Source of the DNA: Anaerolineaceae bacterium
GTDB lineage: Bacteria; Chloroflexota; Anaerolineae; Anaerolineales; Anaerolineaceae
DNA length: 64,000 bases
Assembly: GCA_050946715.1 (NCBI GenBank)
Contig: JBMNVH010000003.1
Location: 53,924-117,923, forward strand
Direction: 5' to 3'
Shown: one piece after another, positions 1 through 64,000 of the stretch
Layout of the letters: each line of letters begins with the position of its first letter
How positions within the stretch are numbered: the stretch's first letter is position 1
Translations under genes and position numbers: made by a program
The notes under the pieces: model-generated
Database searches by the model: none
What the model saw: the letters and a program-made list of their open reading frames with translations, nothing else
What the model was told of the DNA's origin: nothing

Positions 1-1792
1 CCAAACCTGTGCCGCTTGATTTTGTCGTCAGGAAGGGTTCGAAAACGCGGTCAATAACATCTTCCGGTATCCCGGGACCTGAATCCGCAATGATTATCTC
101 ACATTGTGGCGGTATTGTCTGTGGGTTTGCAAGGTTCATTTTGACATTCAGGCTGCCGCCTTTATCTTCCATCGCCTGAATAGCATTGCTGATCAGGTTC
201 GTAAAAACCTGTTCAATCGCCCTTGGGTCGGCTTTGACAAGGATAAGCTCCTCCGGCGCATTGAAGTCGTAACTGATTTTTAGATGTGCCATCCGCGGTG
301 ACCATTTCTCAAGGATCATCGGGATCATGTTCCTTAGATCCAGCGCTTGCGGTTGATATTCAAAGGGTTTGGAGAATGATAAGGTTGAATTTACCAAATG
401 CTTCAGTCGTTGACAATCGTTTTGAAGTCGTTCAACCCACTCTGCCTCGGGCGTGTCAGGTTTCAATTGTATGCCAAGCAGCTGCAGACCGGTAGCGATG
501 CTGTTGATCGGGTTTTTTACTTCATGAGCAAAAATGGCAGAAAACTCTCCTAAAAATGCCCTCTGTTCAAGCTGTTGGGTGTGCTGACGGATCTTCTCAG
601 TTTTACTGATGTCACGTATGATCAGAACGATATTTTTTACGTTATCGTTCACCATGACCGGCAGACATAATACCTGAGCAGGAAAAGCATCACCGAGGCG
701 ATGATTCAGGCTAATGTTGTTACCAACCATAAGCGGGATGCCCTGTTGAGCGCTTTTGTACAGGTTGGGGAGGGTCTCACTGCCAATCAGGACCATCTCA
801 ACGTCCTGTTGAAAAACTTCCAGGCTGGCATAGCCCAACATGCTTTCGGCGGCGGGATTCATCTCCGTGATGCGCAGGTCAGGGGTGAGAATGATGATGC
901 CTTCTTCCAGATTGTCGGTGATTCTTTGCTGGATGGCGGCGATGTGACGAACGTTGCGGAGGGTTTTTCGGGCATTATCCAGCAGGGATAAATTGTTGAT
1001 CGTAGCACCGCATTGAGCGCCGAGCAGGTTTAAATAGCGCAGGTCTTCGAGGTCTGGCGACTTGCCATAGCCGCCGAGCACAAAAAGACCCCTTGCCCCG
1101 GCATTGGATGGTATTGGCGCGGTGATGAGGTAACTCATGCCCTCATCCCAGGCCAGCTTCTCCAGTTCGTTTTGCATTGCTTTGCCTTCACGCCAAAGCG
1201 TTGTGGTGGAAGTCGAAGTAATATCTGTGGATTCGAGCTGATCGGGGAAAACAGGGTGGTACGCATAATCTATTATTGAGACAAAATGATCGCCCTCAGC
1301 TTTGTAAATCAAAAACTGCTGTGGCTCTACCACCTGATTGATGATCTCGGTGGCGCATTGGTAGACAGCCTGGACTGATTTACAATCCGAAATTTTGGAT
1401 AGCAGCTTGAGGTTGTCGTAGCGATATTCCTGATTCAGCAAGTCCTGGCGGATCGGGTTTTCTTCGATCTGTGGGGTGAGGACGAGCAGGACAATTTGGT
1501 TGGTCGGGCTGAGAGAGGTGATCTTGAGCAGAACAAAGACCATTTCTCCATCAGCTCTTTGAAAAAGCGCTGGTCTGGATTCGCCGCTGGTAGGGTTGGT
1601 GTCCGGGTCCTCCGGCAAGATCGATGAAAGCCGCAGCGAGAGAAGATCATTGGCATTGTATCCGCTTAGATCATGAAAGGGGGTATTCGCCTTGAAAAGC
1701 CGGTCTTCCGCGCGCAGATAGACGATGGCAGGCTCGGAGATCAGATCAATCAGGGATTGAATGTAGAGCAGGCTGGATGGGATGTTTTCCAC
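1..1792 (-). CDS. Sensor histidine kinase (PAS/GAF-like sensory region + HisKA + HATPase_c), NtrB-like; 3' end cut by the window edge
   Basis: It is absent from the ORF track because there is no stop codon inside the window. The reverse-complement frame is open from GTG (1792..1790) to position 1. The translation contains the H-box GEFSAIFAHEVKNPINSI (about 497..550), the N-box AIEQVFTNLISNAIQAM, G1 IIIADSGPGIPEDV and G2 FLTTKSSGTGLG (1..230). The start lies 3 nt after the rpoN stop. Confidence 0.8.
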   Translation of the reverse strand, partial: MENIPSSLLYIQSLIDLISEPAIVYLRAEDRLFKANTPFHDLSGYNANDLLSLRLSSILPEDPDTNPTSGESRPALFQRADGEMVFVLLKITSLSPTNQIVLLVLTPQIEENPIRQDLLNQEYRYDNLKLLSKISDCKSVQAVYQCATEIINQVVEPQQFLIYKAEGDHFVSIIDYAYHPVFPDQLESTDITSTSTTTLWREGKAMQNELEKLAWDEGMSYLITAPIPSNAGARGLFVLGGYGKSPDLEDLRYLNLLGAQCGATINNLSLLDNARKTLRNVRHIAAIQQRITDNLEEGIIILTPDLRITEMNPAAESMLGYASLEVFQQDVEMVLIGSETLPNLYKSAQQGIPLMVGNNISLNHRLGDAFPAQVLCLPVMVNDNVKNIVLIIRDISKTEKIRQHTQQLEQRAFLGEFSAIFAHEVKNPINSIATGLQLLGIQLKPDTPEAEWVERLQNDCQRLKHLVNSTLSFSKPFEYQPQALDLRNMIPMILEKWSPRMAHLKISYDFNAPEELILVKADPRAIEQVFTNLISNAIQAMEDKGGSLNVKMNLANPQTIPPQCEIIIADSGPGIPEDVIDRVFEPFLTTKSSGTGL

Positions 1793-1795
1793 GGC

Positions 1796-3208
1796 TTATC
1801 CTGATGAGCCAGCTGTTTTTTGACGTAAATGGGCTGGCAGGATCCCTTCCATTGAACGGTATTTTGCCACCGTACGGCGGGCGATAGAGATGCCTTCTTC
1901 TTCGAGTTTTTCTTTGATCTCGGAATCGCTGAGGGGTGTCGTTTCCTCTTCGATCATTTCCTTGATGATGGTGCGGATTGAAAGACTGCGGTCGAAGAAT
2001 ATCGCCAGGGGAACGATCTTTCTGTTTGGAAGTTGGATCGTTTTCCCGGAAACAGCTCTTGAGATCGTGGATTCGTGCAGATCCAAATCCTGCGCGATCT
2101 TTGCGCGGGTGAGCGGCACCATGTCTTTATCGCCGCCGGTGATGTAATCCTTTTGAATGACGACCAGTTTTTCAAGCAGCAACTTCATCGCGTTGGAACG
2201 TTGTTGAATGCATTTGATCAACAAGGACGCTTTTTCGATATCCTCTTTCCACTCACTGGTCTGTTCCTGATCGACCGATTTCATCGATTCTTTAAAGAGT
2301 GGGTTGACCCTCAGGGTGCCGCGAACTGGCAGAATGATCTCTACAACCAGCGGGTTGCCGGGTTTGTCGTTCAGATAGTAGATCAGAACATCAGGTTGGT
2401 GAAAAACTTCCGAACCGCTGGCACTTGGATTGCGCACATCGCCCCAGTAGGCACGGGCAGGGAAAGGATTCAGGTTTTCCGAGATAAAGTTGGCTGCGCT
2501 TTGCACATGTTTTACGCTCGTTTTGAGCTGTTTGGCAATATCATTGTAATGATGCTGACTAACCTGATGGAGATGGTCGCGCACAATTTCGCGGGTCAGA
2601 TCGGGTATTTTTTTCGCTTCTGACAGGCTTTCAATTTGCGCCAGCATCGCTTCACTGGGGGTGGAAGAACAAACGCCCACCGGATCACAGCGTTTTAAAA
2701 TGGCAATGACCTCTTCAATTTCGCTGGGAAGTCGGTGATGGTAGCGGGCAATTTCCAGCACAGTTATGGTCAAAAAGCCATCTTCATCGAGATGATTGAG
2801 GATATAAGCAGCCAGAAGGCGATCATCAGGATGCAGATCAGCGGCAGCCTGGCGCAGGACGTAGCTCGGCAGGTCGATAGATTCTGACGCGTAGGGTTCT
2901 TCGGGTAGCTCGTGGCTGCTCGAGATCCCACCGGTGTAAAAATCTTCGCGAGGGGAAATGAAGACAATTGGCTCATCCGAGGTTTCGGACTTGGGCTGGC
3001 TACAAGCCGGGCAAGGTCCGGTTGGCGGCAGCAAGCGCTTGCACATCGGGCAGCGTCTTTCTTCCACCAGATCCAGGGCTGGGTTGTTTGATAGCTCAGA
3101 TTCAATTCTTTCTTGCAATTCGGCAGCTGTCAGGCTGAGCAAGGTCATTGTTTGAGCCAGATGAGCTGAAGTAGTTGTGAGAGTTTGTTGCCATTGATGT
3201 TGATGCAT
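1796..3208 (-). CDS. rpoN: RNA polymerase sigma-54 factor
   Basis: It has the C-terminal RpoN box ARRTVAKYR, the HTH LTRAKIAQDLDLHESTISRAV and a Q/L-rich region I (MHQHQWQQTL...AELQERIESELSNNPALD). I placed the start at ATG 3208, which has AGAGGA about 6 nt upstream. The ORF-track start at 3310 adds 34 residues that look non-native. Confidence 0.9.
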   Translation of the reverse strand: MHQHQWQQTLTTTSAHLAQTMTLLSLTAAELQERIESELSNNPALDLVEERRCPMCKRLLPPTGPCPACSQPKSETSDEPIVFISPREDFYTGGISSSHELPEEPYASESIDLPSYVLRQAAADLHPDDRLLAAYILNHLDEDGFLTITVLEIARYHHRLPSEIEEVIAILKRCDPVGVCSSTPSEAMLAQIESLSEAKKIPDLTREIVRDHLHQVSQHHYNDIAKQLKTSVKHVQSAANFISENLNPFPARAYWGDVRNPSASGSEVFHQPDVLIYYLNDKPGNPLVVEIILPVRGTLRVNPLFKESMKSVDQEQTSEWKEDIEKASLLIKCIQQRSNAMKLLLEKLVVIQKDYITGGDKDMVPLTRAKIAQDLDLHESTISRAVSGKTIQLPNRKIVPLAIFFDRSLSIRTIIKEMIEEETTPLSDSEIKEKLEEEGISIARRTVAKYRSMEGILPAHLRQKTAGSSG

Positions 3209-3425
3209 ACGGTCCTCTAAACTGAGCAATTTTGCACTTGTGCAAGAATTATACCTGATGTTTTTACATCGTTGAATTTGGATCACATAACTTAACGAAA
3301 TTTTTACCAATCTGGGCGAAACAATGCTGGAAAAGTGAACACTCTTTTGAAAGGTCGGACAATAGTTGAGAACTGATAAATCATCGTACGTGAAGTGATG
3401 TCAAATTCTCAAATCCTGGCTTATA

Positions 3426-4634
3426 ATGAAGAAAAACGAAGGAGAGAGATTTACACAAGCTATGAAACAACCATCCAAAACTGTGGCAAATTTGAAACCT
3501 TACTTTTTCGCCGGTCTGAAAACGGTGATCGCGGAGCTCCAGGCAAAAGGCATGGACGTCATCCGCCTCGATATGGGCTCGCCTGATCTTCCCCCAGCCA
3601 GTTTCATTATCGAAACTCTGGTAGAATCTGCCAGAAACCCCAAAAAGCATGGCTACTCACCTGCCGGTGGATCGGCTGGCTTCCTGAAAGCGGTCAGCAC
3701 CTATTACAAACGTCGTTTTGATGTCGATATCGATCCTGCTACCGAAGCTTTGGCTCTGATCGGCTCCAAAGAAGGTCTTTTCAACCTCAACCACACTTTC
3801 CTGGACCCGGGAGACATGGTCTTGCTGCCCGATCCTTACTATCCGGTCTATCTCGCCGGCGCCCAATTGGCGGACGCGCGCTACCATTTTATGCCCCTGC
3901 TCAAGGAAAACAACTTTTTACCTGATTTTGACGCTATTCCTGAAGAAGTTGCCAGCGAAGCCAAGATCATGTGGCTCAACTACCCTAACAACCCAACTGG
4001 CGCGGTAGCCGGGCTGGATTTCTTCAAGAAAGCCGTAGCGTTTGCGAAGAAATATGACATCCTTATCGCTCATGACGCTCCATATTGTGATCTCTGTTTT
4101 GACGGCTATGAAGCTCCCAGTATTCTTGAGGTTGAGGGCGCAAAGGACGTTGCGGTCGAGTTTAACTCTCTCTCGAAAACCTATAATATGGCTGGTTGGC
4201 GTATTGGTATGGCAGTTGGCAACAAGGAAGCCATTCGACTGCTGGCTAATTACAAGAGCCAGATCGACTCCTCGATCTTCATGCCTATCATGGATGCTGG
4301 CCAGGCAGCCCTAACCTCTGATCAGGCATGGCTGGAAGGTCGCAACAAGATTTACGAAGAAAGACGCAATGTCGTCTATCAGGGTTTGAAAGAAGCTGGC
4401 TTTGAAGTTGATCTGCCCAAAGCAGCTTTATATGTCTGGGCGAAACTGCCTCCAAAATTTGATGATCCGGTCAAGTTCTGCGCTGACCTGCTTAATGATA
4501 CCGGCGTAAGCATGACCCCGGGTGTCGTCTACGGACCGAGTGGCAAGGATTACATTCGCATCTCGATCGTCATTCCCACAGATCGCATCACTGAAGCGAT
4601 CGACCGCCTCAAAGACTGGATCGCGAAGCAATAA
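3426..4634 (+). CDS. PLP-dependent class I/II aminotransferase (LL-diaminopimelate/aspartate aminotransferase-like)
   Basis: The 402-aa ORF carries the PLP-lysine motif NSLSKTYNMAGWRIG, an N-terminal NLKPYFFAGL...GMDVIRLDMGSPDLPP block and the NYPNNPTG motif. The start could instead be ATG 3462. Confidence 0.8.
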   Translation: MKKNEGERFTQAMKQPSKTVANLKPYFFAGLKTVIAELQAKGMDVIRLDMGSPDLPPASFIIETLVESARNPKKHGYSPAGGSAGFLKAVSTYYKRRFDVDIDPATEALALIGSKEGLFNLNHTFLDPGDMVLLPDPYYPVYLAGAQLADARYHFMPLLKENNFLPDFDAIPEEVASEAKIMWLNYPNNPTGAVAGLDFFKKAVAFAKKYDILIAHDAPYCDLCFDGYEAPSILEVEGAKDVAVEFNSLSKTYNMAGWRIGMAVGNKEAIRLLANYKSQIDSSIFMPIMDAGQAALTSDQAWLEGRNKIYEERRNVVYQGLKEAGFEVDLPKAALYVWAKLPPKFDDPVKFCADLLNDTGVSMTPGVVYGPSGKDYIRISIVIPTDRITEAIDRLKDWIAKQ

Positions 4635-4654
4635 GTAGAGAAAAACAGAATACG

Positions 4655-5962
4655 TTGAATTTTATTACTGAAGAATTAACTGAACAAGCGATTATGGTGG
4701 GTGTCCGGCTCGGGCCGGAGACTCACCAACTTTTATCCGTGGAAGACAGCTTGCAGGAACTTGAAATGCTGGCTGAAACGGCTGGGATCGAAGTGGTCGG
4801 TTCCGTCACGCAAAGCCTGAACAGACCCAATTCACGCACCTATATTGGGAAGGGCAAACTTGAAGAGCTAAAACTTTTGGCAGAAGAATTGAATGCCAAA
4901 GTGATTCTCTTTGATGATGAACTCTCGCCGCGTCACCAACGTGAACTTGAAAAGGAATTTCCCGGCGATTATAAGGTCTTGGATCGCACAGCGTTGATTC
5001 TGGACATTTTCGCTCAGCACGCTGACACGCGTGAGGGCATGCTGCAGGTCGAGCTGGCGCAATACAAGTATCGTCTGCCGCGGCTGACGCGGGCATGGAC
5101 GCACCTCGCCAGACAGGCGGGTGGGGCGGCTGGTCGCAGCGGCAGCGTGGGCGGGGTTGGTTTGCGCGGACCCGGGGAAACCCAGCTGGAAGTTGACCGC
5201 CGAGATATCAGCAAGCGCATCGACAAGCTTGAGGAAGAACTCGAAAAAGTGCGCGGGCATCGCACCCGCCACCGCAGTCAGCGCCGCAAGTCGAACATTC
5301 CTGTGGTCGCTTTGGTGGGTTACACGAACGCTGGCAAATCAACTTTGCTTAACGCGCTTACCGATGCTCAGATCTATGTCGCCGACCAACTTTTTGCTAC
5401 GTTGGATCCAACCACCCGGCAATTGGAACTGCCAACAGGCGAAACTGTTTTAATGACGGACACGGTTGGTTTCATTCAAAAACTGCCGACCGACCTGGTG
5501 GCTGCCTTTCGCGCGACGCTGGAGGAGATCGCTGAAGCGGATCTGCTTTTGCACCTGATCGACGGTTCCCATGAAAATGCCCAAAGCCAACGCCAGACCG
5601 TTTTGGAAACGCTGGAAGAGATCGGGGCTGGCGAGATCCCTATCCTGAATGTATATAACAAGATCGATCTTCTCGATGAGGAAAGCTTGCAGGAATTAAA
5701 GGATGGAGCCGATCCACTCTCGCTTTATATCAGCGCCAGGGAGAAGTGGGGATTTGAGGAGCTTTCCGCCGCCATTTCAGCTGGTGTGGCGCAAGGATAC
5801 GAGCGTGTTTCGGTCTTGTTGCCTTATGCTGAAGGGCGCCTGGTCTCGATGTTCCACGAGAAGGGTCATGTGAGAAGCCTGGAACATAAAGAAAACGGCG
5901 TTCGGATCCAAGGCTTGCTGCCGGTTCAATTGTTGGCGTTTTTTGAGAATTATTTGGATTAA
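4655..5962 (+). CDS. hflX: GTPase HflX
   Basis: The 435-aa ORF has the G1 motif GYTNAGKSTLLNALT, the G3 motif DTVGFI and NKID, plus the HflX N-terminal domain (EQAIMVGV...) and a Gly-rich linker. It uses a TTG start. Confidence 0.9.
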   Translation: MNFITEELTEQAIMVGVRLGPETHQLLSVEDSLQELEMLAETAGIEVVGSVTQSLNRPNSRTYIGKGKLEELKLLAEELNAKVILFDDELSPRHQRELEKEFPGDYKVLDRTALILDIFAQHADTREGMLQVELAQYKYRLPRLTRAWTHLARQAGGAAGRSGSVGGVGLRGPGETQLEVDRRDISKRIDKLEEELEKVRGHRTRHRSQRRKSNIPVVALVGYTNAGKSTLLNALTDAQIYVADQLFATLDPTTRQLELPTGETVLMTDTVGFIQKLPTDLVAAFRATLEEIAEADLLLHLIDGSHENAQSQRQTVLETLEEIGAGEIPILNVYNKIDLLDEESLQELKDGADPLSLYISAREKWGFEELSAAISAGVAQGYERVSVLLPYAEGRLVSMFHEKGHVRSLEHKENGVRIQGLLPVQLLAFFENYLD

Positions 5963-6010
5963 ATTTCTTTTACTGGAAACAACTTAATCAATCTGAAGAA
6001 TTATGGGAAT

Positions 6011-6041
6011 AAAAAAACCAGGCAATTCACCTGGTTTCTTT
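6011..6041. terminator. Bidirectional intrinsic terminator between hflX and rpmF
   Basis: AAAAAAACCAGG-caattca-CCTGGTTTCTTT forms a 7-bp stem flanked by an A-run and a T-run, and it sits between convergent genes. Confidence 0.7.
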
Positions 6042-6060
6042 ATTTGTCTAAAAGTCAGGA

Positions 6061-6249
6061 TTATTCTTTGCTGCTGACGTCAAGAATTTCACGACCCTGG
6101 TAGTATCCGCACTTGGGGCAGACACGATGGGGCAAGCGGGCTTCACCGCAGTTCGGGCAATTAACGCTCGCGCTTGCTTTCAGGTGGTCGTGAGCACGAC
6201 GGCGATCCCGTCGTCCGGGGCTAACTTTTCTCTTCGGTAATGGTGTCAT
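6061..6249 (-). CDS. rpmF: 50S ribosomal protein L32
   Basis: The 62-aa product MTPLPKRKVSPGRRDRRRAHDHL...CPNCGE...CPKCGYY shows the typical L32 N-terminus and zinc ribbon. Confidence 0.93.
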   Translation of the reverse strand: MTPLPKRKVSPGRRDRRRAHDHLKASASVNCPNCGEARLPHRVCPKCGYYQGREILDVSSKE

Positions 6250-6372
6250 CTTAACTCCTAACTTGCACTCTTTTTCTTTAACCGTTTTAGTTTAATCAAG
6301 ATTGCCGAAAAAAGCAAGCTTTTGCTTAGATTTATGTGTGGGTTTATGTTGTAAAGAGTAAATAGCCTAAAA

Positions 6373-6472
6373 ACAACAAGCAGTCTCCTCAGAGACCGCT
6401 TTTTTGTCTAAATACGACCAATTGGATTAAAAAGTAGGATGACTATCTCAGTGGAAGCAGCGAGTAGCTTCC
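6373..6472. repeat. Copy A of a ~100-bp repeat: terminator hairpin + TTGTCTAAATACGAnCAATTGGATTA + a decayed dhaK-3'-end-like remnant
   Basis: The first ~57 nt are nearly identical to 7331..7386, with the 4-nt hairpin loop inverted (ctca vs tgag). The next ~43 nt align at lower identity with the dhaK 3' coding end: the reverse translation reads AASTEIVILLF against AAPAEIAIRTF. Confidence 0.75.
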
Positions 6473-6477
6473 CTAAA

Positions 6478-7077
6478 TTAGGGTTGATCTTCATCGAAGA
6501 CCAGGCTTTCGAGCATGTCCATATAGGTGCCCCTAAACACTTCGATATGTTTCGATCTGGAACAAGCCCGAAAAACATAGATCCCGTCCTCCTTGGTCGT
6601 CATGTAATGTAGACAAGTTCTTTCTTCTCCGTAAAGAGCTTCCCCCGTCCTAACCGTATCTTTGGTCTCAAAATGGTACCATTCGTTGCTGCCAATTTTA
6701 ACAGAATCAAGTACCTCATTTCCATCAGGTGGTTGATAACGGTCAGAGTACCAACGAAGACCATTGCTTACAGTTTCGAGTCTTGGTTGATTGTCGACGC
6801 AGACCTGATTAGGAGTCTGATAGATATAGATAGAAAGCCCACAGATCGAGACGCCACCTGGGTCTCCCGGGGATTCAGTAATTTCCCATTCTTTCGGAAC
6901 ATTCAGTCGCAAGGGCATCACTTCAGAGTAATAAAGTGTCATTTCGGGATCAGCTGAATAGGTATCAAAACGATCTGAGAACAAAAAGTAAAACAAATTG
7001 AGAAGAATTAAAATCAAAAAAAGAGTTCCAAGTAAAAATATGAAAATATGGATCGGTTTTATTCGACTATTCCACAT
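6478..7077 (-). CDS. Hypothetical membrane-anchored protein (single N-terminal TM helix, extracytoplasmic domain)
   Basis: The 199-aa ORF has a hydrophobic N-terminus (IHIFIFLLGTLFLILILLNLFYFLF) and no motif I recognise. Its GC looks lower than its neighbours, and it has an AT-rich 300-bp upstream region (7078..7330). Confidence 0.55.
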   Translation of the reverse strand: MWNSRIKPIHIFIFLLGTLFLILILLNLFYFLFSDRFDTYSADPEMTLYYSEVMPLRLNVPKEWEITESPGDPGGVSICGLSIYIYQTPNQVCVDNQPRLETVSNGLRWYSDRYQPPDGNEVLDSVKIGSNEWYHFETKDTVRTGEALYGEERTCLHYMTTKEDGIYVFRACSRSKHIEVFRGTYMDMLESLVFDEDQP

Positions 7078-7330
7078 TAAATCATCTCTCTGTAAACCAA
7101 AATAAAAATTCTTTCATAGTGCAATCTGACTAGATTAGAAAAAACTATAGTTTTATCGTGTTAATTATTTTAGCATGTAATGGCATGGTTCTCACAAACG
7201 ATCCTTTCCTCTTTCTTGAATCTTGTGAAATTGAATAAAGAGGTTTTTCTAAAATCAACTAAAAGCTAAACAGACAACTGATGAGTCGCTACTTCTTCCG
7301 CCTGGCAAAGTTTGAACCCCTGCAAACATT

Positions 7331-7432
7331 ACAACAAGCGGTCTCTGAGGAGACCGCTTGTTGTCTAAATACGAACAATTGGATTAGAAAGTGCGGATGG
7401 CGATTTCGGCGGGAGCTGCCAGGAGGCGTTCC
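7331..7432. repeat. Copy B of the ~100-bp repeat; includes the dhaK terminator hairpin (7336..7359) and the dhaK 3' coding end
   Basis: AAGCGGTCTC-tgag-GAGACCGCTT is a perfect 10-bp stem. TTGTCTAAATACGAACAATTGGATTA follows, ending in the dhaK stop codon (7384..7386). Confidence 0.8.
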
Positions 7433-8379
7433 AACTCGGGATCGAGTTTGACCATGGTGAGCGAGAAGCCTGCCATCTCGAGAGAAGTACAGTAGTCGCC
7501 AACGTAGCTGCGCTTGACCTTCAGACCCATCTTTTCGGCGAGTTCGTGGGCGTGACCGTAGAGCAGATAGAGCTCAGAGATCGGGGTGCCGCCCATGCCG
7601 TTGATCATCAGGGCAATTTCGTCACCAGCCTTGTAGGGCAGATCGGACTGAACTGCTTCGAAGAGCTCATCAACGATCTTGTTGGCGGGCTGCAGCTTGA
7701 CGCGTTTGCGACCTGGTTCGCCGTGGATACCGATACCGATTTCCATTTCGTCCTCTTCAAGCGTGAAGATCGGGGTGCCCTTGGCGGGTGGGGTGCAGCC
7801 GGTCAGAGCCATACCCATGGTGCGGGTCACTTCGACGACATGGTTGCCGATGCCGACCAGTTCTTCGAGGGTTTTGCCTTCTTCGGAAGCGGCGCCACAG
7901 GCTTTCATGACAAAGAAGTTGCCAGCCACACCGCGGCGACCGACTGTGTAGAGGGAGTCTTTGACAGCGACGTCGTCATTGATCACAACGCGACCAACTT
8001 CGATGCCGTCGGCTTCTGCCAGTTCCTGTCCCATGTCAAAGGACATGGTATCGCCGGTGTAGTTGTTGAGCAGATGGAGGACGCCCATCGGACCAGCAAC
8101 CAGTTTGGTGGTTTGATAAACGAAATCGGCAGGAGGTGCGGCAAAGACGTTGCCGGGGCAGGCGGCATCGAGCATACCGCGACCGACCGTCATAACGTGT
8201 GCCGGTTCGTGACCTGATCCGGAACCCTGCATGATGGAAACCTTGTTGTCCATCGGGATGCACGTGCGCATGATCAGGTTGTATTCAGGGATATATTTGA
8301 GGGTATCAGGATTTGCTAAGGCAATGCCTTTGAGCATTTCGGGTACAAAATCTTTTGGGTCATTTACAAATTTTTTCAT
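7384..8379 (-). CDS. dhaK: Dihydroxyacetone kinase, DhaK (substrate-binding) subunit
   Basis: The 331-aa ORF has the N-terminus MKKFVNDPKDFVPEMLKGIALANPD and the motif SGSGHEPAH, both typical of the Dak1 domain. Confidence 0.9.
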   Translation of the reverse strand: MKKFVNDPKDFVPEMLKGIALANPDTLKYIPEYNLIMRTCIPMDNKVSIMQGSGSGHEPAHVMTVGRGMLDAACPGNVFAAPPADFVYQTTKLVAGPMGVLHLLNNYTGDTMSFDMGQELAEADGIEVGRVVINDDVAVKDSLYTVGRRGVAGNFFVMKACGAASEEGKTLEELVGIGNHVVEVTRTMGMALTGCTPPAKGTPIFTLEEDEMEIGIGIHGEPGRKRVKLQPANKIVDELFEAVQSDLPYKAGDEIALMINGMGGTPISELYLLYGHAHELAEKMGLKVKRSYVGDYCTSLEMAGFSLTMVKLDPELERLLAAPAEIAIRTF

Positions 8380-8403
8380 GTCTCTCCTTTTCAGACTAAG
8401 AAT

Positions 8404-9027
8404 TTAGGCTCTCCAGGCTTCGCTGAGAGCTTTGATCATGGTGGCTACGGCAACAGACCCGGCATCAAGTGTGCCGATGCTGCGTTCGCCGGTGTAGGAC
8501 GCGCGACCGCGCTTGGCAAGCATTGGTCGCGTGGCTTCAGCGGCATCCGCGGAAACCTGGGTTGCAATATCGAGAATTTCGAGGTCAGATTTGCCCTCGT
8601 TGATAGCGGTCTCAATAGCGTCGGTGGTCGGAATCAGGGTGTCGATATAAGTTTTGTCACCCAGATCGCAATTACCACGCTTTTTGATACCTTCGATAAC
8701 GGCACGAAGCATGGGAACAACGTCTTCTCTCCCAACAGCTTCTTTGGTGCCTAAGGACATTCCAGCTCGCAGGAAAGTGGTTCCCCAGATAGTACCAGAG
8801 ACGCCACCAACCGCGCCCATGATGATCTTGGCGATTTCTTTGAGGAAGGTGCCTGGGTTGGTACGATCGATCTCGTCCCAGTGCTCAAGAACCTTTTCAA
8901 ATCCACGGGCAAGTGAATAACCAAAATCGCCATCACCGCATACTGCGTCCAGTTCGCTGAAATAGGCTTCGTTTTTCAAAGCGGTATCAGCGATGGACTT
9001 GACTACAAATTCTATATCTTTACTCAT
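8404..9027 (-). CDS. dhaL: Dihydroxyacetone kinase, DhaL (nucleotide-binding) subunit
   Basis: The 207-aa ORF has the Dak2 motif LDAVCGDGDFG and a C-terminal KRGRASY...G block. Confidence 0.88.
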   Translation of the reverse strand: MSKDIEFVVKSIADTALKNEAYFSELDAVCGDGDFGYSLARGFEKVLEHWDEIDRTNPGTFLKEIAKIIMGAVGGVSGTIWGTTFLRAGMSLGTKEAVGREDVVPMLRAVIEGIKKRGNCDLGDKTYIDTLIPTTDAIETAINEGKSDLEILDIATQVSADAAEATRPMLAKRGRASYTGERSIGTLDAGSVAVATMIKALSEAWRA

Positions 9028-9092
9028 TTATTCTTTTCCTTGTGTTCTATTATTTTAATATTATTAATCAATGTTTCTATTGACACCTCCCT

Positions 9093-9854
9093 TTATTCAT
9101 TCTCGAACAATTTGGTAAGTTGGGCAACGGTGACGACTCCGTCAAAATCCGGAATGTCGCCCTTCACCAATTGTCCCTTTTCGCCCTCAGGGTCTCCGAG
9201 GGTGGTCACGATCACATCCGCGTCGCTGAGGTCTTCACGTTGGGTGTAAAAGTTGCTGGTGGCTATGACATGCATGCCAGCCGCTTTGGCTGCCTGAACG
9301 CCGTTGCGCGAGTCCTCAACGACGAGACATTCATGGGGTTGGAAGCCTGTCTTTTCCAGAGCAAGCAGATAGATAGCAGGATCGGGTTTCTTCTTTGCGA
9401 CGATATCACCCGCTAATACAAATTTGAATGGAACATCCTTGAGGATGTCATAGGCGATCGCGTGGGCTGCGCGTTCGTTGGAAGTGGTGCAAACGCCAAG
9501 CGTCAAGCCAGCCGCCTCGCCTTCTTTCATAAAGCGATGGATGCCCGGGCGCAGAGGCAGACTGCCGGATTCGATCAATTCGATGAAGCGATCTGTTTTG
9601 TAATGGTGCATTTTCATGATTAGATCGTCCACTTCTTCATCGGGAATTTCTTTCCCGAAACCTTTTGTCTGAAGATGGTGTTTCATGCGTTCTTTGCCAC
9701 CACCGATCTGGAGAAGTTCGTGGTAGTATTCAACGCCCCACTCCGTGTTGAACCCCATCGCTTTAAATGTATCATTAAATGCGATTCTGTGGCCATCTTT
9801 TTCGGTATCAATGATCACTCCGTCCTGGTCAAAAAAGATTGCTTTGATTGCCAT
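9093..9854 (-). CDS. HAD-superfamily hydrolase (CbbY/beta-phosphoglucomutase-like sugar-phosphate phosphatase)
   Basis: The 253-aa ORF has HAD motif I (FFDQDGVIIDTE), motif II (CTTS) and motifs III/IV (KKKPDP ... VEDSRNG). Confidence 0.8.
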   Translation of the reverse strand: MAIKAIFFDQDGVIIDTEKDGHRIAFNDTFKAMGFNTEWGVEYYHELLQIGGGKERMKHHLQTKGFGKEIPDEEVDDLIMKMHHYKTDRFIELIESGSLPLRPGIHRFMKEGEAAGLTLGVCTTSNERAAHAIAYDILKDVPFKFVLAGDIVAKKKPDPAIYLLALEKTGFQPHECLVVEDSRNGVQAAKAAGMHVIATSNFYTQREDLSDADVIVTTLGDPEGEKGQLVKGDIPDFDGVVTVAQLTKLFENE

Positions 9855-9863
9855 TATTACCTC

Positions 9864-10739
9864 CTATGCTTTTCCAGCACTGCCGAGCAGGTCGATCCAC
9901 CGCCCTACGACAATACGGATGGCATCGCGGACAGCGATATCGACTTTTCCAGGGTCGTATTGCTCTGGATTTGCAGCGATATAGTCTTTGGTTGTGTTAA
10001 TAAGGGTGTGTTTTAGTTCAGTTGAAACGTTGAATTTGGCTCCACCTGCTTCGAGCAGTCGTTTTACATAATCTTCCGGCAATCCGGTACCGCCATGAAC
10101 AACCAGGGGGGTGTTGATCCGGTCGGTATTGAGCATTTTGTTGATGGTTGCCATACGCTCAAAATCGATCTTTGGGTTTTTGGTCTTGTAGACTCCATGG
10201 GCGGTGCCAATGGCGGGCGCGAAAATATCCACCCCGGTGCGTTCTACGAACATCACCGCTTCCTGCGGGTTGCAGAGCGCGGCTTCGTCTTCGGATACGC
10301 GGACCTGATCTTCTACGCCGCTGACGGTTCCCAGCTCACCTTCGACTGAAGCGTCACTGTTGGCATGGCAATAATCGACAACCTCTTTTGTCTGTCTGAT
10401 ATTTTCCTCAAAAGCTTGTTTTGAGGCATCGATCATGATGTTCGTGTAGCCGATATCGGCAAGTTTTTTGCAGAATTCAACGTCAGTACAATGATCGAGA
10501 TGTAAACAAATTGGAATGGGAGCCTGGCTGGCGAGCGTGCGGTAAACCGACACGATCACTTCTGGTTTCAGGAATTTGGATGGGGTTACGGATGCCTGGA
10601 TGATAAGGGGAGCCTTTTTCTCAACAGCGGCTTCAATAACACCTTCCATTTGGTTGATGCTGGTGATATTAAAGGCTCCGACGGCATAGCCCTCTTTGGC
10701 AGCTTGTCTGGTAATTTCTAATGCATTTACAATTGACAT
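9864..10739 (-). CDS. Class II ketose-bisphosphate aldolase (fructose/tagatose-bisphosphate aldolase family)
   Basis: The product contains AKEGYAVGAFN, LHLDH and GTAHG...VVHGGTG, which are class II aldolase motifs. I placed the start at ATG 10739; the ORF track begins at TTG 10760. Confidence 0.85.
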   Translation of the reverse strand: MSIVNALEITRQAAKEGYAVGAFNITSINQMEGVIEAAVEKKAPLIIQASVTPSKFLKPEVIVSVYRTLASQAPIPICLHLDHCTDVEFCKKLADIGYTNIMIDASKQAFEENIRQTKEVVDYCHANSDASVEGELGTVSGVEDQVRVSEDEAALCNPQEAVMFVERTGVDIFAPAIGTAHGVYKTKNPKIDFERMATINKMLNTDRINTPLVVHGGTGLPEDYVKRLLEAGGAKFNVSTELKHTLINTTKDYIAANPEQYDPGKVDIAVRDAIRIVVGRWIDLLGSAGKA

Positions 10740-10808
10740 TGGACAAGAATCTCCCTTCAAAAAAACTTATGTACTGTTCGCGAGATTCTTCTTGCTTGTC
10801 ATTCGGAA

Positions 10809-11543
10809 TCAGGCTTGCAGGTTGAAAGTAACCGAGTAGAGGTCTCCGCGGTTATAACAATGAAGGTATTCGACCGGGATGCCTTCTTCGGTGTATAAGA
10901 CGCGTTTCTTGTAAAGAATTGGCGCGCCCTCCTCTATTTTGAGTGTTTGGGCGATATCGTTTTCGGCTGGACGAGCCTCGAGCTTTTGGACGCCTCTACG
11001 GACTTTGTAGCCATGAGATTCGTAAAAAGCCAGTAGGTTCTTTGAGCATGCAAGAACATCGCCATTTATAAAATCTGGAAATTTATCTGATGAAAAATAG
11101 GCTTCGTGAATTGTGACCGGGTTTCCCTCAACAATACGGAGTGTTTTCAGGCAGACTACCAGGTCTCCTTCAGCAAGCTGCAGAGCTTTTGCGATCTGAA
11201 AACGAGCGGGGATGGTTTCAACTTTTAATAGTTTTACGTCCACATCGAGACCTTCTTTTTTGGAGGTTTCGAAGAAATTACTCAAGTAGCTGTGGTCACG
11301 GGCAAAATGTTGCAGGGCAACAAAGGTGCCTACGCCATGTTTACGGTAGAGCAAACCTTCTTCGATCAGGTCAGAGAGTGATTGACGTAAGGTCATTCGG
11401 CTGACACCAAAAGATGCAGCCAGTTCTTCTTCGGGGGGAAGTTTTTCCCCTCTGTTTAAGGAGCCGTTTTTGATCCGTTCACGGATCGATTCACGGATAC
11501 GAATATATTGGGGTATACCAGTTAGATTGTCGAGATGATTCAA
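10809..11543 (-). CDS. GntR-family transcriptional regulator, HutC subfamily (wHTH + UTRA effector domain)
   Basis: The 244-aa ORF has the N-terminal block LPPEEELAASFGVSRMTLRQSLSDLIEEGLLYRKHGVGTFV. It is the first gene of the aldolase/HAD/dhaLK operon. Confidence 0.88.
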   Translation of the reverse strand: MNHLDNLTGIPQYIRIRESIRERIKNGSLNRGEKLPPEEELAASFGVSRMTLRQSLSDLIEEGLLYRKHGVGTFVALQHFARDHSYLSNFFETSKKEGLDVDVKLLKVETIPARFQIAKALQLAEGDLVVCLKTLRIVEGNPVTIHEAYFSSDKFPDFINGDVLACSKNLLAFYESHGYKVRRGVQKLEARPAENDIAQTLKIEEGAPILYKKRVLYTEEGIPVEYLHCYNRGDLYSVTFNLQA

Positions 11544-11579
11544 AAGTTCCCTTTCTTATGAACTTAACCAGGACGGGTT

Positions 11580-11593
11580 GTATAGACATCTAT
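11580..11593. promoter_or_regulatory. Candidate GntR/HutC operator
   Basis: GTATAGAC fits the GT-n-TA-n-AC core. It overlaps the palindrome ATAGA-ca-TCTAT, 37 nt upstream of the gntR-family gene start in the divergent intergenic region. Confidence 0.4.
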
Positions 11594-11648
11594 ATTATAA
11601 TTTTGTTTCGATAACTGTCAAGGCAGTACTCAATTTAATAGTAGCATG

Positions 11649-11688
11649 TCAATTTGGGACAAGCAAATTGATGGACAAGCAAATTGAT
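11649..11688. repeat. Inverted repeat TCAATTTG-N7-CAAATTGA plus a perfect 16-bp tandem duplication (GGACAAGCAAATTGAT x2)
   Basis: The tandem copies are at 11657..11672 and 11673..11688. The palindrome arms are at 11649..11656, 11664..11671 and 11680..11687. The repeat sits immediately upstream of a -35 hexamer. Confidence 0.8.
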
Positions 11689-11692
11689 ATCT

Positions 11693-11721
11693 TTGACAGT
11701 CCTTTTTATCGATGATAAACT
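11693..11721 (+). promoter_or_regulatory. Sigma-70-type promoter for the PfkB-kinase/ahcY operon
   Basis: TTGACA (11693..11698) is followed by a 17-nt spacer and TAAACT (11716..11721). Confidence 0.5.
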
Positions 11722-11733
11722 TTCGTTAAATCT

Positions 11734-11755
11734 GACGCCGGTTGGGCGTCTTTTT
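11734..11755 (+). terminator. Terminator-like hairpin inside the 5' leader of the PfkB-kinase/ahcY operon
   Basis: GACGCC-ggttg-GGCGTC is followed by TTTTT. It lies between the predicted promoter and the RBS/ATG at 11777. Confidence 0.45.
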
Positions 11756-11776
11756 GTGAGGGTGAGGAGCATCTCG

Positions 11777-12733
11777 ATGAAAGTAATACTGACAGGATCA
11801 ATCGCGATCGACTATCTGATGAAATTCCCTGGTCTATTTAAGGACCATTTGCTGCTTGAGCATCTGGATAAGGTTAGCTTGTCTTTCCTTGTCCCGGAAC
11901 TTTTGCGGCGGGATGGCGGTGTGGGCGCAAATATTGCCTACAACCTGGCGATGTTGGGCGGCAAGGCTTGTTTGTTTTCCACCGCTGGCGTGGACTTCCC
12001 TGAATACGCCAAAAGGCTTGAGGCGGTTGGCGTTGATACCAGCAGTGTCAGGATCATCGAAGATAAATACACGGCATCTTTCTTTGCAACAACTGATCAG
12101 AACAATGCCCAGATCGCAAGTTTTTACACCGGCGCGATGGCGAATGCAGCCGAGCTTTCTTTAAAAGAAGCACCTTATGAGGCGGATGATTTCGTCATGA
12201 TCTCGCCGACTGATCCCGCTGCCATGTCCCTTTATATTGAAGAGGCTATGGATCTGGGTTTGAAAATGCTCTTTGACCCTGGGCAGCAAGTAATTAGTGT
12301 TGATAAAATTTTATTAAGACGTGGTCTTGAAACAGCGCATGGGCTTTTCGTGAACGAATATGAATTTGAATTGCTTCTAAAACATTCTGGTTTTTCTAAA
12401 AAAGAATTATTGGAAAAACCGGTTTTTAGTGTGATCACCCTTGGAGCTGATGGCGCATGCGTCCATTCCAAGGGCAAAGAAATTATTGTAGAAGCTATAT
12501 CAGACTTGACGATCGCTGATCCAACCGGGGTTGGCGATGCTTTCCGCGGCGGCTTCCTGCGCGGCTATCTGGCTGGTCTGAGCCTCAAGACCTGCGCGGA
12601 GATGGGGACGGTCCTCGCTGCTGCCTGCATTCAGGAAGATGGAACCCAGGTTCATCGGTGTACCTGGGACGAATTTGTGAGAGAATACAGAAAACACTTT
12701 GATGATCAGGGTGAACTCGATAAAATAGGATAA
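11777..12733 (+). CDS. PfkB-family carbohydrate/nucleoside kinase (adenosine-kinase-like)
   Basis: The product has the PfkB signature DPTGVGDAFRGGFL and the N-terminal GSIAIDY block. I placed the start at ATG 11777 (GAGGGTGAGGAG upstream); the ORF-track start at 11684 precedes the predicted promoter. Its position upstream of ahcY fits adenosine removal. Confidence 0.75.
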   Translation: MKVILTGSIAIDYLMKFPGLFKDHLLLEHLDKVSLSFLVPELLRRDGGVGANIAYNLAMLGGKACLFSTAGVDFPEYAKRLEAVGVDTSSVRIIEDKYTASFFATTDQNNAQIASFYTGAMANAAELSLKEAPYEADDFVMISPTDPAAMSLYIEEAMDLGLKMLFDPGQQVISVDKILLRRGLETAHGLFVNEYEFELLLKHSGFSKKELLEKPVFSVITLGADGACVHSKGKEIIVEAISDLTIADPTGVGDAFRGGFLRGYLAGLSLKTCAEMGTVLAAACIQEDGTQVHRCTWDEFVREYRKHFDDQGELDKIG

Positions 12734-12748
12734 AAACTGGAGAAATGA

Positions 12749-14008
<1,260 letters not shown>

Positions 14009-14026
14009 AAACGAATTTGATTTAGC

Positions 14027-14060
14027 AAAAAGACCTTGTTGAATAAACAGGGTCTTTTTT
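14027..14060 (+). terminator. Intrinsic terminator after ahcY
   Basis: AAAAGACCTTGT-tgaataa-ACAGGGTCTTTTTT forms an 8-bp stem with one G-U pair. Confidence 0.7.
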
Positions 14061-14126
14061 AATAAAAAAATTCTGGCTATTTGGAAACTTTAATTAGTTT
14101 TAGCCCGATATCGTAAAACGAATCTA

Positions 14127-15296
14127 TTATTCCACGTCAGCTGTGCCAAGATAAAGAGTTTCATCATTGAAAATCAAAGTCATTGGTTTGTTATAAACAA
14201 AATTGATATTATCGATCTGTTCAACAAAGGGACGAATAAAACTACTTTCGCGGTCCAATAAAATGCTCATTGTTCTTTCAGAACGCTTTTCATCAAAGGC
14301 ACTTATTTTCTGTCCAGTTTCTATCAAGGTTTCATCTATTTGAGAATTACTAATAACTGGTATTTTTGCAATAGTTTCTCCTGCTACTTTATTAACGATA
14401 GAAAGTCCACCTAACACTCGTGATTGTATTGAAGATTTGGTACGAGCTTCAAGTTCAGCAAATGCATTAGTGTAGAGTTCCTGATACTGTTGGTCGAGGA
14501 GATCAATTTTTGTAGAAATTGATTCCAAATAGTCCTCATTAAAATTCTCTTGCAGAACGACTTCAAGAAAATATGCAAATCCAAACAGATATAACGATAG
14601 TTGGTAATCTTTGAAGTCGTCCTGAATCTGATCAAGCAATTGTTTTACATCTCTATCGCCATGGAATAATAACTTTTTACTAAGACGTTTTTTGATCTGT
14701 TCGCGATAAAAATCGATTTTTCGTCCAGAGCTCTGACGGATATCCAAAACTTTAATATGATTTGAAGCTTTGAATTTATCATTATTCCAATTGAATTTGT
14801 AGTTATTAAACACATCAGTTAGAAAATCCAAATCACCTTTTAACTCGGATTTTTCCTTTTGAACAATGAAATCCAACATTTCCTGTTGGGTTTCCATTAT
14901 CGTGTCAAGTTTCTTATCAATGCTTGCAAGAGTAGCAGCAACAAATAGCATAGTAGGATTGCATACCAGCGGGTTCAATCTGGCTTGTCCGACAAGAGCT
15001 TCGCTCCCATCTTGAAAAGCAGCTCCTAAGAAGCTTGCTTCCTCTTTAAACTTTGCTAAATGTGTTCCTTTAGGAATTGTGACTTTATAATAACCGCTTA
15101 CTGCCTTACCATTACTTAATACATGTTGAATAGCTGAAACAACCGGTTCAAAACCAGTTCCGAGGGCTGTAAGACGTGTTAATGGCAAACTAGTTTGGGT
15201 TACGGTAGTAATTTCACTGTCTAAGACTGCAGGTGCGACTTCAACTGTTGTTAAGGCCTGTAACAAGTTTTCTTTCCGAGTGATTTCGTCCATCAT
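14127..15296 (-). CDS. Hypothetical protein: N-terminal ~120-aa domain followed by long predicted helical/coiled-coil regions; no recognisable motif
   Basis: The 389-aa ORF is uninterrupted, and the gene plus its flanks (about 14061..15509) are conspicuously AT-rich compared with ahcY and recA. It has its own AT-rich upstream region downstream of the recA terminator. Confidence 0.6.
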   Translation of the reverse strand: MMDEITRKENLLQALTTVEVAPAVLDSEITTVTQTSLPLTRLTALGTGFEPVVSAIQHVLSNGKAVSGYYKVTIPKGTHLAKFKEEASFLGAAFQDGSEALVGQARLNPLVCNPTMLFVAATLASIDKKLDTIMETQQEMLDFIVQKEKSELKGDLDFLTDVFNNYKFNWNNDKFKASNHIKVLDIRQSSGRKIDFYREQIKKRLSKKLLFHGDRDVKQLLDQIQDDFKDYQLSLYLFGFAYFLEVVLQENFNEDYLESISTKIDLLDQQYQELYTNAFAELEARTKSSIQSRVLGGLSIVNKVAGETIAKIPVISNSQIDETLIETGQKISAFDEKRSERTMSILLDRESSFIRPFVEQIDNINFVYNKPMTLIFNDETLYLGTADVE

Positions 15297-15509
15297 TACT
15301 CCTGAAAATAAATGTTGTCCCAGATATAGAAAAACATGGGCAAGCTATTTTAAATTTTAGACTTTATATTCTAAATGTCAATGCATTACTCGATTCATAA
15401 TACAAGATATAGTTCATTTAAGGCCATTTGATTGATTTGATTATTATCGGTACCTTGTTTTTCAGTCCATTCGGTATTTATCAGTTTAATACCTAATCAT
15501 TTTAAACAA

Positions 15510-15534
15510 GAAAAGCCGACCTAAGCCGGCTTTT
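15510..15534 (-). terminator. Intrinsic terminator after recA
   Basis: AAAAGCCG-acctaagc-CGGCTTTT has an 8-bp stem and T-runs on both strands. Confidence 0.65.
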
Positions 15535-15548
15535 TACATGTTTAGCAA

Positions 15549-16646
15549 TTAATCTTCGTCAATGCTGTCTTCGCTGGGATCGAAGGTTTGGCTCAACTGC
15601 TCCGATTCTGCCATGCTGCGGATGGTATCCTCGATCTCCTGGCGAATTTCCAGATTTTGGCTCAGGTAGTTCTTGGAAGCTTCGCGACCCTGACCCAAAC
15701 GCTGGTCATTATAAGAATAGAAAGAGCCGCGTTTGTCGATGACTTCGAGCGCGGTCCCAAGGTCGAGAATATCACCTGATTTGGAGATGCCTTCGTTGTA
15801 CATGATGTCAAATTCAGCGCTGCGGAAAGGAGCGGCGACTTTGTTCTTGATCACGCGCACCCGCACGCGGTTACCAACGATCTCAGCGCCAACCTTGATC
15901 GACTGCACGCGGCGAACATCCAGACGGACAGAAGCGTAAAACTTGAGCGCGTTGCCGCCGGTGGTTGTTTCGGGATTTCCGAAGATAACGCCGATCTTCT
16001 GGCGCAATTGGTTGGTGAAGACCACAGCGGTTTTGGTCTGGCTGATTGCGCCGGAAAGTTTGCGCATAGCCTGGGACATCAAACGGGCCTGGACGCCCAT
16101 GGTCGCGTCGCCCATTTCTCCTTCAATCTCAGAGCGGGGCACCAGGGCTGCGACCGAATCAACGATGACCAGGTCAACAGCTCCGGAGCGAACCAGGGTC
16201 TCGGCAATTTCGAGGGCTTGTTCACCGGTATCGGGTTGTGAAATCAACAGTTCATCGATCTTCACGCCGCATTTAGCCGCGTAGATGGGGTCAAGCGCGT
16301 GTTCCATATCGATAAAAGCGGCTGTGCCGCCCTGAGCCTGACACTCAGCAACGATGTGCTGGCAGATGGTGGTTTTACCGGAGGATTCGGGACCAAAGAT
16401 CTCAGTAATACGCGCTTTGGGAATTCCACCGACGCCGAGAGCCATATCCAGCGAAAGTGAGCCGGTTGGGATTGATTCAACCTGCATATGCGTGGCTTCT
16501 CCCAGGCGCATAATTGAGCCCTCGCCGTATTTTTTTACAATATCGTGCAAGGCACGGTCAAGGACTGCCTTTTTGGCTTCCTGCATATTGGCATCATTAG
16601 CATCAGCCTGTTTTTTCTGAGTGGTTGTTTTTTTCCTGGTCGTCAT
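15549..16646 (-). CDS. recA: Recombinase RecA
   Basis: The product has the Walker A motif [19 protein letters not shown] and the L1/L2 loop regions. I placed the start at ATG 16646 (GGAG 5 nt upstream), which gives 365 aa. The 503-aa ORF-track version runs into the upstream DUF1015 gene. Confidence 0.93.
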
Positions 16647-16716
16647 TTTTACTCCGATTGATGTCTGCTTTCTTTTAAATATAGCACAATTGTTCGATAG
16701 GTCAAGGTTTGTTGTA

Positions 16717-18039
16717 TTATAAAATACGTCGGGCTTCCAGATAGAAGCGCTTATCATGGGCATGACCCATTGAGAAAGTTTTTCTGGGAAGGGTGCCGTC
16801 GAGAATAACAGATTTGAAGAAGTTGTCCTTGGTGATCGGGGGCAGGTAAAAGCCCATATTGCCTTCCTGCTTGCTGAGTTTGTCGAGCACGTCATCGCCA
16901 TGGACATAGTCGATCTCAACGTCTTCATGACCCTTGACATATTTATCAAGGAATTCCTGCAGGGTGCCGACACTGAGGTTGTGGTGGGGTTTGGTAAATT
17001 CAAGCACCTGGTATGTCGTGGGGGTGATAATTCCAACGCGTTGCGCGGGATTGCTTTCATCCAGTACGGCTTGCTTCATTTCTTCGAAGCTGGTCGCCTG
17101 CGTCAGTTGATAATCCGGCGCGTATGCAGCCAAAAGCTCCTGATAGAAAGCTTCGCCGACGCCGAACATAACACGGTGGATCGGTTCAAATTTCAGAGAA
17201 GGGTCGTGAAGATTTACCAGTTCAACCAGCGCGTATCGGGCGGGATGATCAGGCGTGGCGTTGGGTTTGGTCTCTTCCCAGATAGCTTTGGCAGTCGCCA
17301 GGGAGTGGTTGCCATCACCAACCGCAAAAAGGAGCGGTGAGGTCGTGGCGTCTTCGATTTCGCCGTATTTTTCGCGGTATGCATCCAGATCGATCAGAGC
17401 GCCAATGTTTTCGATGATCTGCTTGAGCATAGCCGGATCTTCAATGAAATGACCGGTGATATGCCCACTGCCTTCCATCAGGTCGAAATCGTAAACCAGC
17501 GGAAGGTTTTCCTTTTGCTCAAGAATGGGGGTCAGGACCGTTCGATGAGGATCATCATAGAGAACCAGGATGTGCGGGAGTTCCAACGGCGCGCCGCGGC
17601 GAACCTGCATACGGGGCGGCAGACGGTCAAGAATGGTGCCTTCGGTGGCACGAATGAGTGATTTTGAACCTACATTGTAGTTATAGGCTTCAAGGTCGAG
17701 CGCTACGATCAGTCCGGTCTGAATTTCATCTCCGACAGTTCGCTCGACCAGGACAAAACCTTGATGAGCTTCGAAGATGCCATCTTCAAGATATTGGCGC
17801 ATATGTGATTGCGCGTAGTCGATGCGATCGTCTCTGTCGGGACGATTCAGCCAGGCTTCCGGCAAGATCAGATGATAAGTGGACGGCGCTTCGCCAACGG
17901 TCGCTTCGACCCGATCCCAATATTCAGGCTCGGAAGTGAATTGATCACAGGCGATCACCGCCCACTTGTGCAGGTCTACATCTTTACCTGGCAAAAGTAC
18001 TTCGGGAATGTGAACACAATTTTTTTCAGCAGTCGTCAT
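16717..18039 (-). CDS. DUF1015-family protein
   Basis: The 440-aa ORF has an N-terminal block ([14 protein letters not shown]) and an internal [13 protein letters not shown] motif that I associate with DUF1015. This assignment is from memory only. Confidence 0.55.
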
Positions 18040-18100
18040 GGGAAAGTCCTTTTCTTTAGGTGAGTTTTCCCTATTGTATCAGAGCTGACTGAAAGATTGC

Positions 18101-18955
18101 TTACTTTTTCTCCGGAAGATAAACAAAGCCAACCGCGCCTGGTCCAACGTGCGTTCCAATGACAGGACTGATCTCGCTGATAATGGAATTCTTGACCTTA
18201 AAGCGCTGTCTTGCGGTTTGGGTGATCTCAAAACTTTCCTGCTTGGCATTGGCGGAAAGGACACCGAGATATTCGATGCGCCCTTGTTTGCCAATATCTG
18301 CTTCAGCGATATCAAAAATGCGTTTGACGGCTTTTGAGAAGGTGCGTACTTTTTCGTGTGGTTGAATGGCGCCGTTTTGCAGCTTCAGGATCGGTTTTAG
18401 ATTCAGGGCTGTGCCCAGGAAGCGGGCAGCCGCGCCAATTCTACCGCCGCGATGGAGGAATTCAAGCGTATCGACAACCAATAGTGTCTGAATCCTTTCC
18501 GAAACATCAACGGCGATATCCTTACATTCCTGCAGTGACGCGCCTTTCAATGCGGCGTCTGACGCCATCAGCGCCATGATGGTCAGAGGCATTGATGCCT
18601 GCAGGGAGTTTAGGACGACCAGTCGGTCTTTAGGCAATCCCTCAGCAGCCTGAAGGGCGGAGTCCCAGGTTCCTGAGATCTTGGATGAAATAACCATCGT
18701 AAGAATGTCGTAACCTTCATCAAGAAGTTTTTCGAAAACTTCCTTAAATGCGCCAGCAGGGGGCTGCGAAGTGGTTGGCATGGTTTTGGACGCGCTCAAG
18801 CGAGGATAAAATTCTTCTGGTGTGATATCGATGCCATCGAGATAGCTTTCACCATCCCAATTAACTGATAGCGGTACGATAGTCATTTTTTGTTGTACAG
18901 CAACCTCGGGTGGGATCGCTGTGGTACTGTCGGTAACAATAGCTACTTTATTCAT
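18101..18955 (-). CDS. DegV-family fatty-acid-binding protein
   Basis: The 284-aa ORF has the N-terminus KVAIVTDSTTAIPPE, TSQPPAG, and a C-terminal PVIGTHVGPGAVG block. Confidence 0.88.
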   Translation of the reverse strand: MNKVAIVTDSTTAIPPEVAVQQKMTIVPLSVNWDGESYLDGIDITPEEFYPRLSASKTMPTTSQPPAGAFKEVFEKLLDEGYDILTMVISSKISGTWDSALQAAEGLPKDRLVVLNSLQASMPLTIMALMASDAALKGASLQECKDIAVDVSERIQTLLVVDTLEFLHRGGRIGAAARFLGTALNLKPILKLQNGAIQPHEKVRTFSKAVKRIFDIAEADIGKQGRIEYLGVLSANAKQESFEITQTARQRFKVKNSIISEISPVIGTHVGPGAVGFVYLPEKK

Positions 18956-19078
18956 ATCAATTATCTCCTGAAAACTTTTAACCCGTTAGAATTAGGCAAG
19001 TTACGTAAAAGCATCCATTATCGATGTTCCTGTATTCGTGTACAATCGTAACGATAAAACAAAAAGAAAAGTGAAAAC

Positions 19079-20404
19079 ATGTTTGAGAGTTTATCCGATA
19101 AATTAACTGCTGTATTTGACAACCTGAAAAGGCGGGGAAAGCTAAGCGAGAGTGATGTCGATGCTGCCATGCGTGAGGTCAAGCTGGCTTTGCTGGAGGC
19201 AGATGTTAACTACGCCGTGGTGCGTTCGTTCACCAATCGTGTCAAAGAACGCGCGATCGGCGCGGAAGTTTCCAAAGCGCTCAATCCTGCCCAACAGGTC
19301 ATCAAGATCGTCAATGAAGAGCTGATCTCCACCCTGGGGCAACCGGTACCTTTGAATCTGAAAGGCGAAAAGCCCCATGTGCTGATGATGGTGGGTTTAC
19401 AGGGCTCCGGTAAGACGACCGCGGCAGCTAAAATTGCTAAAAAATTACGGGCGGGTGGTGAACGAGTCATGCTGGTCGCGGCGGATATTTACCGTCCGGC
19501 TGCCATCAAGCAACTGCAAACCCTGGGTGAGCGGATCGATGTGCCGGTCTTTACCCTCCCTGGCGCGAAACCGGTTCAGATTGCTAAAGAAGCCTTGCAG
19601 GCTGCCAAAAAAGGTGGCTACAGCGTTCTGATCATTGATACCGCGGGTCGCTCACAAATGGATGATGAGATGATGAGCGAGCTGATCGCGATCCATAAGG
19701 TCGTACCTGCCAAGGAGATCCTGCTGGTTGTCGACTCCATGATCGGTCAGGAAGCGTTGAACGTCGCCAAAGGTTTCCACAGCGAAATTCCCGTTACAGG
19801 ATTGGTCTTTACCAAGATCGACGGTGACGCCCGTGGCGGCGCCGCTATTTCGATCCGCGAGGTGACCGGTATCCCGATCAAATATCTGGGAACTGGGGAA
19901 GGTTTGGATGCCCTGGAGGTTTTTGACCCAACCCGTATTTCTGGTCGTATTCTTGGAATGGGCGATATCTTAGGTCTGATCGAAAAAGCCGAAGCCGCCT
20001 ATTCAGAGGGAATCGACGCGAAAGAAGCGGAACGCATGCTGACCGGGCAATTTACTCTGGAAGACTTTGCCAAGCAATTGCGCCAGATGAAAAAGATGGG
20101 ACCGATCTCGCAGCTTTTTGGCATGCTGCCGGGACAACTTGGAGTTGTTGCCAAGAATGTTGATCCCCGCGAGGCGGAAGGACAGTTGAAAACGGTTGAA
20201 GCCATCATCAATTCAATGACCCCAGCCGAACGGCGGGATCCCAAAGTGCTCAATGCCAGCCGCCGCCGCAGGATCGCTGCTGGATGCGGCAAAGACGTGC
20301 AGGATGTCAACCGATTGATGAAGCAATTCAGGGATATCCAACGTCTAATGAAGACTTTCCAAAAATCGGGAGGTCGTGGTAATATTAATAGGTTATTTGG
20401 ATAA
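19079..20404 (+). CDS. ffh: Signal recognition particle protein Ffh
   Basis: The 441-aa ORF has GLQGSGKTTAAAK, DTAGR and TKIDGDARGGAA, plus a Met-rich M domain. Confidence 0.95.
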   Translation: MFESLSDKLTAVFDNLKRRGKLSESDVDAAMREVKLALLEADVNYAVVRSFTNRVKERAIGAEVSKALNPAQQVIKIVNEELISTLGQPVPLNLKGEKPHVLMMVGLQGSGKTTAAAKIAKKLRAGGERVMLVAADIYRPAAIKQLQTLGERIDVPVFTLPGAKPVQIAKEALQAAKKGGYSVLIIDTAGRSQMDDEMMSELIAIHKVVPAKEILLVVDSMIGQEALNVAKGFHSEIPVTGLVFTKIDGDARGGAAISIREVTGIPIKYLGTGEGLDALEVFDPTRISGRILGMGDILGLIEKAEAAYSEGIDAKEAERMLTGQFTLEDFAKQLRQMKKMGPISQLFGMLPGQLGVVAKNVDPREAEGQLKTVEAIINSMTPAERRDPKVLNASRRRRIAAGCGKDVQDVNRLMKQFRDIQRLMKTFQKSGGRGNINRLFG

Positions 20405-20506
20405 TTACGGATTTGGATAAGGATATGCTCCTTCAGCATCTCTCAACCTTAGACATTGGCCGGATTAACAATTTTTATAAAAGAACATAAGGAGCAAAAA
20501 AGAAAG

Positions 20507-20845
20507 ATGGTAAGAATTCGCTTACGTCGGGTTGGATCAACCCATCAACCTCATTATCGTGTCGTGGTTGCTGATCAGGAAAGCCCACGCGATGGTCGCT
20601 TTATTGAAATTGTCGGTTCCTACAATCCCCGAACCGAACCCGGAACGATCGAAATGAATGAGGATCGCATTTATCATTGGTTGAGCGTTGGCGCGCAGCC
20701 CTCTGATTCTGTCAAGAAGATTTTCAAGAAAGTCAAATTGGACGAACGATTCAAGCGATTTAAGGCAGGAGAAGACAAAGAAGCTTTACTAGAGGAAGCT
20801 GAAAAGTTGTATCAGTCTCGCGCTGAGAAAATTGCCGCCAAATAA
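20507..20845 (+). CDS. rpsP: 30S ribosomal protein S16 (with a C-terminal extension)
   Basis: The product begins MVRIRLRRVGSTHQPHYRVVVADQESPRDGRFIEIVGSYNP. I placed the start at ATG 20507, with AAGGAG upstream. Confidence 0.92.
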   Translation: MVRIRLRRVGSTHQPHYRVVVADQESPRDGRFIEIVGSYNPRTEPGTIEMNEDRIYHWLSVGAQPSDSVKKIFKKVKLDERFKRFKAGEDKEALLEEAEKLYQSRAEKIAAK

Positions 20846-20856
20846 ACTGGATCGAA

Positions 20857-21111
20857 ATGATGGCACAGAACGACCTCCACGCGCTTTTGGAATATTTGGC
20901 GAAATCGATCGTCAATAATCCTGATGACGTCTATGTTGAGGAATATGTCAATGGCAAAGTTGTCCATTTAGACCTACAGGTTCACCCCGAAGATATCGGA
21001 CGTGTGATCGGCAAACACGGTCGTGTCGCCAACTCAATGCGCGCGATCCTGAGAGTCGTGGCTGCCCGAAATGGCAAACAGGTCGAAATGGATGTGGTTG
21101 ACTTTGCCTGA
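20857..21111 (+). CDS. KH-domain RNA-binding protein (YlqC/UPF0109 family)
   Basis: The product contains GRVIGKHGRVANSMRAIL (a KH GxxG loop) and sits in the conserved position between rpsP and rimM. Confidence 0.85.
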   Translation: MMAQNDLHALLEYLAKSIVNNPDDVYVEEYVNGKVVHLDLQVHPEDIGRVIGKHGRVANSMRAILRVVAARNGKQVEMDVVDFA

Positions 21112-21118
21112 TCCAGAA

Positions 21119-21664
21119 ATGGCTGATCAGAATTTAAACAAAGCAGGCTCGTTGGCTAAAAATGAGCCTGCTTATCTATTAATTGGACGTCTGCAACGAT
21201 CTCACGGCATCAAAGGTGAGTTGGCGATGCGGGTGGATACGGACTTCCCGGAAAGAATACGACTTGGTAAAAGCGTCTATCTTGGCGATGACAAGCAGGA
21301 AAAGACCGTCGCTTCTGTGCGCTGGAAAGGCAATCTGATGCTTATCCGTTTCAGAGGGATCGATAATCCTGAAGACGCTTCTGAATTGACCAATTTGGAA
21401 GTTTTCAAAAGCACCCGAAATTTGCCTAAGCTGCCTGAAGGAAAGTATTACCATCATGAGTTGCTTGGACTGCAGGTTTGGGAAGGTGACGAGCATCTTG
21501 GCGAATTGATCGAGATCATGGAAACTGGCGCCAATGATGTTTATGTGATCCAAAAAGACGATGCCAAAGAGCTGTTAATTCCCGCAATACCAGACGTGGT
21601 GCTTGAGGTTGACCTTGAAAATTGCCGGATGAATGTGAGCTTGCTCGAAGGACTGCGTGATTGA
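21119..21664 (+). CDS. rimM: 16S rRNA processing protein RimM
   Basis: The product contains LLIGRLQRSHGIKGEL plus a PRC-barrel C-terminus. The start is ambiguous between 21071 and 21119. Confidence 0.85.
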   Translation: MADQNLNKAGSLAKNEPAYLLIGRLQRSHGIKGELAMRVDTDFPERIRLGKSVYLGDDKQEKTVASVRWKGNLMLIRFRGIDNPEDASELTNLEVFKSTRNLPKLPEGKYYHHELLGLQVWEGDEHLGELIEIMETGANDVYVIQKDDAKELLIPAIPDVVLEVDLENCRMNVSLLEGLRD

Positions 21665-22758
21665 GACGCGAGCAGGTTTTTTGGCTGGCTTTTAGTACCG
21701 TACGCGGGATCGGCGCGGTACGCTTTCGTAAACTACTCGATTTCTTTGGTGATCTCGCCCTGGCATGGAGTGCCACAAAAGAGGATCTGGTCTCGGCAGG
21801 ATTGACCAAAAATGTCGCAGACTCTGTCCTTGAAGCTCGTAAAACGCTTGATCTGGATTCACTTATTGAAAACTTACAAAGAAAGGACATCAGTTTTCTG
21901 ACCTGGAATTCCCCGGATTATCCCCCGTTGCTAAAAGAGATCGCGCAGCCGCCACCGGTGCTTTACTACCGTGGCTCGATCTTGCCGATGGACGAACTGG
22001 CGATCGCGATCGTCGGAACGCGCAATGTCACAAAGTATGGGAAACAGATCACGGTCGATACCGCCACCTACCTGGCAGGAAGCGGCGTTACAGTTGTCAG
22101 CGGGCTGGCACGCGGTGTTGATGGTATTGCCCATCGCGCCGCGCTCGAGGCTGGCGGGCGCACAATCGCTGTGCTTGGCTCTGGCGTTGACGTTATTTAT
22201 CCCCCCGAACATCGCAAACTGGCTTTGGATATCATCGAAAATGGCGCGATCGTGAGCGATTATCCACCTGGCACAAAGCCTGAGGGCATCAACTTCCCGC
22301 CCAGGAATCGCATCATTTCCGGGCTGTCACGAGGAACTGTTGTCGTTGAAGCCGGTGAACGTAGCGGGGCTTTGATCACGGCGAAATTTGCTTTGGATCA
22401 GGGCAGGGATATTTATGCGGTACCAGGTTCCGTGCTTTCTCAGATGAGCAAGGGGACAAATCAATTGATCGCGGACGGCGCTCAGCCAATGACGAATCCT
22501 GCTCAGATCACGGATGCGTTGAATTTACAACGCCAGGTAAAGAGAGAGGTAAAAGAATCCCTTAGCCTAACCAGGGATGAGGAGATGATCTTACGATTAT
22601 TGGGAAATGAAAGCCTGCATATCGATGAGATCTGCAATCGGACATCGATGGGGATCGAAAAATTGACCGCAGATCTTACGATGATGGAACTGAAGGGGAT
22701 CATTGAACGGGATAATGGGATGGAGTATCGCCGCGTTCAGCGCTGGGATTTTAAATAG
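21661..22758 (+). CDS. dprA: DNA-processing protein DprA (Smf)
   Basis: The 365-aa ORF has the N-terminal SAM-like block (LAFSTVRGIGAVRFRKLL), the Rossmann block GTRNVTKYG...SGLARGVDG and a C-terminal wHTH. Its TTG start overlaps the rimM stop (TTGA). Confidence 0.9.
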   Translation: MRREQVFWLAFSTVRGIGAVRFRKLLDFFGDLALAWSATKEDLVSAGLTKNVADSVLEARKTLDLDSLIENLQRKDISFLTWNSPDYPPLLKEIAQPPPVLYYRGSILPMDELAIAIVGTRNVTKYGKQITVDTATYLAGSGVTVVSGLARGVDGIAHRAALEAGGRTIAVLGSGVDVIYPPEHRKLALDIIENGAIVSDYPPGTKPEGINFPPRNRIISGLSRGTVVVEAGERSGALITAKFALDQGRDIYAVPGSVLSQMSKGTNQLIADGAQPMTNPAQITDALNLQRQVKREVKESLSLTRDEEMILRLLGNESLHIDEICNRTSMGIEKLTADLTMMELKGIIERDNGMEYRRVQRWDFK

Positions 22759-22780
22759 AAATAATCTTTTTATTCGTGTA

Positions 22781-23179
22781 GTCTAAGCTTCAGGGCAAAC
22801 GCATCTAGATATAGATGATTTTTGTTTGAATCAAGCGTAAATACGAACGTTAATCAATCTTTTTAGACAAGAATAGAAAAATTAAATCTAAAAATGAAAA
22901 ATTTACTTAGCTGACATTCACATCATGCCCTTTGGATATTGCGAGCCACTTCAGGGGCGTGGCAATCTGCAGTTAATCAGTTTTCCATTCCTTGTTTGCG
23001 CAGCAAAAGCTTTAAGGCAGATCGCTATGTCGCCCTAAAGGGCTCCTCGCGATGACAGACATGAGTCAGCACCACATCTATACCCAATTTACTGCAGTTA
23101 AATAGGATATTTCATACCTAAAGTACTTATTTAAAGCTAAATTTAAGTGATAAAGATTCAATTGCCTTGGTCTAAGCTT
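22781..23179. mobile_element. Candidate non-autonomous (MITE-like) insertion: 379-bp AT-rich body flanked by a perfect 10-bp direct repeat
   Basis: GTCTAAGCTT occurs at 22781..22790 and again at 23170..23179. The body ends are an imperfect inverted pair, CAGGGCAAACG (22791..22801) and CAATTGCCTTG (23159..23169), matching at 8 of 11 positions. There is no ORF inside. Confidence 0.4.
22938..23053. repeat. REP-like imperfect inverted repeat inside the MITE-like body
   Basis: Arm 1 (22938..22968) is ATTGCGAGCCACTTCAGGGGCGTGGCAATCT. Arm 2 (23019..23053) is AGATCGCTATGTCGCCCTAAAGGGCTCCTCGCGAT and is about 70 % complementary to arm 1. The 10-mer CTGCAGTTAA also occurs twice, at 22967 and 23092. Confidence 0.55.
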
Positions 23180-23186
23180 AAATCTC

Positions 23187-23216
23187 TTGACAAAAATACG
23201 AATATGGTATGATATT
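23187..23216 (+). promoter_or_regulatory. Sigma-70-type promoter for topA
   Basis: TTGACA (23187..23192) is followed 15-18 nt later by TGgTATGATATT, an extended -10-like element. Confidence 0.5.
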
Positions 23217-23262
23217 GCCCGGTTGGGTGGAATTGCCCGAAATTATTGGAGTATTTATTTTT

Positions 23263-25665
23263 ATGGAAGCATATTGTCTTAAATGTAAAGAAAAACGTGA
23301 AGTAGCTAATCCAGTGGCTGGATTTAATGCACGCGGTGGTCCAGTTACCACCGGAACCTGCTCGGTTTGCGGAACGAAGGTTTATCGCATGGGCAACACA
23401 CCTGCGCATGAAGGCCTGGAAAAGCCGGTTGTGGAGATATCTAAAAAGAGCAAAACAAAGAAAGCTGCTTCCAAAAAAGAAACATCAAAAGAGAAAGCAG
23501 ACGCCAAAAAAGAAACATCTAAAAAGAAGGCCGCCACAAAAAAAGGCACAAAAAAGATCAAGGCGAGTGGAAAGCCTTTGGTCATCGTTGAATCACCAGC
23601 CAAAGCTCGTACAATTGGACGATTTCTGGGAAAGGACTATGAAGTGATCGCATCGGTCGGTCATGTGCGTGATCTGTTGAAGTCGCAACTGAGCGTTGAT
23701 GTTGACAATGATTTTGAACCGAAATACCGCGTTCCTAACGAAAAACGACCAATTGTCAAACAGATCAAAGAACTGGCAGACAAAAGCAAAAAAGTTACCC
23801 TGGCAACTGACCCTGACCGTGAAGGGGAGGCGATCGCCTGGCATCTGATGGAATCGGCTGAGATCGACCCGGAAAAAGTTGAACGCGTTGTATTTCACGA
23901 AATTACGCGCGACGCGGTCGCTGAGGCATTTTCGAAACCCCGTCAGTTGGACCTCGATCTGGTCGATGCCCAACAAGCCCGCCGCATCCTTGATCGGCTG
24001 GTCGGTTACAGCGTTTCCCCGATCTTGTGGGCAAAGGTCAAAGGTCATTTGTCCGCGGGGCGGGTGCAATCGGTAGCCTTACGGCTTGTTGTTGAACGGG
24101 AACGTGAGATTGATGCTTTTGTTCCTCAGGAATACTGGTCCATCCATGCCTTATTCAATCCGGATGGCTCAGATAAGGAATACCTGGCAAAACTTGTGAA
24201 GATCGATGATAAAAATCTCGAAATGTGCCTTGAAAATGAAGATAAGACGATGGACCTCGTCGCTCGCATGGAAAAGGCAAACTACGAGATCAGCGATATC
24301 AATATCAGCAACAAGTCGATCCGGCCAGGCGCTCCTTTTATTACCAGTACCTTGCAGCAGGAAGCCTCACGGCGGCTCGGGTTTTTGACCCAGCGAACGA
24401 TGGCCCTGGCGCAGCAGCTTTATGAGGGGCTGGACCTTGGCAACGGCGAAGAAACCGGTCTGATCACCTACATGCGAACAGATTCGGTAAACGTTTCTGC
24501 TGAATCGGTAAAAGAAGCCCGCGAGTATATCAGCAAACGCTACGGGCAAAGCTTTTTGCCCGAAAAACAACCAAAATATCGCAGCAGGAATGCCTCTGCC
24601 CAGGAAGCGCATGAAGCCATCCGCCCGACCTCGGTAAACCGTGACCCTGAAAGCCTAAAAAAGCATCTGACCCGCGACCAACTGGCGCTTTATCGTCTGA
24701 TCTGGCAGCGTTTTGTGGCAAGTCAAATGAAACCGGCTGTTCTGGAGATCACAACTGTTGAAGTCGATGGAAAAGGTGAGCAGGAAAAATATTTGTTGCG
24801 CGCCAGTGGGAACCGTGAAGTCTTCCCTGGGTTTAGAGCGGTCTATCGCTATGCTAAAGCCGATGATGAAAATGATGAGGAAGAAATCGTTGATCTGCCA
24901 CTGGAAGTTCTTAGTGTTGGACAAAAACAGAACTTAAGGAGATTGGATCCGGCACAACATTTTACTCAACCGCCACCGAGATACTCCGAAGCAACATTGA
25001 TCCAGGCTTTGGAAGAAAACAATATTGGTCGTCCATCGACTTACTCACCAATTATTTCGACGATCCAGAGTCGAGGTTATGTAAGCCGTGAAAACCGAAG
25101 GCTCTATCCAACGGAGATTGGATTCCTGGTAAACGATCTTGTTGTCGAATATTTCCCGCGAATCGTTGATCTGGGCTTTACTTCTGAAATGGAGGATGAG
25201 CTTGATCAGATTGCTGATGGAAAAAAAGCATGGGTGGAGGTAATCCGAAACTTTTATATCCCCTTCTCAGCGGAACTGGAAAACGCGCGTAATCACATGC
25301 CGGTCACCAAGATCGAACCTGAAAAGATCGGTCGATCCTGCCCGGAAGATAGTGGTGAGCTTGTGATTCGCACGGGAAAATTCGGTAAGTTTATTAGCTG
25401 CAATAATTTCCCTAAATGTCGTTATACCGAACCCTGGCTGGAAAAGATCGGTGTAGCCTGCCCCCAATGCGGTCAAGGTGATGTGGTTGAAAAACAAACC
25501 AAACGTGGCCGTAAGTTTTATGGTTGTTCACGTTATCCGGAATGTGATTTTTCTTCCTGGGACAAACCGATCGGAAAGAATTGCCCAAGTTGCGATGGGA
25601 TCCTTGTAGAAAAACGGAATCGTAGTGTTGTTTGTCTTGATTGCCAGAAACGCGTTGAAGAATAA
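23263..25665 (+). CDS. topA: DNA topoisomerase I with an extra N-terminal zinc ribbon and Lys-rich linker
   Basis: The Toprim domain starts at KPLVIVESPAKARTIGRFLG. The product contains the active-site Tyr region, and has C-terminal CxxC zinc ribbons (CPEDSG...C, CPQCG...C, CPSCDG...C). I placed the start at ATG 23263, because the ORF-track start at 23209 lies inside the predicted -10 element. Confidence 0.92.
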   Translation: MEAYCLKCKEKREVANPVAGFNARGGPVTTGTCSVCGTKVYRMGNTPAHEGLEKPVVEISKKSKTKKAASKKETSKEKADAKKETSKKKAATKKGTKKIKASGKPLVIVESPAKARTIGRFLGKDYEVIASVGHVRDLLKSQLSVDVDNDFEPKYRVPNEKRPIVKQIKELADKSKKVTLATDPDREGEAIAWHLMESAEIDPEKVERVVFHEITRDAVAEAFSKPRQLDLDLVDAQQARRILDRLVGYSVSPILWAKVKGHLSAGRVQSVALRLVVEREREIDAFVPQEYWSIHALFNPDGSDKEYLAKLVKIDDKNLEMCLENEDKTMDLVARMEKANYEISDINISNKSIRPGAPFITSTLQQEASRRLGFLTQRTMALAQQLYEGLDLGNGEETGLITYMRTDSVNVSAESVKEAREYISKRYGQSFLPEKQPKYRSRNASAQEAHEAIRPTSVNRDPESLKKHLTRDQLALYRLIWQRFVASQMKPAVLEITTVEVDGKGEQEKYLLRASGNREVFPGFRAVYRYAKADDENDEEEIVDLPLEVLSVGQKQNLRRLDPAQHFTQPPPRYSEATLIQALEENNIGRPSTYSPIISTIQSRGYVSRENRRLYPTEIGFLVNDLVVEYFPRIVDLGFTSEMEDELDQIADGKKAWVEVIRNFYIPFSAELENARNHMPVTKIEPEKIGRSCPEDSGELVIRTGKFGKFISCNNFPKCRYTEPWLEKIGVACPQCGQGDVVEKQTKRGRKFYGCSRYPECDFSSWDKPIGKNCPSCDGILVEKRNRSVVCLDCQKRVEE

Positions 25666-25740
25666 TTGCCGGTAATACAGACGCTGGTATAAAACGTGCA
25701 CCAATAAGAACATCAAGTTATTAGTTGAGAGGTGCAGGCA

Positions 25741-26919
25741 ATGGACAACTTTAAAGCCTTTTTGCAATACAGATTACGTGAACCTCGGGATCTCGCGATT
25801 GCTGCCGGGGTCCTTGGATTATTGATCGGTCTTTTTTTTGCTTATGTTCTTTTCCCAATTCAATGGACAGACGCGGCAGCTGAACATCTCCGTCCGGATC
25901 TACGTATAGAATATCTTCGAAATGCCATCACAACTTACACGCTTACAGGTGATAAGGTCAGAGCTCAAATGGCTTTTGCTGAACTTGGCAAAAAAGGTGA
26001 ATCTACGCTTATGGAACTGGTGGAAAATCCAGGCTTTCTGAACAATGAGCAGATCCAGCGCTTCACGACCGCGATCAATACAACCTTGCCAGATCCTTCG
26101 ACGGGAGAAGGGGCAGTGCCTGTTGATACCGGTGGGGATGACCAGGTGTTGGTTAGCCCAGAGGTTCCGGATAAAAAACCAAATTCTTTGCTTTGGTTAG
26201 GGATTGGGCTATTGGTTGTTTTGGTCGGTGGAGCCTTTGCGGCTTACTGGTTCTACTTCCGTGAAAGGGGTTTCAACTTTGGGAACCTTAATTTTCTGAA
26301 TAAGAAACAGGCTGAGGAAATTACTTCGGAAACTTATGTTGCCCCTGCTGCCAGAAGACAGGCAGCTCCTGTGGCAGCTCCACGTCCGATGGCTGCCCGC
26401 GTTCAGTCCGAACCAAGACCAGTGGCACAACGTACTTCAATTTTTGCTAACGGGAGTCGCAATGTTGAAACCAATGTCAATCGGAACGGTGAAAAACCAA
26501 TTGCGCAGTTTATGACAAGTTATATGTTCGGTGACGATCGTTATGACGAGTCTTTTACCTTTGATGCTCCGAATGGCGCGTTCCTGGGAGAATGTGGTGT
26601 CAGTATTTCAGATCTGATCGGAGTTGGAGATCCTAAGAAAATTTCCGCTTTCGATATCTGGCTATTTGATAAAAACGATATTCAAACGGTTACAAAGGTT
26701 TTGATGAGCAAGCATGCTTACACAACTCCTGAAATTTATTCCAGACTTGAGATCCGGGGTGAACCTATTTTAGCCGAACCCGGTATCAATTTTATGCTCG
26801 AAACCGCAACACTGCGGATGGAAGGAAGAATCGTTGATGTTTCTTATGGCGATTTACCCTTACCAGAAGATAGTTATTTCCAAAGAAACACGATCGAGCT
26901 GGCAATCTATCAAAAATAA
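25741..26919 (+). CDS. Hypothetical membrane protein (two TM helices, Pro/Ala-rich linker, C-terminal ~150-aa globular domain)
   Basis: The ORF has TM segments LAIAAGVLGLLIGLFFAYVLF and LLWLGIGLLVVLVGGAFAAYWFYF, and a linker APAARRQAAPVAAPRPMAARVQSEPRP. I recognise no known motif. ATG 25741 is preferred over GTG 25732. Confidence 0.6.
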   Translation: MDNFKAFLQYRLREPRDLAIAAGVLGLLIGLFFAYVLFPIQWTDAAAEHLRPDLRIEYLRNAITTYTLTGDKVRAQMAFAELGKKGESTLMELVENPGFLNNEQIQRFTTAINTTLPDPSTGEGAVPVDTGGDDQVLVSPEVPDKKPNSLLWLGIGLLVVLVGGAFAAYWFYFRERGFNFGNLNFLNKKQAEEITSETYVAPAARRQAAPVAAPRPMAARVQSEPRPVAQRTSIFANGSRNVETNVNRNGEKPIAQFMTSYMFGDDRYDESFTFDAPNGAFLGECGVSISDLIGVGDPKKISAFDIWLFDKNDIQTVTKVLMSKHAYTTPEIYSRLEIRGEPILAEPGINFMLETATLRMEGRIVDVSYGDLPLPEDSYFQRNTIELAIYQK

Positions 26920-26950
26920 GGTCTGGCTTGGTTAATTAAGATTTAGATAT

Positions 26951-26977
26951 AAAAAAGGAGGAATATTCCTCCTTTTT
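26951..26977. terminator. Bidirectional intrinsic terminator
   Basis: AAAAAAGGAGGAATATTCCTCCTTTTT is a perfect palindromic hairpin between convergent genes. Confidence 0.8.
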
Positions 26978-27066
26978 GTTTAAATGCCTGTTCTTCGTTT
27001 AGCCCAAGGACAAATCAATAGCTATGGTCAATCGCTTCGTCCTGGAGTTCCGGTGAAATTTGAAAA

Positions 27067-27537
27067 CTACTCGATCTTCAAAACCTTATAGACAATTATC
27101 ACTCCGTTTGGAAGGGTTACATTGACTTTTTGTCCGGCTTTTCTGTTGATCAAGGCGGCGCCAATAGGGGACTCGTAAGAGATCTTCCCTTCCAGAGGAT
27201 CAGCTTCGTTGGCGCCAACGATGGTCCAGCGTTCTTCCTCTTCCCCCTCTTCCTGAATGGTTACCAGGTTACCGATTTGAACGGTCTTGTTATCCAATTC
27301 CGTATCGTCGGTAATTTCAGCCCGTGAGAGCATGGTTTCAATCTCAAGGATCCTGCCTTCGAGAAAACCCTGATCTTCTTTGGCGGCATGATAATCGGCG
27401 TTTTCAGAGAGGTCGCCCATCTCGATCGCGCTTTTAAGGCGACGGGAAATTTCATCCCGTTTGGGGCCCTTCAACTCAGCGAGTTCAGCTTCGAGCTTGG
27501 TTTTTCCGGCAGGGGTAAGGATGATTGGATTGTTCAT
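27067..27537 (-). CDS. greA: Transcription elongation factor GreA
   Basis: The 156-aa ORF contains LTPAGKTKLEAEL...GDLSENADYHAAKEDQ and a C-terminal SPIGAALI block. Confidence 0.93.
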   Translation of the reverse strand: MNNPIILTPAGKTKLEAELAELKGPKRDEISRRLKSAIEMGDLSENADYHAAKEDQGFLEGRILEIETMLSRAEITDDTELDNKTVQIGNLVTIQEEGEEEERWTIVGANEADPLEGKISYESPIGAALINRKAGQKVNVTLPNGVIIVYKVLKIE

Positions 27538-27547
27538 TTTTAACTTC

Positions 27548-28702
27548 CTAAGGTAATACGTCTACATTAAACAGACGGTGATATTCATCAATGGCAAAAC
27601 GATCGGTCATGCCGGCAATATAGTCACAAATGCTGCGTTCAAGTCCGTGCTCTTCGATGCGATCCTGAACCTCAGGAGGCAAAGCGGCCGGATTGGACTG
27701 ATACATTTCAAATATTCGGCTGATGATCATTTCTGCTTTGGCTGCCATACGGACTACGCGATGATGGCGGTAAAGGTTGTTATACAGGAAATCCTTTAGC
27801 TCTCGATTTCGGCGATACATATCTTCACTGAAACCAACTACGTTGTACGGGAGTTTTTGAAGTTCGAGAGCGGATTTTATGTTTGCTTTGCGAAGATAGC
27901 GGTCGATCGATTGGATCAGGTCCGTCATTTCAAAGTTGATCAGCCGACGGATGATCTGATGACGGGAGAGGTCATCCAGCGAGTCCGTTTTTCTGCGCCC
28001 GATGCTCTCGTTAACGATTTCCCAAATAGCGATGCCATCCAGCTGTGAAGGAGAGATCATGCCGGAACGTAAACCGTCATCAAGGTCATGGGATGTATAG
28101 GCTAATTCGTCGGCGACATTGGCGATCTGGGCTTCCAGGCTCCCACGTAATTCAGGGTCATATTCCTGGACATCTGAGCTGTCATATTCTGTTTCGTGTT
28201 TGACCATGCCTTCCAGAACTTCCCAGCTGAGGTTAAGACCGGCATAGTCCGGGTAGCGATTTTCCAGCACCGTCACAATGCGCAGAGACTGGTGATTGTG
28301 ATTAAAGCCACCGTGCTCATTCATCAGGCGGGCTAAGATCGTTTCACCGGAATGCCCAAAGGGTGAATGTCCCAGGTCGTGCGCCAGGCAGATGGTTTCT
28401 ACCAGATCTTCGTTGGCACCCAGCGAACGTGCGATCGAACGACCGATCTGAGCTACTTCAAGAGAGTGCGTCAGGCGTGTTCGGTAATAATCACCTTCGG
28501 TATTAATGAAAACCTGGGTTTTGTATTCCAGGCGTCGGAAAGCTGTGGTGTGCAAGATACGGTCGCGGTCACGTTGATAGCGTGTTCGCAGATCAGCTTC
28601 TTCCTCCGGATATTTACGTCCTTTGGAGTTCTTGCTCAAGGTTGCGTAGGGCGCCAATTGTTGGGCTTCAAATTCTTCAAGTTGTTGACGTGTGTAGATC
28701 AT
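27548..28702 (-). CDS. dGTP triphosphohydrolase-like HD-domain protein
   Basis: The 384-aa ORF contains FRRLEYKTQVF, RLTHSLEVAQIGRSIA, HDLGHSPFGH and DRFAIDE. Confidence 0.88.
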   Translation of the reverse strand: MIYTRQQLEEFEAQQLAPYATLSKNSKGRKYPEEEADLRTRYQRDRDRILHTTAFRRLEYKTQVFINTEGDYYRTRLTHSLEVAQIGRSIARSLGANEDLVETICLAHDLGHSPFGHSGETILARLMNEHGGFNHNHQSLRIVTVLENRYPDYAGLNLSWEVLEGMVKHETEYDSSDVQEYDPELRGSLEAQIANVADELAYTSHDLDDGLRSGMISPSQLDGIAIWEIVNESIGRRKTDSLDDLSRHQIIRRLINFEMTDLIQSIDRYLRKANIKSALELQKLPYNVVGFSEDMYRRNRELKDFLYNNLYRHHRVVRMAAKAEMIISRIFEMYQSNPAALPPEVQDRIEEHGLERSICDYIAGMTDRFAIDEYHRLFNVDVLP

Positions 28703-28737
28703 AGAAAACCTTTATTTTTCCTGTACTTATATATTCT

Positions 28738-29529
28738 TTATGAGATGATTGTACCTGAATGCTGCCCATTAAGTGCCAGTAAAAGATCTCCTGTATCTGT
28801 GGCAGGGAAGATCTCCACCTGGCAAACATTAGATTGACGGCATAAGGCCTGCATCTGGCTTACTTTTGAGCGCATCCCACCGGTAACGTCCTGGTTCTGG
28901 GAGCCTTGCAGAAAGTTATGTAAGGGTGCGTCCTTGCCTATATGCCTGATAGGGTTTTGATTGGCAGGGAAGTCGGCAAAAACAGCTTTTTCAATGCCGG
29001 CCAGGAGAACGCGATCGGGTTTTAGGTGGGCTGCCAGGTGATAAAAAAGCTCTTCGGTGGAGAGGATCGTGCCGCCCAGGTCCTGATCGAAAACGACATC
29101 GCCGTAAACGACCGGAATGATTCCGGATTGGAGCGCTTTTGTGATGGGCGCCAGGTTCCATGTTTCAACCTGCTGACCTTGCGCCATGATCGTGGCAGAT
29201 GGTGGGAAGGATATCAATGGTAGGTTGACTTGCTGGCCAATTGACAACACGATCTCGTTTAGTTTTCGGGCGCTTCGCCAAACTTCCACAAAGCCATTCC
29301 AGCCGTATTTGTCCCTGACACCGTTTCGCGTGCCATATCTGGCAGCAGCATGATGCCCATAGGAGCCCGATCCGTGACCCAGGAGTATCTGGGTGTTAGC
29401 ATGCTCGTTTCGATAGCTAAGTAGCTCTGACAGCAGCATATGGATGCGATCTTTAAGCGGTGTTTCGGTCTGGCTTTTGTCGGTGATCAGGGAACCGCCC
29501 AGTTTGAGAAATATCAATTCTTTGTTCAT
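28738..29529 (-). CDS. Isopentenyl phosphate kinase (amino-acid-kinase fold)
   Basis: The 263-aa ORF contains FLKLGGSLITDK, GHGSGSYGH and a C-terminal DVTGGM block. It starts 4 nt after the mevalonate kinase stop. Confidence 0.8.
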   Translation of the reverse strand: MNKELIFLKLGGSLITDKSQTETPLKDRIHMLLSELLSYRNEHANTQILLGHGSGSYGHHAAARYGTRNGVRDKYGWNGFVEVWRSARKLNEIVLSIGQQVNLPLISFPPSATIMAQGQQVETWNLAPITKALQSGIIPVVYGDVVFDQDLGGTILSTEELFYHLAAHLKPDRVLLAGIEKAVFADFPANQNPIRHIGKDAPLHNFLQGSQNQDVTGGMRSKVSQMQALCRQSNVCQVEIFPATDTGDLLLALNGQHSGTIIS

Positions 29530-29533
29530 AGCC

Positions 29534-30484
29534 TTAATTGCCTTTCACGATGGTTAGAAAAGCGTTCAGGGCGCCTTTTTGGGTCATTCGTTGCAATACG
29601 ATCGTGCTTTTATCAGCTTCGACCAATGCCAGCATGTGACCGCCTTTGCCGCCCCCGGTTAGTTTGGCAGCCAACGCGCCTGAATCCATGGCAAGCGATA
29701 TCAGTTTATCTAATTCCAGACAGGAAAGTTGCAGATCGCGAAGAAGTTCCTGATTGCGGTTGACGCATTTTGCCAGCAGGCTATCGTCGCCACTCAGCAA
29801 AGCTTTTTTCGCGGTCTGGGCAAGATATCCGATCTCTTCAAGTCTTGGATTGACAAAATCCGGGTTTTCTTCACGAAATCGAGCCAGTTGCGCGACGTTC
29901 TCGCGGGTGGATTTCTGGATGCCAGTATCGGCGAGGATGAAGTGGAGGTCTTTTGTTGTCTGGATAAATTCCGGTTCTTTGCCTCGTTGGAAGAAAAGAG
30001 CTTTTTCGTAGCTGATGACGGTGTTGTCAATGCCGCTGGGGTTGATATGAACCCGTTTTTCACATTCATAAGCCAGTTGGTTGACGGTTTGCTCATCCAG
30101 AGGGTGACCAAGAAAAGCGGAAAGCCCCCGGATGGTGACGACTGCCATGGCAGCGCTGGAACCAAGCCCCGATCCAATGGGCAGATTGGCGTTGAAGTGC
30201 AGTCTGCAGCTGGGCTTTTGTGTAATTCCAAGCACTTTTAGCGTTTCAAAAACAGCGTGATAAATGGGATGATTTTCGGGCAGGTCATTGATCTCAGCAT
30301 CAAGACCCAGAGATGGAAAAGAAAGCACGATCTTTCCGGAGGGTCCCAAAATCAATGGTTCCACCCTTAGATTGATACGGCGGCTGCTCAAGGGCAGGGC
30401 AATGGCGGGCTGTCCGTGAACAACAGCGTGCTCTCCGCACAGAATGAATTTACCACAGGCAGAACTGGTCAGAGCTGGCATCAA
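29534..30484 (-). CDS. mvk: Mevalonate kinase (GHMP kinase)
   Basis: The 316-aa ORF contains GKFILCGEHAVVHGQPAIA, PIGSGLGSSAA and KLTGGGKGG. Confidence 0.85.
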   Translation of the reverse strand: MMPALTSSACGKFILCGEHAVVHGQPAIALPLSSRRINLRVEPLILGPSGKIVLSFPSLGLDAEINDLPENHPIYHAVFETLKVLGITQKPSCRLHFNANLPIGSGLGSSAAMAVVTIRGLSAFLGHPLDEQTVNQLAYECEKRVHINPSGIDNTVISYEKALFFQRGKEPEFIQTTKDLHFILADTGIQKSTRENVAQLARFREENPDFVNPRLEEIGYLAQTAKKALLSGDDSLLAKCVNRNQELLRDLQLSCLELDKLISLAMDSGALAAKLTGGGKGGHMLALVEADKSTIVLQRMTQKGALNAFLTIVKGN

Positions 30485-30488
30485 AACC

Positions 30489-31361
30489 TCACAAAACCCA
30501 ATAAAGGATCGCCATGACCGACAACCCCCATAAGAGGATGGCGATCTGCATCGGTCGATCCTTGAGAAGAACTTCTTCCGGAGAACTTACGATGACGTTG
30601 TTTTGGATCAAATAAAGATAGCGAAAAATGCCATAGACTACAAAAGGGATCGTCAGCATCATTTCAAAGGTGGGCTGATCCGGTCGCGCGGAAAAGGTGT
30701 AGAGCGTGTAGGTGATCAGGATCGCGGTAAGGATGATGGTAATATATTGCATCAGGAGCGGGACGCTGTAGCCAGCCAGCGTTTTGCGGTGACTGGAAGC
30801 GTCCGATTCCAGTAGGCGCAGTTCCGCCAGGCGTTTCCCAAAGCCGAGATACATCGCCAGAAGCGTTGTCAGGATAAAAAGCCAGGGGGAGAAATATGCC
30901 ACAGAAATGACGCTTAGCCCTGCCAAAACGCGTAAGACAAAACCAATCGCGATGATGATGACATCCAGGATCATGATCTTTTTGAGCCAGAGCGAATAGG
31001 CAAGGATCAAGACGGTATAAGCGATAAAAATTAAAGCCAGTTTGGGCGAAAGCAGATAGCCGCCAACTAAAACGAGGGCAGTTAGAAAAGATATCCAGAG
31101 GATGGCCTGATTTTTCGTGAGTCTGCCTGATGCCAAAGGTCGCCTGCATTTATGAGGATGGAGACGATCCGCTTCAAGGTCGAGCAGATCGTTGATCGTA
31201 TAGGTGATGCCGGAAACCAGGCAAAACAAAACCGTTGCCGCCAGAACTTTTAAAAAAGGATTGAACTGCGTAAATTGACCGTCAAAGATCAAGCCGGCAA
31301 ATATCACCAGATTTTTTGTCCACTGACGCGGACGCAGCGTTTCGATCAGTGCCTTAAACAT
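30489..31361 (-). CDS. UbiA-superfamily prenyltransferase of the decaprenyl-phosphate phosphoribosyltransferase (DPPRS, Rv3806c-like) type
   Basis: The 290-aa polytopic ORF contains LRPRQWTKNLVIF, YTINDLLDLEADRLHPHKCRRPLASG, GKRLAELR and a C-terminal PEEVLLKDR block. By eye these blocks are collinear with the mycobacterial enzyme. Confidence 0.8.
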   Translation of the reverse strand: MFKALIETLRPRQWTKNLVIFAGLIFDGQFTQFNPFLKVLAATVLFCLVSGITYTINDLLDLEADRLHPHKCRRPLASGRLTKNQAILWISFLTALVLVGGYLLSPKLALIFIAYTVLILAYSLWLKKIMILDVIIIAIGFVLRVLAGLSVISVAYFSPWLFILTTLLAMYLGFGKRLAELRLLESDASSHRKTLAGYSVPLLMQYITIILTAILITYTLYTFSARPDQPTFEMMLTIPFVVYGIFRYLYLIQNNVIVSSPEEVLLKDRPMQIAILLWGLSVMAILYWVL

Positions 31362-32007
31362 GCGATTATCTTATCATAATCCCCGGTTCAGCTATTTCAT
31401 TCGCTTGCATTGGAAAGTGGAAATGATGTATCGCTAAAGAATTGTTTGCGGATAGCAGGTCAGCGCATAGAACAGTTTTTTCTGAATATATAATGCCGAG
31501 AAGAAAGAATTTCCTATTTAATCAGCAATTCTCATTTTAGCCTTTTACATGGTCAGGAGACCATTTCCGAACAAGAAAAAGGGTTAAGTTCCTCAATTTT
31601 TTCCATACTGAGAATTGCGATATTTGATGCGAGTATTTAAATTTCTAATATAATTGTTTTGTAATTAGGATTTGCTAATTTCATCATCAAAACCACAATA
31701 CTGCGGTTATAAACCAAATAAATTCAACCCGTTTGTTGATAACGATTTATTCACCCAATGAAATTTAAAAGTTTAGAAAGGAGTATGTATAAGCGAAACA
31801 ACATTAAAAGCGAAAGATGATCTAGCTGTCTTTAAATTGAACTTGTCAAATACACAAGGAAGAATTAGTTTGAATCAGCAATTCATCTGATCCGATGGGT
31901 CATCAGGCAAGAAATATATGATCATCTAAACCCCTAGTATTGTAAAAAGTTAATAAGCAAGACCATAAGAAAGATCGAAATTTGGATGACACAAGAAAAG
32001 GAGAAAA

Positions 32008-32703
32008 ATGTCAAATAAAATTAAGACCATTATAGTAACGATCCTGCTGTTTGTTTTTATGCTGGGCGCGTTGTCAATCTCTGAACCTATGCCAGTGACC
32101 GGTGGGGAAGAGCCACCTATCCCTTATGGTCCCAATGGTGAGATTCCGGTTGAATATGGTCCTCAGTTTGAGGAGATCGTTTTAGATTTAGAAGAGGACC
32201 TGACGGCAAATAAGACTCCAGATAACCAGATCATGTCAAATGAGCAGGCAGCATCCTATGCGGCATTGGGATTCAGTACTTATAACACCACATATTTTAT
32301 GGAAGGGGATGGATGTATAGAAAACAGTGAAAATGGGGGGCGTATTGCATATATGAACGTTGTCCTTCCTCATGGTTCCCGTATTACTGAAATTGAATTT
32401 AATGGAATCGATAGAAATGATACTGCCAGTATGTCGATAGATTTCAGAAGGTATTATTATTCAGGGAATTCTTCAGAATCTTTAGCTACCTTGACGTCAG
32501 GGATTGCATTCAAGGACGGAATTGTTTACAAATATAAATTCCTTGATCATGTGGTTGACAACGTCTGGTACAATTATTTGATAAAGGCACATTTCCCTGA
32601 ATACAACAGCTCAAAACCAGTCGCATTCTGTAATGCGGTAATTTACTATATTCCACCATCCCCATTTGTTAACGCGCTACCTATGATCACCACGAACAAT
32701 TAA
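32008..32703 (+). CDS. Hypothetical secreted protein (signal peptide/N-terminal anchor)
   Basis: The 231-aa ORF has AAAGGAG upstream, the N-terminus KIKTIIVTILLFVFMLGALSIS and no motif I recognise. The gene and its 650-bp upstream region are AT-rich. Confidence 0.6.
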   Translation: MSNKIKTIIVTILLFVFMLGALSISEPMPVTGGEEPPIPYGPNGEIPVEYGPQFEEIVLDLEEDLTANKTPDNQIMSNEQAASYAALGFSTYNTTYFMEGDGCIENSENGGRIAYMNVVLPHGSRITEIEFNGIDRNDTASMSIDFRRYYYSGNSSESLATLTSGIAFKDGIVYKYKFLDHVVDNVWYNYLIKAHFPEYNSSKPVAFCNAVIYYIPPSPFVNALPMITTNN

Positions 32704-32725
32704 AGTTTGCACCAAACGCTAAGTT

Positions 32726-32787
32726 AAAACACCTTTCCGTTCAAATGTGAAAATTTAAATCACATACGAAAGAGGAAAGGTGTTTTT
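32726..32787 (+). terminator. Long compound hairpin terminator
   Basis: AAAACACCTTTCC...GGAAAGGTGTTTTT forms the outer stem, enclosing an inner ATGTGA...TCACAT hairpin. Confidence 0.65.
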
Positions 32788-33045
32788 GATAAGCATCAGT
32801 GACACAGGACTTTACCAATTCTGCGGAAACATTTCTTTATATGGTTTGGAAATGCCAATGTTGAACAGGAAAATGATCTGGTTCGCTTGTTCTCAGGATG
32901 CCACAAGCTATGAATTTTGACATTCTGAGAATTGCAGTCAAAGAACAAGAAAGGTGGATCAAGGGCTGAACAACAAAAAACAGATGTGATCCTCCTCTCT
33001 TGTCTGCACGCTAGAAACGGTATAATAGACTATACTGAGTTGCTT

Positions 33046-34839
33046 ATGGAAAACATTAGAAATTTTTGTATTATCGCGCATGTGGATCACGGCAAGTCAA
33101 CGCTGGCGGACCGTATGCTACAAATGACGGGTACGATCTCTGATCGTGAAATGACCGAGCAGGTGCTCGATTCGATGGACCTTGAACGCGAAAAGGGCGT
33201 GACGATCAAGGCTTCGGCTGTTCGCATGGTTTATACGGATCCGGTTGGGAAAGAGTACGAATTCAATCTGATCGATACCCCTGGGCACGTTGACTTCAGC
33301 TACGAAGTTAGCCGCGCTCTTTATGCCTGTGAAGGCGCGATCCTGGTGATCGATGCCACGCAGGGCATTGAAGCCCAGACGCTGGCGAACCTTTACCTGG
33401 CGCTGGATGCTAATCTGGTCATCATCCCGGTTCTCAACAAGGTTGATCTGCAATCTGCCAGGGTCGAAGAAGTGACGCGGGACCTGGTACAGCTATTGGG
33501 TGTTGCTGAGGAAGACATCATTGCCATCAGCGCAAAGACGGGCGTTAATGTGGATAAGGTGCTCGAAGCGGTCGCTCAGCGGGTTCCTGCCCCGGAGGCT
33601 GACAAAGAAAAGCCTTTGCGCGCGCTGGTCTTTGACTCACACTACGATTCCTATAAGGGTGTGATCGCCTACATTCGCGTTTTTGATGGGCGTATCAACA
33701 GCAATGACAAGATCCAAATGATGGCGACGGGGTCAAAAATCGATCCGGTTGAGATCGGTGTTTTTGAACCCGGCATGAAGCCCGTCCCATACCTGGAAGC
33801 GGGAGATGTCGGTTACATCGCTACCGGATTGAAAACCGTTTCGGAATGTAGGGTTGGTGACACGATCACGCACGCAGTCAAACCCGCCGGAGAACCTCTG
33901 CCTGGCTACCAAAAAGCTAAACCGATGGTCTTTGCCGGCGTTTATCCAACCGAAGGTGCGGATTATGGAAGTCTCAAGGACGCATTGGAGAAGCTACAGC
34001 TAAACGACGCCTCGCTGACTTTTGAACCTGAAACCTCCGAAGCGCTGAATTTTGGCTTCCGCTGTGGCTTTTTGGGGCTCTTTCACATGGAAATTATTCA
34101 GGAACGCCTGGAACGTGAGTATGACCTTGACGTTGTGTTTACGGCTCCATCGGTTGAATACAAGGTTGATCTGAAAGACGGCTCCACGATCATTATTGAC
34201 TCGCCGGCTGATCTTCCGGATGAGGGCGAGATCCTTGAAATCTACGAACCCTGGATGGAACTGGAGATTTTCACGCCGACAGATTATTACGGCGTGGTCA
34301 TGGATCTGGTCAAAAAACGACGCGGCATTTACGTCAGTCAGGAATATCCGGCAGCAAATCGGGTCCAGCTCAATTATGAAATCCCCTTATCGGAGATCAT
34401 TGTTGATTTCTTTGACCTGCTCAAATCGAGCACACGCGGTTATGCCTCCATGGATTACCATTTCATCGAGTATCGCGCTGGCGAACTGGTCAAGCTGCAG
34501 ATCCTGATCAATGAAGAACCGGTGGACGCGCTCACTTCGATCGTGCATAAAGGTGATGCTTTCCATAAGGGACAGGCGCTGGTTAGCAAGCTAAAAGGGA
34601 TCATCACCAGCCAGATGTTTGTTGTCCCGATCCAGGCTTACGCGCAGGGTAGGGTCATCTCGCGCGCGAATGTTAAGGCTTTGCGAAAAGATGTTTTAGC
34701 GAAATGCTACGGCGGCGATATCACCCGTAAAAAGAAGCTGCTTGAAAAGCAAAAGCGGGGTAAGAAACGCATGAAGATGGTCGGCAGCGTCCAGATCCCG
34801 CAAGAAGCTTTCATGGCAATTTTGCGCCTGGAGAATTAA
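33046..34839 (+). CDS. lepA: Translation elongation factor 4 (LepA)
   Basis: The product begins [23 protein letters not shown] and contains [12 protein letters not shown] and the C-terminal LepA block [16 protein letters not shown] placed the start at ATG 33046; the ORF-track TTG 32932 adds 38 residues that look non-native. Confidence 0.95.
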
Positions 34840-35864
34840 TGCAGGTCCAGACTGAAAAAAACAACCGATTGATGAAGATCGGTTTACCGATCTTGTTAAG
34901 CGGTCTGGCGATCTGGCTGGTTTGGCGCCAGCTGGATTTTCAGGTTTTATGGGCTGCTTTCAGGCAATTGTCAATCTCATCGATAGCTTTGGTGATATTG
35001 CTTTTTACACTCGGATTGTTTTTGCGAGGTTTGACCTGTTGGATCATCCTAGGACCTAAATTTCTATTTATGGACGCATTTTGGGCAATGAACGTTGGCT
35101 ATTTGCTCAACTCATTCATTCCGCTGCGTTTAGGAGAGTTCGGCAGGGCGGCGATCCTGACCGAAAGGAGCAAAGGTAAAGCCAGCTATATGGAAGCGCT
35201 GGCTTCGATCGTCGCGGAGCGATTCCTTGACTTGCTGACTGGGTTTATGTTCCTCCTGGTAGCACTGCTCTTCTTGTTTAAAAACGATAGATTGGAAAAA
35301 ATTGCCTGGATCGGTTTTGGCGGTCTGGCTTTTAGTCTGGTTCTAATGATCCTTCTGGCTAAGAACAGAGACACGGTCATAAGCTGGTTCAGAGATCGCT
35401 TTTCTGAAACAAGTTGGGTGCAAAAGCGATTGGTACCAGCGTTGGAGCAATTGCTGCTGGGTTTCACCTTTTTTCTGGATGCAAAACGCTTTATTCCTGC
35501 CAGCCTGATCCTGGCAGTAAGTTGGTTTTTGTCGATGCTTGAATACAATGTCCTACAAAACGCAATTTTGGACAGCTCGAAAGCATGGTGGCCCGTTCTG
35601 GTCATACCTGCTGGTGCCTTCGTGAACGCTCTGCCTGCCGCGCCTGGTGGATTGGGCGTCTTTGAAGCCGGCGCGGTTGGCGCGTATGCGCTGGTTGGGG
35701 TTGGAAAAGAACCCGCGCTGGCGATGGCGCTGATCGTTCATTTTGTCCAGATCGCGATTCCGTCGATCTTTGGTATCATCGCATTGTTCATCAGTGGTGA
35801 TAGTTTGGGTTCGCTCATCACCCGGTCAACCCGCTTTCAGGCGAAAAAGGAAGTGACAGAATGA
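34839..35864 (+). CDS. UPF0104 / lysyl-phosphatidylglycerol-synthase-TM-type 'flippase-like' membrane protein
   Basis: The 341-aa polytopic ORF contains YLLNSFIPLRLGEFGRAAIL and a C-terminal LPAAPGGLGVFEAG block. Its ATG overlaps the lepA stop (TAATG). Confidence 0.7.
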   Translation: MQVQTEKNNRLMKIGLPILLSGLAIWLVWRQLDFQVLWAAFRQLSISSIALVILLFTLGLFLRGLTCWIILGPKFLFMDAFWAMNVGYLLNSFIPLRLGEFGRAAILTERSKGKASYMEALASIVAERFLDLLTGFMFLLVALLFLFKNDRLEKIAWIGFGGLAFSLVLMILLAKNRDTVISWFRDRFSETSWVQKRLVPALEQLLLGFTFFLDAKRFIPASLILAVSWFLSMLEYNVLQNAILDSSKAWWPVLVIPAGAFVNALPAAPGGLGVFEAGAVGAYALVGVGKEPALAMALIVHFVQIAIPSIFGIIALFISGDSLGSLITRSTRFQAKKEVTE

Positions 35865-37015
35865 AGATCCTGATTTCCTCTACCTATTTTCACCCTTACA
35901 GTTCCGGACTTTCGGTCTATGCTTTACGTCTGGCTAAGGGGCTGGCGGACCTCGGGCATGATGTGGTTGTATTGACCTCTCAACATGAGAAAAGCTTGCC
36001 CAAGGCAGAACCCTTTGGAAATTTCCACATTGTCCGTGTGCCTGTGATGACCCGATTGTCAAAGGGCGTCATCATGCCGAGTTTGCCAAGGATCGCCAGG
36101 CAGTGGATAACCTGGGCGGATGTGGTCAATCTCCACCTGCCTCAGTTTGAATCCATCGTCTTAAGCAAGATCGCCCGAGAGTTGGGCAAGCCTGTTCTGG
36201 TGACCTACCACTGTGATCTGGAAATGAGCGGCGGGGCTTTGAACAAGCTGGCTGGGAATGTGACCATGCGTTTTGGTGAAGAGGTGCTGCGAGACGCGAC
36301 GCTGATCGTGCAAAATTCGCTTGATTATGCCGAAAACTCTTCGGTACTCTCCAAATATATGGAAAAGGTTGTTGAATCGCCGACTCCTATCATCGTCAAA
36401 ACGGTTTCAGAAGAAAGAGCTGAAAAGTTCAGGCTGGAACATGGCATTGCGAAAACTGACAAGGTGATCGGGCTGGCGGGCAGGGTTGCCAGCGAGAAGG
36501 GCTATGAATATCTCGCGATGGCTTTCCCATCAATTCTTGATAATTTTCCGGAAGCACGGATCGTACATGCGGGCGCCTGGAAGTCTGTGGTTGGCGAAAG
36601 CGCATACCAAAGCCAGATCGAAGCGTACATTCGACCTTTTGGTGAGAAGTGGAGGAACCTGGGCTTCCTGAGCGATGATGATTTTGAGGCTTTCTTCGCG
36701 GTTTGTGATGTTTTGGTTTTCACCAGTCTGAATCGAACCGAATCCTACGGCATTGTCCAGCTTGAAGCGATGACGCAGGGAACACCGATCGTGGCAAGCG
36801 ATCTCCCAGGCGTCAGGCAGCCTGTCCGGCAGACAGGTTTGGGGCGGATCGTTCCCATGCGCGATCCAAATGCGATCGCTGCTGCTGTAATCGAGATTCT
36901 GGGTGAGGGTAGGAAGACGCGTTTTGTGCCAGAAGAATTCCTCGAAAAGTTTCAGCAGGAGGCGGTCGCCAGGCGCAATGAAGCCTGGATGGAGACCTTA
37001 TTAGCCGATGAATGA
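35861..37015 (+). CDS. Glycosyltransferase, family 4 (GT-B fold, WcaI-like)
   Basis: The 384-aa ORF has the N-terminus KILISSTYFHPYSSGLSVYA and the E-x7-E region ESYGIVQLEAMTQGTPIVASD. It overlaps the previous gene with ATGA. Confidence 0.85.
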   Translation: MKILISSTYFHPYSSGLSVYALRLAKGLADLGHDVVVLTSQHEKSLPKAEPFGNFHIVRVPVMTRLSKGVIMPSLPRIARQWITWADVVNLHLPQFESIVLSKIARELGKPVLVTYHCDLEMSGGALNKLAGNVTMRFGEEVLRDATLIVQNSLDYAENSSVLSKYMEKVVESPTPIIVKTVSEERAEKFRLEHGIAKTDKVIGLAGRVASEKGYEYLAMAFPSILDNFPEARIVHAGAWKSVVGESAYQSQIEAYIRPFGEKWRNLGFLSDDDFEAFFAVCDVLVFTSLNRTESYGIVQLEAMTQGTPIVASDLPGVRQPVRQTGLGRIVPMRDPNAIAAAVIEILGEGRKTRFVPEEFLEKFQQEAVARRNEAWMETLLADE

Positions 37016-37814
37016 GTTAAATAGCGATCAAATTGAAAAGATCTGTGAGCAGCAATTGTTCCATTTGCCGTATTTTCGTGGCATGTTGCGAGCTGTTGAA
37101 CAGAGTTTCTACGAGCGGCTTGAACTAAAAGAGCCGATCTATGATCTGGGGGCTGGCGATGGGCACTTTGCCTGGGCTTTATTTGACGGCCAGGCTGTCG
37201 TGGGGCTGGACCCATGGTGGCAGCCTTTGACCGAAGCAAAGGAACGCAAGGTCTATCCCTTGTTGCTCCAGGCTGACGGCGCGGCTGTTCCAGCGGCGGA
37301 TGCCAGCTTCGCGACAGCGATCAGCAACTCCGTGCTTGAACACGTCAGTGAGATTCAGGCGGTGCTTAATGAAGTTGGTCGGGTGTTGCAGCCCGGCGGA
37401 TATTTTTACTTTGCGGTGCCAAACGAACGTTTTCGTACTGACTTATGGGGTATACAGGTTTTGAATAAAATTGGTCTTAAAAGCCTGGCTATGAAATATT
37501 CAAAATTCTTTAACAAAATTGCCCGTCATATCAATCTGGACACGCCCGAGGTCTGGATGGCAAGACTGCGGGAGGCTGGTTTTGATAAAATTGACTACTT
37601 CCATTATTATCCCCGTAAGGCATTACATATTCTTGAACGCGGGCATGCGGCAGGGCTGCCAAATTTGATCTGGAAGAAATTATTTGGGAGGTGGATCCTG
37701 TTTCCCACTCAAAAAAATCCATTCTTACGCATAGAGCAGACCAAACGTTTGATCAAGGATCCATTTGATGAAAAAGGCACCTGCACTTTCTACATGGCAA
37801 GGAGAAAGAGCTAA
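37008..37814 (+). CDS. Class I SAM-dependent methyltransferase
   Basis: The 268-aa ORF has motif I (IYDLGAGDGHF) and the post-I/II blocks SNSVLEHV and LQPGGYFYFAVPN. Confidence 0.8.
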   Translation: MNELNSDQIEKICEQQLFHLPYFRGMLRAVEQSFYERLELKEPIYDLGAGDGHFAWALFDGQAVVGLDPWWQPLTEAKERKVYPLLLQADGAAVPAADASFATAISNSVLEHVSEIQAVLNEVGRVLQPGGYFYFAVPNERFRTDLWGIQVLNKIGLKSLAMKYSKFFNKIARHINLDTPEVWMARLREAGFDKIDYFHYYPRKALHILERGHAAGLPNLIWKKLFGRWILFPTQKNPFLRIEQTKRLIKDPFDEKGTCTFYMARRKS

Positions 37815-38625
37815 AGTGAGAAAAATCTTTTATTATTTTGGATCAATTTTCACCTTGTTGTTTGGAATTAAAAACTGGCGGGTGCTGCTTTCTATCTTCC
37901 TGGGCAAGCCATTTGACGGCATAAAATGGCTTGAACTGCGACGTGACGACCTCAAGGTCGGTGTGGGCAGCAAAATGGAAGCCTGGTCGGTCAAGGAAAC
38001 TTTGATAGATCGCTTCTATGCCCGTTATGGCACTGAGGTTGAACCAAGCTGGACGGTGGTCGACATCGGCGCGGCGATCGGCGAATTTACCATTGACACC
38101 GCTTTAAAGCTGACTGATGGGATGGTGCATGCATTTGAACCAAACCCAGGCTCGATCAATATCCTTAGGCAAAACACGCGCGCGAATTACCTGAATCGGG
38201 TCACAACTTATAATCTTGGTGTTTGGAGTTTAGCGGGAGAGATACCCTTGAAGTTCCTCAATGACGAACCATTACAGGCTGTCAGCGGTGAAAATGTTGA
38301 GATCGACGATCAGGTTAGGGAAACTACAATACCAGTTATCACCTTAAATGACCTGGTTTTTGAAAAGGTGGGGAAGAAAATCGATCTGATGAAACTGGAT
38401 TGTGAGGGCGCGGAATACGAAATTCTCTTAGGACAAGACTATGAAACTTTCAGCCAGATCGCGCGCATCATCATGGAATACCATGACCTGGATGGGAACC
38501 GCAATTACAAAACCCTGACGAAAACGCTTGAAGAGCAGGGCTATCAAGTGACGCACAGGAAGAATCCTGTCCATTCAGAACTGGGTTATCTTTATGCCGT
38601 TCGCAGGGAATTGGTCAAATCCTGA
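37765..38625 (+). CDS. FkbM-family methyltransferase
   Basis: The product contains VVDIGAAIGEFT, AFEPNP and MKLDCEGAEYEIL. The true start may be the in-frame GTG at 37816, which has GGAGAAAGAG upstream and sits just after the previous stop. Confidence 0.8.
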   Translation: MMKKAPALSTWQGERAKVRKIFYYFGSIFTLLFGIKNWRVLLSIFLGKPFDGIKWLELRRDDLKVGVGSKMEAWSVKETLIDRFYARYGTEVEPSWTVVDIGAAIGEFTIDTALKLTDGMVHAFEPNPGSINILRQNTRANYLNRVTTYNLGVWSLAGEIPLKFLNDEPLQAVSGENVEIDDQVRETTIPVITLNDLVFEKVGKKIDLMKLDCEGAEYEILLGQDYETFSQIARIIMEYHDLDGNRNYKTLTKTLEEQGYQVTHRKNPVHSELGYLYAVRRELVKS

Positions 38626-38643
38626 GCGAACGAAGGTTTTTAA

Positions 38644-40737
38644 ATGGACGAACGCGAGAATGAACTCCAGGAAGATCTGACCTTGCTGGAGTATTTGAAA
38701 AGAAGACTGAGGGGTGATAAGCCCGTCATTTTAGGTGAGCAATCGGTTGTGACTGTTTCTGAGACTTCACAAATCAGCTCACAACGCCCTATCTTCTTTT
38801 TCCTTGCTGCGATTTTTATCCTTCTTGGTCAATTTATCCTGGAATCTTTCAAGGAAACATTCCGCACGCCCGCAATAGTTTTTTATCTGATCGGCGGTCT
38901 GGCATTTGTGCTTGCCAAAAGAAAAGGCGAATTGGATGGATTGTCCTTTTGGAAGGAAAATGGTGTTCCTGTTAAAGAGAATGATGAATCCGAGATTACC
39001 TTCTGCTGGTACTGGCTGGTGCTGGCGATCATATTCTCTTTAGGGGGCGTGATCCTTCTAAAGAATCAAGATTTGATCTGGCTTGTATTTCTGCTGTGGG
39101 GTTTAAGCGTGATTTTTGGTTTGCTTTCATTTTGGGAGTTTGGATCAAAAAGAGAAAGACCAAGCTTTCGTCAGTATGTTGAAAAAGCTTTGGCGGATAA
39201 AGTCTGGCTTTTGGCGGTTTTGGTCACTTTTGCTTCTGTTCTTTTCTTTCAGTTTGTCAAAATTGCAGAGATCCCGAAAGAAATGATCAGCACTCAGGTC
39301 GAGAGCTTTCTAAGCACTTTTGGCATCCTGAAAGGCGATCTGGGGCTGTGGTTCCCGCGCAATCTTGTCAGCGAGCCATTAACGTATTATTGGGGCGCTT
39401 TATTTGGACTGATTACAGGCTCACAATTTGGATATACTGTTTTCAAGGCAAGTTTCGCGATTGCTGGATTGGTTTCAGCCCTTTTTACTTATAAACTGGT
39501 CAGGCTACTTTTTGACCGCGAGACTGGACTGATCGCGACATTCCTGCTCGGGGTTGGCTATTGGGCGTTGATCCAACAAAGAGCTGTGGTCGGCTATGGT
39601 CTGGTCTTGCCCGTTTTAGCACCCGCCTTGTATCATTTTTTCAAGTCCCTATTTGAAGATGATAACAATGCGCACCTGCTGAGCATCCTGTTTGCATGCC
39701 TGGGCATTTTGACCAATAAAGTCTTTTTGATCTTGCCTGTTTTGAATTTGATCATCACGCTTCTGTTTTTTAGAAGCAATTCGAAGCAGAACTCTTCAAA
39801 TCTAATGATAATGCGCATAGGAAAAGGCTTAATGCTGGGGTTGATCATCCTTTTGCCTTTCCTGATCGTGGTCATCAGCAATTTTCAGGCCTGGATTTCT
39901 CCAATATCTAATAATTTGTATATTGCCGAGAATAGTGGAAACCCACTGATCATGTTTCTGAAAAATATGCTATCAGGCTCAGGGATCGCTTTTTGGAATA
40001 ACCGCTCCAGTTGGGTCGATGGTATTCCCTTTCGACCAGTATTTGACTGGGTCAGCGCGGGTTTCTTCCTATTTGGATTGCTTTCAATGTTGTTTTCGAC
40101 AAAAGAGGGTGAGCGCAAAAAGCAACTTGCTTACCTGATCCTTTGGATAGGCTTTTTGATCTATCCATCGCTAAACCTTGCTTTTCCCAACGAAAATCCA
40201 GCAATCGGGAAACATTTGCCGATCCTTTTTCTATCTTTGGTCTTGGCATCCAGGGGAATGAGCCTGCTTTGGTCGAAATTCATGGATCTTCAACTAAAAA
40301 ATGGATATGCAGTAAAGATCCTGCTTGCTGTAGTTTTGATACTTATCATCAGCTTTTCTAATTACAACTTGTTGACAGAAGGATATGCCAAACAATTTGA
40401 CGCATCAGCCTGGAATGCCAGCGAGATGGCGCATGTGATAGAGGTTTATGATCAGGGGATCGAATCAAAAACCAATTCCTTTATCGTCGGGTATCCGCAT
40501 TGGGTAGATGCCCGCGCTGTCGCGATACTGTTGGGAGCGCCTGATGAAGAGCTGGCGCTGATGCCCGAAGAGATCAAAAATACAACAAATACAACAGGGA
40601 CTAAAATATTCCTGCTTAATCCTTTTGATAAGGAAAGCATAGCCAAGTTACAATCTACTTATCCGCAGGGGATCGCCTCGACCTTTCAGAGCCTGAACCC
40701 GGATAAGAATTTTGTGATCTATATCGTAGGTCAATAA
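38644..40737 (+). CDS. Large polytopic membrane protein, GT-C-like (PMT_2/ArnT-like) glycosyltransferase candidate
   Basis: The 697-aa ORF has more than 12 hydrophobic segments, an acidic loop after a TM helix (IPKEMISTQVESF) and a C-terminal ~150-aa soluble domain. The assignment rests on architecture and context only. Confidence 0.5.
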   Translation: MDERENELQEDLTLLEYLKRRLRGDKPVILGEQSVVTVSETSQISSQRPIFFFLAAIFILLGQFILESFKETFRTPAIVFYLIGGLAFVLAKRKGELDGLSFWKENGVPVKENDESEITFCWYWLVLAIIFSLGGVILLKNQDLIWLVFLLWGLSVIFGLLSFWEFGSKRERPSFRQYVEKALADKVWLLAVLVTFASVLFFQFVKIAEIPKEMISTQVESFLSTFGILKGDLGLWFPRNLVSEPLTYYWGALFGLITGSQFGYTVFKASFAIAGLVSALFTYKLVRLLFDRETGLIATFLLGVGYWALIQQRAVVGYGLVLPVLAPALYHFFKSLFEDDNNAHLLSILFACLGILTNKVFLILPVLNLIITLLFFRSNSKQNSSNLMIMRIGKGLMLGLIILLPFLIVVISNFQAWISPISNNLYIAENSGNPLIMFLKNMLSGSGIAFWNNRSSWVDGIPFRPVFDWVSAGFFLFGLLSMLFSTKEGERKKQLAYLILWIGFLIYPSLNLAFPNENPAIGKHLPILFLSLVLASRGMSLLWSKFMDLQLKNGYAVKILLAVVLILIISFSNYNLLTEGYAKQFDASAWNASEMAHVIEVYDQGIESKTNSFIVGYPHWVDARAVAILLGAPDEELALMPEEIKNTTNTTGTKIFLLNPFDKESIAKLQSTYPQGIASTFQSLNPDKNFVIYIVGQ

Positions 40738-40739
40738 AT

Positions 40740-43700
40740 ATGGACGATAACGTAAAGTCGTTGGATACTAAAAAAAAGCAAAGAAGATTAAAACCGATCA
40801 CCGTTATTTTGCTTTTGATGGTGATATTGATCGCTGGGGCGTCCCTGCGAATGATGAACACCAACTGGGATGACTCGCAGCACCTCCACCCGGACGAGCG
40901 TTTTCTTTCCCAGGTGATCGCGCAGATCAGACCTGTAGGCTCCATTTCGGAATATTTTGATACCGAACATTCAGTTCTGAACCCGAACACGCACGGGCAT
41001 ACTTTTTTTGTTTATGGCACCTTTCCACTATTCATTATCCGATATGTTGGCGAGTGGACTGGCCAAACCGGCTATGACCTCAACACACTGATCGGTCGTC
41101 AGCTTTCGGCGACAAGCGAGATCTTTACGATCCTGATCGTTTTCATGATCGCCTACAAGCTCTATAACCAAAGGGTTGCTTTGATCGCTGCGGCTTTGTA
41201 TGCCTTTGCTGTTTTGCCAATTCAGCAGGCCCACTTCATGACGGTCGATACCTTCACCAACACTTTTGGGATGCTGACCGTTTTGGCAGCTGTCAACATC
41301 CTCACAAAGGATCCAGACGAGCGAGAGATAGCTGGCATTCGCGGACTTTGGAAGCGCTGGTCAGCTTATCTTTTCTTTGGAATCGCGCTGGGTATGGCAA
41401 CGGCTTCCAAGATCAATGCCGTTTCTTTAGCTTTGCTTTTGCCATTGGTTGAGCTGGTGCGCTTTAATCGGGAAGATAAATTCAAGGTTGGAAGCGCAAT
41501 TCTGAAAGTGGGTTTTGCTGGCGCGATCAGCTTTCTGACCTTTCGCGTCCTGCAGCCCTATGCTTTTACGGGTCCTGGCTTTTTCAATCTGGCTATTAAT
41601 CAGGATTGGTGGATGGGACTGCGCAATTTGCAGACCATGTCTACGGGAGAAGTGGATTTTCCGCCCGCTTTGCAATGGATCCGCCGACCAGACAGTTTTG
41701 CATTCAAAAATCTGATGGTTTGGGGCGTCGGCTTGCCCTGGGGAATTAGCTCGGTCTTAAGTTGGATCGCTCAGGTATGGCAGATCATCAAAAAACGTAA
41801 GCTTGATCACGCTCCGATCTGCTTATGGATGCTGCTTTACTTTTTATGGCAAGGGCTGGCATGGGTTAGCTCCATGCGCTATCTGCTGCTGCTTTACCCG
41901 CTCATGGCGGTCATCACCGCCTGGGGGCTGGACCGACTGATTAGTAAAAATGACAACCTGCGCATAGGCAAATTGAATATTTCGTCAAAACTGATTTCCA
42001 AAGCGGGTATGGTGATAACGGTAGTGGTCTTGCTTTCCACCGCTTTGTGGGCTTTTGCTTTTACGCGCATTTACACTGAGCCCGTGACCCGAGTTCAGGC
42101 TTCCGAATGGATCTACGAAAATCTGGAAGCGCCGATCAACCTGAAGATGGAAACCGAAGCAGGGGTGGAAAGCATACCAGCCCAATATCGGGCGTATACG
42201 GTCCTGTTTTCGGGTCAGGAATTGCCGCTTGTGTTTTCCACGCCTGTATCTGCTTATCTGATGGAATTGAATTATCCGATGGTTCAACAAATTACGACTT
42301 CCGCAGACCTGATCGAATACCAGCTGAGCATTATCGATCTTGAAAGTGGGCAAGCGCTCAATCAGACGCCATTCGTTGCCAGCAATCCTTTGGCAGCCGA
42401 TGGGCTGAGCCGTCAAGCTTTGTTGAATTTCAACTTTAATCAGACCATTCGATTTGAAGCTGGCAAGCTGTACAAGTTCGTTCTGACTATGAATACAGCG
42501 GAATCTCAGGCTTACGTCAGCGGGGTGCCAAGGCTTAGCCTTTATCGAGATGATGGGCAGGTACTTCAGGAAGTTCTTCCTCAAATCAACGAACAATTCA
42601 ACCTCATGCACCCCTATTCAATGCGAATCAGCGTTCAAAAGCCTGGGACGATCACTGCGGTTGAACTGCCGATGGTATTGGATCATTCAATGAATTCGGG
42701 TGAGAAGACCTTGCGCTTGATATTGACTTCATACAACAATGGAAATTCTGAGTCGGTCAGCAGCCTGGTGAAAGAAAAACTGACTAATCCTGGAGATGGG
42801 CGTGGAGAGCGGCTGAGCTTTGAACTCGAGAAACCCCTAATAATAGAACACCCGCAAGCTGTCGATCTTTACCTCGGTTTGGATGAGGGCGAGGGCGCTA
42901 TCATGGTCTCAACGCCAGGAATGGCGTTTGAAAGCTCCTGGGATGACGCTTTGCCGCTGCCTCTGATGGGCTATTCTCCATTCCAACCTGATGGTTCTGG
43001 ATTTTTCCGTCCCGATCTTAATTTTGAGATGTACTGGCCCGATGATGCCAGCAAGCGCGAGCGTTTTTATCAGATACTGAGCCAGACGGACTATATCGTC
43101 ATGAGCTCCAACCGCCAGTTTGGCACGATCCCGCGCGCGCCTGAGAAATATCCTCTGAGTACTCATTTTTATCGGGAGTTGCTAAATTGTCCTGACGAAA
43201 TGGATACGGTGGTTTGCTATTACGAGGCTGAAGCGGAGCACCTGAACCCAGAATTTGGATTCGATCTAATCAAAACATTCACTTCTTATCCACGATTGGG
43301 GTCCTGGGAGTTTAACGACCAATACGCGGAAGAGGCTTTCTCGGTCTATGACCATCCAAAGGTCCTGATCTTCAGGAAGAACGAATATTTTGATTCGGAA
43401 CGGGTCTTAGAAATACTCAATCAAGTCGATGTCAGTAAAGCTTTACCGCTAACACCCAAACAAATGGACGAATATAAACCACAAAGCCAGTCTGGCAATT
43501 CAGACCTGATGCTGACGGATGAGGAAATAGCGGTACAACAAGGTGGGGGTACATGGTCAGCGCTTTTTGATCGCGAGTCTGTCTTAAATAAATGGCCATG
43601 GCTGGGCGTAGTCGCTTTGTACTTCTTCTTCTTGATCCTAGGTTGGGTCGCTTTCCCGATCGTAATGCTCGCCTTCCCTGGGTTGGATGACAAAGGCTAC

Positions 43701-46019
43701 GCCTTTGCCCGAATCGTGGGACTCTTGTTGTTCGCGCTATTCGCCTTCAATCTCGGTTCGCTAAAAATTGAAGTAACCCGAGCTTTGCTTATTTATGTCT
43801 TGCTCGCGATAACGATGATTTCAGTAGCTGTGGCAGGCTTCAACCGTAAGAAGCTACAAGATTATATAAAAAACAGATGGAAACTGATCTTAATTGAGGA
43901 AATTGTCTTCCTGATCGCTTTTCTTTTCTTCCTATGGATCCGATATAACAACCCGGATCTGTGGCACCCCTGGCGCGGCGGTGAAAAGCCTATGGATTTC
44001 AGCTACCTCAACGCGGTCATCAAGAGCAGCACGTTTCCAGCTTACGATCCCTGGTTCGCGGGTGGTTTCATTAATTATTACTACTACGGGCAGGTGCTGG
44101 TTGCCTTGCCGATCAAACTGCTTGGCATTGTGCCGGCTGTTGCCTATAACATTTGCCTGGCATTGTGGTACGCGATGCTGGTTGTAGCGGCTTTTTCAAT
44201 TGGCTGGAACCTGACCTGGTTTGTTTTATCCAGAAAAAACTCCGAAACCGAAGCTGTTCCAGCTTCCATTTTACCTTTTTGGGGCGGCATCGCGAGCAGT
44301 CTTCTTCTGGCGTTGCTGGGAAATCTGGGCACAATCAAGGTGCTCAGCGACGGACTGGCGATCCTGGGGTCTAATGGCGCTGATATCACTCAGACGAATT
44401 TCTTTCAATACATCGGCTGGGCAATTCAGGGCATTGCGTCCATAAGAAATGGAGCCCAATTGCCGATCGGTGCCGGAAGTTGGTATTGGAACCCAAGCCG
44501 AACGATTCCAGGCGAGCCGATCACTGAATTCCCATTTTTCACCTTTCTTTATGCCGATTTCCATGCCCATTTGATCGCCATGCCGATCGTGCTGGCGGCG
44601 ATTGGCTGGGGATTATCACTGGTCATGGCAAAGTGGAAAGGTGGTCTCGACTGGAAGAAGCTCCTCAGTACGGCGGTGCCGATCCTCTTTGTCGGCGGCA
44701 TGGTCGTCGGCGCATTGCAGCCCACCAATACCTGGGATTACATCACTTTTACCCTTTTCAATATCATTATATTGGCATATGTGAGTTGGCGGGAATTGCC
44801 CGCGATCAAGGGTGAAAAGCTGCCAAAATTGCTGCGAAAAGCGATCTTGCCAGCTCTTGGCGTTCTTATATTTATTGGATCAAGTCGTTTGTTATATTAT
44901 CGGTTCAATCACAACTTCTTCCCAGGCTACAGCAGTGTCGGCTTTTGGGAAGGACCCAAAACCCCGATCTGGTCTTATCTGCTGCACTGGGGGCTGATCC
45001 TCTTCCTAATTGCTTGGTGGTTTGCCTGGGAGCTGTATCAATGGCTGGCCACAACCAGGTTGTCACAGTTGCCAGCATGGATGAAAAAGAAGCATTATCT
45101 GATCGGTTTTGCGGCTGGGATCGGGACGCTTTTACTTGCTTTGCTGATAATAAAAGTGAAGATCGCCCTTTTCGCGGTTCCACTGGCAACGCTGGCTTTA
45201 TTCCTTTTGGTTATAAAGAAAAACGATGCCAAACGACTGGCGTTTTTCATGATCGGGACTGGCTTGCTGCTGACGATCGTGGTCGAATTGGTTTATCTGG
45301 TCGGGGATGTCGGGCGTATGAATGTGGTTTTCAAGCTCTATCATCAGGCCTGGATGCTGCTTACTTTGCCTTTAGGGTTGGCGATAGTAACACTGATCAA
45401 AGATATGCCGACCTGGAGGCCGAGCCGTCAGTATCTCTTCCAGATCCCGCTCTTCATCCTCGTGTTTATCGCTTTGCTTTTCCCTGTGCTTGCGAGCCAG
45501 GATAAGATGACCGACCGTATGAGTCTGACATCGCCAAAGACATTGGACGGCATGAAATACATGGAGACATCCGTCTACAACATGAATGGGATCGACATGG
45601 ATCTGGCTCAGGACTATTGCGCGATCCAGTGGCTGCAGGATCATGTTGAAGGTTCGCCTGTTATCGTTGAGGCTCAGGCGTACGAGTACCGATGGGGCAA
45701 TCGTTTCACTATTTATACTGGCTTGCCTGGCGTGGTCGGCTGGAATTATCACCAAAGGCAGCAGCGGGCTATTTTGCAGGATAACTCGGTTCAAAACCGT
45801 GTCGATGAGGTCAATGCTTTTTACGAAAGCGGTGACCAGGAATTCGTGAAAGATTTTCTTGAGCGCTATCGCGTAAAATATATTATCGTAGGTCAACAGG
45901 AAGTGGCTGTGTATTCTTACGCTGGCCTGGATAAGTTCCTTGCCTGGGACGGCTTGTTGTGGAATGAGGTTTATCGGGACGTGGGTACGGCGATTTATGA
46001 GGTAATACAAAATGATTGA
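40740..46019 (+). CDS. Giant fusion membrane protein: N-terminal GT-C-like module + ~500-aa soluble domain + C-terminal DUF2298 ('chlor_Arch_YYY') module
   Basis: The 1759-aa ORF is uninterrupted. The N-terminal module carries HLHPDERFLSQV in its first loop after TM1. The C-terminal module (about 43590..46019) carries GGEKPMDFSYLNAVIKSS...YDPWFAGGFINYYYYGQ and GWNYHQRQQR...YRVKYIIVGQQE, and is collinear with the next gene. Confidence 0.75.
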   Translation: MDDNVKSLDTKKKQRRLKPITVILLLMVILIAGASLRMMNTNWDDSQHLHPDERFLSQVIAQIRPVGSISEYFDTEHSVLNPNTHGHTFFVYGTFPLFIIRYVGEWTGQTGYDLNTLIGRQLSATSEIFTILIVFMIAYKLYNQRVALIAAALYAFAVLPIQQAHFMTVDTFTNTFGMLTVLAAVNILTKDPDEREIAGIRGLWKRWSAYLFFGIALGMATASKINAVSLALLLPLVELVRFNREDKFKVGSAILKVGFAGAISFLTFRVLQPYAFTGPGFFNLAINQDWWMGLRNLQTMSTGEVDFPPALQWIRRPDSFAFKNLMVWGVGLPWGISSVLSWIAQVWQIIKKRKLDHAPICLWMLLYFLWQGLAWVSSMRYLLLLYPLMAVITAWGLDRLISKNDNLRIGKLNISSKLISKAGMVITVVVLLSTALWAFAFTRIYTEPVTRVQASEWIYENLEAPINLKMETEAGVESIPAQYRAYTVLFSGQELPLVFSTPVSAYLMELNYPMVQQITTSADLIEYQLSIIDLESGQALNQTPFVASNPLAADGLSRQALLNFNFNQTIRFEAGKLYKFVLTMNTAESQAYVSGVPRLSLYRDDGQVLQEVLPQINEQFNLMHPYSMRISVQKPGTITAVELPMVLDHSMNSGEKTLRLILTSYNNGNSESVSSLVKEKLTNPGDGRGERLSFELEKPLIIEHPQAVDLYLGLDEGEGAIMVSTPGMAFESSWDDALPLPLMGYSPFQPDGSGFFRPDLNFEMYWPDDASKRERFYQILSQTDYIVMSSNRQFGTIPRAPEKYPLSTHFYRELLNCPDEMDTVVCYYEAEAEHLNPEFGFDLIKTFTSYPRLGSWEFNDQYAEEAFSVYDHPKVLIFRKNEYFDSERVLEILNQVDVSKALPLTPKQMDEYKPQSQSGNSDLMLTDEEIAVQQGGGTWSALFDRESVLNKWPWLGVVALYFFFLILGWVAFPIVMLAFPGLDDKGYAFARIVGLLLFALFAFNLGSLKIEVTRALLIYVLLAITMISVAVAGFNRKKLQDYIKNRWKLILIEEIVFLIAFLFFLWIRYNNPDLWHPWRGGEKPMDFSYLNAVIKSSTFPAYDPWFAGGFINYYYYGQVLVALPIKLLGIVPAVAYNICLALWYAMLVVAAFSIGWNLTWFVLSRKNSETEAVPASILPFWGGIASSLLLALLGNLGTIKVLSDGLAILGSNGADITQTNFFQYIGWAIQGIASIRNGAQLPIGAGSWYWNPSRTIPGEPITEFPFFTFLYADFHAHLIAMPIVLAAIGWGLSLVMAKWKGGLDWKKLLSTAVPILFVGGMVVGALQPTNTWDYITFTLFNIIILAYVSWRELPAIKGEKLPKLLRKAILPALGVLIFIGSSRLLYYRFNHNFFPGYSSVGFWEGPKTPIWSYLLHWGLILFLIAWWFAWELYQWLATTRLSQLPAWMKKKHYLIGFAAGIGTLLLALLIIKVKIALFAVPLATLALFLLVIKKNDAKRLAFFMIGTGLLLTIVVELVYLVGDVGRMNVVFKLYHQAWMLLTLPLGLAIVTLIKDMPTWRPSRQYLFQIPLFILVFIALLFPVLASQDKMTDRMSLTSPKTLDGMKYMETSVYNMNGIDMDLAQDYCAIQWLQDHVEGSPVIVEAQAYEYRWGNRFTIYTGLPGVVGWNYHQRQQRAILQDNSVQNRVDEVNAFYESGDQEFVKDFLERYRVKYIIVGQQEVAVYSYAGLDKFLAWDGLLWNEVYRDVGTAIYEVIQND

Positions 46020-48645
46020 TCTTCTAAAGTGGTACCTTTTGATCCAGGCGCTCGGTTTGATCAACCTGCCGATAACGATCTCAGTCTTTCAGAAATTAAG
46101 ATCAAAGGGTGTATTTCTATCCAAAATTTTAGGATTATTGTTATGGGGATTCGTATTTTGGTGGTTGGTGACAATCGGATTGTTGAGAAACGATCTGCCT
46201 TCTGCGCTGGTTGCGATGGGTCTGCTTGCCTTGGTCAACCTATTTTTCCTCAAAAGAATAGGATCAGACCAACTAAGAGAGCAAAGAATTAGTCTCAAAA
46301 GGTTTCTGATCGCTAGTGAGCTTGTATTCTTCATTACTTTTGCTTTTTGGGCGTTGGTTCGATCTACAAATCCGGAGATTATTCACACTGAAAAGTTCAT
46401 GGAGATGGCGTTCATTAATGCGATCCTGAAATCACCTGGATTCCCACCGCATGATCCCTGGCTCTCGGGTTATGGCATTTCTTATTATTATTTTGGCTAT
46501 GTTCTCTCAGCTTTGTTGATCCGTGTCAGTGGGGTTGCGTCATCGGTCGGATATAACCTGGTTTCCGCCTTGTGGTTTGGGATGACCGCTCTGGCGGCGT
46601 ATGGCTTGGTCTGGGACTTTTTCGCAATTCGCAATTCGGATTCGAATGCTTCAACAGAAGGGAACCGACGAGCTTATTATCTTGCGCTGCTTGCGCCGAT
46701 CATGCTCCTGATCGTTTCGAACTGGTTTGGATTGCTGGATGTTCTCCATGCCAGAGGTTTCCTTGGCGAAAAGGCAACTCAGCTGATTAATTTGCCCGCA
46801 CTAAATGCCGAACCCTTTAATTATTCCTGGTTCCCAAATCGGGGCGGCTGGTCCTGGTGGCAGGCCAGTCGCGTTCTACAAGATTATCGTTTGAATGGCT
46901 CAAGCATAGAGATCATCGATGAATTTCCGTTTTTCACCTTTTTGCTCTCGGATATCCACCCCCATCTGCTGGGGATGCCCTTTGTGATCCTGGCAATCGC
47001 GATGGCGTTCAATGCTTTTATGGGCGGTTGGGAGAAAGAAACGATGCTTTTTGGGCGAAAACTATCACTGAATATTCTTAATATTTCTTTGGCGGTCATC
47101 ACCCTGGGCGGCATTGCCTTTTTGAACACCTGGGATTTTCCCTTCTATCTGCTGTTGATCGCCTTTTCGCTGGTCTGGAAGAGTGCGCGAGAGACCGGCT
47201 GGCAGGTCAAGCACCTATGGCGATTAGTGCTATTTGGCCTCGTGGGTGGAGTCATGAGCATCCTTGCCTACCTGCCTTTTTACCTAAGTTTCGCTTCGCA
47301 GGCAGGCGGCATCTTGCCAAGTCTGGCATTTTTCACCAGTGGCATTCAACTCTGGACGATGTTCGGACCTTTGCTTGCGAAGATCTTTGTGTGGCTGCTT
47401 TACCACGAGATAAAAATGAAACGTTTCCCAGGTTTGAACGCCCTGCTGCTAAGCCTGGCGCTTGTTTTCTTTTTGTTCATGGTCGGCTGGGGGATGGGAT
47501 TGCTGGCTGGTCGCATGGAAAATCTGGGTCAACTTTTGAACGCCTTGCAGGGGGCAGAGTCAAACGCCCAGCTGCTCAAGGAAAGTTTGCTCGCGCGGCT
47601 GAAAGCGCCTGCTGCGTTCATCACTTTGTTACTTTTAGTCTGGTTGGCACTTGATCAACTCCTGAAAAAACTTCCAAAATCCGTTGAAAAAACTTCGGAG
47701 GACAAGGCAGAGCCTGTCACTCAAACTGCCAGACCGCAGGCTTTCATCCTGATGCTGATCCTGCTGGGGGCTTTGCTGGTGATCGTGCCAGAGTTTATCT
47801 ACCTGAAAGATCAGTTCGCCACCAGGATGAATACGATCTTCAAGTTTTATTTCCAGACCTGGATATTGTGGTCAATGGCGGCGGCTTTTGGCTTTGGCGA
47901 TCTGTTTTTTGAGGCGAAAGGGCGCTGGAATCGCCTTTTCGCTTTATTGATCGCCGCAGTCGCTTTGCTTGGGCTTGGGTTTTCGATCCATCAAAGGGAA
48001 ATAAGCTTGGCAAAAGCCTTTGGCAGTAATTTCTTAGATTATTTGGTATTATCGATTCCTGTTCTATTCATAATATGGTTTTTATTAAACCTCTTCAAGA
48101 AACAGAGAAGAGCCGCTTTAGGCGTAATCTGTTCTTTCGCTGTGTTCCTTGGTTTGATCTACCCATCCATTGAACTCTGGAATAAGACAGAGGGATTTGT
48201 TCCACAAGACGGCTATTCTTTGGATGGGAAGCAGGATTTTTATCTTTATTCCCCGGATGAGATGCTGGCTGCTGCTTGGTTGCAGAAAGCTCCCTTAGGC
48301 GTCATGGCTGAAGCGGTCTCGGATACTGGCGGCAGCTATACCACCTATAATATAATTTCCACATTTTCTGGCATGCCGACCGTGTTGGGTTGGATCGGGC
48401 ACGAAGCGCAATGGCGTGGTGGATATGAAGAAATGGGATCACGGCAAAATGACCTGCGGGAACTATACAGCACTGCCAGCTGGGAAAAAGCCAAAACTGT
48501 GATCGACATGTATAATATTCGCTATATCGTCGTTGGTGAGTTGGAAAGACAAACTTACAAAGTTGACGTGTCTAAGTTTGAGGTGAATCTGGTAAAAGTC
48601 TTTGATACAAATAAGGTCGATATCTATGAGGTGAGGCAACCTTGA
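46012..48645 (+). CDS. DUF2298 ('chlor_Arch_YYY') family polytopic membrane protein
   Basis: The 877-aa ORF contains HTEKFMEMAFINAILKSPGFPPHDPWLSGYGISYYYFGY and GWIGHEAQWRGG...YNIRYIVVGELE. It overlaps the previous gene by 8 nt. Confidence 0.75.
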   Translation: MIDLLKWYLLIQALGLINLPITISVFQKLRSKGVFLSKILGLLLWGFVFWWLVTIGLLRNDLPSALVAMGLLALVNLFFLKRIGSDQLREQRISLKRFLIASELVFFITFAFWALVRSTNPEIIHTEKFMEMAFINAILKSPGFPPHDPWLSGYGISYYYFGYVLSALLIRVSGVASSVGYNLVSALWFGMTALAAYGLVWDFFAIRNSDSNASTEGNRRAYYLALLAPIMLLIVSNWFGLLDVLHARGFLGEKATQLINLPALNAEPFNYSWFPNRGGWSWWQASRVLQDYRLNGSSIEIIDEFPFFTFLLSDIHPHLLGMPFVILAIAMAFNAFMGGWEKETMLFGRKLSLNILNISLAVITLGGIAFLNTWDFPFYLLLIAFSLVWKSARETGWQVKHLWRLVLFGLVGGVMSILAYLPFYLSFASQAGGILPSLAFFTSGIQLWTMFGPLLAKIFVWLLYHEIKMKRFPGLNALLLSLALVFFLFMVGWGMGLLAGRMENLGQLLNALQGAESNAQLLKESLLARLKAPAAFITLLLLVWLALDQLLKKLPKSVEKTSEDKAEPVTQTARPQAFILMLILLGALLVIVPEFIYLKDQFATRMNTIFKFYFQTWILWSMAAAFGFGDLFFEAKGRWNRLFALLIAAVALLGLGFSIHQREISLAKAFGSNFLDYLVLSIPVLFIIWFLLNLFKKQRRAALGVICSFAVFLGLIYPSIELWNKTEGFVPQDGYSLDGKQDFYLYSPDEMLAAAWLQKAPLGVMAEAVSDTGGSYTTYNIISTFSGMPTVLGWIGHEAQWRGGYEEMGSRQNDLRELYSTASWEKAKTVIDMYNIRYIVVGELERQTYKVDVSKFEVNLVKVFDTNKVDIYEVRQP

Positions 48646-50351
48646 TACAAGAAAGATCAGAACATTTTGAAAAGACAAAGACATTTGGAAAGGATAAGCA
48701 AGCTTTTCTCCTTTTAATTGCAGTTATATTGGGTGTTTTTGTAAGGCTTCTCCTCCTAGATCAGGCAAAATTTACAGAAAGCGAACTGATCCTGAGCCAT
48801 AACGCTCTATTGGCTGCCCGAGGGGTCGCGCAGGAGACCAGCACGGCGCCTGCCTACACTGGTTTGACCGCTTTGTTGTTCTACCTCTTTGGCCCTGGCA
48901 ATTTTATTGCCCGTGTGTGGCCCGCTATCTTTGGCGCATCCATAATTGCTATTCCCTGGTTTTGGAAAGATCTGATAGGTAAGAAAGCCAGCCTGATCCT
49001 GAGCTTTTTGCTGGCAATGAATCCGATTTTTGTGACCTTCTCAAGGGCGATCAATCCAGGTATTTTTGCCATTGGCGGTGTTTTATGGGTTTTGACTTTG
49101 ATCAAAATCAAAAGACCCTATTTGAGCGCTGTGTTTTTAGGGATCTCATTTCTAAGTGGGGCTGCCTTTTGGAATATTGTTCTGATCCTAGGTGTTTTTT
49201 ATCTATTGGCGCGGTTTTTCGTTGGTGAAGAGGCAATTGAAGAAATAAACTCACACTTAGATTTGAGGGCTTTTCTGAAATTTGATTTGATTTTGGTCTT
49301 TCTGGTCACGGTATTTCTTCTTTCCTCCTCATTTTTACTGGAACCAAAAGGTTTTGGCGGTGCGGGAAGCAGTCTTGTAGGCTTCTTCCAACAATTCACT
49401 CAGAACTTTGAGAAACCACTCTATCATCCCATCTATTTATTGCTTGCGCATAGTTACTTCTCAATTGTGATCTATTTTTCGCAATTAATCAAAAAAGACG
49501 CAGTTATGGGAGGAAAACGTATCGGTTTTATGGGGCTCCTGGTATTCATTTCAATCCTTTACGCCACGCTTGTTAGCCGCTCAAGTTTCGAGATGCTGAT
49601 GGTCCCTGTGTTGTTATTGCTGATCGTTGCGGCACAGGCGATCTCTGAAATCAGGATCGATAAAGAGGAAATGAACTTCCTCAATCTTGCTATTTCAGTT
49701 TTTACAATCGCAATATTAATTTACATTACGATAAATTTGCGACGCCTGTCAATTTTGATTTTTGGAAGTCCGCAGTTTATAAGCGTCGCATTAATTATCC
49801 TCGCTGGCGTGATCCTTCTGGCTTCAAGCTGGTGGCTGGCTAAATTTGCGGCACCTGATAAGAATATCGGCAAGGTGATGCTTATTAGCTTGCTTCTATT
49901 GCTGTGCGTTTTGAGTTTTTCAAGTGTATACCGTGGAATCGGTATCGATCAACAATATCGAGCCAATGAATTTCTTGGCAAGAGTGTTTACATGCCAAAC
50001 GATACATATTCCGAAATTTTCGAAGAATTCAATTTGACAGGAAGAAATCTTGCCCAGCTCGGTTCTTATCAGTTAGTCGATCTGCCGGAATATCTCGGAT
50101 GGTATTTTCACGAATTCTCAATATTCTCGCCTTATTCAAACGCAACGCTGGTGCTTTCCCGCAGTTCCGAGATGCCGGGTAGCGATGTCGAATATCGGGG
50201 GATGAACATCGTCCTTGAAAGATCCGCGGATTGGAAAGCAGCTGGTATCAGCAGATATTTCAAGGGATTGTTTGGTACTAAAATGGATTACTTCGATCAA
50301 AAAGCCGTATTATGGATAAAGACCTCTCTTTTCACAGGAGCGAATCAGTAA
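48642..50351 (+). CDS. Polytopic membrane protein, degenerate GT-C-like (TIGR03663-like) candidate
   Basis: The 569-aa ORF has the first loop KFTESELILSHNAL after TM1, an FGPGNFIARVWPAIFG block and about 12 hydrophobic segments. It uses a TTG start with a 4-nt overlap. Confidence 0.45.
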   Translation: MIQERSEHFEKTKTFGKDKQAFLLLIAVILGVFVRLLLLDQAKFTESELILSHNALLAARGVAQETSTAPAYTGLTALLFYLFGPGNFIARVWPAIFGASIIAIPWFWKDLIGKKASLILSFLLAMNPIFVTFSRAINPGIFAIGGVLWVLTLIKIKRPYLSAVFLGISFLSGAAFWNIVLILGVFYLLARFFVGEEAIEEINSHLDLRAFLKFDLILVFLVTVFLLSSSFLLEPKGFGGAGSSLVGFFQQFTQNFEKPLYHPIYLLLAHSYFSIVIYFSQLIKKDAVMGGKRIGFMGLLVFISILYATLVSRSSFEMLMVPVLLLLIVAAQAISEIRIDKEEMNFLNLAISVFTIAILIYITINLRRLSILIFGSPQFISVALIILAGVILLASSWWLAKFAAPDKNIGKVMLISLLLLLCVLSFSSVYRGIGIDQQYRANEFLGKSVYMPNDTYSEIFEEFNLTGRNLAQLGSYQLVDLPEYLGWYFHEFSIFSPYSNATLVLSRSSEMPGSDVEYRGMNIVLERSADWKAAGISRYFKGLFGTKMDYFDQKAVLWIKTSLFTGANQ

Positions 50352-50352
50352 C

Positions 50353-51051
50353 ATGAGTGAAAAAACTTTCAATGACCTTCCCAAAATTATCGCAATCGAT
50401 GGCCCGGCAGCTTCGGGCAAATCGACGATCGGCACCCTGATTGCCAATCAGCTTGGTTATATCTGCCTTGATACCGGGATCATGTATCGGGCAGTGGCAT
50501 TTCAGGCACTGAAAGAGGGCATTAATGTATTCGATGAATTGGCAGTCAGCGAGCTTTCGGAGCGTATCAAGATAGACATTCTTCCAAGCCAGGACGAGGA
50601 TAACCGACAATTCACAGTTTTGATCGAAGGAGAGGACCACACCTGGGATATTCGCACGCCTGATGTGAACAGGGTCGTGTCGGAGGTTTCGGTTTATCCT
50701 CGCGTGCGCACGGCGATGACAGACCTGCAGCGGAAAATTGGTGAGAAAGGCAATATCGTCATGATCGGGCGGGACATTGGTACGGTCGTGCTGCCTAACG
50801 CGGATCTGAAGATCTATCTGGACGCCAGCGTGGAGGTCAGAGCGCAACGTCGTTATATCGAAGACTTAAGTCGCGGTAAGAAAGCTTCTTTTGATGAGGT
50901 ATTGGACTCTCTGCGGCATCGCGATCAGATCGATTCCGGTCGCGCGGTCGCGCCTCTGAAGCCGGCGGATGACGCGATCATTGTTGACTCCGACAAGATG
51001 ACCGTATATGAGGTTGTTGAGCACGTTCTTGGATTGATCCAGAAAAAGTAA
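50353..51051 (+). CDS. cmk: Cytidylate kinase
   Basis: The 232-aa ORF contains IIAIDGPAASGKSTIG, LDTGIMYRA and GRDIGTVV. It starts 1 nt after the previous stop. Confidence 0.92.
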   Translation: MSEKTFNDLPKIIAIDGPAASGKSTIGTLIANQLGYICLDTGIMYRAVAFQALKEGINVFDELAVSELSERIKIDILPSQDEDNRQFTVLIEGEDHTWDIRTPDVNRVVSEVSVYPRVRTAMTDLQRKIGEKGNIVMIGRDIGTVVLPNADLKIYLDASVEVRAQRRYIEDLSRGKKASFDEVLDSLRHRDQIDSGRAVAPLKPADDAIIVDSDKMTVYEVVEHVLGLIQKK

Positions 51052-51077
51052 GCATCAATTATTGAACGTATGCCTTC

Positions 51078-51101
51078 GCTTGTGGTCTCCCGACCACGAG
51101 C
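51078..51101 (+). terminator. Intrinsic terminator after cmk
   Basis: GCTTGTGGTC-tccc-GACCACGAGC forms a 10-bp stem with one G-U pair, followed by a T-rich tract. Confidence 0.55.
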
Positions 51102-51118
51102 TATGTTGTATTGTCTTA

Positions 51119-51345
51119 CCTGAGTTCCTCATCTTTGACAAAAATGCGTTTTCATCAAGATAAAATCTGGGCAATAATATAAAGAATCGCAGGATTAAAA
51201 TTTATATTGCCAAAAAAACCACCCCCTGCCCCCTCCCTTGAGGGGGTTGATAGCTGTTCGTAAACTAATGCTAAATTTTGCCGAAAACAGTGTTTTCTTT
51301 GAAGAAGATGGCTAGCAATCAGCTCCCTAATATGAGAAACTCAGG
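51119..51345. repeat. ~230-bp intergenic segment bounded by a 14-bp inverted repeat and containing several internal hairpins
   Basis: CCTGAGTTCCTCAT (51119..51132) pairs with ATGAGAAACTCAGG (51332..51345) at 13 of 14 positions. Inside are the hairpins GGCAATAATATAAA...TTTATATTGCC and CCCCCT-cccttg-AGGGGG. Confidence 0.6.
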
Positions 51346-51399
51346 AAATAAGAATTGCTAAAAAGTAAATAGCTTTTAAGCCTGAAATACTGATGCCCA

Positions 51400-51408
51400 T
51401 GCTATAAT
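51400..51408 (+). promoter_or_regulatory. Extended -10 promoter element upstream of the histidine kinase
   Basis: The sequence TGcTATAAT lies at 51400..51408. Confidence 0.4.
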
Positions 51409-51482
51409 TTCATATCATGTGTGGGATTCGTTTTTGTCATTCCATTATTGACGCGGGGAAATTCTTAGAGGATGTCTCAACA

Positions 51483-53825
51483 ATGAAGGCTGGCGTGTTC
51501 CTGCTTCCTTTTTTTGTCACTGTCTTTTTAGTTTGGCTTTTGGTGCGTCTGGCAAAGAAGTCCAATAATATTAATTTCTTCAAATCCCGCTGGTTTTACA
51601 TCCTTTTACTTGTCTCGATACCATTGGTTTTTATCAATGCCAGACCCTTTGATGGCGAAGTTCTCGGCTTTGACGGTCAAACTTATCAGCCGATCATGCC
51701 GCTCTTTGCCAGTCTATCTGCCATCCTAGCGGTTGGGTTGGTGGGACCTTTGGCTGGTTCCCTGATCGCAATCTTTATTGGCTTTATGTTGATATTGTTT
51801 TTAAAGCAGGATATTTCCCTAATTCTTTATTACCCCTTGATCGTGCTTGTATTCGCGAACCAGCTGAATGAATCAGGGGAAAACGCCTCATCAGCAAAAA
51901 TAATAATCCTAAAGTTGTTTGAGGCTGCCATGCTGGGCTTGCCTTTCTGGATGCTATATCAATTCAATCTGGCTGTTGTTTATGGTCTACGGGATCTGAT
52001 CGCTGTTTTGACGCAAGCGATCTTCTTATGGACACTGCATTTGCCGGAATTAATTACGACCTCGGTCGCGATCTTATTGGTTTTGCGCTTTTTGCCGCAG
52101 GACTGGCAGCCGCGGTATTTCCTCAATGACCCAAGGCATGAATCAACGGTTGGCGTGATCCTTGAACAAATTGAAGCGCTGGGTAAAGGCGATTACGGAC
52201 AGGAAATTATAATTGAACCAAGATCAAGCAGTGATAAAGCGATCATAGAGGCTTTGGAAGAACTGCGAAAAGGTTTACAACTGCGTGCTGACGCTCAGTC
52301 GCGTTTACTTTCGCTTGATCCCTCACATTATTCTCGTGAAGGTTATGACCTGGTCATGTCTTCTATCCTGAAAGCCGCGCTTACGCGTGATGCCAGCGCG
52401 TCAAGATTGATCTTGTTGGACTCCAACCCTCAGACCGGTGATATGGAAATGCGTTTGCGCATGGGGCAAGGTGAGCATACCCGAACTTACGCTTACCTTG
52501 ACCTGATGGTGCTCGAAAAGTTGGCAGACCAGGAGCAACTTGTCTTAAGCGATCTGAAACTTGACCAATATTTTGGTCTGACGCCAGGAACTCCTTATCC
52601 AAAATCTCTTGTCGCGCTGCACCTGGGGAACGGAGAAAATGCCAAGGGAGTGCTTTGGATCGGCTTCGAACAAAATCGTTGGTTTAGCGCTGAAGAAATT
52701 GATTTCTATAAGGAACTTGCTTTTCGGGCGACGGCGACATTGAACACCAAGCAGCAAGTATTAAAGGTGCACACCGAAAATACCTGGCTCAATGAAGTGT
52801 TGAATTCAATCGATGATCCAATTCTGGTGATCAATTCAAACAGAGAAGTTATTCACCAAAATCTTGCCAGCCAAAGCCTGATTAACCAGGCAGGTGATTT
52901 GGTCATCAATGATGGGAGGAAGAAAACAATCCCCCAATCGAAGATGCTTGAATTAATGCAGGTGAATCGATCAGGTCTTGATAAAGAAAAGACGATCCGT
53001 CTCTCAGAAAAAGAATACCGGGTTGAGATCTTACCGGTCAAATTGGAGGGCAAAGAAACTGGCTCAGTAATTTACCTGAAGGACAATCGCTGGATCGACC
53101 AGGCAAATCAGGAAAAGAATGAATTCATTCGAAATGTTAGTCATGACCTCCGCAACCCGCTCAGGTTGATGATCGGCTATGCCAAGCTGATCCGACATAT
53201 CGGAAAGATGAGTGATCAGCAGTTGCAGTTTTTGGACAAAATTGAAAATGGTTTGGAAGATATGATGCGCCAGGTGGGAAACGTTTTGGATATGGATCGC
53301 CTGGACGCTGACGCGGGTCTGATGTACGTAACCTTTGACTTCAAAGAGATGGTCAATGAAACCATTGCCATGTTTGAGAGCCAGGCGCAGCAAAAGAAGA
53401 TTGCGATCAACACCGACCTCGGCGGGCTCAAATTGCCATATATTTCCGCAGACAGGGTCTTATTGCAACAGGCGATCTATAATCTGATCGAAAATGCGAT
53501 CAAGTTTAGCCCAAGGGGCGAAACGGTATTGATCAAGGCAGAAAAGGATGCATCCTGGATGCACTTCAGCATTGCTGATCACGGCAAGGGGATCGCGCCA
53601 TTGGATCAGACAAGAATATTTGATCGTTTTTATCACATGGATGATGAGCAAAACTTTGAGAACAGAGGGCAGGGACTAGGGCTTTCAATCGCGAAATCGA
53701 TCGTAGAAAAACATGGTGGTACAATATCGGTAGAAAGCAAATTGGGTTCAGGCAGCATATTCTATATTGACGTCCCTTTACATCGTTTGGACGGTATGAA
53801 AAACTTGACAAAAGTCCGTGATTAA
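51483..53825 (+). CDS. Sensor histidine kinase with a large polytopic N-terminal membrane domain, GAF/PAS-like middle, HisKA and HATPase_c
   Basis: The product has the H-box EFIRNVSHDLRNPL, the N-box NLIENAIKFSP, G1 DHGKGI and G2 GQGLGLSIAKSIVEKHGG. I prefer the start at ATG 51483, because ATG 51417 would sit about 9 nt after the predicted -10. No response regulator is adjacent. Confidence 0.85.
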   Translation: MKAGVFLLPFFVTVFLVWLLVRLAKKSNNINFFKSRWFYILLLVSIPLVFINARPFDGEVLGFDGQTYQPIMPLFASLSAILAVGLVGPLAGSLIAIFIGFMLILFLKQDISLILYYPLIVLVFANQLNESGENASSAKIIILKLFEAAMLGLPFWMLYQFNLAVVYGLRDLIAVLTQAIFLWTLHLPELITTSVAILLVLRFLPQDWQPRYFLNDPRHESTVGVILEQIEALGKGDYGQEIIIEPRSSSDKAIIEALEELRKGLQLRADAQSRLLSLDPSHYSREGYDLVMSSILKAALTRDASASRLILLDSNPQTGDMEMRLRMGQGEHTRTYAYLDLMVLEKLADQEQLVLSDLKLDQYFGLTPGTPYPKSLVALHLGNGENAKGVLWIGFEQNRWFSAEEIDFYKELAFRATATLNTKQQVLKVHTENTWLNEVLNSIDDPILVINSNREVIHQNLASQSLINQAGDLVINDGRKKTIPQSKMLELMQVNRSGLDKEKTIRLSEKEYRVEILPVKLEGKETGSVIYLKDNRWIDQANQEKNEFIRNVSHDLRNPLRLMIGYAKLIRHIGKMSDQQLQFLDKIENGLEDMMRQVGNVLDMDRLDADAGLMYVTFDFKEMVNETIAMFESQAQQKKIAINTDLGGLKLPYISADRVLLQQAIYNLIENAIKFSPRGETVLIKAEKDASWMHFSIADHGKGIAPLDQTRIFDRFYHMDDEQNFENRGQGLGLSIAKSIVEKHGGTISVESKLGSGSIFYIDVPLHRLDGMKNLTKVRD

Positions 53826-53834
53826 TTCTATAAT
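53805..53834 (+). promoter_or_regulatory. Near-consensus sigma-70 promoter embedded in the 3' end of the kinase gene, reading toward rpoC
   Basis: TTGACA (53805..53810) is followed by an 18-nt spacer and TATAAT (53829..53834). Confidence 0.55.
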
Positions 53835-53873
53835 AACAGGCTGCGAAAGTATACGAACAAACCAAAAAACTTA

Positions 53874-53900
53874 CCGGAATTGTGGTTCCGGCTGGTTTTT
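53874..53900 (+). terminator. Terminator-like hairpin (kinase terminator and/or rpoC leader attenuator)
   Basis: CCGGAA-ttgtgg-TTCCGG is followed by CTGGTTTTT. An optional outer AAACCA/TGGTTT pairing is possible. It lies 37 nt upstream of the rpoC GTG. Confidence 0.5.
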
Positions 53901-53936
53901 CATGTTTTAAGCCCTCAGCTTAACTTGGAGGAATGA

Positions 53937-56900
53937 GTGGAATCGAAAGAAATGAAAGCATTACGCATTAATCTCGCTTCACCCGAAGTGATCCATAGTT
54001 GGTCTTATGGAGAAGTATTAAAACCAGAGACGATCAACTACCGTAGACTGCGTCCCGAAAAAGACGGCTTGTTTTGTGAAGCCATCTTCGGTCCGACCCG
54101 TGATTGGCAGTGCTATTGCGGCAAATACAAGAATCCACGCTATAAAGGCATCGTTTGCGATAAGTGTGGCGTTGAAGTTACCAAGTCTTCCGTCCGCCGT
54201 GAGAGAATGGGACATATCGATCTGGCCGCGCCTGTGGCGCATATCTGGTATACCCGTCGTATCCCTTCCTATTTAGGTCTCTTGCTGGACATCTCCCGCA
54301 AAAACCTGGATCGCGTACTCTATTTTGCGCAATATATAGTTACTTATGTCGATGAAGATGCGCGTCAAAAAGCACTGAAACGGCTTGAAGATGAGATCAG
54401 TGTCTCTGAACGCGAGCTTAGCGAACAGTTGAACCAAAAGATCGCTGAAACCAAGAAAAAACGTGACGCTCGTCTAAAAGAGATCGACTCACAAAAGGCA
54501 TCGATCGAAAATGAATATGATGAGAAGGTCGCGAGCCTTTTTGAACCTGTCATCTCTGCAGGTCAGGATCTGGAACGCGAAATCGAACAAAAGTCCGGCA
54601 AAACAATCCGCAAGCCGATCGTTTTTTCGATCAATGGGAAAGAGCAGACGATTGTCGCCGCAGGTGAAGAAGTAAGCGCGAAGCACATCTCCGAGGTACA
54701 GAAACTGGTCCGTGAGCACATGGACGAGCTTGAGGCTGGTCTGAAAGCTGATAAGAGCGTTCGCCTTGAACATCTGGGCATCGAACGTGACAGGATCAAG
54801 GCTGAAGCAGACCTGGCAATGGAAGACCTGCGCAATCAGCTCAATGATGAGGAAGGCGTTACGAAGACCGAGAACGCACGCAAGCGCGACGAACTTTTGG
54901 AGCTGGAAGCTTTTACCTTCATGAGCGAATCCCGCTATCGTGATCTCAAATCACGCTGGGGAAATGTTTTCAAAGCCGATATGGGCGCAGAAGCATTCTA
55001 TGATATCTTGCAGCGTCTTGATCTTGACGTGCTTTCAGAACAACTATGGCACGAGGCGCGTACAACCAGAAGTAAGCAAAAGCGCAAGAAAGCAACCAGC
55101 CGTCTCAAGGTTGTGGAAGCTTTCCGTCGCTCGACCAATCGTCCTGAATGGATGATCATGACAGTTTTACCGGTCATTCCTCCTGACCTGCGCCCAATGG
55201 TTCAATTGGACGGCGGTCGTTTCGCAACCTCTGACCTGAATGATCTTTATCGCCGTGTGATCAACCGAAACAATCGCCTGAAGAGATTGCTTGAATTAGG
55301 CGCTCCGGACGTGATCGTTCGCAACGAAAAGCGTATGTTGCAGGAAGCAGTTGACAGCCTGATCGATAATTCCCAGAGAGGGCGTATGCTCAGCCGACGC
55401 GGTCGTCGCGAGCTGCGTTCGCTATCCGATATGCTCAAGGGAAAGAAGGGGCGCTTCCGCCGCAACCTGCTTGGAAAGCGTGTTGACTATTCCGGTCGTT
55501 CCGTTATTGTGGTTGGTCCGCACCTTAAGTTGTACCAATGCGGTCTGCCAAAGGCAATGGCGCTTGAACTTTTCAGACCCTTCGTGATTGCTGGTCTGGA
55601 TAAACGCGGTTATACAAACAATATTAAGGGCGCCAAAAAATTTATTGAACGCAACCGACCCGAAGTTTGGGAAGTGCTTGAAGAAGTAATTAAAGAACGC
55701 CCTGTGCTTTTGAACCGCGCGCCAACGCTTCACCGCCTGGGTATTCAGGCTTTCGAGCCGGTCCTGGTGGAGGGTAGCGCAATTCAATTGCACCCGCTGG
55801 TGACAACTGCTTTCAACGCTGACTTTGACGGTGATCAGATGCCTGTTCACGTTCCATTGTCCGACAAGGCAGTTATGGAAGCCCGTGAATTAATGCTTTC
55901 GACCAAAAACATCCTTAAGCCTGCCAGTGGAGAGCCTGTTCTCTCCCCAGGTAAGGATATGGTTTTGGGCGTTTATTATCTCACTGTGGAGCCATCCAAT
56001 GGTAATACAGACAGTATCCGTGTTTTCGGTGATATTGATGAAGTTCTAATGGCTTACCAGTTGAAACAGGTAAAGGTTCACACCCGTATCAAGCTGCGCA
56101 CCACGACCTATTACGATGAAAAACATGATCGACTAGAACATCCTGAAGTTCGCATTCTGGACACTACCGTTGGACGCGCTATTTTTAACGATATTCTGCC
56201 GGAATCGATGCAATTTACCAATCAGGTTTTGGATAAGGGCGGTGTTCGCGATCTGATCAGCGAAATTTATGATATCGAAGGTCTTGATGAGACCACCAAA
56301 ATTGCTGACAGTATTAAAGACATTGGTTTCCGCTACGCGACACAATCCGGTTCCACCTTGTCCATTTCCGATATTACTGTTCCACCGGAAAAGAAGGAAC
56401 TTATTGATGAAGCCTTGATTGAGGTCGAGAAGATCCAAAAAGCGCACAAACGAGGCTTATCTTCTGAAGTTGAACAGAACAATGGCATCATTAAAGTGTG
56501 GCAAGATACAACAAATAAAGTTGGAGCCGCTGTACGAAAACATATGGATCCGGAAGGCAATCTCGCGACCATGGCTCTTTCTGGCGCGACAAAAGGCGGC
56601 TTTAGCCCTATTTCCCAGATGGCTGGTATGCGCGGTCTGATGGCTGACCCTTCTGGTCGTATTATTCCTATGCCGATCCGCTCAAACTTCCGTGAAGGCT
56701 TGTCCGCTTTGGAATACTTCATTTCTACGCATGGTACCCGTAAGGGTCTGGCAGATACCGCGCTTCGTACTGCTGAAGCTGGTTACCTGACCCGCCGTTT
56801 GGTTGACGTCGCCCAGGATGTGATCATCAACAATGAAGATTGTGGCACGGAAAATGGTATCTGGCTGAACGCGGCTGACGACTTTGCCGGACAACCTTTC

Positions 56901-58415
56901 GGTGATCGCCTGCAAGGTCGTTTGTTGGCTGCACGGTTGGTCAACCCCCAAACCGGTGAGATCATCGCTGAACGGAATGACCTGATCAACAACGCATTGG
57001 TCAAGACTATCAATGATCTCGGCATCACTGAGGTCTTTGTGCGATCGCCATTAACCTGTGAACTGGTTCATGGTATTTGTGCCCGGTGTTATGGTACTGA
57101 CCTCGGTCGTGGTGAGATGGTCAAGCTTGGTTCTGCGGTTGGTATCGTTGCCGCTCAGTCGATTGGTGAACCTGGTACCCAGTTGACCTTGCGCACCTTC
57201 CACACCGGTGGTGTTGCCGCTGGAAGTGACATTACTACTGGTCTGCCCAGGGTTGAAGAGCTTTTCGAGGCACGAAAAATGCCCAAAGATGAGGCTGTTA
57301 TTTCTGAAATCGATGGTTACGCGACCATTCTGACGCATGAAAAGAACCCTGATCAGCGTACAGTTCGCGTAGAAAATGTTGTCATGGTTTCAGATAATTA
57401 TGAAATCCCTGAAGACTGGGAGATTCTGGTTCAGGAAGAAGACAAGGTTGATAAGGGCGCGGTTTTGGCTAGCCATGGCGAAACAACCATTAACGCCGCC
57501 AATGCCGGACGCGTGCGCTATGAAGGCAACCAGGTGATTGTTTCTTACGAAGATCAACAGGTCGAGAACTATGAGATCCCTTCAACCTCTCGCCTGAATA
57601 TCAAAGATGGCGACCAGGTTGAGGCAGGTCAGGCATTGACCGAAGGCTCACTGAACCCTCACACGATTCTGCGCATCAATGGACGCGAAGCAACCGAAAT
57701 GTATTTGCTGAAAGAAATTCAGCAGGTTTATCGAACTCAGGGTCAGAATATTAACGACAAACACTTTGAAGTTATCATTCGCAAGATGTTGAGCAAGGTT
57801 TTGATCACCCGACCTGGCGATACCAAGCACTTACCACAGGATTTGGTCGATCGCCTTGAGATTCTGCGTGAGAACGAAGAATTGGTGGCAAAGGGTTTGA
57901 GACCGGCGCGTTTCAGTGAAATATTGCTGGGTGTTTCCAAGGCATCGCTGAGCACCGACTCCTTCCTGTCTGCCAGCTCCTTCCAGCATACGATCAAGGT
58001 TTTGGCTGGAGCAGCGATCGAGTCCAAGGTCGATCCGCTTTACGGTCTCAAGGAAAACGTCATCATCGGTAAACTGATTCCTGCTGGTACTGGCTTTGTT
58101 CCGGGACGCTTTGACGAACAAGGGGATGAAGACATTATCCCTGGTGATGATGAAACCAAGGTCGAACAGTTGGATATCTTCCCAGAAGAAGATGACATCG
58201 AAGACTTTGATGAGGACGAAGACGAACATGCCTTTGACCTTGACAACCTCGATGAGTATGAAGCCTCGTTGGGTGCTGAGGACGAAGAGGATGACTTCGA
58301 CGATGTTGAGGAAGATGATTTCATTGATGATTCGGATGAAGATTTTGAAGATGATGATTTCGAACTTGATCTGGATGATGACGATGACGACCTCTTCGGA
58401 GATGATGACGAATAA
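53937..58415 (+). CDS. rpoC: DNA-directed RNA polymerase subunit beta' (with an N-terminal coiled-coil insertion and a polyacidic C-terminal tail)
   Basis: The 1492-aa ORF has the zinc site CYCGKY...CDKCGVEV, the catalytic motif NADFDGDQM, and bridge-helix and trigger-loop blocks. It uses a GTG start with GGAGG 5-6 nt upstream. Confidence 0.95.
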   Translation: MESKEMKALRINLASPEVIHSWSYGEVLKPETINYRRLRPEKDGLFCEAIFGPTRDWQCYCGKYKNPRYKGIVCDKCGVEVTKSSVRRERMGHIDLAAPVAHIWYTRRIPSYLGLLLDISRKNLDRVLYFAQYIVTYVDEDARQKALKRLEDEISVSERELSEQLNQKIAETKKKRDARLKEIDSQKASIENEYDEKVASLFEPVISAGQDLEREIEQKSGKTIRKPIVFSINGKEQTIVAAGEEVSAKHISEVQKLVREHMDELEAGLKADKSVRLEHLGIERDRIKAEADLAMEDLRNQLNDEEGVTKTENARKRDELLELEAFTFMSESRYRDLKSRWGNVFKADMGAEAFYDILQRLDLDVLSEQLWHEARTTRSKQKRKKATSRLKVVEAFRRSTNRPEWMIMTVLPVIPPDLRPMVQLDGGRFATSDLNDLYRRVINRNNRLKRLLELGAPDVIVRNEKRMLQEAVDSLIDNSQRGRMLSRRGRRELRSLSDMLKGKKGRFRRNLLGKRVDYSGRSVIVVGPHLKLYQCGLPKAMALELFRPFVIAGLDKRGYTNNIKGAKKFIERNRPEVWEVLEEVIKERPVLLNRAPTLHRLGIQAFEPVLVEGSAIQLHPLVTTAFNADFDGDQMPVHVPLSDKAVMEARELMLSTKNILKPASGEPVLSPGKDMVLGVYYLTVEPSNGNTDSIRVFGDIDEVLMAYQLKQVKVHTRIKLRTTTYYDEKHDRLEHPEVRILDTTVGRAIFNDILPESMQFTNQVLDKGGVRDLISEIYDIEGLDETTKIADSIKDIGFRYATQSGSTLSISDITVPPEKKELIDEALIEVEKIQKAHKRGLSSEVEQNNGIIKVWQDTTNKVGAAVRKHMDPEGNLATMALSGATKGGFSPISQMAGMRGLMADPSGRIIPMPIRSNFREGLSALEYFISTHGTRKGLADTALRTAEAGYLTRRLVDVAQDVIINNEDCGTENGIWLNAADDFAGQPFGDRLQGRLLAARLVNPQTGEIIAERNDLINNALVKTINDLGITEVFVRSPLTCELVHGICARCYGTDLGRGEMVKLGSAVGIVAAQSIGEPGTQLTLRTFHTGGVAAGSDITTGLPRVEELFEARKMPKDEAVISEIDGYATILTHEKNPDQRTVRVENVVMVSDNYEIPEDWEILVQEEDKVDKGAVLASHGETTINAANAGRVRYEGNQVIVSYEDQQVENYEIPSTSRLNIKDGDQVEAGQALTEGSLNPHTILRINGREATEMYLLKEIQQVYRTQGQNINDKHFEVIIRKMLSKVLITRPGDTKHLPQDLVDRLEILRENEELVAKGLRPARFSEILLGVSKASLSTDSFLSASSFQHTIKVLAGAAIESKVDPLYGLKENVIIGKLIPAGTGFVPGRFDEQGDEDIIPGDDETKVEQLDIFPEEDDIEDFDEDEDEHAFDLDNLDEYEASLGAEDEEDDFDDVEEDDFIDDSDEDFEDDDFELDLDDDDDDLFGDDDE

Positions 58416-58437
58416 ATTTTAGAAAATTCAAAAAAGA

Positions 58438-58470
58438 ACACCCGGAGAGATCTAACCTCCGGGTGTTTTT
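58438..58470 (+). terminator. Intrinsic terminator after rpoC
   Basis: ACACCCGGAG-agatctaac-CTCCGGGTGT forms a 10-bp stem and is followed by TTTT. Confidence 0.8.
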
Positions 58471-58524
58471 GTGCTATATTATTAATTCGGTAAAATTACA
58501 ATAGAAATTCCTGAAGGATGGGCT

Positions 58525-60978
58525 ATGGTTTCGACCAACATCAACAAGATCAATATCAACGCAGAAATGCAGCAAAGCTATCTCGATTACGCGATGAGTG
58601 TCATCGTTTCGCGTGCTTTGCCTGATGCCCGTGATGGATTAAAGCCTGTCCAAAGACGTATTTTGTATGCCATGTACGACATGGGCATTCGCGAAAACAC
58701 GCCTCACAAGAAATCCGCCAGGATCGTTGGTGAGGTTTTGGGTAAATATCACCCTCATGGTGATTCCGCCGTTTATGACGCCATGGCGAGAATGGCTCAG
58801 GATTTTTCACAACGATATACTTTGGTCGATGGGCAAGGCAACTTTGGCAGCATCGATGGCGATCCGCCTGCTGCTATGCGATATACCGAAGCGCGCTTGT
58901 CGCCAATTTCGATCGAGTTGTTGCGGCAGCTTGATCTGGAGACGGTAGATTTTAACGACAATTTTGATGGGACGCTAAAAGAACCCAGCGTTTTACCCTC
59001 AGCTATCCCCAATATGCTGATAAACGGAGCCTCGGGTATCGCGGTCGGCATGGCAACCAATATCCCACCACATAATCTCGGTGAGACAGTTGACGCGCTA
59101 ACGATGATGCTCGAGAATTGGGAAAAGATCGAAGACATCACTGTCGATGATCTGATGGTCTACATAAAGGGACCTGATTTCCCGACGGGCGCGATGATCC
59201 TGCAGGACGAAAATTCAGACTCTTTGTCCCAGATCTATGGATCAGGGCACGGCACTGTTAAATTGCGGGCGCGAACACGGCTGGAAGAAATGTCGCGCGG
59301 TCGCATGCGCATCATCGTTTCTGAATTGCCATATATGGTCAATAAATCCACTTTGATCGAGCGGATCGCAACCATCGTTCGTGAGGGCGGTCTGGAGGGT
59401 GTTTCTGACCTTCGCGATGAATCCGACCGCCAGGGAATGCGGATCGTGATCGATCTTAACAAGAACGCCGACCCTGATCAGATCCTGACCACGCTTTACA
59501 AACGTACGCAGATGGACAGCACTTTCGGCATCAATATTCTCGCGCTGGTTGATGGCAGCCCTCATAGGCTTTCGTTAAAACAGGCTTTGCGTGTTTTTGC
59601 GGAGCATCGGCTTGAAGTAGTGCGCAGACGCAGCGTTTACCTCTTACGGAAGAACGAAGAACGTTTGCATATCCTCAAGGCTTTACGTATAGCGATAAAA
59701 AACATTGATGAAATTATTCGCATTATCAAAAGGTCACAATCGGTTGATGACGCCAGACAGACCTTGATGGATAAATATAAGCTTGACGAAATTCAGGCGA
59801 ACGCCATCCTTGAGATGCCCTTGCGCAGACTGGCTTCTCTGGAACGACAGAAAATTGAGGATGAATACAAGGAAGTAAGTAAGACCATTGAAGATCTGAA
59901 AGCCTTGCTGGCGTCGCCTAAAAAAATGCGACAGGTCGTTATTGATGAACTCAAGGAAGTAAAGGATAAATACGGCGATTCTCGCCGGACGCAAATAATC
60001 ACTCTCGGCGAGGGAGAAAGGGTCTCTGATTTCCTGACCGCGACCGATGTAATGCCTATGGAGCACTATTGGGTTGAGATCAGCCAGGATGGTCTGCTTT
60101 CCCGCACTGAACAGGACAAGGCAAACCGCTTGGGTGGCGAAAACGCCCCTTGGAGCCTGGTGCGGACAAATTCGCACCAGACCATTTTCCTGGTGACAAC
60201 TGAAGGTCGCTGCGCGGCGATCGCTTCGCTATCCATCCCGGTTCAGAAACCTGATGAATCCGGTCTGGAAGCGCACAAGATAGCTCCTTTGCATCCGAAT
60301 GATATTTTGCAATCCATCTTCACTGTCCCAATTGATGTTGAGGATCTGCCGGAACGTTATGTGATCACAGTCAGTCGTCAGGGAATGATCAAGCGTTCTG
60401 CGGTCAGTGATCTGCCTGGTGTTTCAGCCAGTGATTTTGTGTTGGCAAAGATCAATCCTGATGACGAACTCTTCCAGGTCTTACTATCGGATGGTACTCA
60501 GGATGTGCTTCTGACGACAGCCTCTGGTATGTGCATTCGCTTCAATGAAAACGATGTGCGAGCTATGGGTCTGATCGCTGCAGGCGTGAATGCCATCAAA
60601 CTGAAAGAGGGTGACACGATCGTTGGCGCCTCATTGCTTTCAGATAAGGACGAGGTTGCTTTCTTGACCAGGCTGGGCCTGGCAAAACGTGTCCCTGGCA
60701 ACGATTTCCCTGTTCAGGGTAGATATGGACAGGGTGTAATTGGCTGGAGACTGGATCCGAAGGACCAGGTCGCAGCGGTACTGGTTGGTAAACTGACCGA
60801 TAAGGGCATCAGTCATTTCAGCAAGACCGCCAGTAAGGTGTTCACGATCACCAACGCGATTTCACGAAAACGTGCCAGCAACGGTCAGGCTATGTATACG
60901 CTGAAACCTGGTGATGAGGTGATCGGCTTTACAACAATCACTGATTACAGCAACTATTGGGGAGAAGACAAAGCCTAA
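58525..60978 (+). CDS. gyrA: DNA gyrase subunit A
   Basis: The 817-aa ORF contains [43 protein letters not shown], the active-site AAMRYTE and C-terminal beta-pinwheel repeats. No gyrB is adjacent. Confidence 0.95.
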
Positions 60979-61610
60979 GGGAAGATTGGTTCTGGTTCTC
61001 CCAGAATAGGTAGTGGCTTGAAGATCAGGACATCAGCCCAGGCGACAGCCGTCGCGAAAACCTCGCGAATGTTCCAGAATAGATATCTCGCGCGGATGTA
61101 CTGAGATTGCTCCACCGCAACTCCGACCGCGTCCAGATCTGAATGTTGGCAAAGAAATACCGCGCGGGGAAGATGATAAGCCTGGGTGACCACGATGATC
61201 TCGTTCAGGCCAAAGATGTGTTTTGCCCGATAACAGGAATCATAAGTCCTGCGTCCCGCGTAATCGAGGACTATGTCATCTTCTGGAACTCCTTTGCTCA
61301 AGGTATATGCTTGCATTGCGCCGGGTTCGTTGTAATGGACTGTACTGTTATCACCGGTCAGTAAGATCTTTTCGACCTTGCCATCGAAATAAAGCTCGAT
61401 CGCGGCGTCGAGACGGTCCTGCAACGGCAGAGAAGGCCCACCACTGGCATTAAGCCCGGCGCCAGGGACCAATACTATTGGGCGTGAGGGCACAGCATCA
61501 ATATCGTAAATATATTTTTCAGTGCTAAAGATCATCGCCAAACGCAATCCAGCGATCACAAAAAATAAAAGACAAAAGAGAATGATACAAATTCTTAGAA
61601 AAGATTTCAT
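60975..61610 (-). CDS. SanA/YdcF (DUF218) family membrane-anchored protein
   Basis: The 211-aa ORF has an N-terminal TM helix and the blocks [15 protein letters not shown] and AYHLPRAV. Its 3' end overlaps the gyrA stop by 4 nt (convergent). Confidence 0.75.
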
Positions 61611-61613
61611 AAC

Positions 61614-62660
61614 TTAGCGGGCGATTTCAGAAAGGCGGACATCAGTTGTCGAGAGCAAATCGCGCAGGGTTTGATAGCTGCTGTCATGAATTGCTTCCAG
61701 CTGCGCCACCTCATAATTTAACATCTGACTTATCACTGTCCTGCCAATTTCTTCTCTGGAAAAAGTTCTTAAAAACTCGGATATTCTGTTTTGCAGGCTC
61801 AGATCGATCTGATTGGTGACAGATAGGTTCATGTTGGGGATGATGGGCGGCGAGATCCAGAGAACCGGAAGCTTTTCTATCGCGTCCTGAAGGTCGGTAA
61901 TGACTTCGGAGCTGGTGCGTGGATCGGCGGATATCGCGTAGGTGGGCGCGTACGCACAGACTCCTTTTATGTATAGAGCGCGCATGCTGGCGCTGAATGA
62001 AAAGGTCAGCACGGGTCTGGTGAATTCAATCGCGTTTTGCTTTAGATAGCCGATTGGCACCCAGTATCCCGCCAGGGAATCTTCCTGAGTCAGACAGGGT
62101 CTGAGCCCAGCCAGCTGTGATAATGCCTGGCTGGCTGTTGCTTGAGAGGTGTTTGTAGCCGGGTCAAAATAGGATAGCAATCCACTGTCTTTGTGACCTA
62201 GGAATTGAACGCCATAGGCAGTTACGCCCAGATGGTTGGTAACCAAAAGAGCGCTGGCAAGGTTCTTTTGTGAGGCAAGCAGATATTCACTGGGTTGCAG
62301 CCATGCCAGATGAACCTCACCGCGCTGCAAAGCGAGTTCCAGGTCAACGTAAGAAGAAAAAGGCTGGGCGATGACTTCCATTCCCAGTCCTTCATTGAGA
62401 TGCATTATGAAAGCCTGTAAGGCTTCGTTCTGACCGGCAACGTATTCCTTGATGATGATGCCCATGACAAGCGGATTGCCAGCAGACCCGATCGGCGCGA
62501 AGGTTGGTGTGTAGGTTGGCATTGCTGTTGGGGGTTGAGGCTCTGGTGTTTCGGTTTCGGGGTTAAAAGACAGTGTCGGTTCATGATTACCCACACAGGC
62601 GCTCAGCCCAAGGATCAGGATGAGCAAAACCCCCAACAAAACACGATTTGCTTTTTGCAT
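61614..62660 (-). CDS. Lipoprotein, PhnD-like periplasmic substrate-binding protein (phosphonate/phosphate ABC-type SBP fold)
   Basis: The 348-aa ORF has the lipobox LGLSAC, a Pro/Thr-rich linker, then an SBP-like pattern (LVMGII...YVDLELALQRGEVHLAWLQPSEYL). No permease or ATPase is adjacent. Confidence 0.5.
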   Translation of the reverse strand: MQKANRVLLGVLLILILGLSACVGNHEPTLSFNPETETPEPQPPTAMPTYTPTFAPIGSAGNPLVMGIIIKEYVAGQNEALQAFIMHLNEGLGMEVIAQPFSSYVDLELALQRGEVHLAWLQPSEYLLASQKNLASALLVTNHLGVTAYGVQFLGHKDSGLLSYFDPATNTSQATASQALSQLAGLRPCLTQEDSLAGYWVPIGYLKQNAIEFTRPVLTFSFSASMRALYIKGVCAYAPTYAISADPRTSSEVITDLQDAIEKLPVLWISPPIIPNMNLSVTNQIDLSLQNRISEFLRTFSREEIGRTVISQMLNYEVAQLEAIHDSSYQTLRDLLSTTDVRLSEIAR

Positions 62661-62739
62661 GGCTGAATTTTACCTTAATTGCGAAGTCCCTAAAAAAAGT
62701 GTTCACTGTGCTACAATTTCAGAAGATCTGGAGGTAGAT

Positions 62740-63225
62740 ATGAACATTATTCTTGAAAAAGTAAAAAAACCGGAAGATATTAACTTTATTTTCGGACAAT
62801 CACATTTCATCAAGACCGTGGAAGATATCCACGAAATGATGGCAAATTTTGCCCCACAGGCTAAATTTGGTCTGGCATTCAACGAAGCATCAGGTCCAAG
62901 ACTGGTGAGATACACCGGTAATGATGAAGAGATGATCGAGCTTGCGAAAGAGAACGCCTTGCGCGTAGGCGCAGGTCACAGCTTCTTCCTTTTCCTGGCT
63001 GAAGGTTCTTTCCCGATCAATATTTTGACAAATCTGAAGCAACTGCCGGAAATTGTCACCATTTTCTGTGCCACTGCCAACCCTACTGAAGTAGTTTTAT
63101 TGGAAACGGAATTGGGTCGGGGAGTACTAGGCGTGGTTGACGGGCAAACGCCGCTTGGCATCGAAACCGAAGAGGATATTGCCTGGCGCAAGGGATTCCT
63201 GCGAAAGATTGGATATAAGTTCTGA
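62740..63225 (+). CDS. Adenosine-specific-kinase-like protein (archaeal PAE2307-type family)
   Basis: With ATG 62740 (GGAGG 5 nt upstream) the product is 161 aa. It contains GQSHFIKTVEDIHE, FGLAFNEASGPRLVR, GAGHSFFLF, FCATANP and GVVDG. The family was recognised from memory. Confidence 0.6.
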   Translation: MNIILEKVKKPEDINFIFGQSHFIKTVEDIHEMMANFAPQAKFGLAFNEASGPRLVRYTGNDEEMIELAKENALRVGAGHSFFLFLAEGSFPINILTNLKQLPEIVTIFCATANPTEVVLLETELGRGVLGVVDGQTPLGIETEEDIAWRKGFLRKIGYKF

Positions 63226-63232
63226 TTTCGCC

Positions 63233-63856
63233 TTAGGAATTTAACCAATTCATTAAATCCGAAAAATTCCTTATCGCAAGCGCGCGATGGCTGAGCTGGT
63301 TCTTTGTATCAGGATCCAGTTCAGCCATTGTCTTCATTAATTCTGGGATCCAAAAAACAGGATCGTAACCAAAACCATGCTCACCGCGCAAACTTTCAAT
63401 GATCTCACCAAAAATTTGTCCCTGAGAGTAAGTGTAATTTTCTTTAATACTTATCCAGGGAACTCCGGGACCATAAAGGACAGCCACACTGGTGAAATGA
63501 GCCTTCCAGGGTTTTGGCTTTTCTTCCAAAAGAGTTAATAAGTGTAGACAACGTTCATGACTGCCTGCGTTCGGATTTGGCAGGATGCGATGCGAGTGGA
63601 TACCAGGCTGCCCATCCAGCAGATCGACCTCAAGCCCTGAGTCATCCGCCAGAACGGGTAGCCCGCTGGCTTTGGAGAAAGCCCTGGCTTTGATAAGAGC
63701 GTTCTCCAGATAGGAATTTCCACTCTCTTCTATGTCGATATCTATCCCGAGTTCTTTGGGGGACAAGAGTTCAACTTCAAAAGGTCTGTCCTCAAAGATC
63801 GCCTTGATCTCTTCAATTTTGTGATCGTTATTCGTTGCAAGCAGTAGTTGTTTCAT
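63233..63856 (-). CDS. rdgB: Non-canonical purine NTP pyrophosphatase (RdgB/HAM1 family)
   Basis: The 207-aa ORF contains LLATNNDHKIEEI, DDSGLEVD and GFGYDPVF. Confidence 0.88.
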   Translation of the reverse strand: MKQLLLATNNDHKIEEIKAIFEDRPFEVELLSPKELGIDIDIEESGNSYLENALIKARAFSKASGLPVLADDSGLEVDLLDGQPGIHSHRILPNPNAGSHERCLHLLTLLEEKPKPWKAHFTSVAVLYGPGVPWISIKENYTYSQGQIFGEIIESLRGEHGFGYDPVFWIPELMKTMAELDPDTKNQLSHRALAIRNFSDLMNWLNS

Positions 63857-63934
63857 CTGAATTCCAGCTCATAAAATGTTCTATGGTTCACCATGATATA
63901 ATCACAGAAAATACCTTAACAATTGTAGCTTATC

Positions 63935-64000
63935 ATGGAAAAAATACTTCACCCTTTGAGAACAAACGTCGGCTTTATGCTCAACAAACCGATTGGATAT
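63935..64000 (+). CDS. DUF177 (YceD-like) protein, 5' fragment (continues beyond the window)
   Basis: From ATG 63935 the reading MEKILHPLRTNVGFMLNKPIGY is open to the window end. The pattern resembles DUF177 N-termini (xxNVGxLLxxPxG). Confidence 0.35.
   Translation, partial: MEKILHPLRTNVGFMLNKPIGY

Follow-up and report, generated by a model that had tools for sequence, protein, structure and literature searches.

A conserved lepA-to-cmk gene array of an Anaerolineaceae bacterium with a predicted role in lipid-phosphate-sugar-dependent assembly of an envelope glycoconjugate

The 64-kb window (the whole stretch of 64,000 nucleotides analysed here), from a member of the Anaerolineaceae, phylum Chloroflexota, places four large membrane proteins of 697, 1759, 877 and 569 aa (M697, M1759, M877 and M569; 3,902 aa in sum) between the housekeeping genes lepA and cmk, which raises the question of whether the enclosed genes form one system and what that system would make. 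An ORF list and a junction check reproduced every gene and junction of the eight-ORF array described in an earlier note, as well as the four protein sizes: from lepA to cmk (33046-51051) ten genes lie on the plus strand, and every junction is an overlap or a gap of at most 18 nt. The features are as follows, the family cut-offs in brackets being the curated values of each profile.

33046..34839, plus strand: lepA (EF4 GTPase), housekeeping, head of the array (GTP_EFTU 189.8 bits, LepA_C 153 bits)
34839..35864, plus strand: UPF0104/MprF-type "flippase-like" membrane protein, 341 aa (PF03706, LPG_synthase_TM, 127.6 bits, cut-off 33.4)
35861..37015, plus strand: cytoplasmic, PimA-like GT4 glycosyltransferase, 384 aa (Glycos_transf_1 90.1 bits, cut-off 26.4)
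37008..37814, plus strand: SAM methyltransferase of type 11 (MT11), 268 aa (PF08241, Methyltransf_11, 59.3 bits, cut-off 21.2)
37816..38625, plus strand: FkbM-family SAM methyltransferase (PF05050, Methyltransf_21, 69.7 bits, cut-off 22.7)
38644..40737, plus strand: M697, PMT_2-type GT-C membrane protein (PF13231 28.1 bits, cut-off 26.1)
40740..42077, plus strand: M1759 residues 1-446, PMT/ArnT-like GT-C transmembrane domain (PF02366 34.1 bits, cut-off 22.7, domain scanned alone)
42135..43439, plus strand: M1759 residues 466-900, predicted extracytoplasmic region (AF2 prediction: beta-sandwich 466-730, then alpha/beta domain 770-900)
43599..46019, plus strand: M1759 residues 954-1759, first DUF2298/chlor_Arch_YYY module (TIGR03662 488.6 bits, PF10060 364.0 bits)
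46012..48645, plus strand: M877, second DUF2298/chlor_Arch_YYY module (TIGR03662 446.3 bits, DUF2298 346.8 bits; cut-offs 300.25 for TIGR03662 and 27.8 for DUF2298, PF10060)
48642..50351, plus strand: M569, poorly conserved PMT_2-like membrane protein, 569 aa (TIGR03663 32.5 bits, short of the 126.25 cut-off)
50353..51051, plus strand: cmk (cytidylate kinase), housekeeping, tail of the array (PF02224 251.1 bits; 1-nt gap after M569)
51078..51101, plus strand: terminator-like hairpin (10-bp stem with 6 G-C pairs, 27 nt past the cmk stop)

The lepA stop and the UPF0104 start overlap by 1 nt in TAATG (34837-34841), the UPF0104 and GT4 genes share ATGA (35861-35864), and further overlaps of 8 nt occur at 37008 and 46012 and one of 4 nt at 48642, between M877 and M569; gaps of 18, 2 and 1 nt precede 38644, 40740 and 50353, respectively. 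The lepA start is the ATG at 33046, within an ORF opening at 32932. The FkbM ORF opens with TTG at 37765, and its start is likely the GTG at 37816, which lies 1 nt past the MT11 stop and downstream of a GGAGAAAG-like site. The overlap of M569 with its neighbour requires the TTG start at 48642, since no other start gives an overlap. The hairpin 3' of cmk, the first-listed and longest-stemmed terminator-like site in 32000-51900 and a consensus match only, is likely the end of the transcription unit.

HMM searches placed the UPF0104, GT4, type-11, FkbM and DUF2298/TIGR03662 assignments of the earlier note above their curated cut-offs throughout, with additional scores of 58.8 bits for the flippase-like protein (TIGR00374, cut-off 43.2) and 101.8 bits for the FkbM protein (TIGR01444, cut-off 37.7). 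A sequence search of the PDB returned no relative of the UPF0104 protein. The best solved relative of the GT4 enzyme over its full length was PimA, a phosphatidylinositol mannosyltransferase that acts on lipid (E 3.7e-17), followed by BshA (3e-10).

M697, with about 13 transmembrane segments by a crude hydropathy count and a C-terminal outside domain, carries conserved P211, E213, S216 and E220 right after a transmembrane helix. Profile comparison with hhalign linked M697 to the M1759 N-domain (97.8%) and to M569 (96.6%), and M569 to the M1759 N-domain (88%), so that on sequence grounds the three are mutual homologues. The GT-C-like nature proposed earlier was borne out by structure prediction and Foldseek, which returned the GT-C fold and assigned no characterised family. 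The AF2 model of M1759 residues 1-960 (pLDDT 85.4, pTM 0.82) gave, for the N-domain (1-446), matches to AglB (E 7.7e-9), ArnT (7.7e-7) and Pmt4 (TMt 0.58), and further to STT3, EmbA/B, ALG9/12 and AftA, placing this domain in the GT-C fold. The first outside loop of the same domain contains H50-P-D-E-R54, invariant in 45 sequences and conserved at 85% or more in a set of 38; this DE-type motif is placed outside because it is preceded by TM1 and a K/R-rich N-terminus. M569 is poorly conserved, with conservation of at least 85% at just about 20 positions, including E48, R91 and R135, and may be non-catalytic. Of its 28 orthologues, 25 match TIGR03663 only (best E 8e-18). The earlier view of the large proteins as TIGR03663 partners of DUF2298 thus holds in part, for M569 and at a score under the family cut-off, whereas M697 and the M1759 N-domain match PMT_2/PMT instead. 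Nor is that family any longer one of unknown function, as had been stated: NCBIfam now lists it as "flippase activity-associated protein Agl23". In proteoliposomes, purified Agl23 of Haloarcula, which acts in archaeal protein glycosylation, translocates M5GN2-PP-Dol, and the protein also rescues yeast rft1-delta (PMC11182771). M569 is a distant relative of this archaeal protein.

The two DUF2298 modules share 26% identity over 881 aligned positions (E 6e-62), and both carry the signature and the C-terminal block noted earlier, as HDPWLSGYGISYYYFGY and GWIGHEAQWR...YNIRYIVVG in M877 and as YDPWFAGGFINYYYYGQ and GWNYHQRQQR...YRVKYIIVG in M1759. Single-sequence and profile searches found no sequence relative of DUF2298 in the PDB, and sequence profiles gave no link from it to any GT-C family. 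The AF2 model of M877 (pLDDT 84.5, pTM 0.90), which includes a C-terminal globular domain, matched DPY19 (E 6.5e-5, TM 0.33/0.41), AftA (4e-3) and ArnT (9.5e-3), and its C-terminal domain resembled that of AglB (3vu0, TMt 0.51). The DUF2298 TM-scores are low (0.33-0.42), and the models point to a very divergent GT-C glycosyltransferase fold. Both modules and a Firmicute protein have 96 identical residues in common, including acidic, histidine and basic residues of a candidate outward-facing active site: E127/K128, D148 (of DPW), D314-x-H316-x-H318, N372/D375, R605 and K611. The family, which the earlier note described as concentrated in Chloroflexi and Archaea, is not confined to these groups: it is also common in Lachnospiraceae, where its partner is again a membrane protein, encoded by an overlapping upstream gene and having the same C-terminal domain (hhalign 95%). 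On a Firmicute plasmid, a DUF2298 gene lies within a surface-polysaccharide cluster (GT2s, a DegT aminotransferase, an O-antigen ligase and a CapD-like enzyme). No UbiA gene was found in the DUF2298 gene contexts examined in Firmicutes.

Beyond the first reading, M1759 proved to be a fusion of the PMT/ArnT-like GT-C domain, a beta-rich outside domain of about 500 aa and a DUF2298 module, and the same PMT-like/DUF2298 fusion occurs in hundreds of Anaerolineae proteins of about 1,600 aa. Its middle region (466-900), put outside because of transmembrane parity, gave no Pfam match and generic beta-sandwich matches only in Foldseek; the alpha/beta domain contains the highly conserved block AEEAF.VYDHPKV.IF.K.

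A neighbourhood survey found the clustering strongly conserved in related genomes. Gene order is kept, at 35-66% identity, in about 80 species of Anaerolineales. Across species, about 60-70 loci were informative, and 55-65 of them have the order GT4-MT11-M697-M1759-M877-M569-cmk, so that the arrangement is not due to chance. Clusters headed by lepA are also present in L001, L014, L022, L039, L066 and L089-L096. GT4 and MT11 were found in 48 and 47, respectively, of the 57 loci with room for the gene, M697 in 55 of 59 (missing in L001, L014 and L022) and M569 in 65 of 71; cmk comes after it in 60 of 66. Accessory genes vary among relatives (the flippase-like gene, SDR, FkbM, M697 and DUF952): the flippase-like gene is present in most, not in L089 and L096, and FkbM occurs in 9 of 57 loci, all of one subclade, which lacks the SDR epimerase of other relatives. 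Synteny inside one order is not proof of a functional link, since the conserved neighbourhood also takes in lepA, cmk, a histidine kinase and rpoC.

The second new element is a polyprenyl-phosphate phosphoribosyltransferase gene just upstream of the array.

30489..31361, minus strand: UbiA-family polyprenyl-phosphate phosphoribosyltransferase, DPPRS/PPPRS-like (NF008977 260.2 bits, NCBIfam cut-off 234)

This gene, divergent and about 1.7 kb from the array, is the first in a run of minus-strand genes that also includes those for mevalonate kinase and isopentenyl-phosphate kinase. Its protein carries an NDxxDxxxD motif at N57, and the L089 and L096 orthologues reach 269 and 273 bits. Adjacency to the array was seen in four of the eight relatives examined (L089, L090, L093 and L096) and is absent in, for example, L092 and L094. 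The caveat on synteny is especially strong here because the gene is transcribed away from the array and shares its operon with genes of the mevalonate pathway. The protein may make a lipid-linked pentofuranose donor, which would tie it to the array. PPPRS, a flippase and a GT-C enzyme, with or without an SDR epimerase, constitute an established route for extracytoplasmic pentofuranose addition (PMC11127046). A search for a GT2-type polyprenyl-phosphate-sugar synthase found none within the 64-kb window. Synthesis of polyprenyl-phosphate-sugar donors is not a known activity of GT4 enzymes.

Taken together, the array is probably a single operon whose products would use lipid-phosphate sugars to assemble an envelope glycoconjugate at the outer surface of the cytoplasmic membrane. 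Protein glycosylation is an unlikely alternative, although the foremost one: the PMT-like modules would O-glycosylate secreted or surface-layer proteins emerging from the membrane, and DUF2298 would be oligosaccharyltransferase-like or extend glycans on protein acceptors. The M1759 N-domain scores above the cut-off of Pfam PMT, the protein O-mannosyltransferase family, and the top Foldseek matches modify proteins (AglB/STT3 and Pmt4 for this domain; DPY19 and the AglB C-terminal domain for M877). One PMT suffices for bacterial protein O-mannosylation in Actinobacteria, however, and the presence of five GT-C modules and a beta-sandwich domain fits better with polymerisation and branching of a glycan; the array also encodes no candidate target protein, and the fold does not tell the acceptor, because ArnT, Emb, Aft and ALG enzymes score similarly in Foldseek. 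The service of Agl23, the nearest named relative of M569, in archaeal protein glycosylation favours the same alternative (PMC11182771).

Less probable still is a non-transferase role for some or all of the GT-C-like modules: M569 and possibly DUF2298 would be scramblases or flippases of lipid-linked sugars, or non-catalytic scaffolds or chaperones for fewer true enzymes. The flipping of lipid-linked oligosaccharide by Haloarcula Agl23 in vitro (PMC11182771), the restriction of M569 orthologues to matches with that family, their very few conserved residues and the lack of a detectable sequence link between DUF2298 and catalytic GT-C families speak for it. Nevertheless, DUF2298 is densely set with invariant acidic, histidine and basic residues across phyla, as active sites typically are, the M1759 N-domain retains its catalytic DE-type motif, the array already has a dedicated flippase-like protein and M569 falls far under the Agl23 cut-off. 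The idea of a conserved housekeeping neighbourhood, with the GT4 and methyltransferase genes acting in pathways unrelated to those of the large membrane proteins, draws on the equal conservation of nearby genes that have no obvious glycan function (lepA, cmk, the histidine kinase, rpoC) and on the gain and loss of the accessory genes. It is very improbable given nine successive junctions that overlap or span at most 18 nt, the physical joining of PMT-like and DUF2298 modules in M1759, membrane-glycan-type functions for all eight internal genes, and the finding that DUF2298 of another phylum likewise lies within a polysaccharide cluster or is paired with a second membrane protein.

For the preferred reading, a single operon for envelope glycoconjugate assembly, we infer donor, acceptor, product and module pairing from the families, predicted folds and conservation. 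The cytoplasmic PimA-like GT4 enzyme would transfer sugar from a nucleotide sugar to a membrane lipid acceptor, one or two SAM methyltransferases would act on the sugar or the lipid-linked intermediate, and in most relatives the extended-SDR epimerase/dehydratase would tailor a sugar. The MprF-type flippase-like protein would then move a lipid-linked species outward, possibly assisted by the Agl23-like M569. Outside, five GT-C-fold modules, three PMT/ArnT-like (M697, the M1759 N-domain and M569) and two of DUF2298 type (the M1759 C-domain and M877), would pass sugars from lipid-phosphate-linked donors to a growing acceptor, apparently operating as PMT-like/DUF2298 pairs, fused in M1759 and encoded by adjacent genes in M877 and M569, with M697 as an extra, dispensable module. 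One candidate donor is polyprenyl-phospho-ribofuranose from the adjacent UbiA-type phosphoribosyltransferase. As the earlier note proposed, the donor would be a polyprenyl-phosphate sugar, the product methylated, the envelope monoderm and expression constitutive. With this many GT-C modules and a beta-sandwich domain, the product is more likely to be an oligo- or polysaccharide, which may be a lipoglycan or a wall glycan, than one sugar linked to protein.

The gene layout described in the earlier note was reproduced exactly with an ORF list and a junction script, and comprises ten genes on one strand, the four large membrane proteins being named here by their length in residues:

33046–34839 (+), lepA, with ATG at 33046 within an ORF that opens at 32932
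34839–35864 (+), UPF0104, an MprF-type flippase-like gene
35861–37015 (+), GT4, a glycosyltransferase gene
37008–37814 (+), MT11, a type 11 methyltransferase gene
37816–38625 (+), FkbM-type methyltransferase gene, in an ORF that opens at 37765, GTG at 37816 being the likely start
38644–40737 (+), M697
40740–46019 (+), M1759
46012–48645 (+), M877
48642–50351 (+), M569, with a TTG start
50353–51051 (+), cmk

At each of the nine junctions the genes either overlap, by 1, 4 or 8 nt, or are separated by 1, 2 or 18 nt, and the next gene after cmk, encoding a histidine kinase, lies 365 nt away. A terminator-like hairpin, the first listed in the region and the one with the longest stem (10 bp), was located just past cmk at 51078–51101. 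The promoter scan returned the number of sites expected from shuffled sequence (25 vs. 24.6) and was uninformative on internal promoters. Neither Rfam at its gathering threshold nor the search for tRNA genes gave a match in the window, and its tandem repeats were irrelevant to the array. The G+C content of the array is uniform (0.43–0.50) and the same as that of the remaining window; horizontal acquisition was considered and rejected, since the composition matches and the synteny is order-wide.

Other features of the window were also recorded. Upstream of lepA, a 231-aa ORF (32008–32703, +) with an N-terminal signal- or anchor-like helix has no Pfam or NCBIfam match and is flanked by unusually long AT-rich spacers (31362–32007, 646 nt, and 32704–33045, 342 nt); in relatives, whose loci carry L handles here, this position is occupied by a TlyA-like S4/FtsJ methyltransferase (L089, L090, L096), sometimes with an MFS transporter (L091, L095). 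At 51417–58415, rpoC (1492 aa, GTG start) is preceded by the histidine kinase and not by rpoB, which did not turn up among the window ORFs scanned against Pfam, and the order cmk, histidine kinase, rpoC recurs in many Anaerolineales loci (L001, L003–L031, L091, L095). The recA ORF (15549–17060, −) encodes 503 aa with the RecA domain from residue 166 and overlaps the upstream DUF1015 ORF (16717–18039, −) by about 340 nt; the true recA start probably lies well downstream of the first start codon. G+C dips to 0.386 at 14001–16000, compared with about 0.47 elsewhere, coinciding with a 389-aa ORF (14127–15296, −) that has no Pfam match. Topoisomerase I (23209–25665, +) carries an N-terminal DUF5679 domain and, near the 5′ end of its gene, a lysine-rich 33-nt tandem repeat of 2.2 copies (23473–23545).

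For the array proteins, LPG_synthase_TM/TIGR00374, GT4, Methyltransf_11, FkbM and DUF2298/TIGR03662 were all confirmed above the curated cut-offs of Pfam and NCBIfam. M877 is a DUF2298 member with 346.8 bits for PF10060 (cut-off 27.8) and 446.3 for TIGR03662 (cut-off 300.25), as is M1759 over residues 954–1755, with 364.0 and 488.6 bits, respectively. M877 and the C-terminal half of M1759 each contain both sequence signatures quoted for this family, the YYYxG signature behind DPW reading DPWLSGYGISYYYFG in M877 and DPWFAGGFINYYYYG in M1759, and D148, W150, Y158–160 and G162 are kept in a Firmicute member too. The UPF0104 protein belongs to the MprF-type flippase-like family (PF03706, 127.6 bits, cut-off 33.4; TIGR00374, 58.8 bits, cut-off 43.2). 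The GT4 protein contains the domains of its class (Glyco_transf_4, 57.4 bits; Glycos_transf_1, 90.1 bits), with no NCBIfam equivalog above its cut-off, and its best solved relative in the PDB is PimA (E = 3.7e-17); PDB searches with the flippase-like protein and both methyltransferases were uninformative. M697 falls into PMT_2 by a narrow margin (28.1 bits, cut-off 26.1). Residues 1–500 of M1759, scanned alone, matched Pfam PMT at residues 110–258 with 34.1 bits (cut-off 22.7), a match absent from the scan of the whole 1759-aa protein, and PMT or PMT_2 is present in the precomputed Pfam annotation of orthologues. M569 gave no Pfam match and matched only TIGR03663, currently named 'flippase activity-associated protein Agl23' in NCBIfam, with 32.5 bits, far below the cut-off of 126.25 and thus outside the family proper; 25 of 28 orthologues likewise match only TIGR03663 (best E = 8e-18), and judged by these scores M569 is a distant relative of the Agl23 family, no more. 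As a system, the array can be placed firmly in no family but the uncharacterised DUF2298/TIGR03662 and, marginally, in PMT/PMT_2.

In profile–profile comparison, for which alignments from 80 related loci were used, M697, the N-terminal domain of M1759 and M569 were found to be mutually homologous (97.8, 96.6 and 88%), and the two DUF2298 modules are paralogues with 26% identity across 881 aligned positions. Given these homologies, the membrane modules encoded by the array number five, of which three are PMT-like and two DUF2298; M1759 is a fusion of one pair (PMT-like, then DUF2298), and M877 followed by M569 forms the other, adjacent pair. The PMT/PMT_2 plus DUF2298 architecture is shared by hundreds of proteins from Anaerolineae, each about 1,600 aa long. 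Since hhalign gave no link between the DUF2298 and PMT-like profiles, sequence homology between DUF2298 and PMT_2 is not claimed; the middle domain of M1759 was linked to nothing by the same method, and PDB searches found nothing related to the four large proteins by sequence, or to DUF2298 and M569 by profile. The AlphaFold2 model of M877 (43 homologues) was confident (pLDDT 84.5, pTM 0.90), and its Foldseek matches in the PDB were DPY19 (E = 6.5e-5, TM 0.33/0.41), AftA (E = 4e-3) and ArnT (E = 9.5e-3), the TM-scores of these GT-C matches being low (0.33–0.42); its C-terminal domain alone matched the C-terminal globular domain of archaeal AglB (TMt 0.51). Residues 1–960 of M1759 were also modelled with confidence (pLDDT 85.4, pTM 0.82), as a transmembrane domain (17–446), a beta-sandwich (466–730) and an alpha/beta domain (770–900), and matched AglB (E = 7.7e-9), ArnT (E = 7.7e-7, TMt 0.45) and Pmt4 (TMt 0.58), with STT3, EmbA/B/C, ALG9/12, AftA and PglB as further matches. 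Both kinds of module are, according to these models, predicted to have the GT-C fold, DUF2298 being the far more divergent of the two.

As candidate active-site residues, conserved acidic residues in the predicted first extracytoplasmic loop, a mark of GT-C enzymes, were found in the N-terminal domain of M1759, M697, M569 and M877. In M1759 the motif H50-P-D-E-R54, invariant in 45 sequences including its D52-E53, follows TM1 and a K/R-rich N-terminus and, because of that position, should lie outside; it resembles the loop-1 DE motif of PMT/ArnT enzymes. M697 conserves P211, E213, S216 and E220, with E213 and E220 at least 85% conserved, and M569 keeps little except E48, R91 and R135. In M877, E127, E131 and D148 are invariant behind TM4, and the loop E127–Y160, after four TM helices, is predicted to lie outside by the positive-inside rule (K/R-rich inside loops). 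M877, the C-terminal domain of M1759 and one Firmicute DUF2298 member share 96 identical residues, including E127, K128, D148, W150, Y158–160, R287, E304, D314, H316, H318, N372, D375, E594, R605, K611, H797 and R802.

Compared with PMT/ArnT enzymes (GT39/GT83), M697 and the N-terminal domain of M1759 share a score above the Pfam cut-off, the GT-C fold and the conserved loop-1 D-E pair, but their Pfam scores are marginal (28 and 34 bits), they have no MIR domain, and one copy is fused to the beta-sandwich region and DUF2298. That the array is a protein glycosylation system is an unlikely alternative. The best structural matches were STT3/AglB/PglB and DPY19, AglB being top for the N-terminal domain of M1759 and DPY19 for M877; the TM-scores are only 0.3–0.5, the array has no sequence similarity to these enzymes, and no WWDYG, DxD or TIXE motif was identified in its modules.

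Agl23 bears on the second alternative, that some modules are flippases or scaffolds and not transferases. The pairing of a TIGR03663 gene with a DUF2298 gene is presumably the usual arrangement, as the TIGRFAM description has it, and M569 is like Agl23 in having TIGR03663 as its only match and in that its gene adjoins a DUF2298 gene, but it stays below the family cut-off, and Agl23 was studied with archaeal dolichol-linked sugars. Agl23 of Haloarcula hispanica, a putative flippase of hexose-P-dolichol, flips M5GN2-PP-Dol in vitro when purified, and lipid-linked sugar translocation has been shown only for this member of TIGR03663 (PMC11182771). This alternative, which overlaps in part with glycan assembly, seems distinctly improbable.

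The conservation of the array was determined in 80 loci from one scan of species-representative genomes, nearly all labelled Chloroflexota (Anaerolineae, or 'Chloroflexia' in the record title), with L074 labelled Nitrosomonadaceae; they include the cultured Ornatilinea apprima (L026) and MAGs assigned to Brevefilum fermentans and a Leptolinea species. Six-frame ORFs were searched with the window proteins, and only loci with enough flanking DNA around the M877 homologue were counted. Beside this homologue were found M569 (65/71 loci), cmk (60/66), the C-terminal domain of M1759 (64/68), its N-terminal and middle domains (59/62), M697 (55/59), GT4 (48/57), MT11 (47/57) and FkbM (9/57). The typical order in annotated relatives is lepA, flippase-like gene, extended SDR, GT4, MT11, PMT_2, PMT/DUF2298 fusion, DUF2298, a protein of about 570 aa and cmk, while the subclade of the window is without the SDR and has FkbM instead; the flippase-like gene is missing from L089 and L096, and M697 from L001, L014 and L022. 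The extended-SDR epimerase/dehydratase (about 342 aa) lies between the flippase-like gene, or lepA, and GT4 in most relatives (L019, L039, L040, L043, L061, L066, L074, L089 and L091–L096; e.g., L091:4855–5883). It scored below every NCBIfam cut-off, reaching about half of the required score with its best matches, dTDP-glucose 4,6-dehydratase and GalE; a DprE2-like identity was considered and set aside in favour of an extended SDR closest to these two. In some relatives (L089:14937–15275, L096:14949–15284) a small DUF952 gene separates the M1759-type fusion from the second DUF2298 gene. In L044, L063, L068 and L078 an M877-like DUF2298 gene stands with no other cluster genes within upstream flanks of 5–10 kb, which points to additional, unlinked copies or to another gene arrangement in some Anaerolineae lineages. 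An unrelated housekeeping neighbourhood is a highly improbable account of an array with such recurrent fused and paired modules, even though conservation extends to the neighbours lepA, cmk, the histidine kinase and rpoC and synteny, generally high within the order, is by itself no proof of function.

An exhaustive profile search for DUF2298 gave 8,600 clusters at 50% identity (E up to 0.001). The family spans Chloroflexota, Lachnospiraceae and Archaea, a range wider than the Chloroflexi and Archaea in which the earlier note had it concentrated. On plasmid pNP95 of Pseudobutyrivibrio xylanivorans, a DUF2298 gene is surrounded by genes for GT2s, a DegT aminotransferase, a GtrII-like protein ('glucosyltransferase domain'), a member of the O-antigen-ligase family and a CapD-like epimerase/dehydratase. 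Blautia and further Lachnospiraceae have the DUF2298 gene overlapping the one upstream, which encodes a membrane protein of about 670 aa that Pfam did not match; the final 180 residues of this protein share homology with the C-terminal domain of DUF2298 (hhalign 95%, E = 2e-8). The tie of DUF2298 to glycan genes and to a paired partner is thus one that recurs outside Chloroflexi and Archaea. The Lachnospiraceae/Blautia pair (L086:7014–11247, L088:5553–9813) was also observed to have spoIIGA, sigE and an Amidase_3 gene upstream of it. A Halarchaeum plasmid match was discarded as an archaeal context, as it covers the C-terminal domain only, the gene spans the record origin and its neighbours are unrelated. 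No functional study of DUF2298, TIGR03662 or the 'YYY domain' was found in the searchable literature, and a literature search on the Anaerolineae envelope gave nothing relevant.

No GT2 polyprenyl-P-sugar synthase was found in the 64-kb window. A different candidate for donor synthesis is the following gene, which heads a minus-strand operon diverging from the lepA side:

30489–31361 (−), 290-aa UbiA-family protein, predicted polyprenyl-phosphate phosphoribosyltransferase (DPPRS/PPPRS)-like

Its product scored 260.2 bits for NF008977 (decaprenyl-phosphate phosphoribosyltransferase; cut-off 234), contains NDxxDxxxD as NDLLDLEAD from N57, and has orthologues in L089 and L096 that also pass the cut-off (269 and 273 bits). 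Genes for mevalonate kinase and isopentenyl-phosphate kinase follow at 4-nt gaps, and this UbiA block adjoins the cluster in four of eight relatives (L089, L090, L093, L096), two others being indeterminate and two without it. The operon (27548–31361; gaps of 4, 4 and 35 nt) has a dGTP triphosphohydrolase as its fourth gene, and its mevalonate kinase (TIGR00549, 233 bits, cut-off 163) and archaeal-type isopentenyl-phosphate kinase (NF040647, 158 bits, cut-off 120) point to the alternative mevalonate pathway. PPPRS enzymes make polyprenyl-P-ribose-5-P, which is dephosphorylated and optionally epimerised by DprE1/E2 or a GalE-like SDR, the resulting lipid-pentose being used by GT-C enzymes only, as in mycobacterial arabinan, pilin arabinosylation in Pseudomonas and O-antigen ribosylation or xylosylation in Citrobacter (PMC11127046). 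No phosphoribose phosphatase (HAD-type PRP or PAP2) was identified beside the UbiA gene or the array, no DprE1/E2 homologue was seen in the window, and the Firmicute DUF2298 contexts showed no UbiA-type gene. The UbiA gene, divergently transcribed, is no more than a lead to a possible donor source of the array.

By analogy, the array would work like known extracytoplasmic lipid-phosphate-sugar pathways, namely the three-component systems and mycobacterial LM/LAM/AG assembly. Three-component systems consist of a polyprenyl-P-sugar synthase, a flippase and a GT-C enzyme (GtrA/B/C, ArnC/EF/T, CsbB/GtcA/YfhO). The pentofuranose version uses PPPRS, a MATE flippase and GT136, with or without an SDR epimerase (Kelly et al. 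2024, PMC11127046). The joint encoding of PPPRS, phosphoribose phosphatase, flippase and GT-C was taken as the mark of this version, and of these a PPPRS-like, a flippase-like and GT-C genes were found at the locus. The array shares with the three-component systems the GT-C fold with a predicted outward-facing loop-1 acidic motif, a flippase-like protein, an adjoining UbiA-type gene and, in most relatives, the extended SDR. It differs in having five GT-C modules where those systems have one (DUF2298 accounts for two of the five), a GT4 in place of the GT2 synthase, an MprF/UPF0104 flippase-like protein and not GtrA, SMR or MATE, a divergent PPPRS-like gene inside a mevalonate-pathway operon, and no phosphoribose phosphatase or DprE1/E2 seen in the window. 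It is also order-wide among housekeeping genes and not a variable serotype-modifying add-on. In mycobacterial PIM/LM/LAM and arabinogalactan synthesis, PimA/PimB' (GT4) act inside, PimE, MptA/B/C, EmbA/B/C and AftA–D (GT-C) act outside, and the DPPRS Rv3806c supplies decaprenyl-P-arabinose. The array is similar in its GT4 nearest PimA, several GT-C enzymes in series, an adjacent DPPRS-like gene, and predicted outside beta-sandwich domains as in Emb and AftD, with Emb and AftA among the Foldseek matches; it lacks, however, sequence-level membership in GT53, GT85, GT87 and GT89, DprE1/E2 and phosphatidylinositol synthesis were not seen in the window, and the host belongs to Chloroflexota and not to Actinobacteria.

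A general mechanism of extracytoplasmic glycan assembly is considered the probable role of the array. The PimA-like GT4 would glycosylate a membrane lipid inside the cell, where the methyltransferases, and in relatives also the SDR, would tailor the sugar, and the MprF-type flippase-like protein and/or the Agl23-like M569 would carry the lipid-linked species outward. On the outer side, sugars would be passed from lipid-phosphate donors to the growing glycan by fused or neighbouring pairs of PMT-like and DUF2298 modules, and the beta-sandwich of M1759 may bind the polymer, by analogy with the CBMs of Emb and AftD. A more specific version, speculative and rather doubtful, is that in Anaerolineales a GT-C enzyme of a hitherto unrecognised two-module type, PMT-like plus DUF2298 in fused or paired form, makes, outside and with UbiA-derived polyprenyl-phospho-pentofuranose, an essential, partly O-methylated pentofuranose (ribo-, arabino- or xylofuranose) polysaccharide or lipoglycan, which would amount to an arabinogalactan/LAM-like polymer outside Actinobacteria; in that case DUF2298 would gain its first function.

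Anaerolineae are filamentous bacteria that dominate anaerobic digesters and sediments. At this locus DUF2298, with its predicted divergent GT-C fold, is found time and again fused to a PMT-like partner or paired with one, in an order-wide operon among housekeeping genes, which suggests a core, possibly essential, envelope polymer in this class. The array offers testable predictions, with candidate catalytic residues, partner proteins and a possible pentofuranose donor, and O. apprima is a cultured carrier of the cluster. Glycan assembly by the array would extend outside assembly of the mycobacterial, multi-GT-C type to another phylum; such an array is unsurprising in principle, and it provides a conserved and tractable way into a large uncharacterised GT-C family and the envelope of Anaerolineae.
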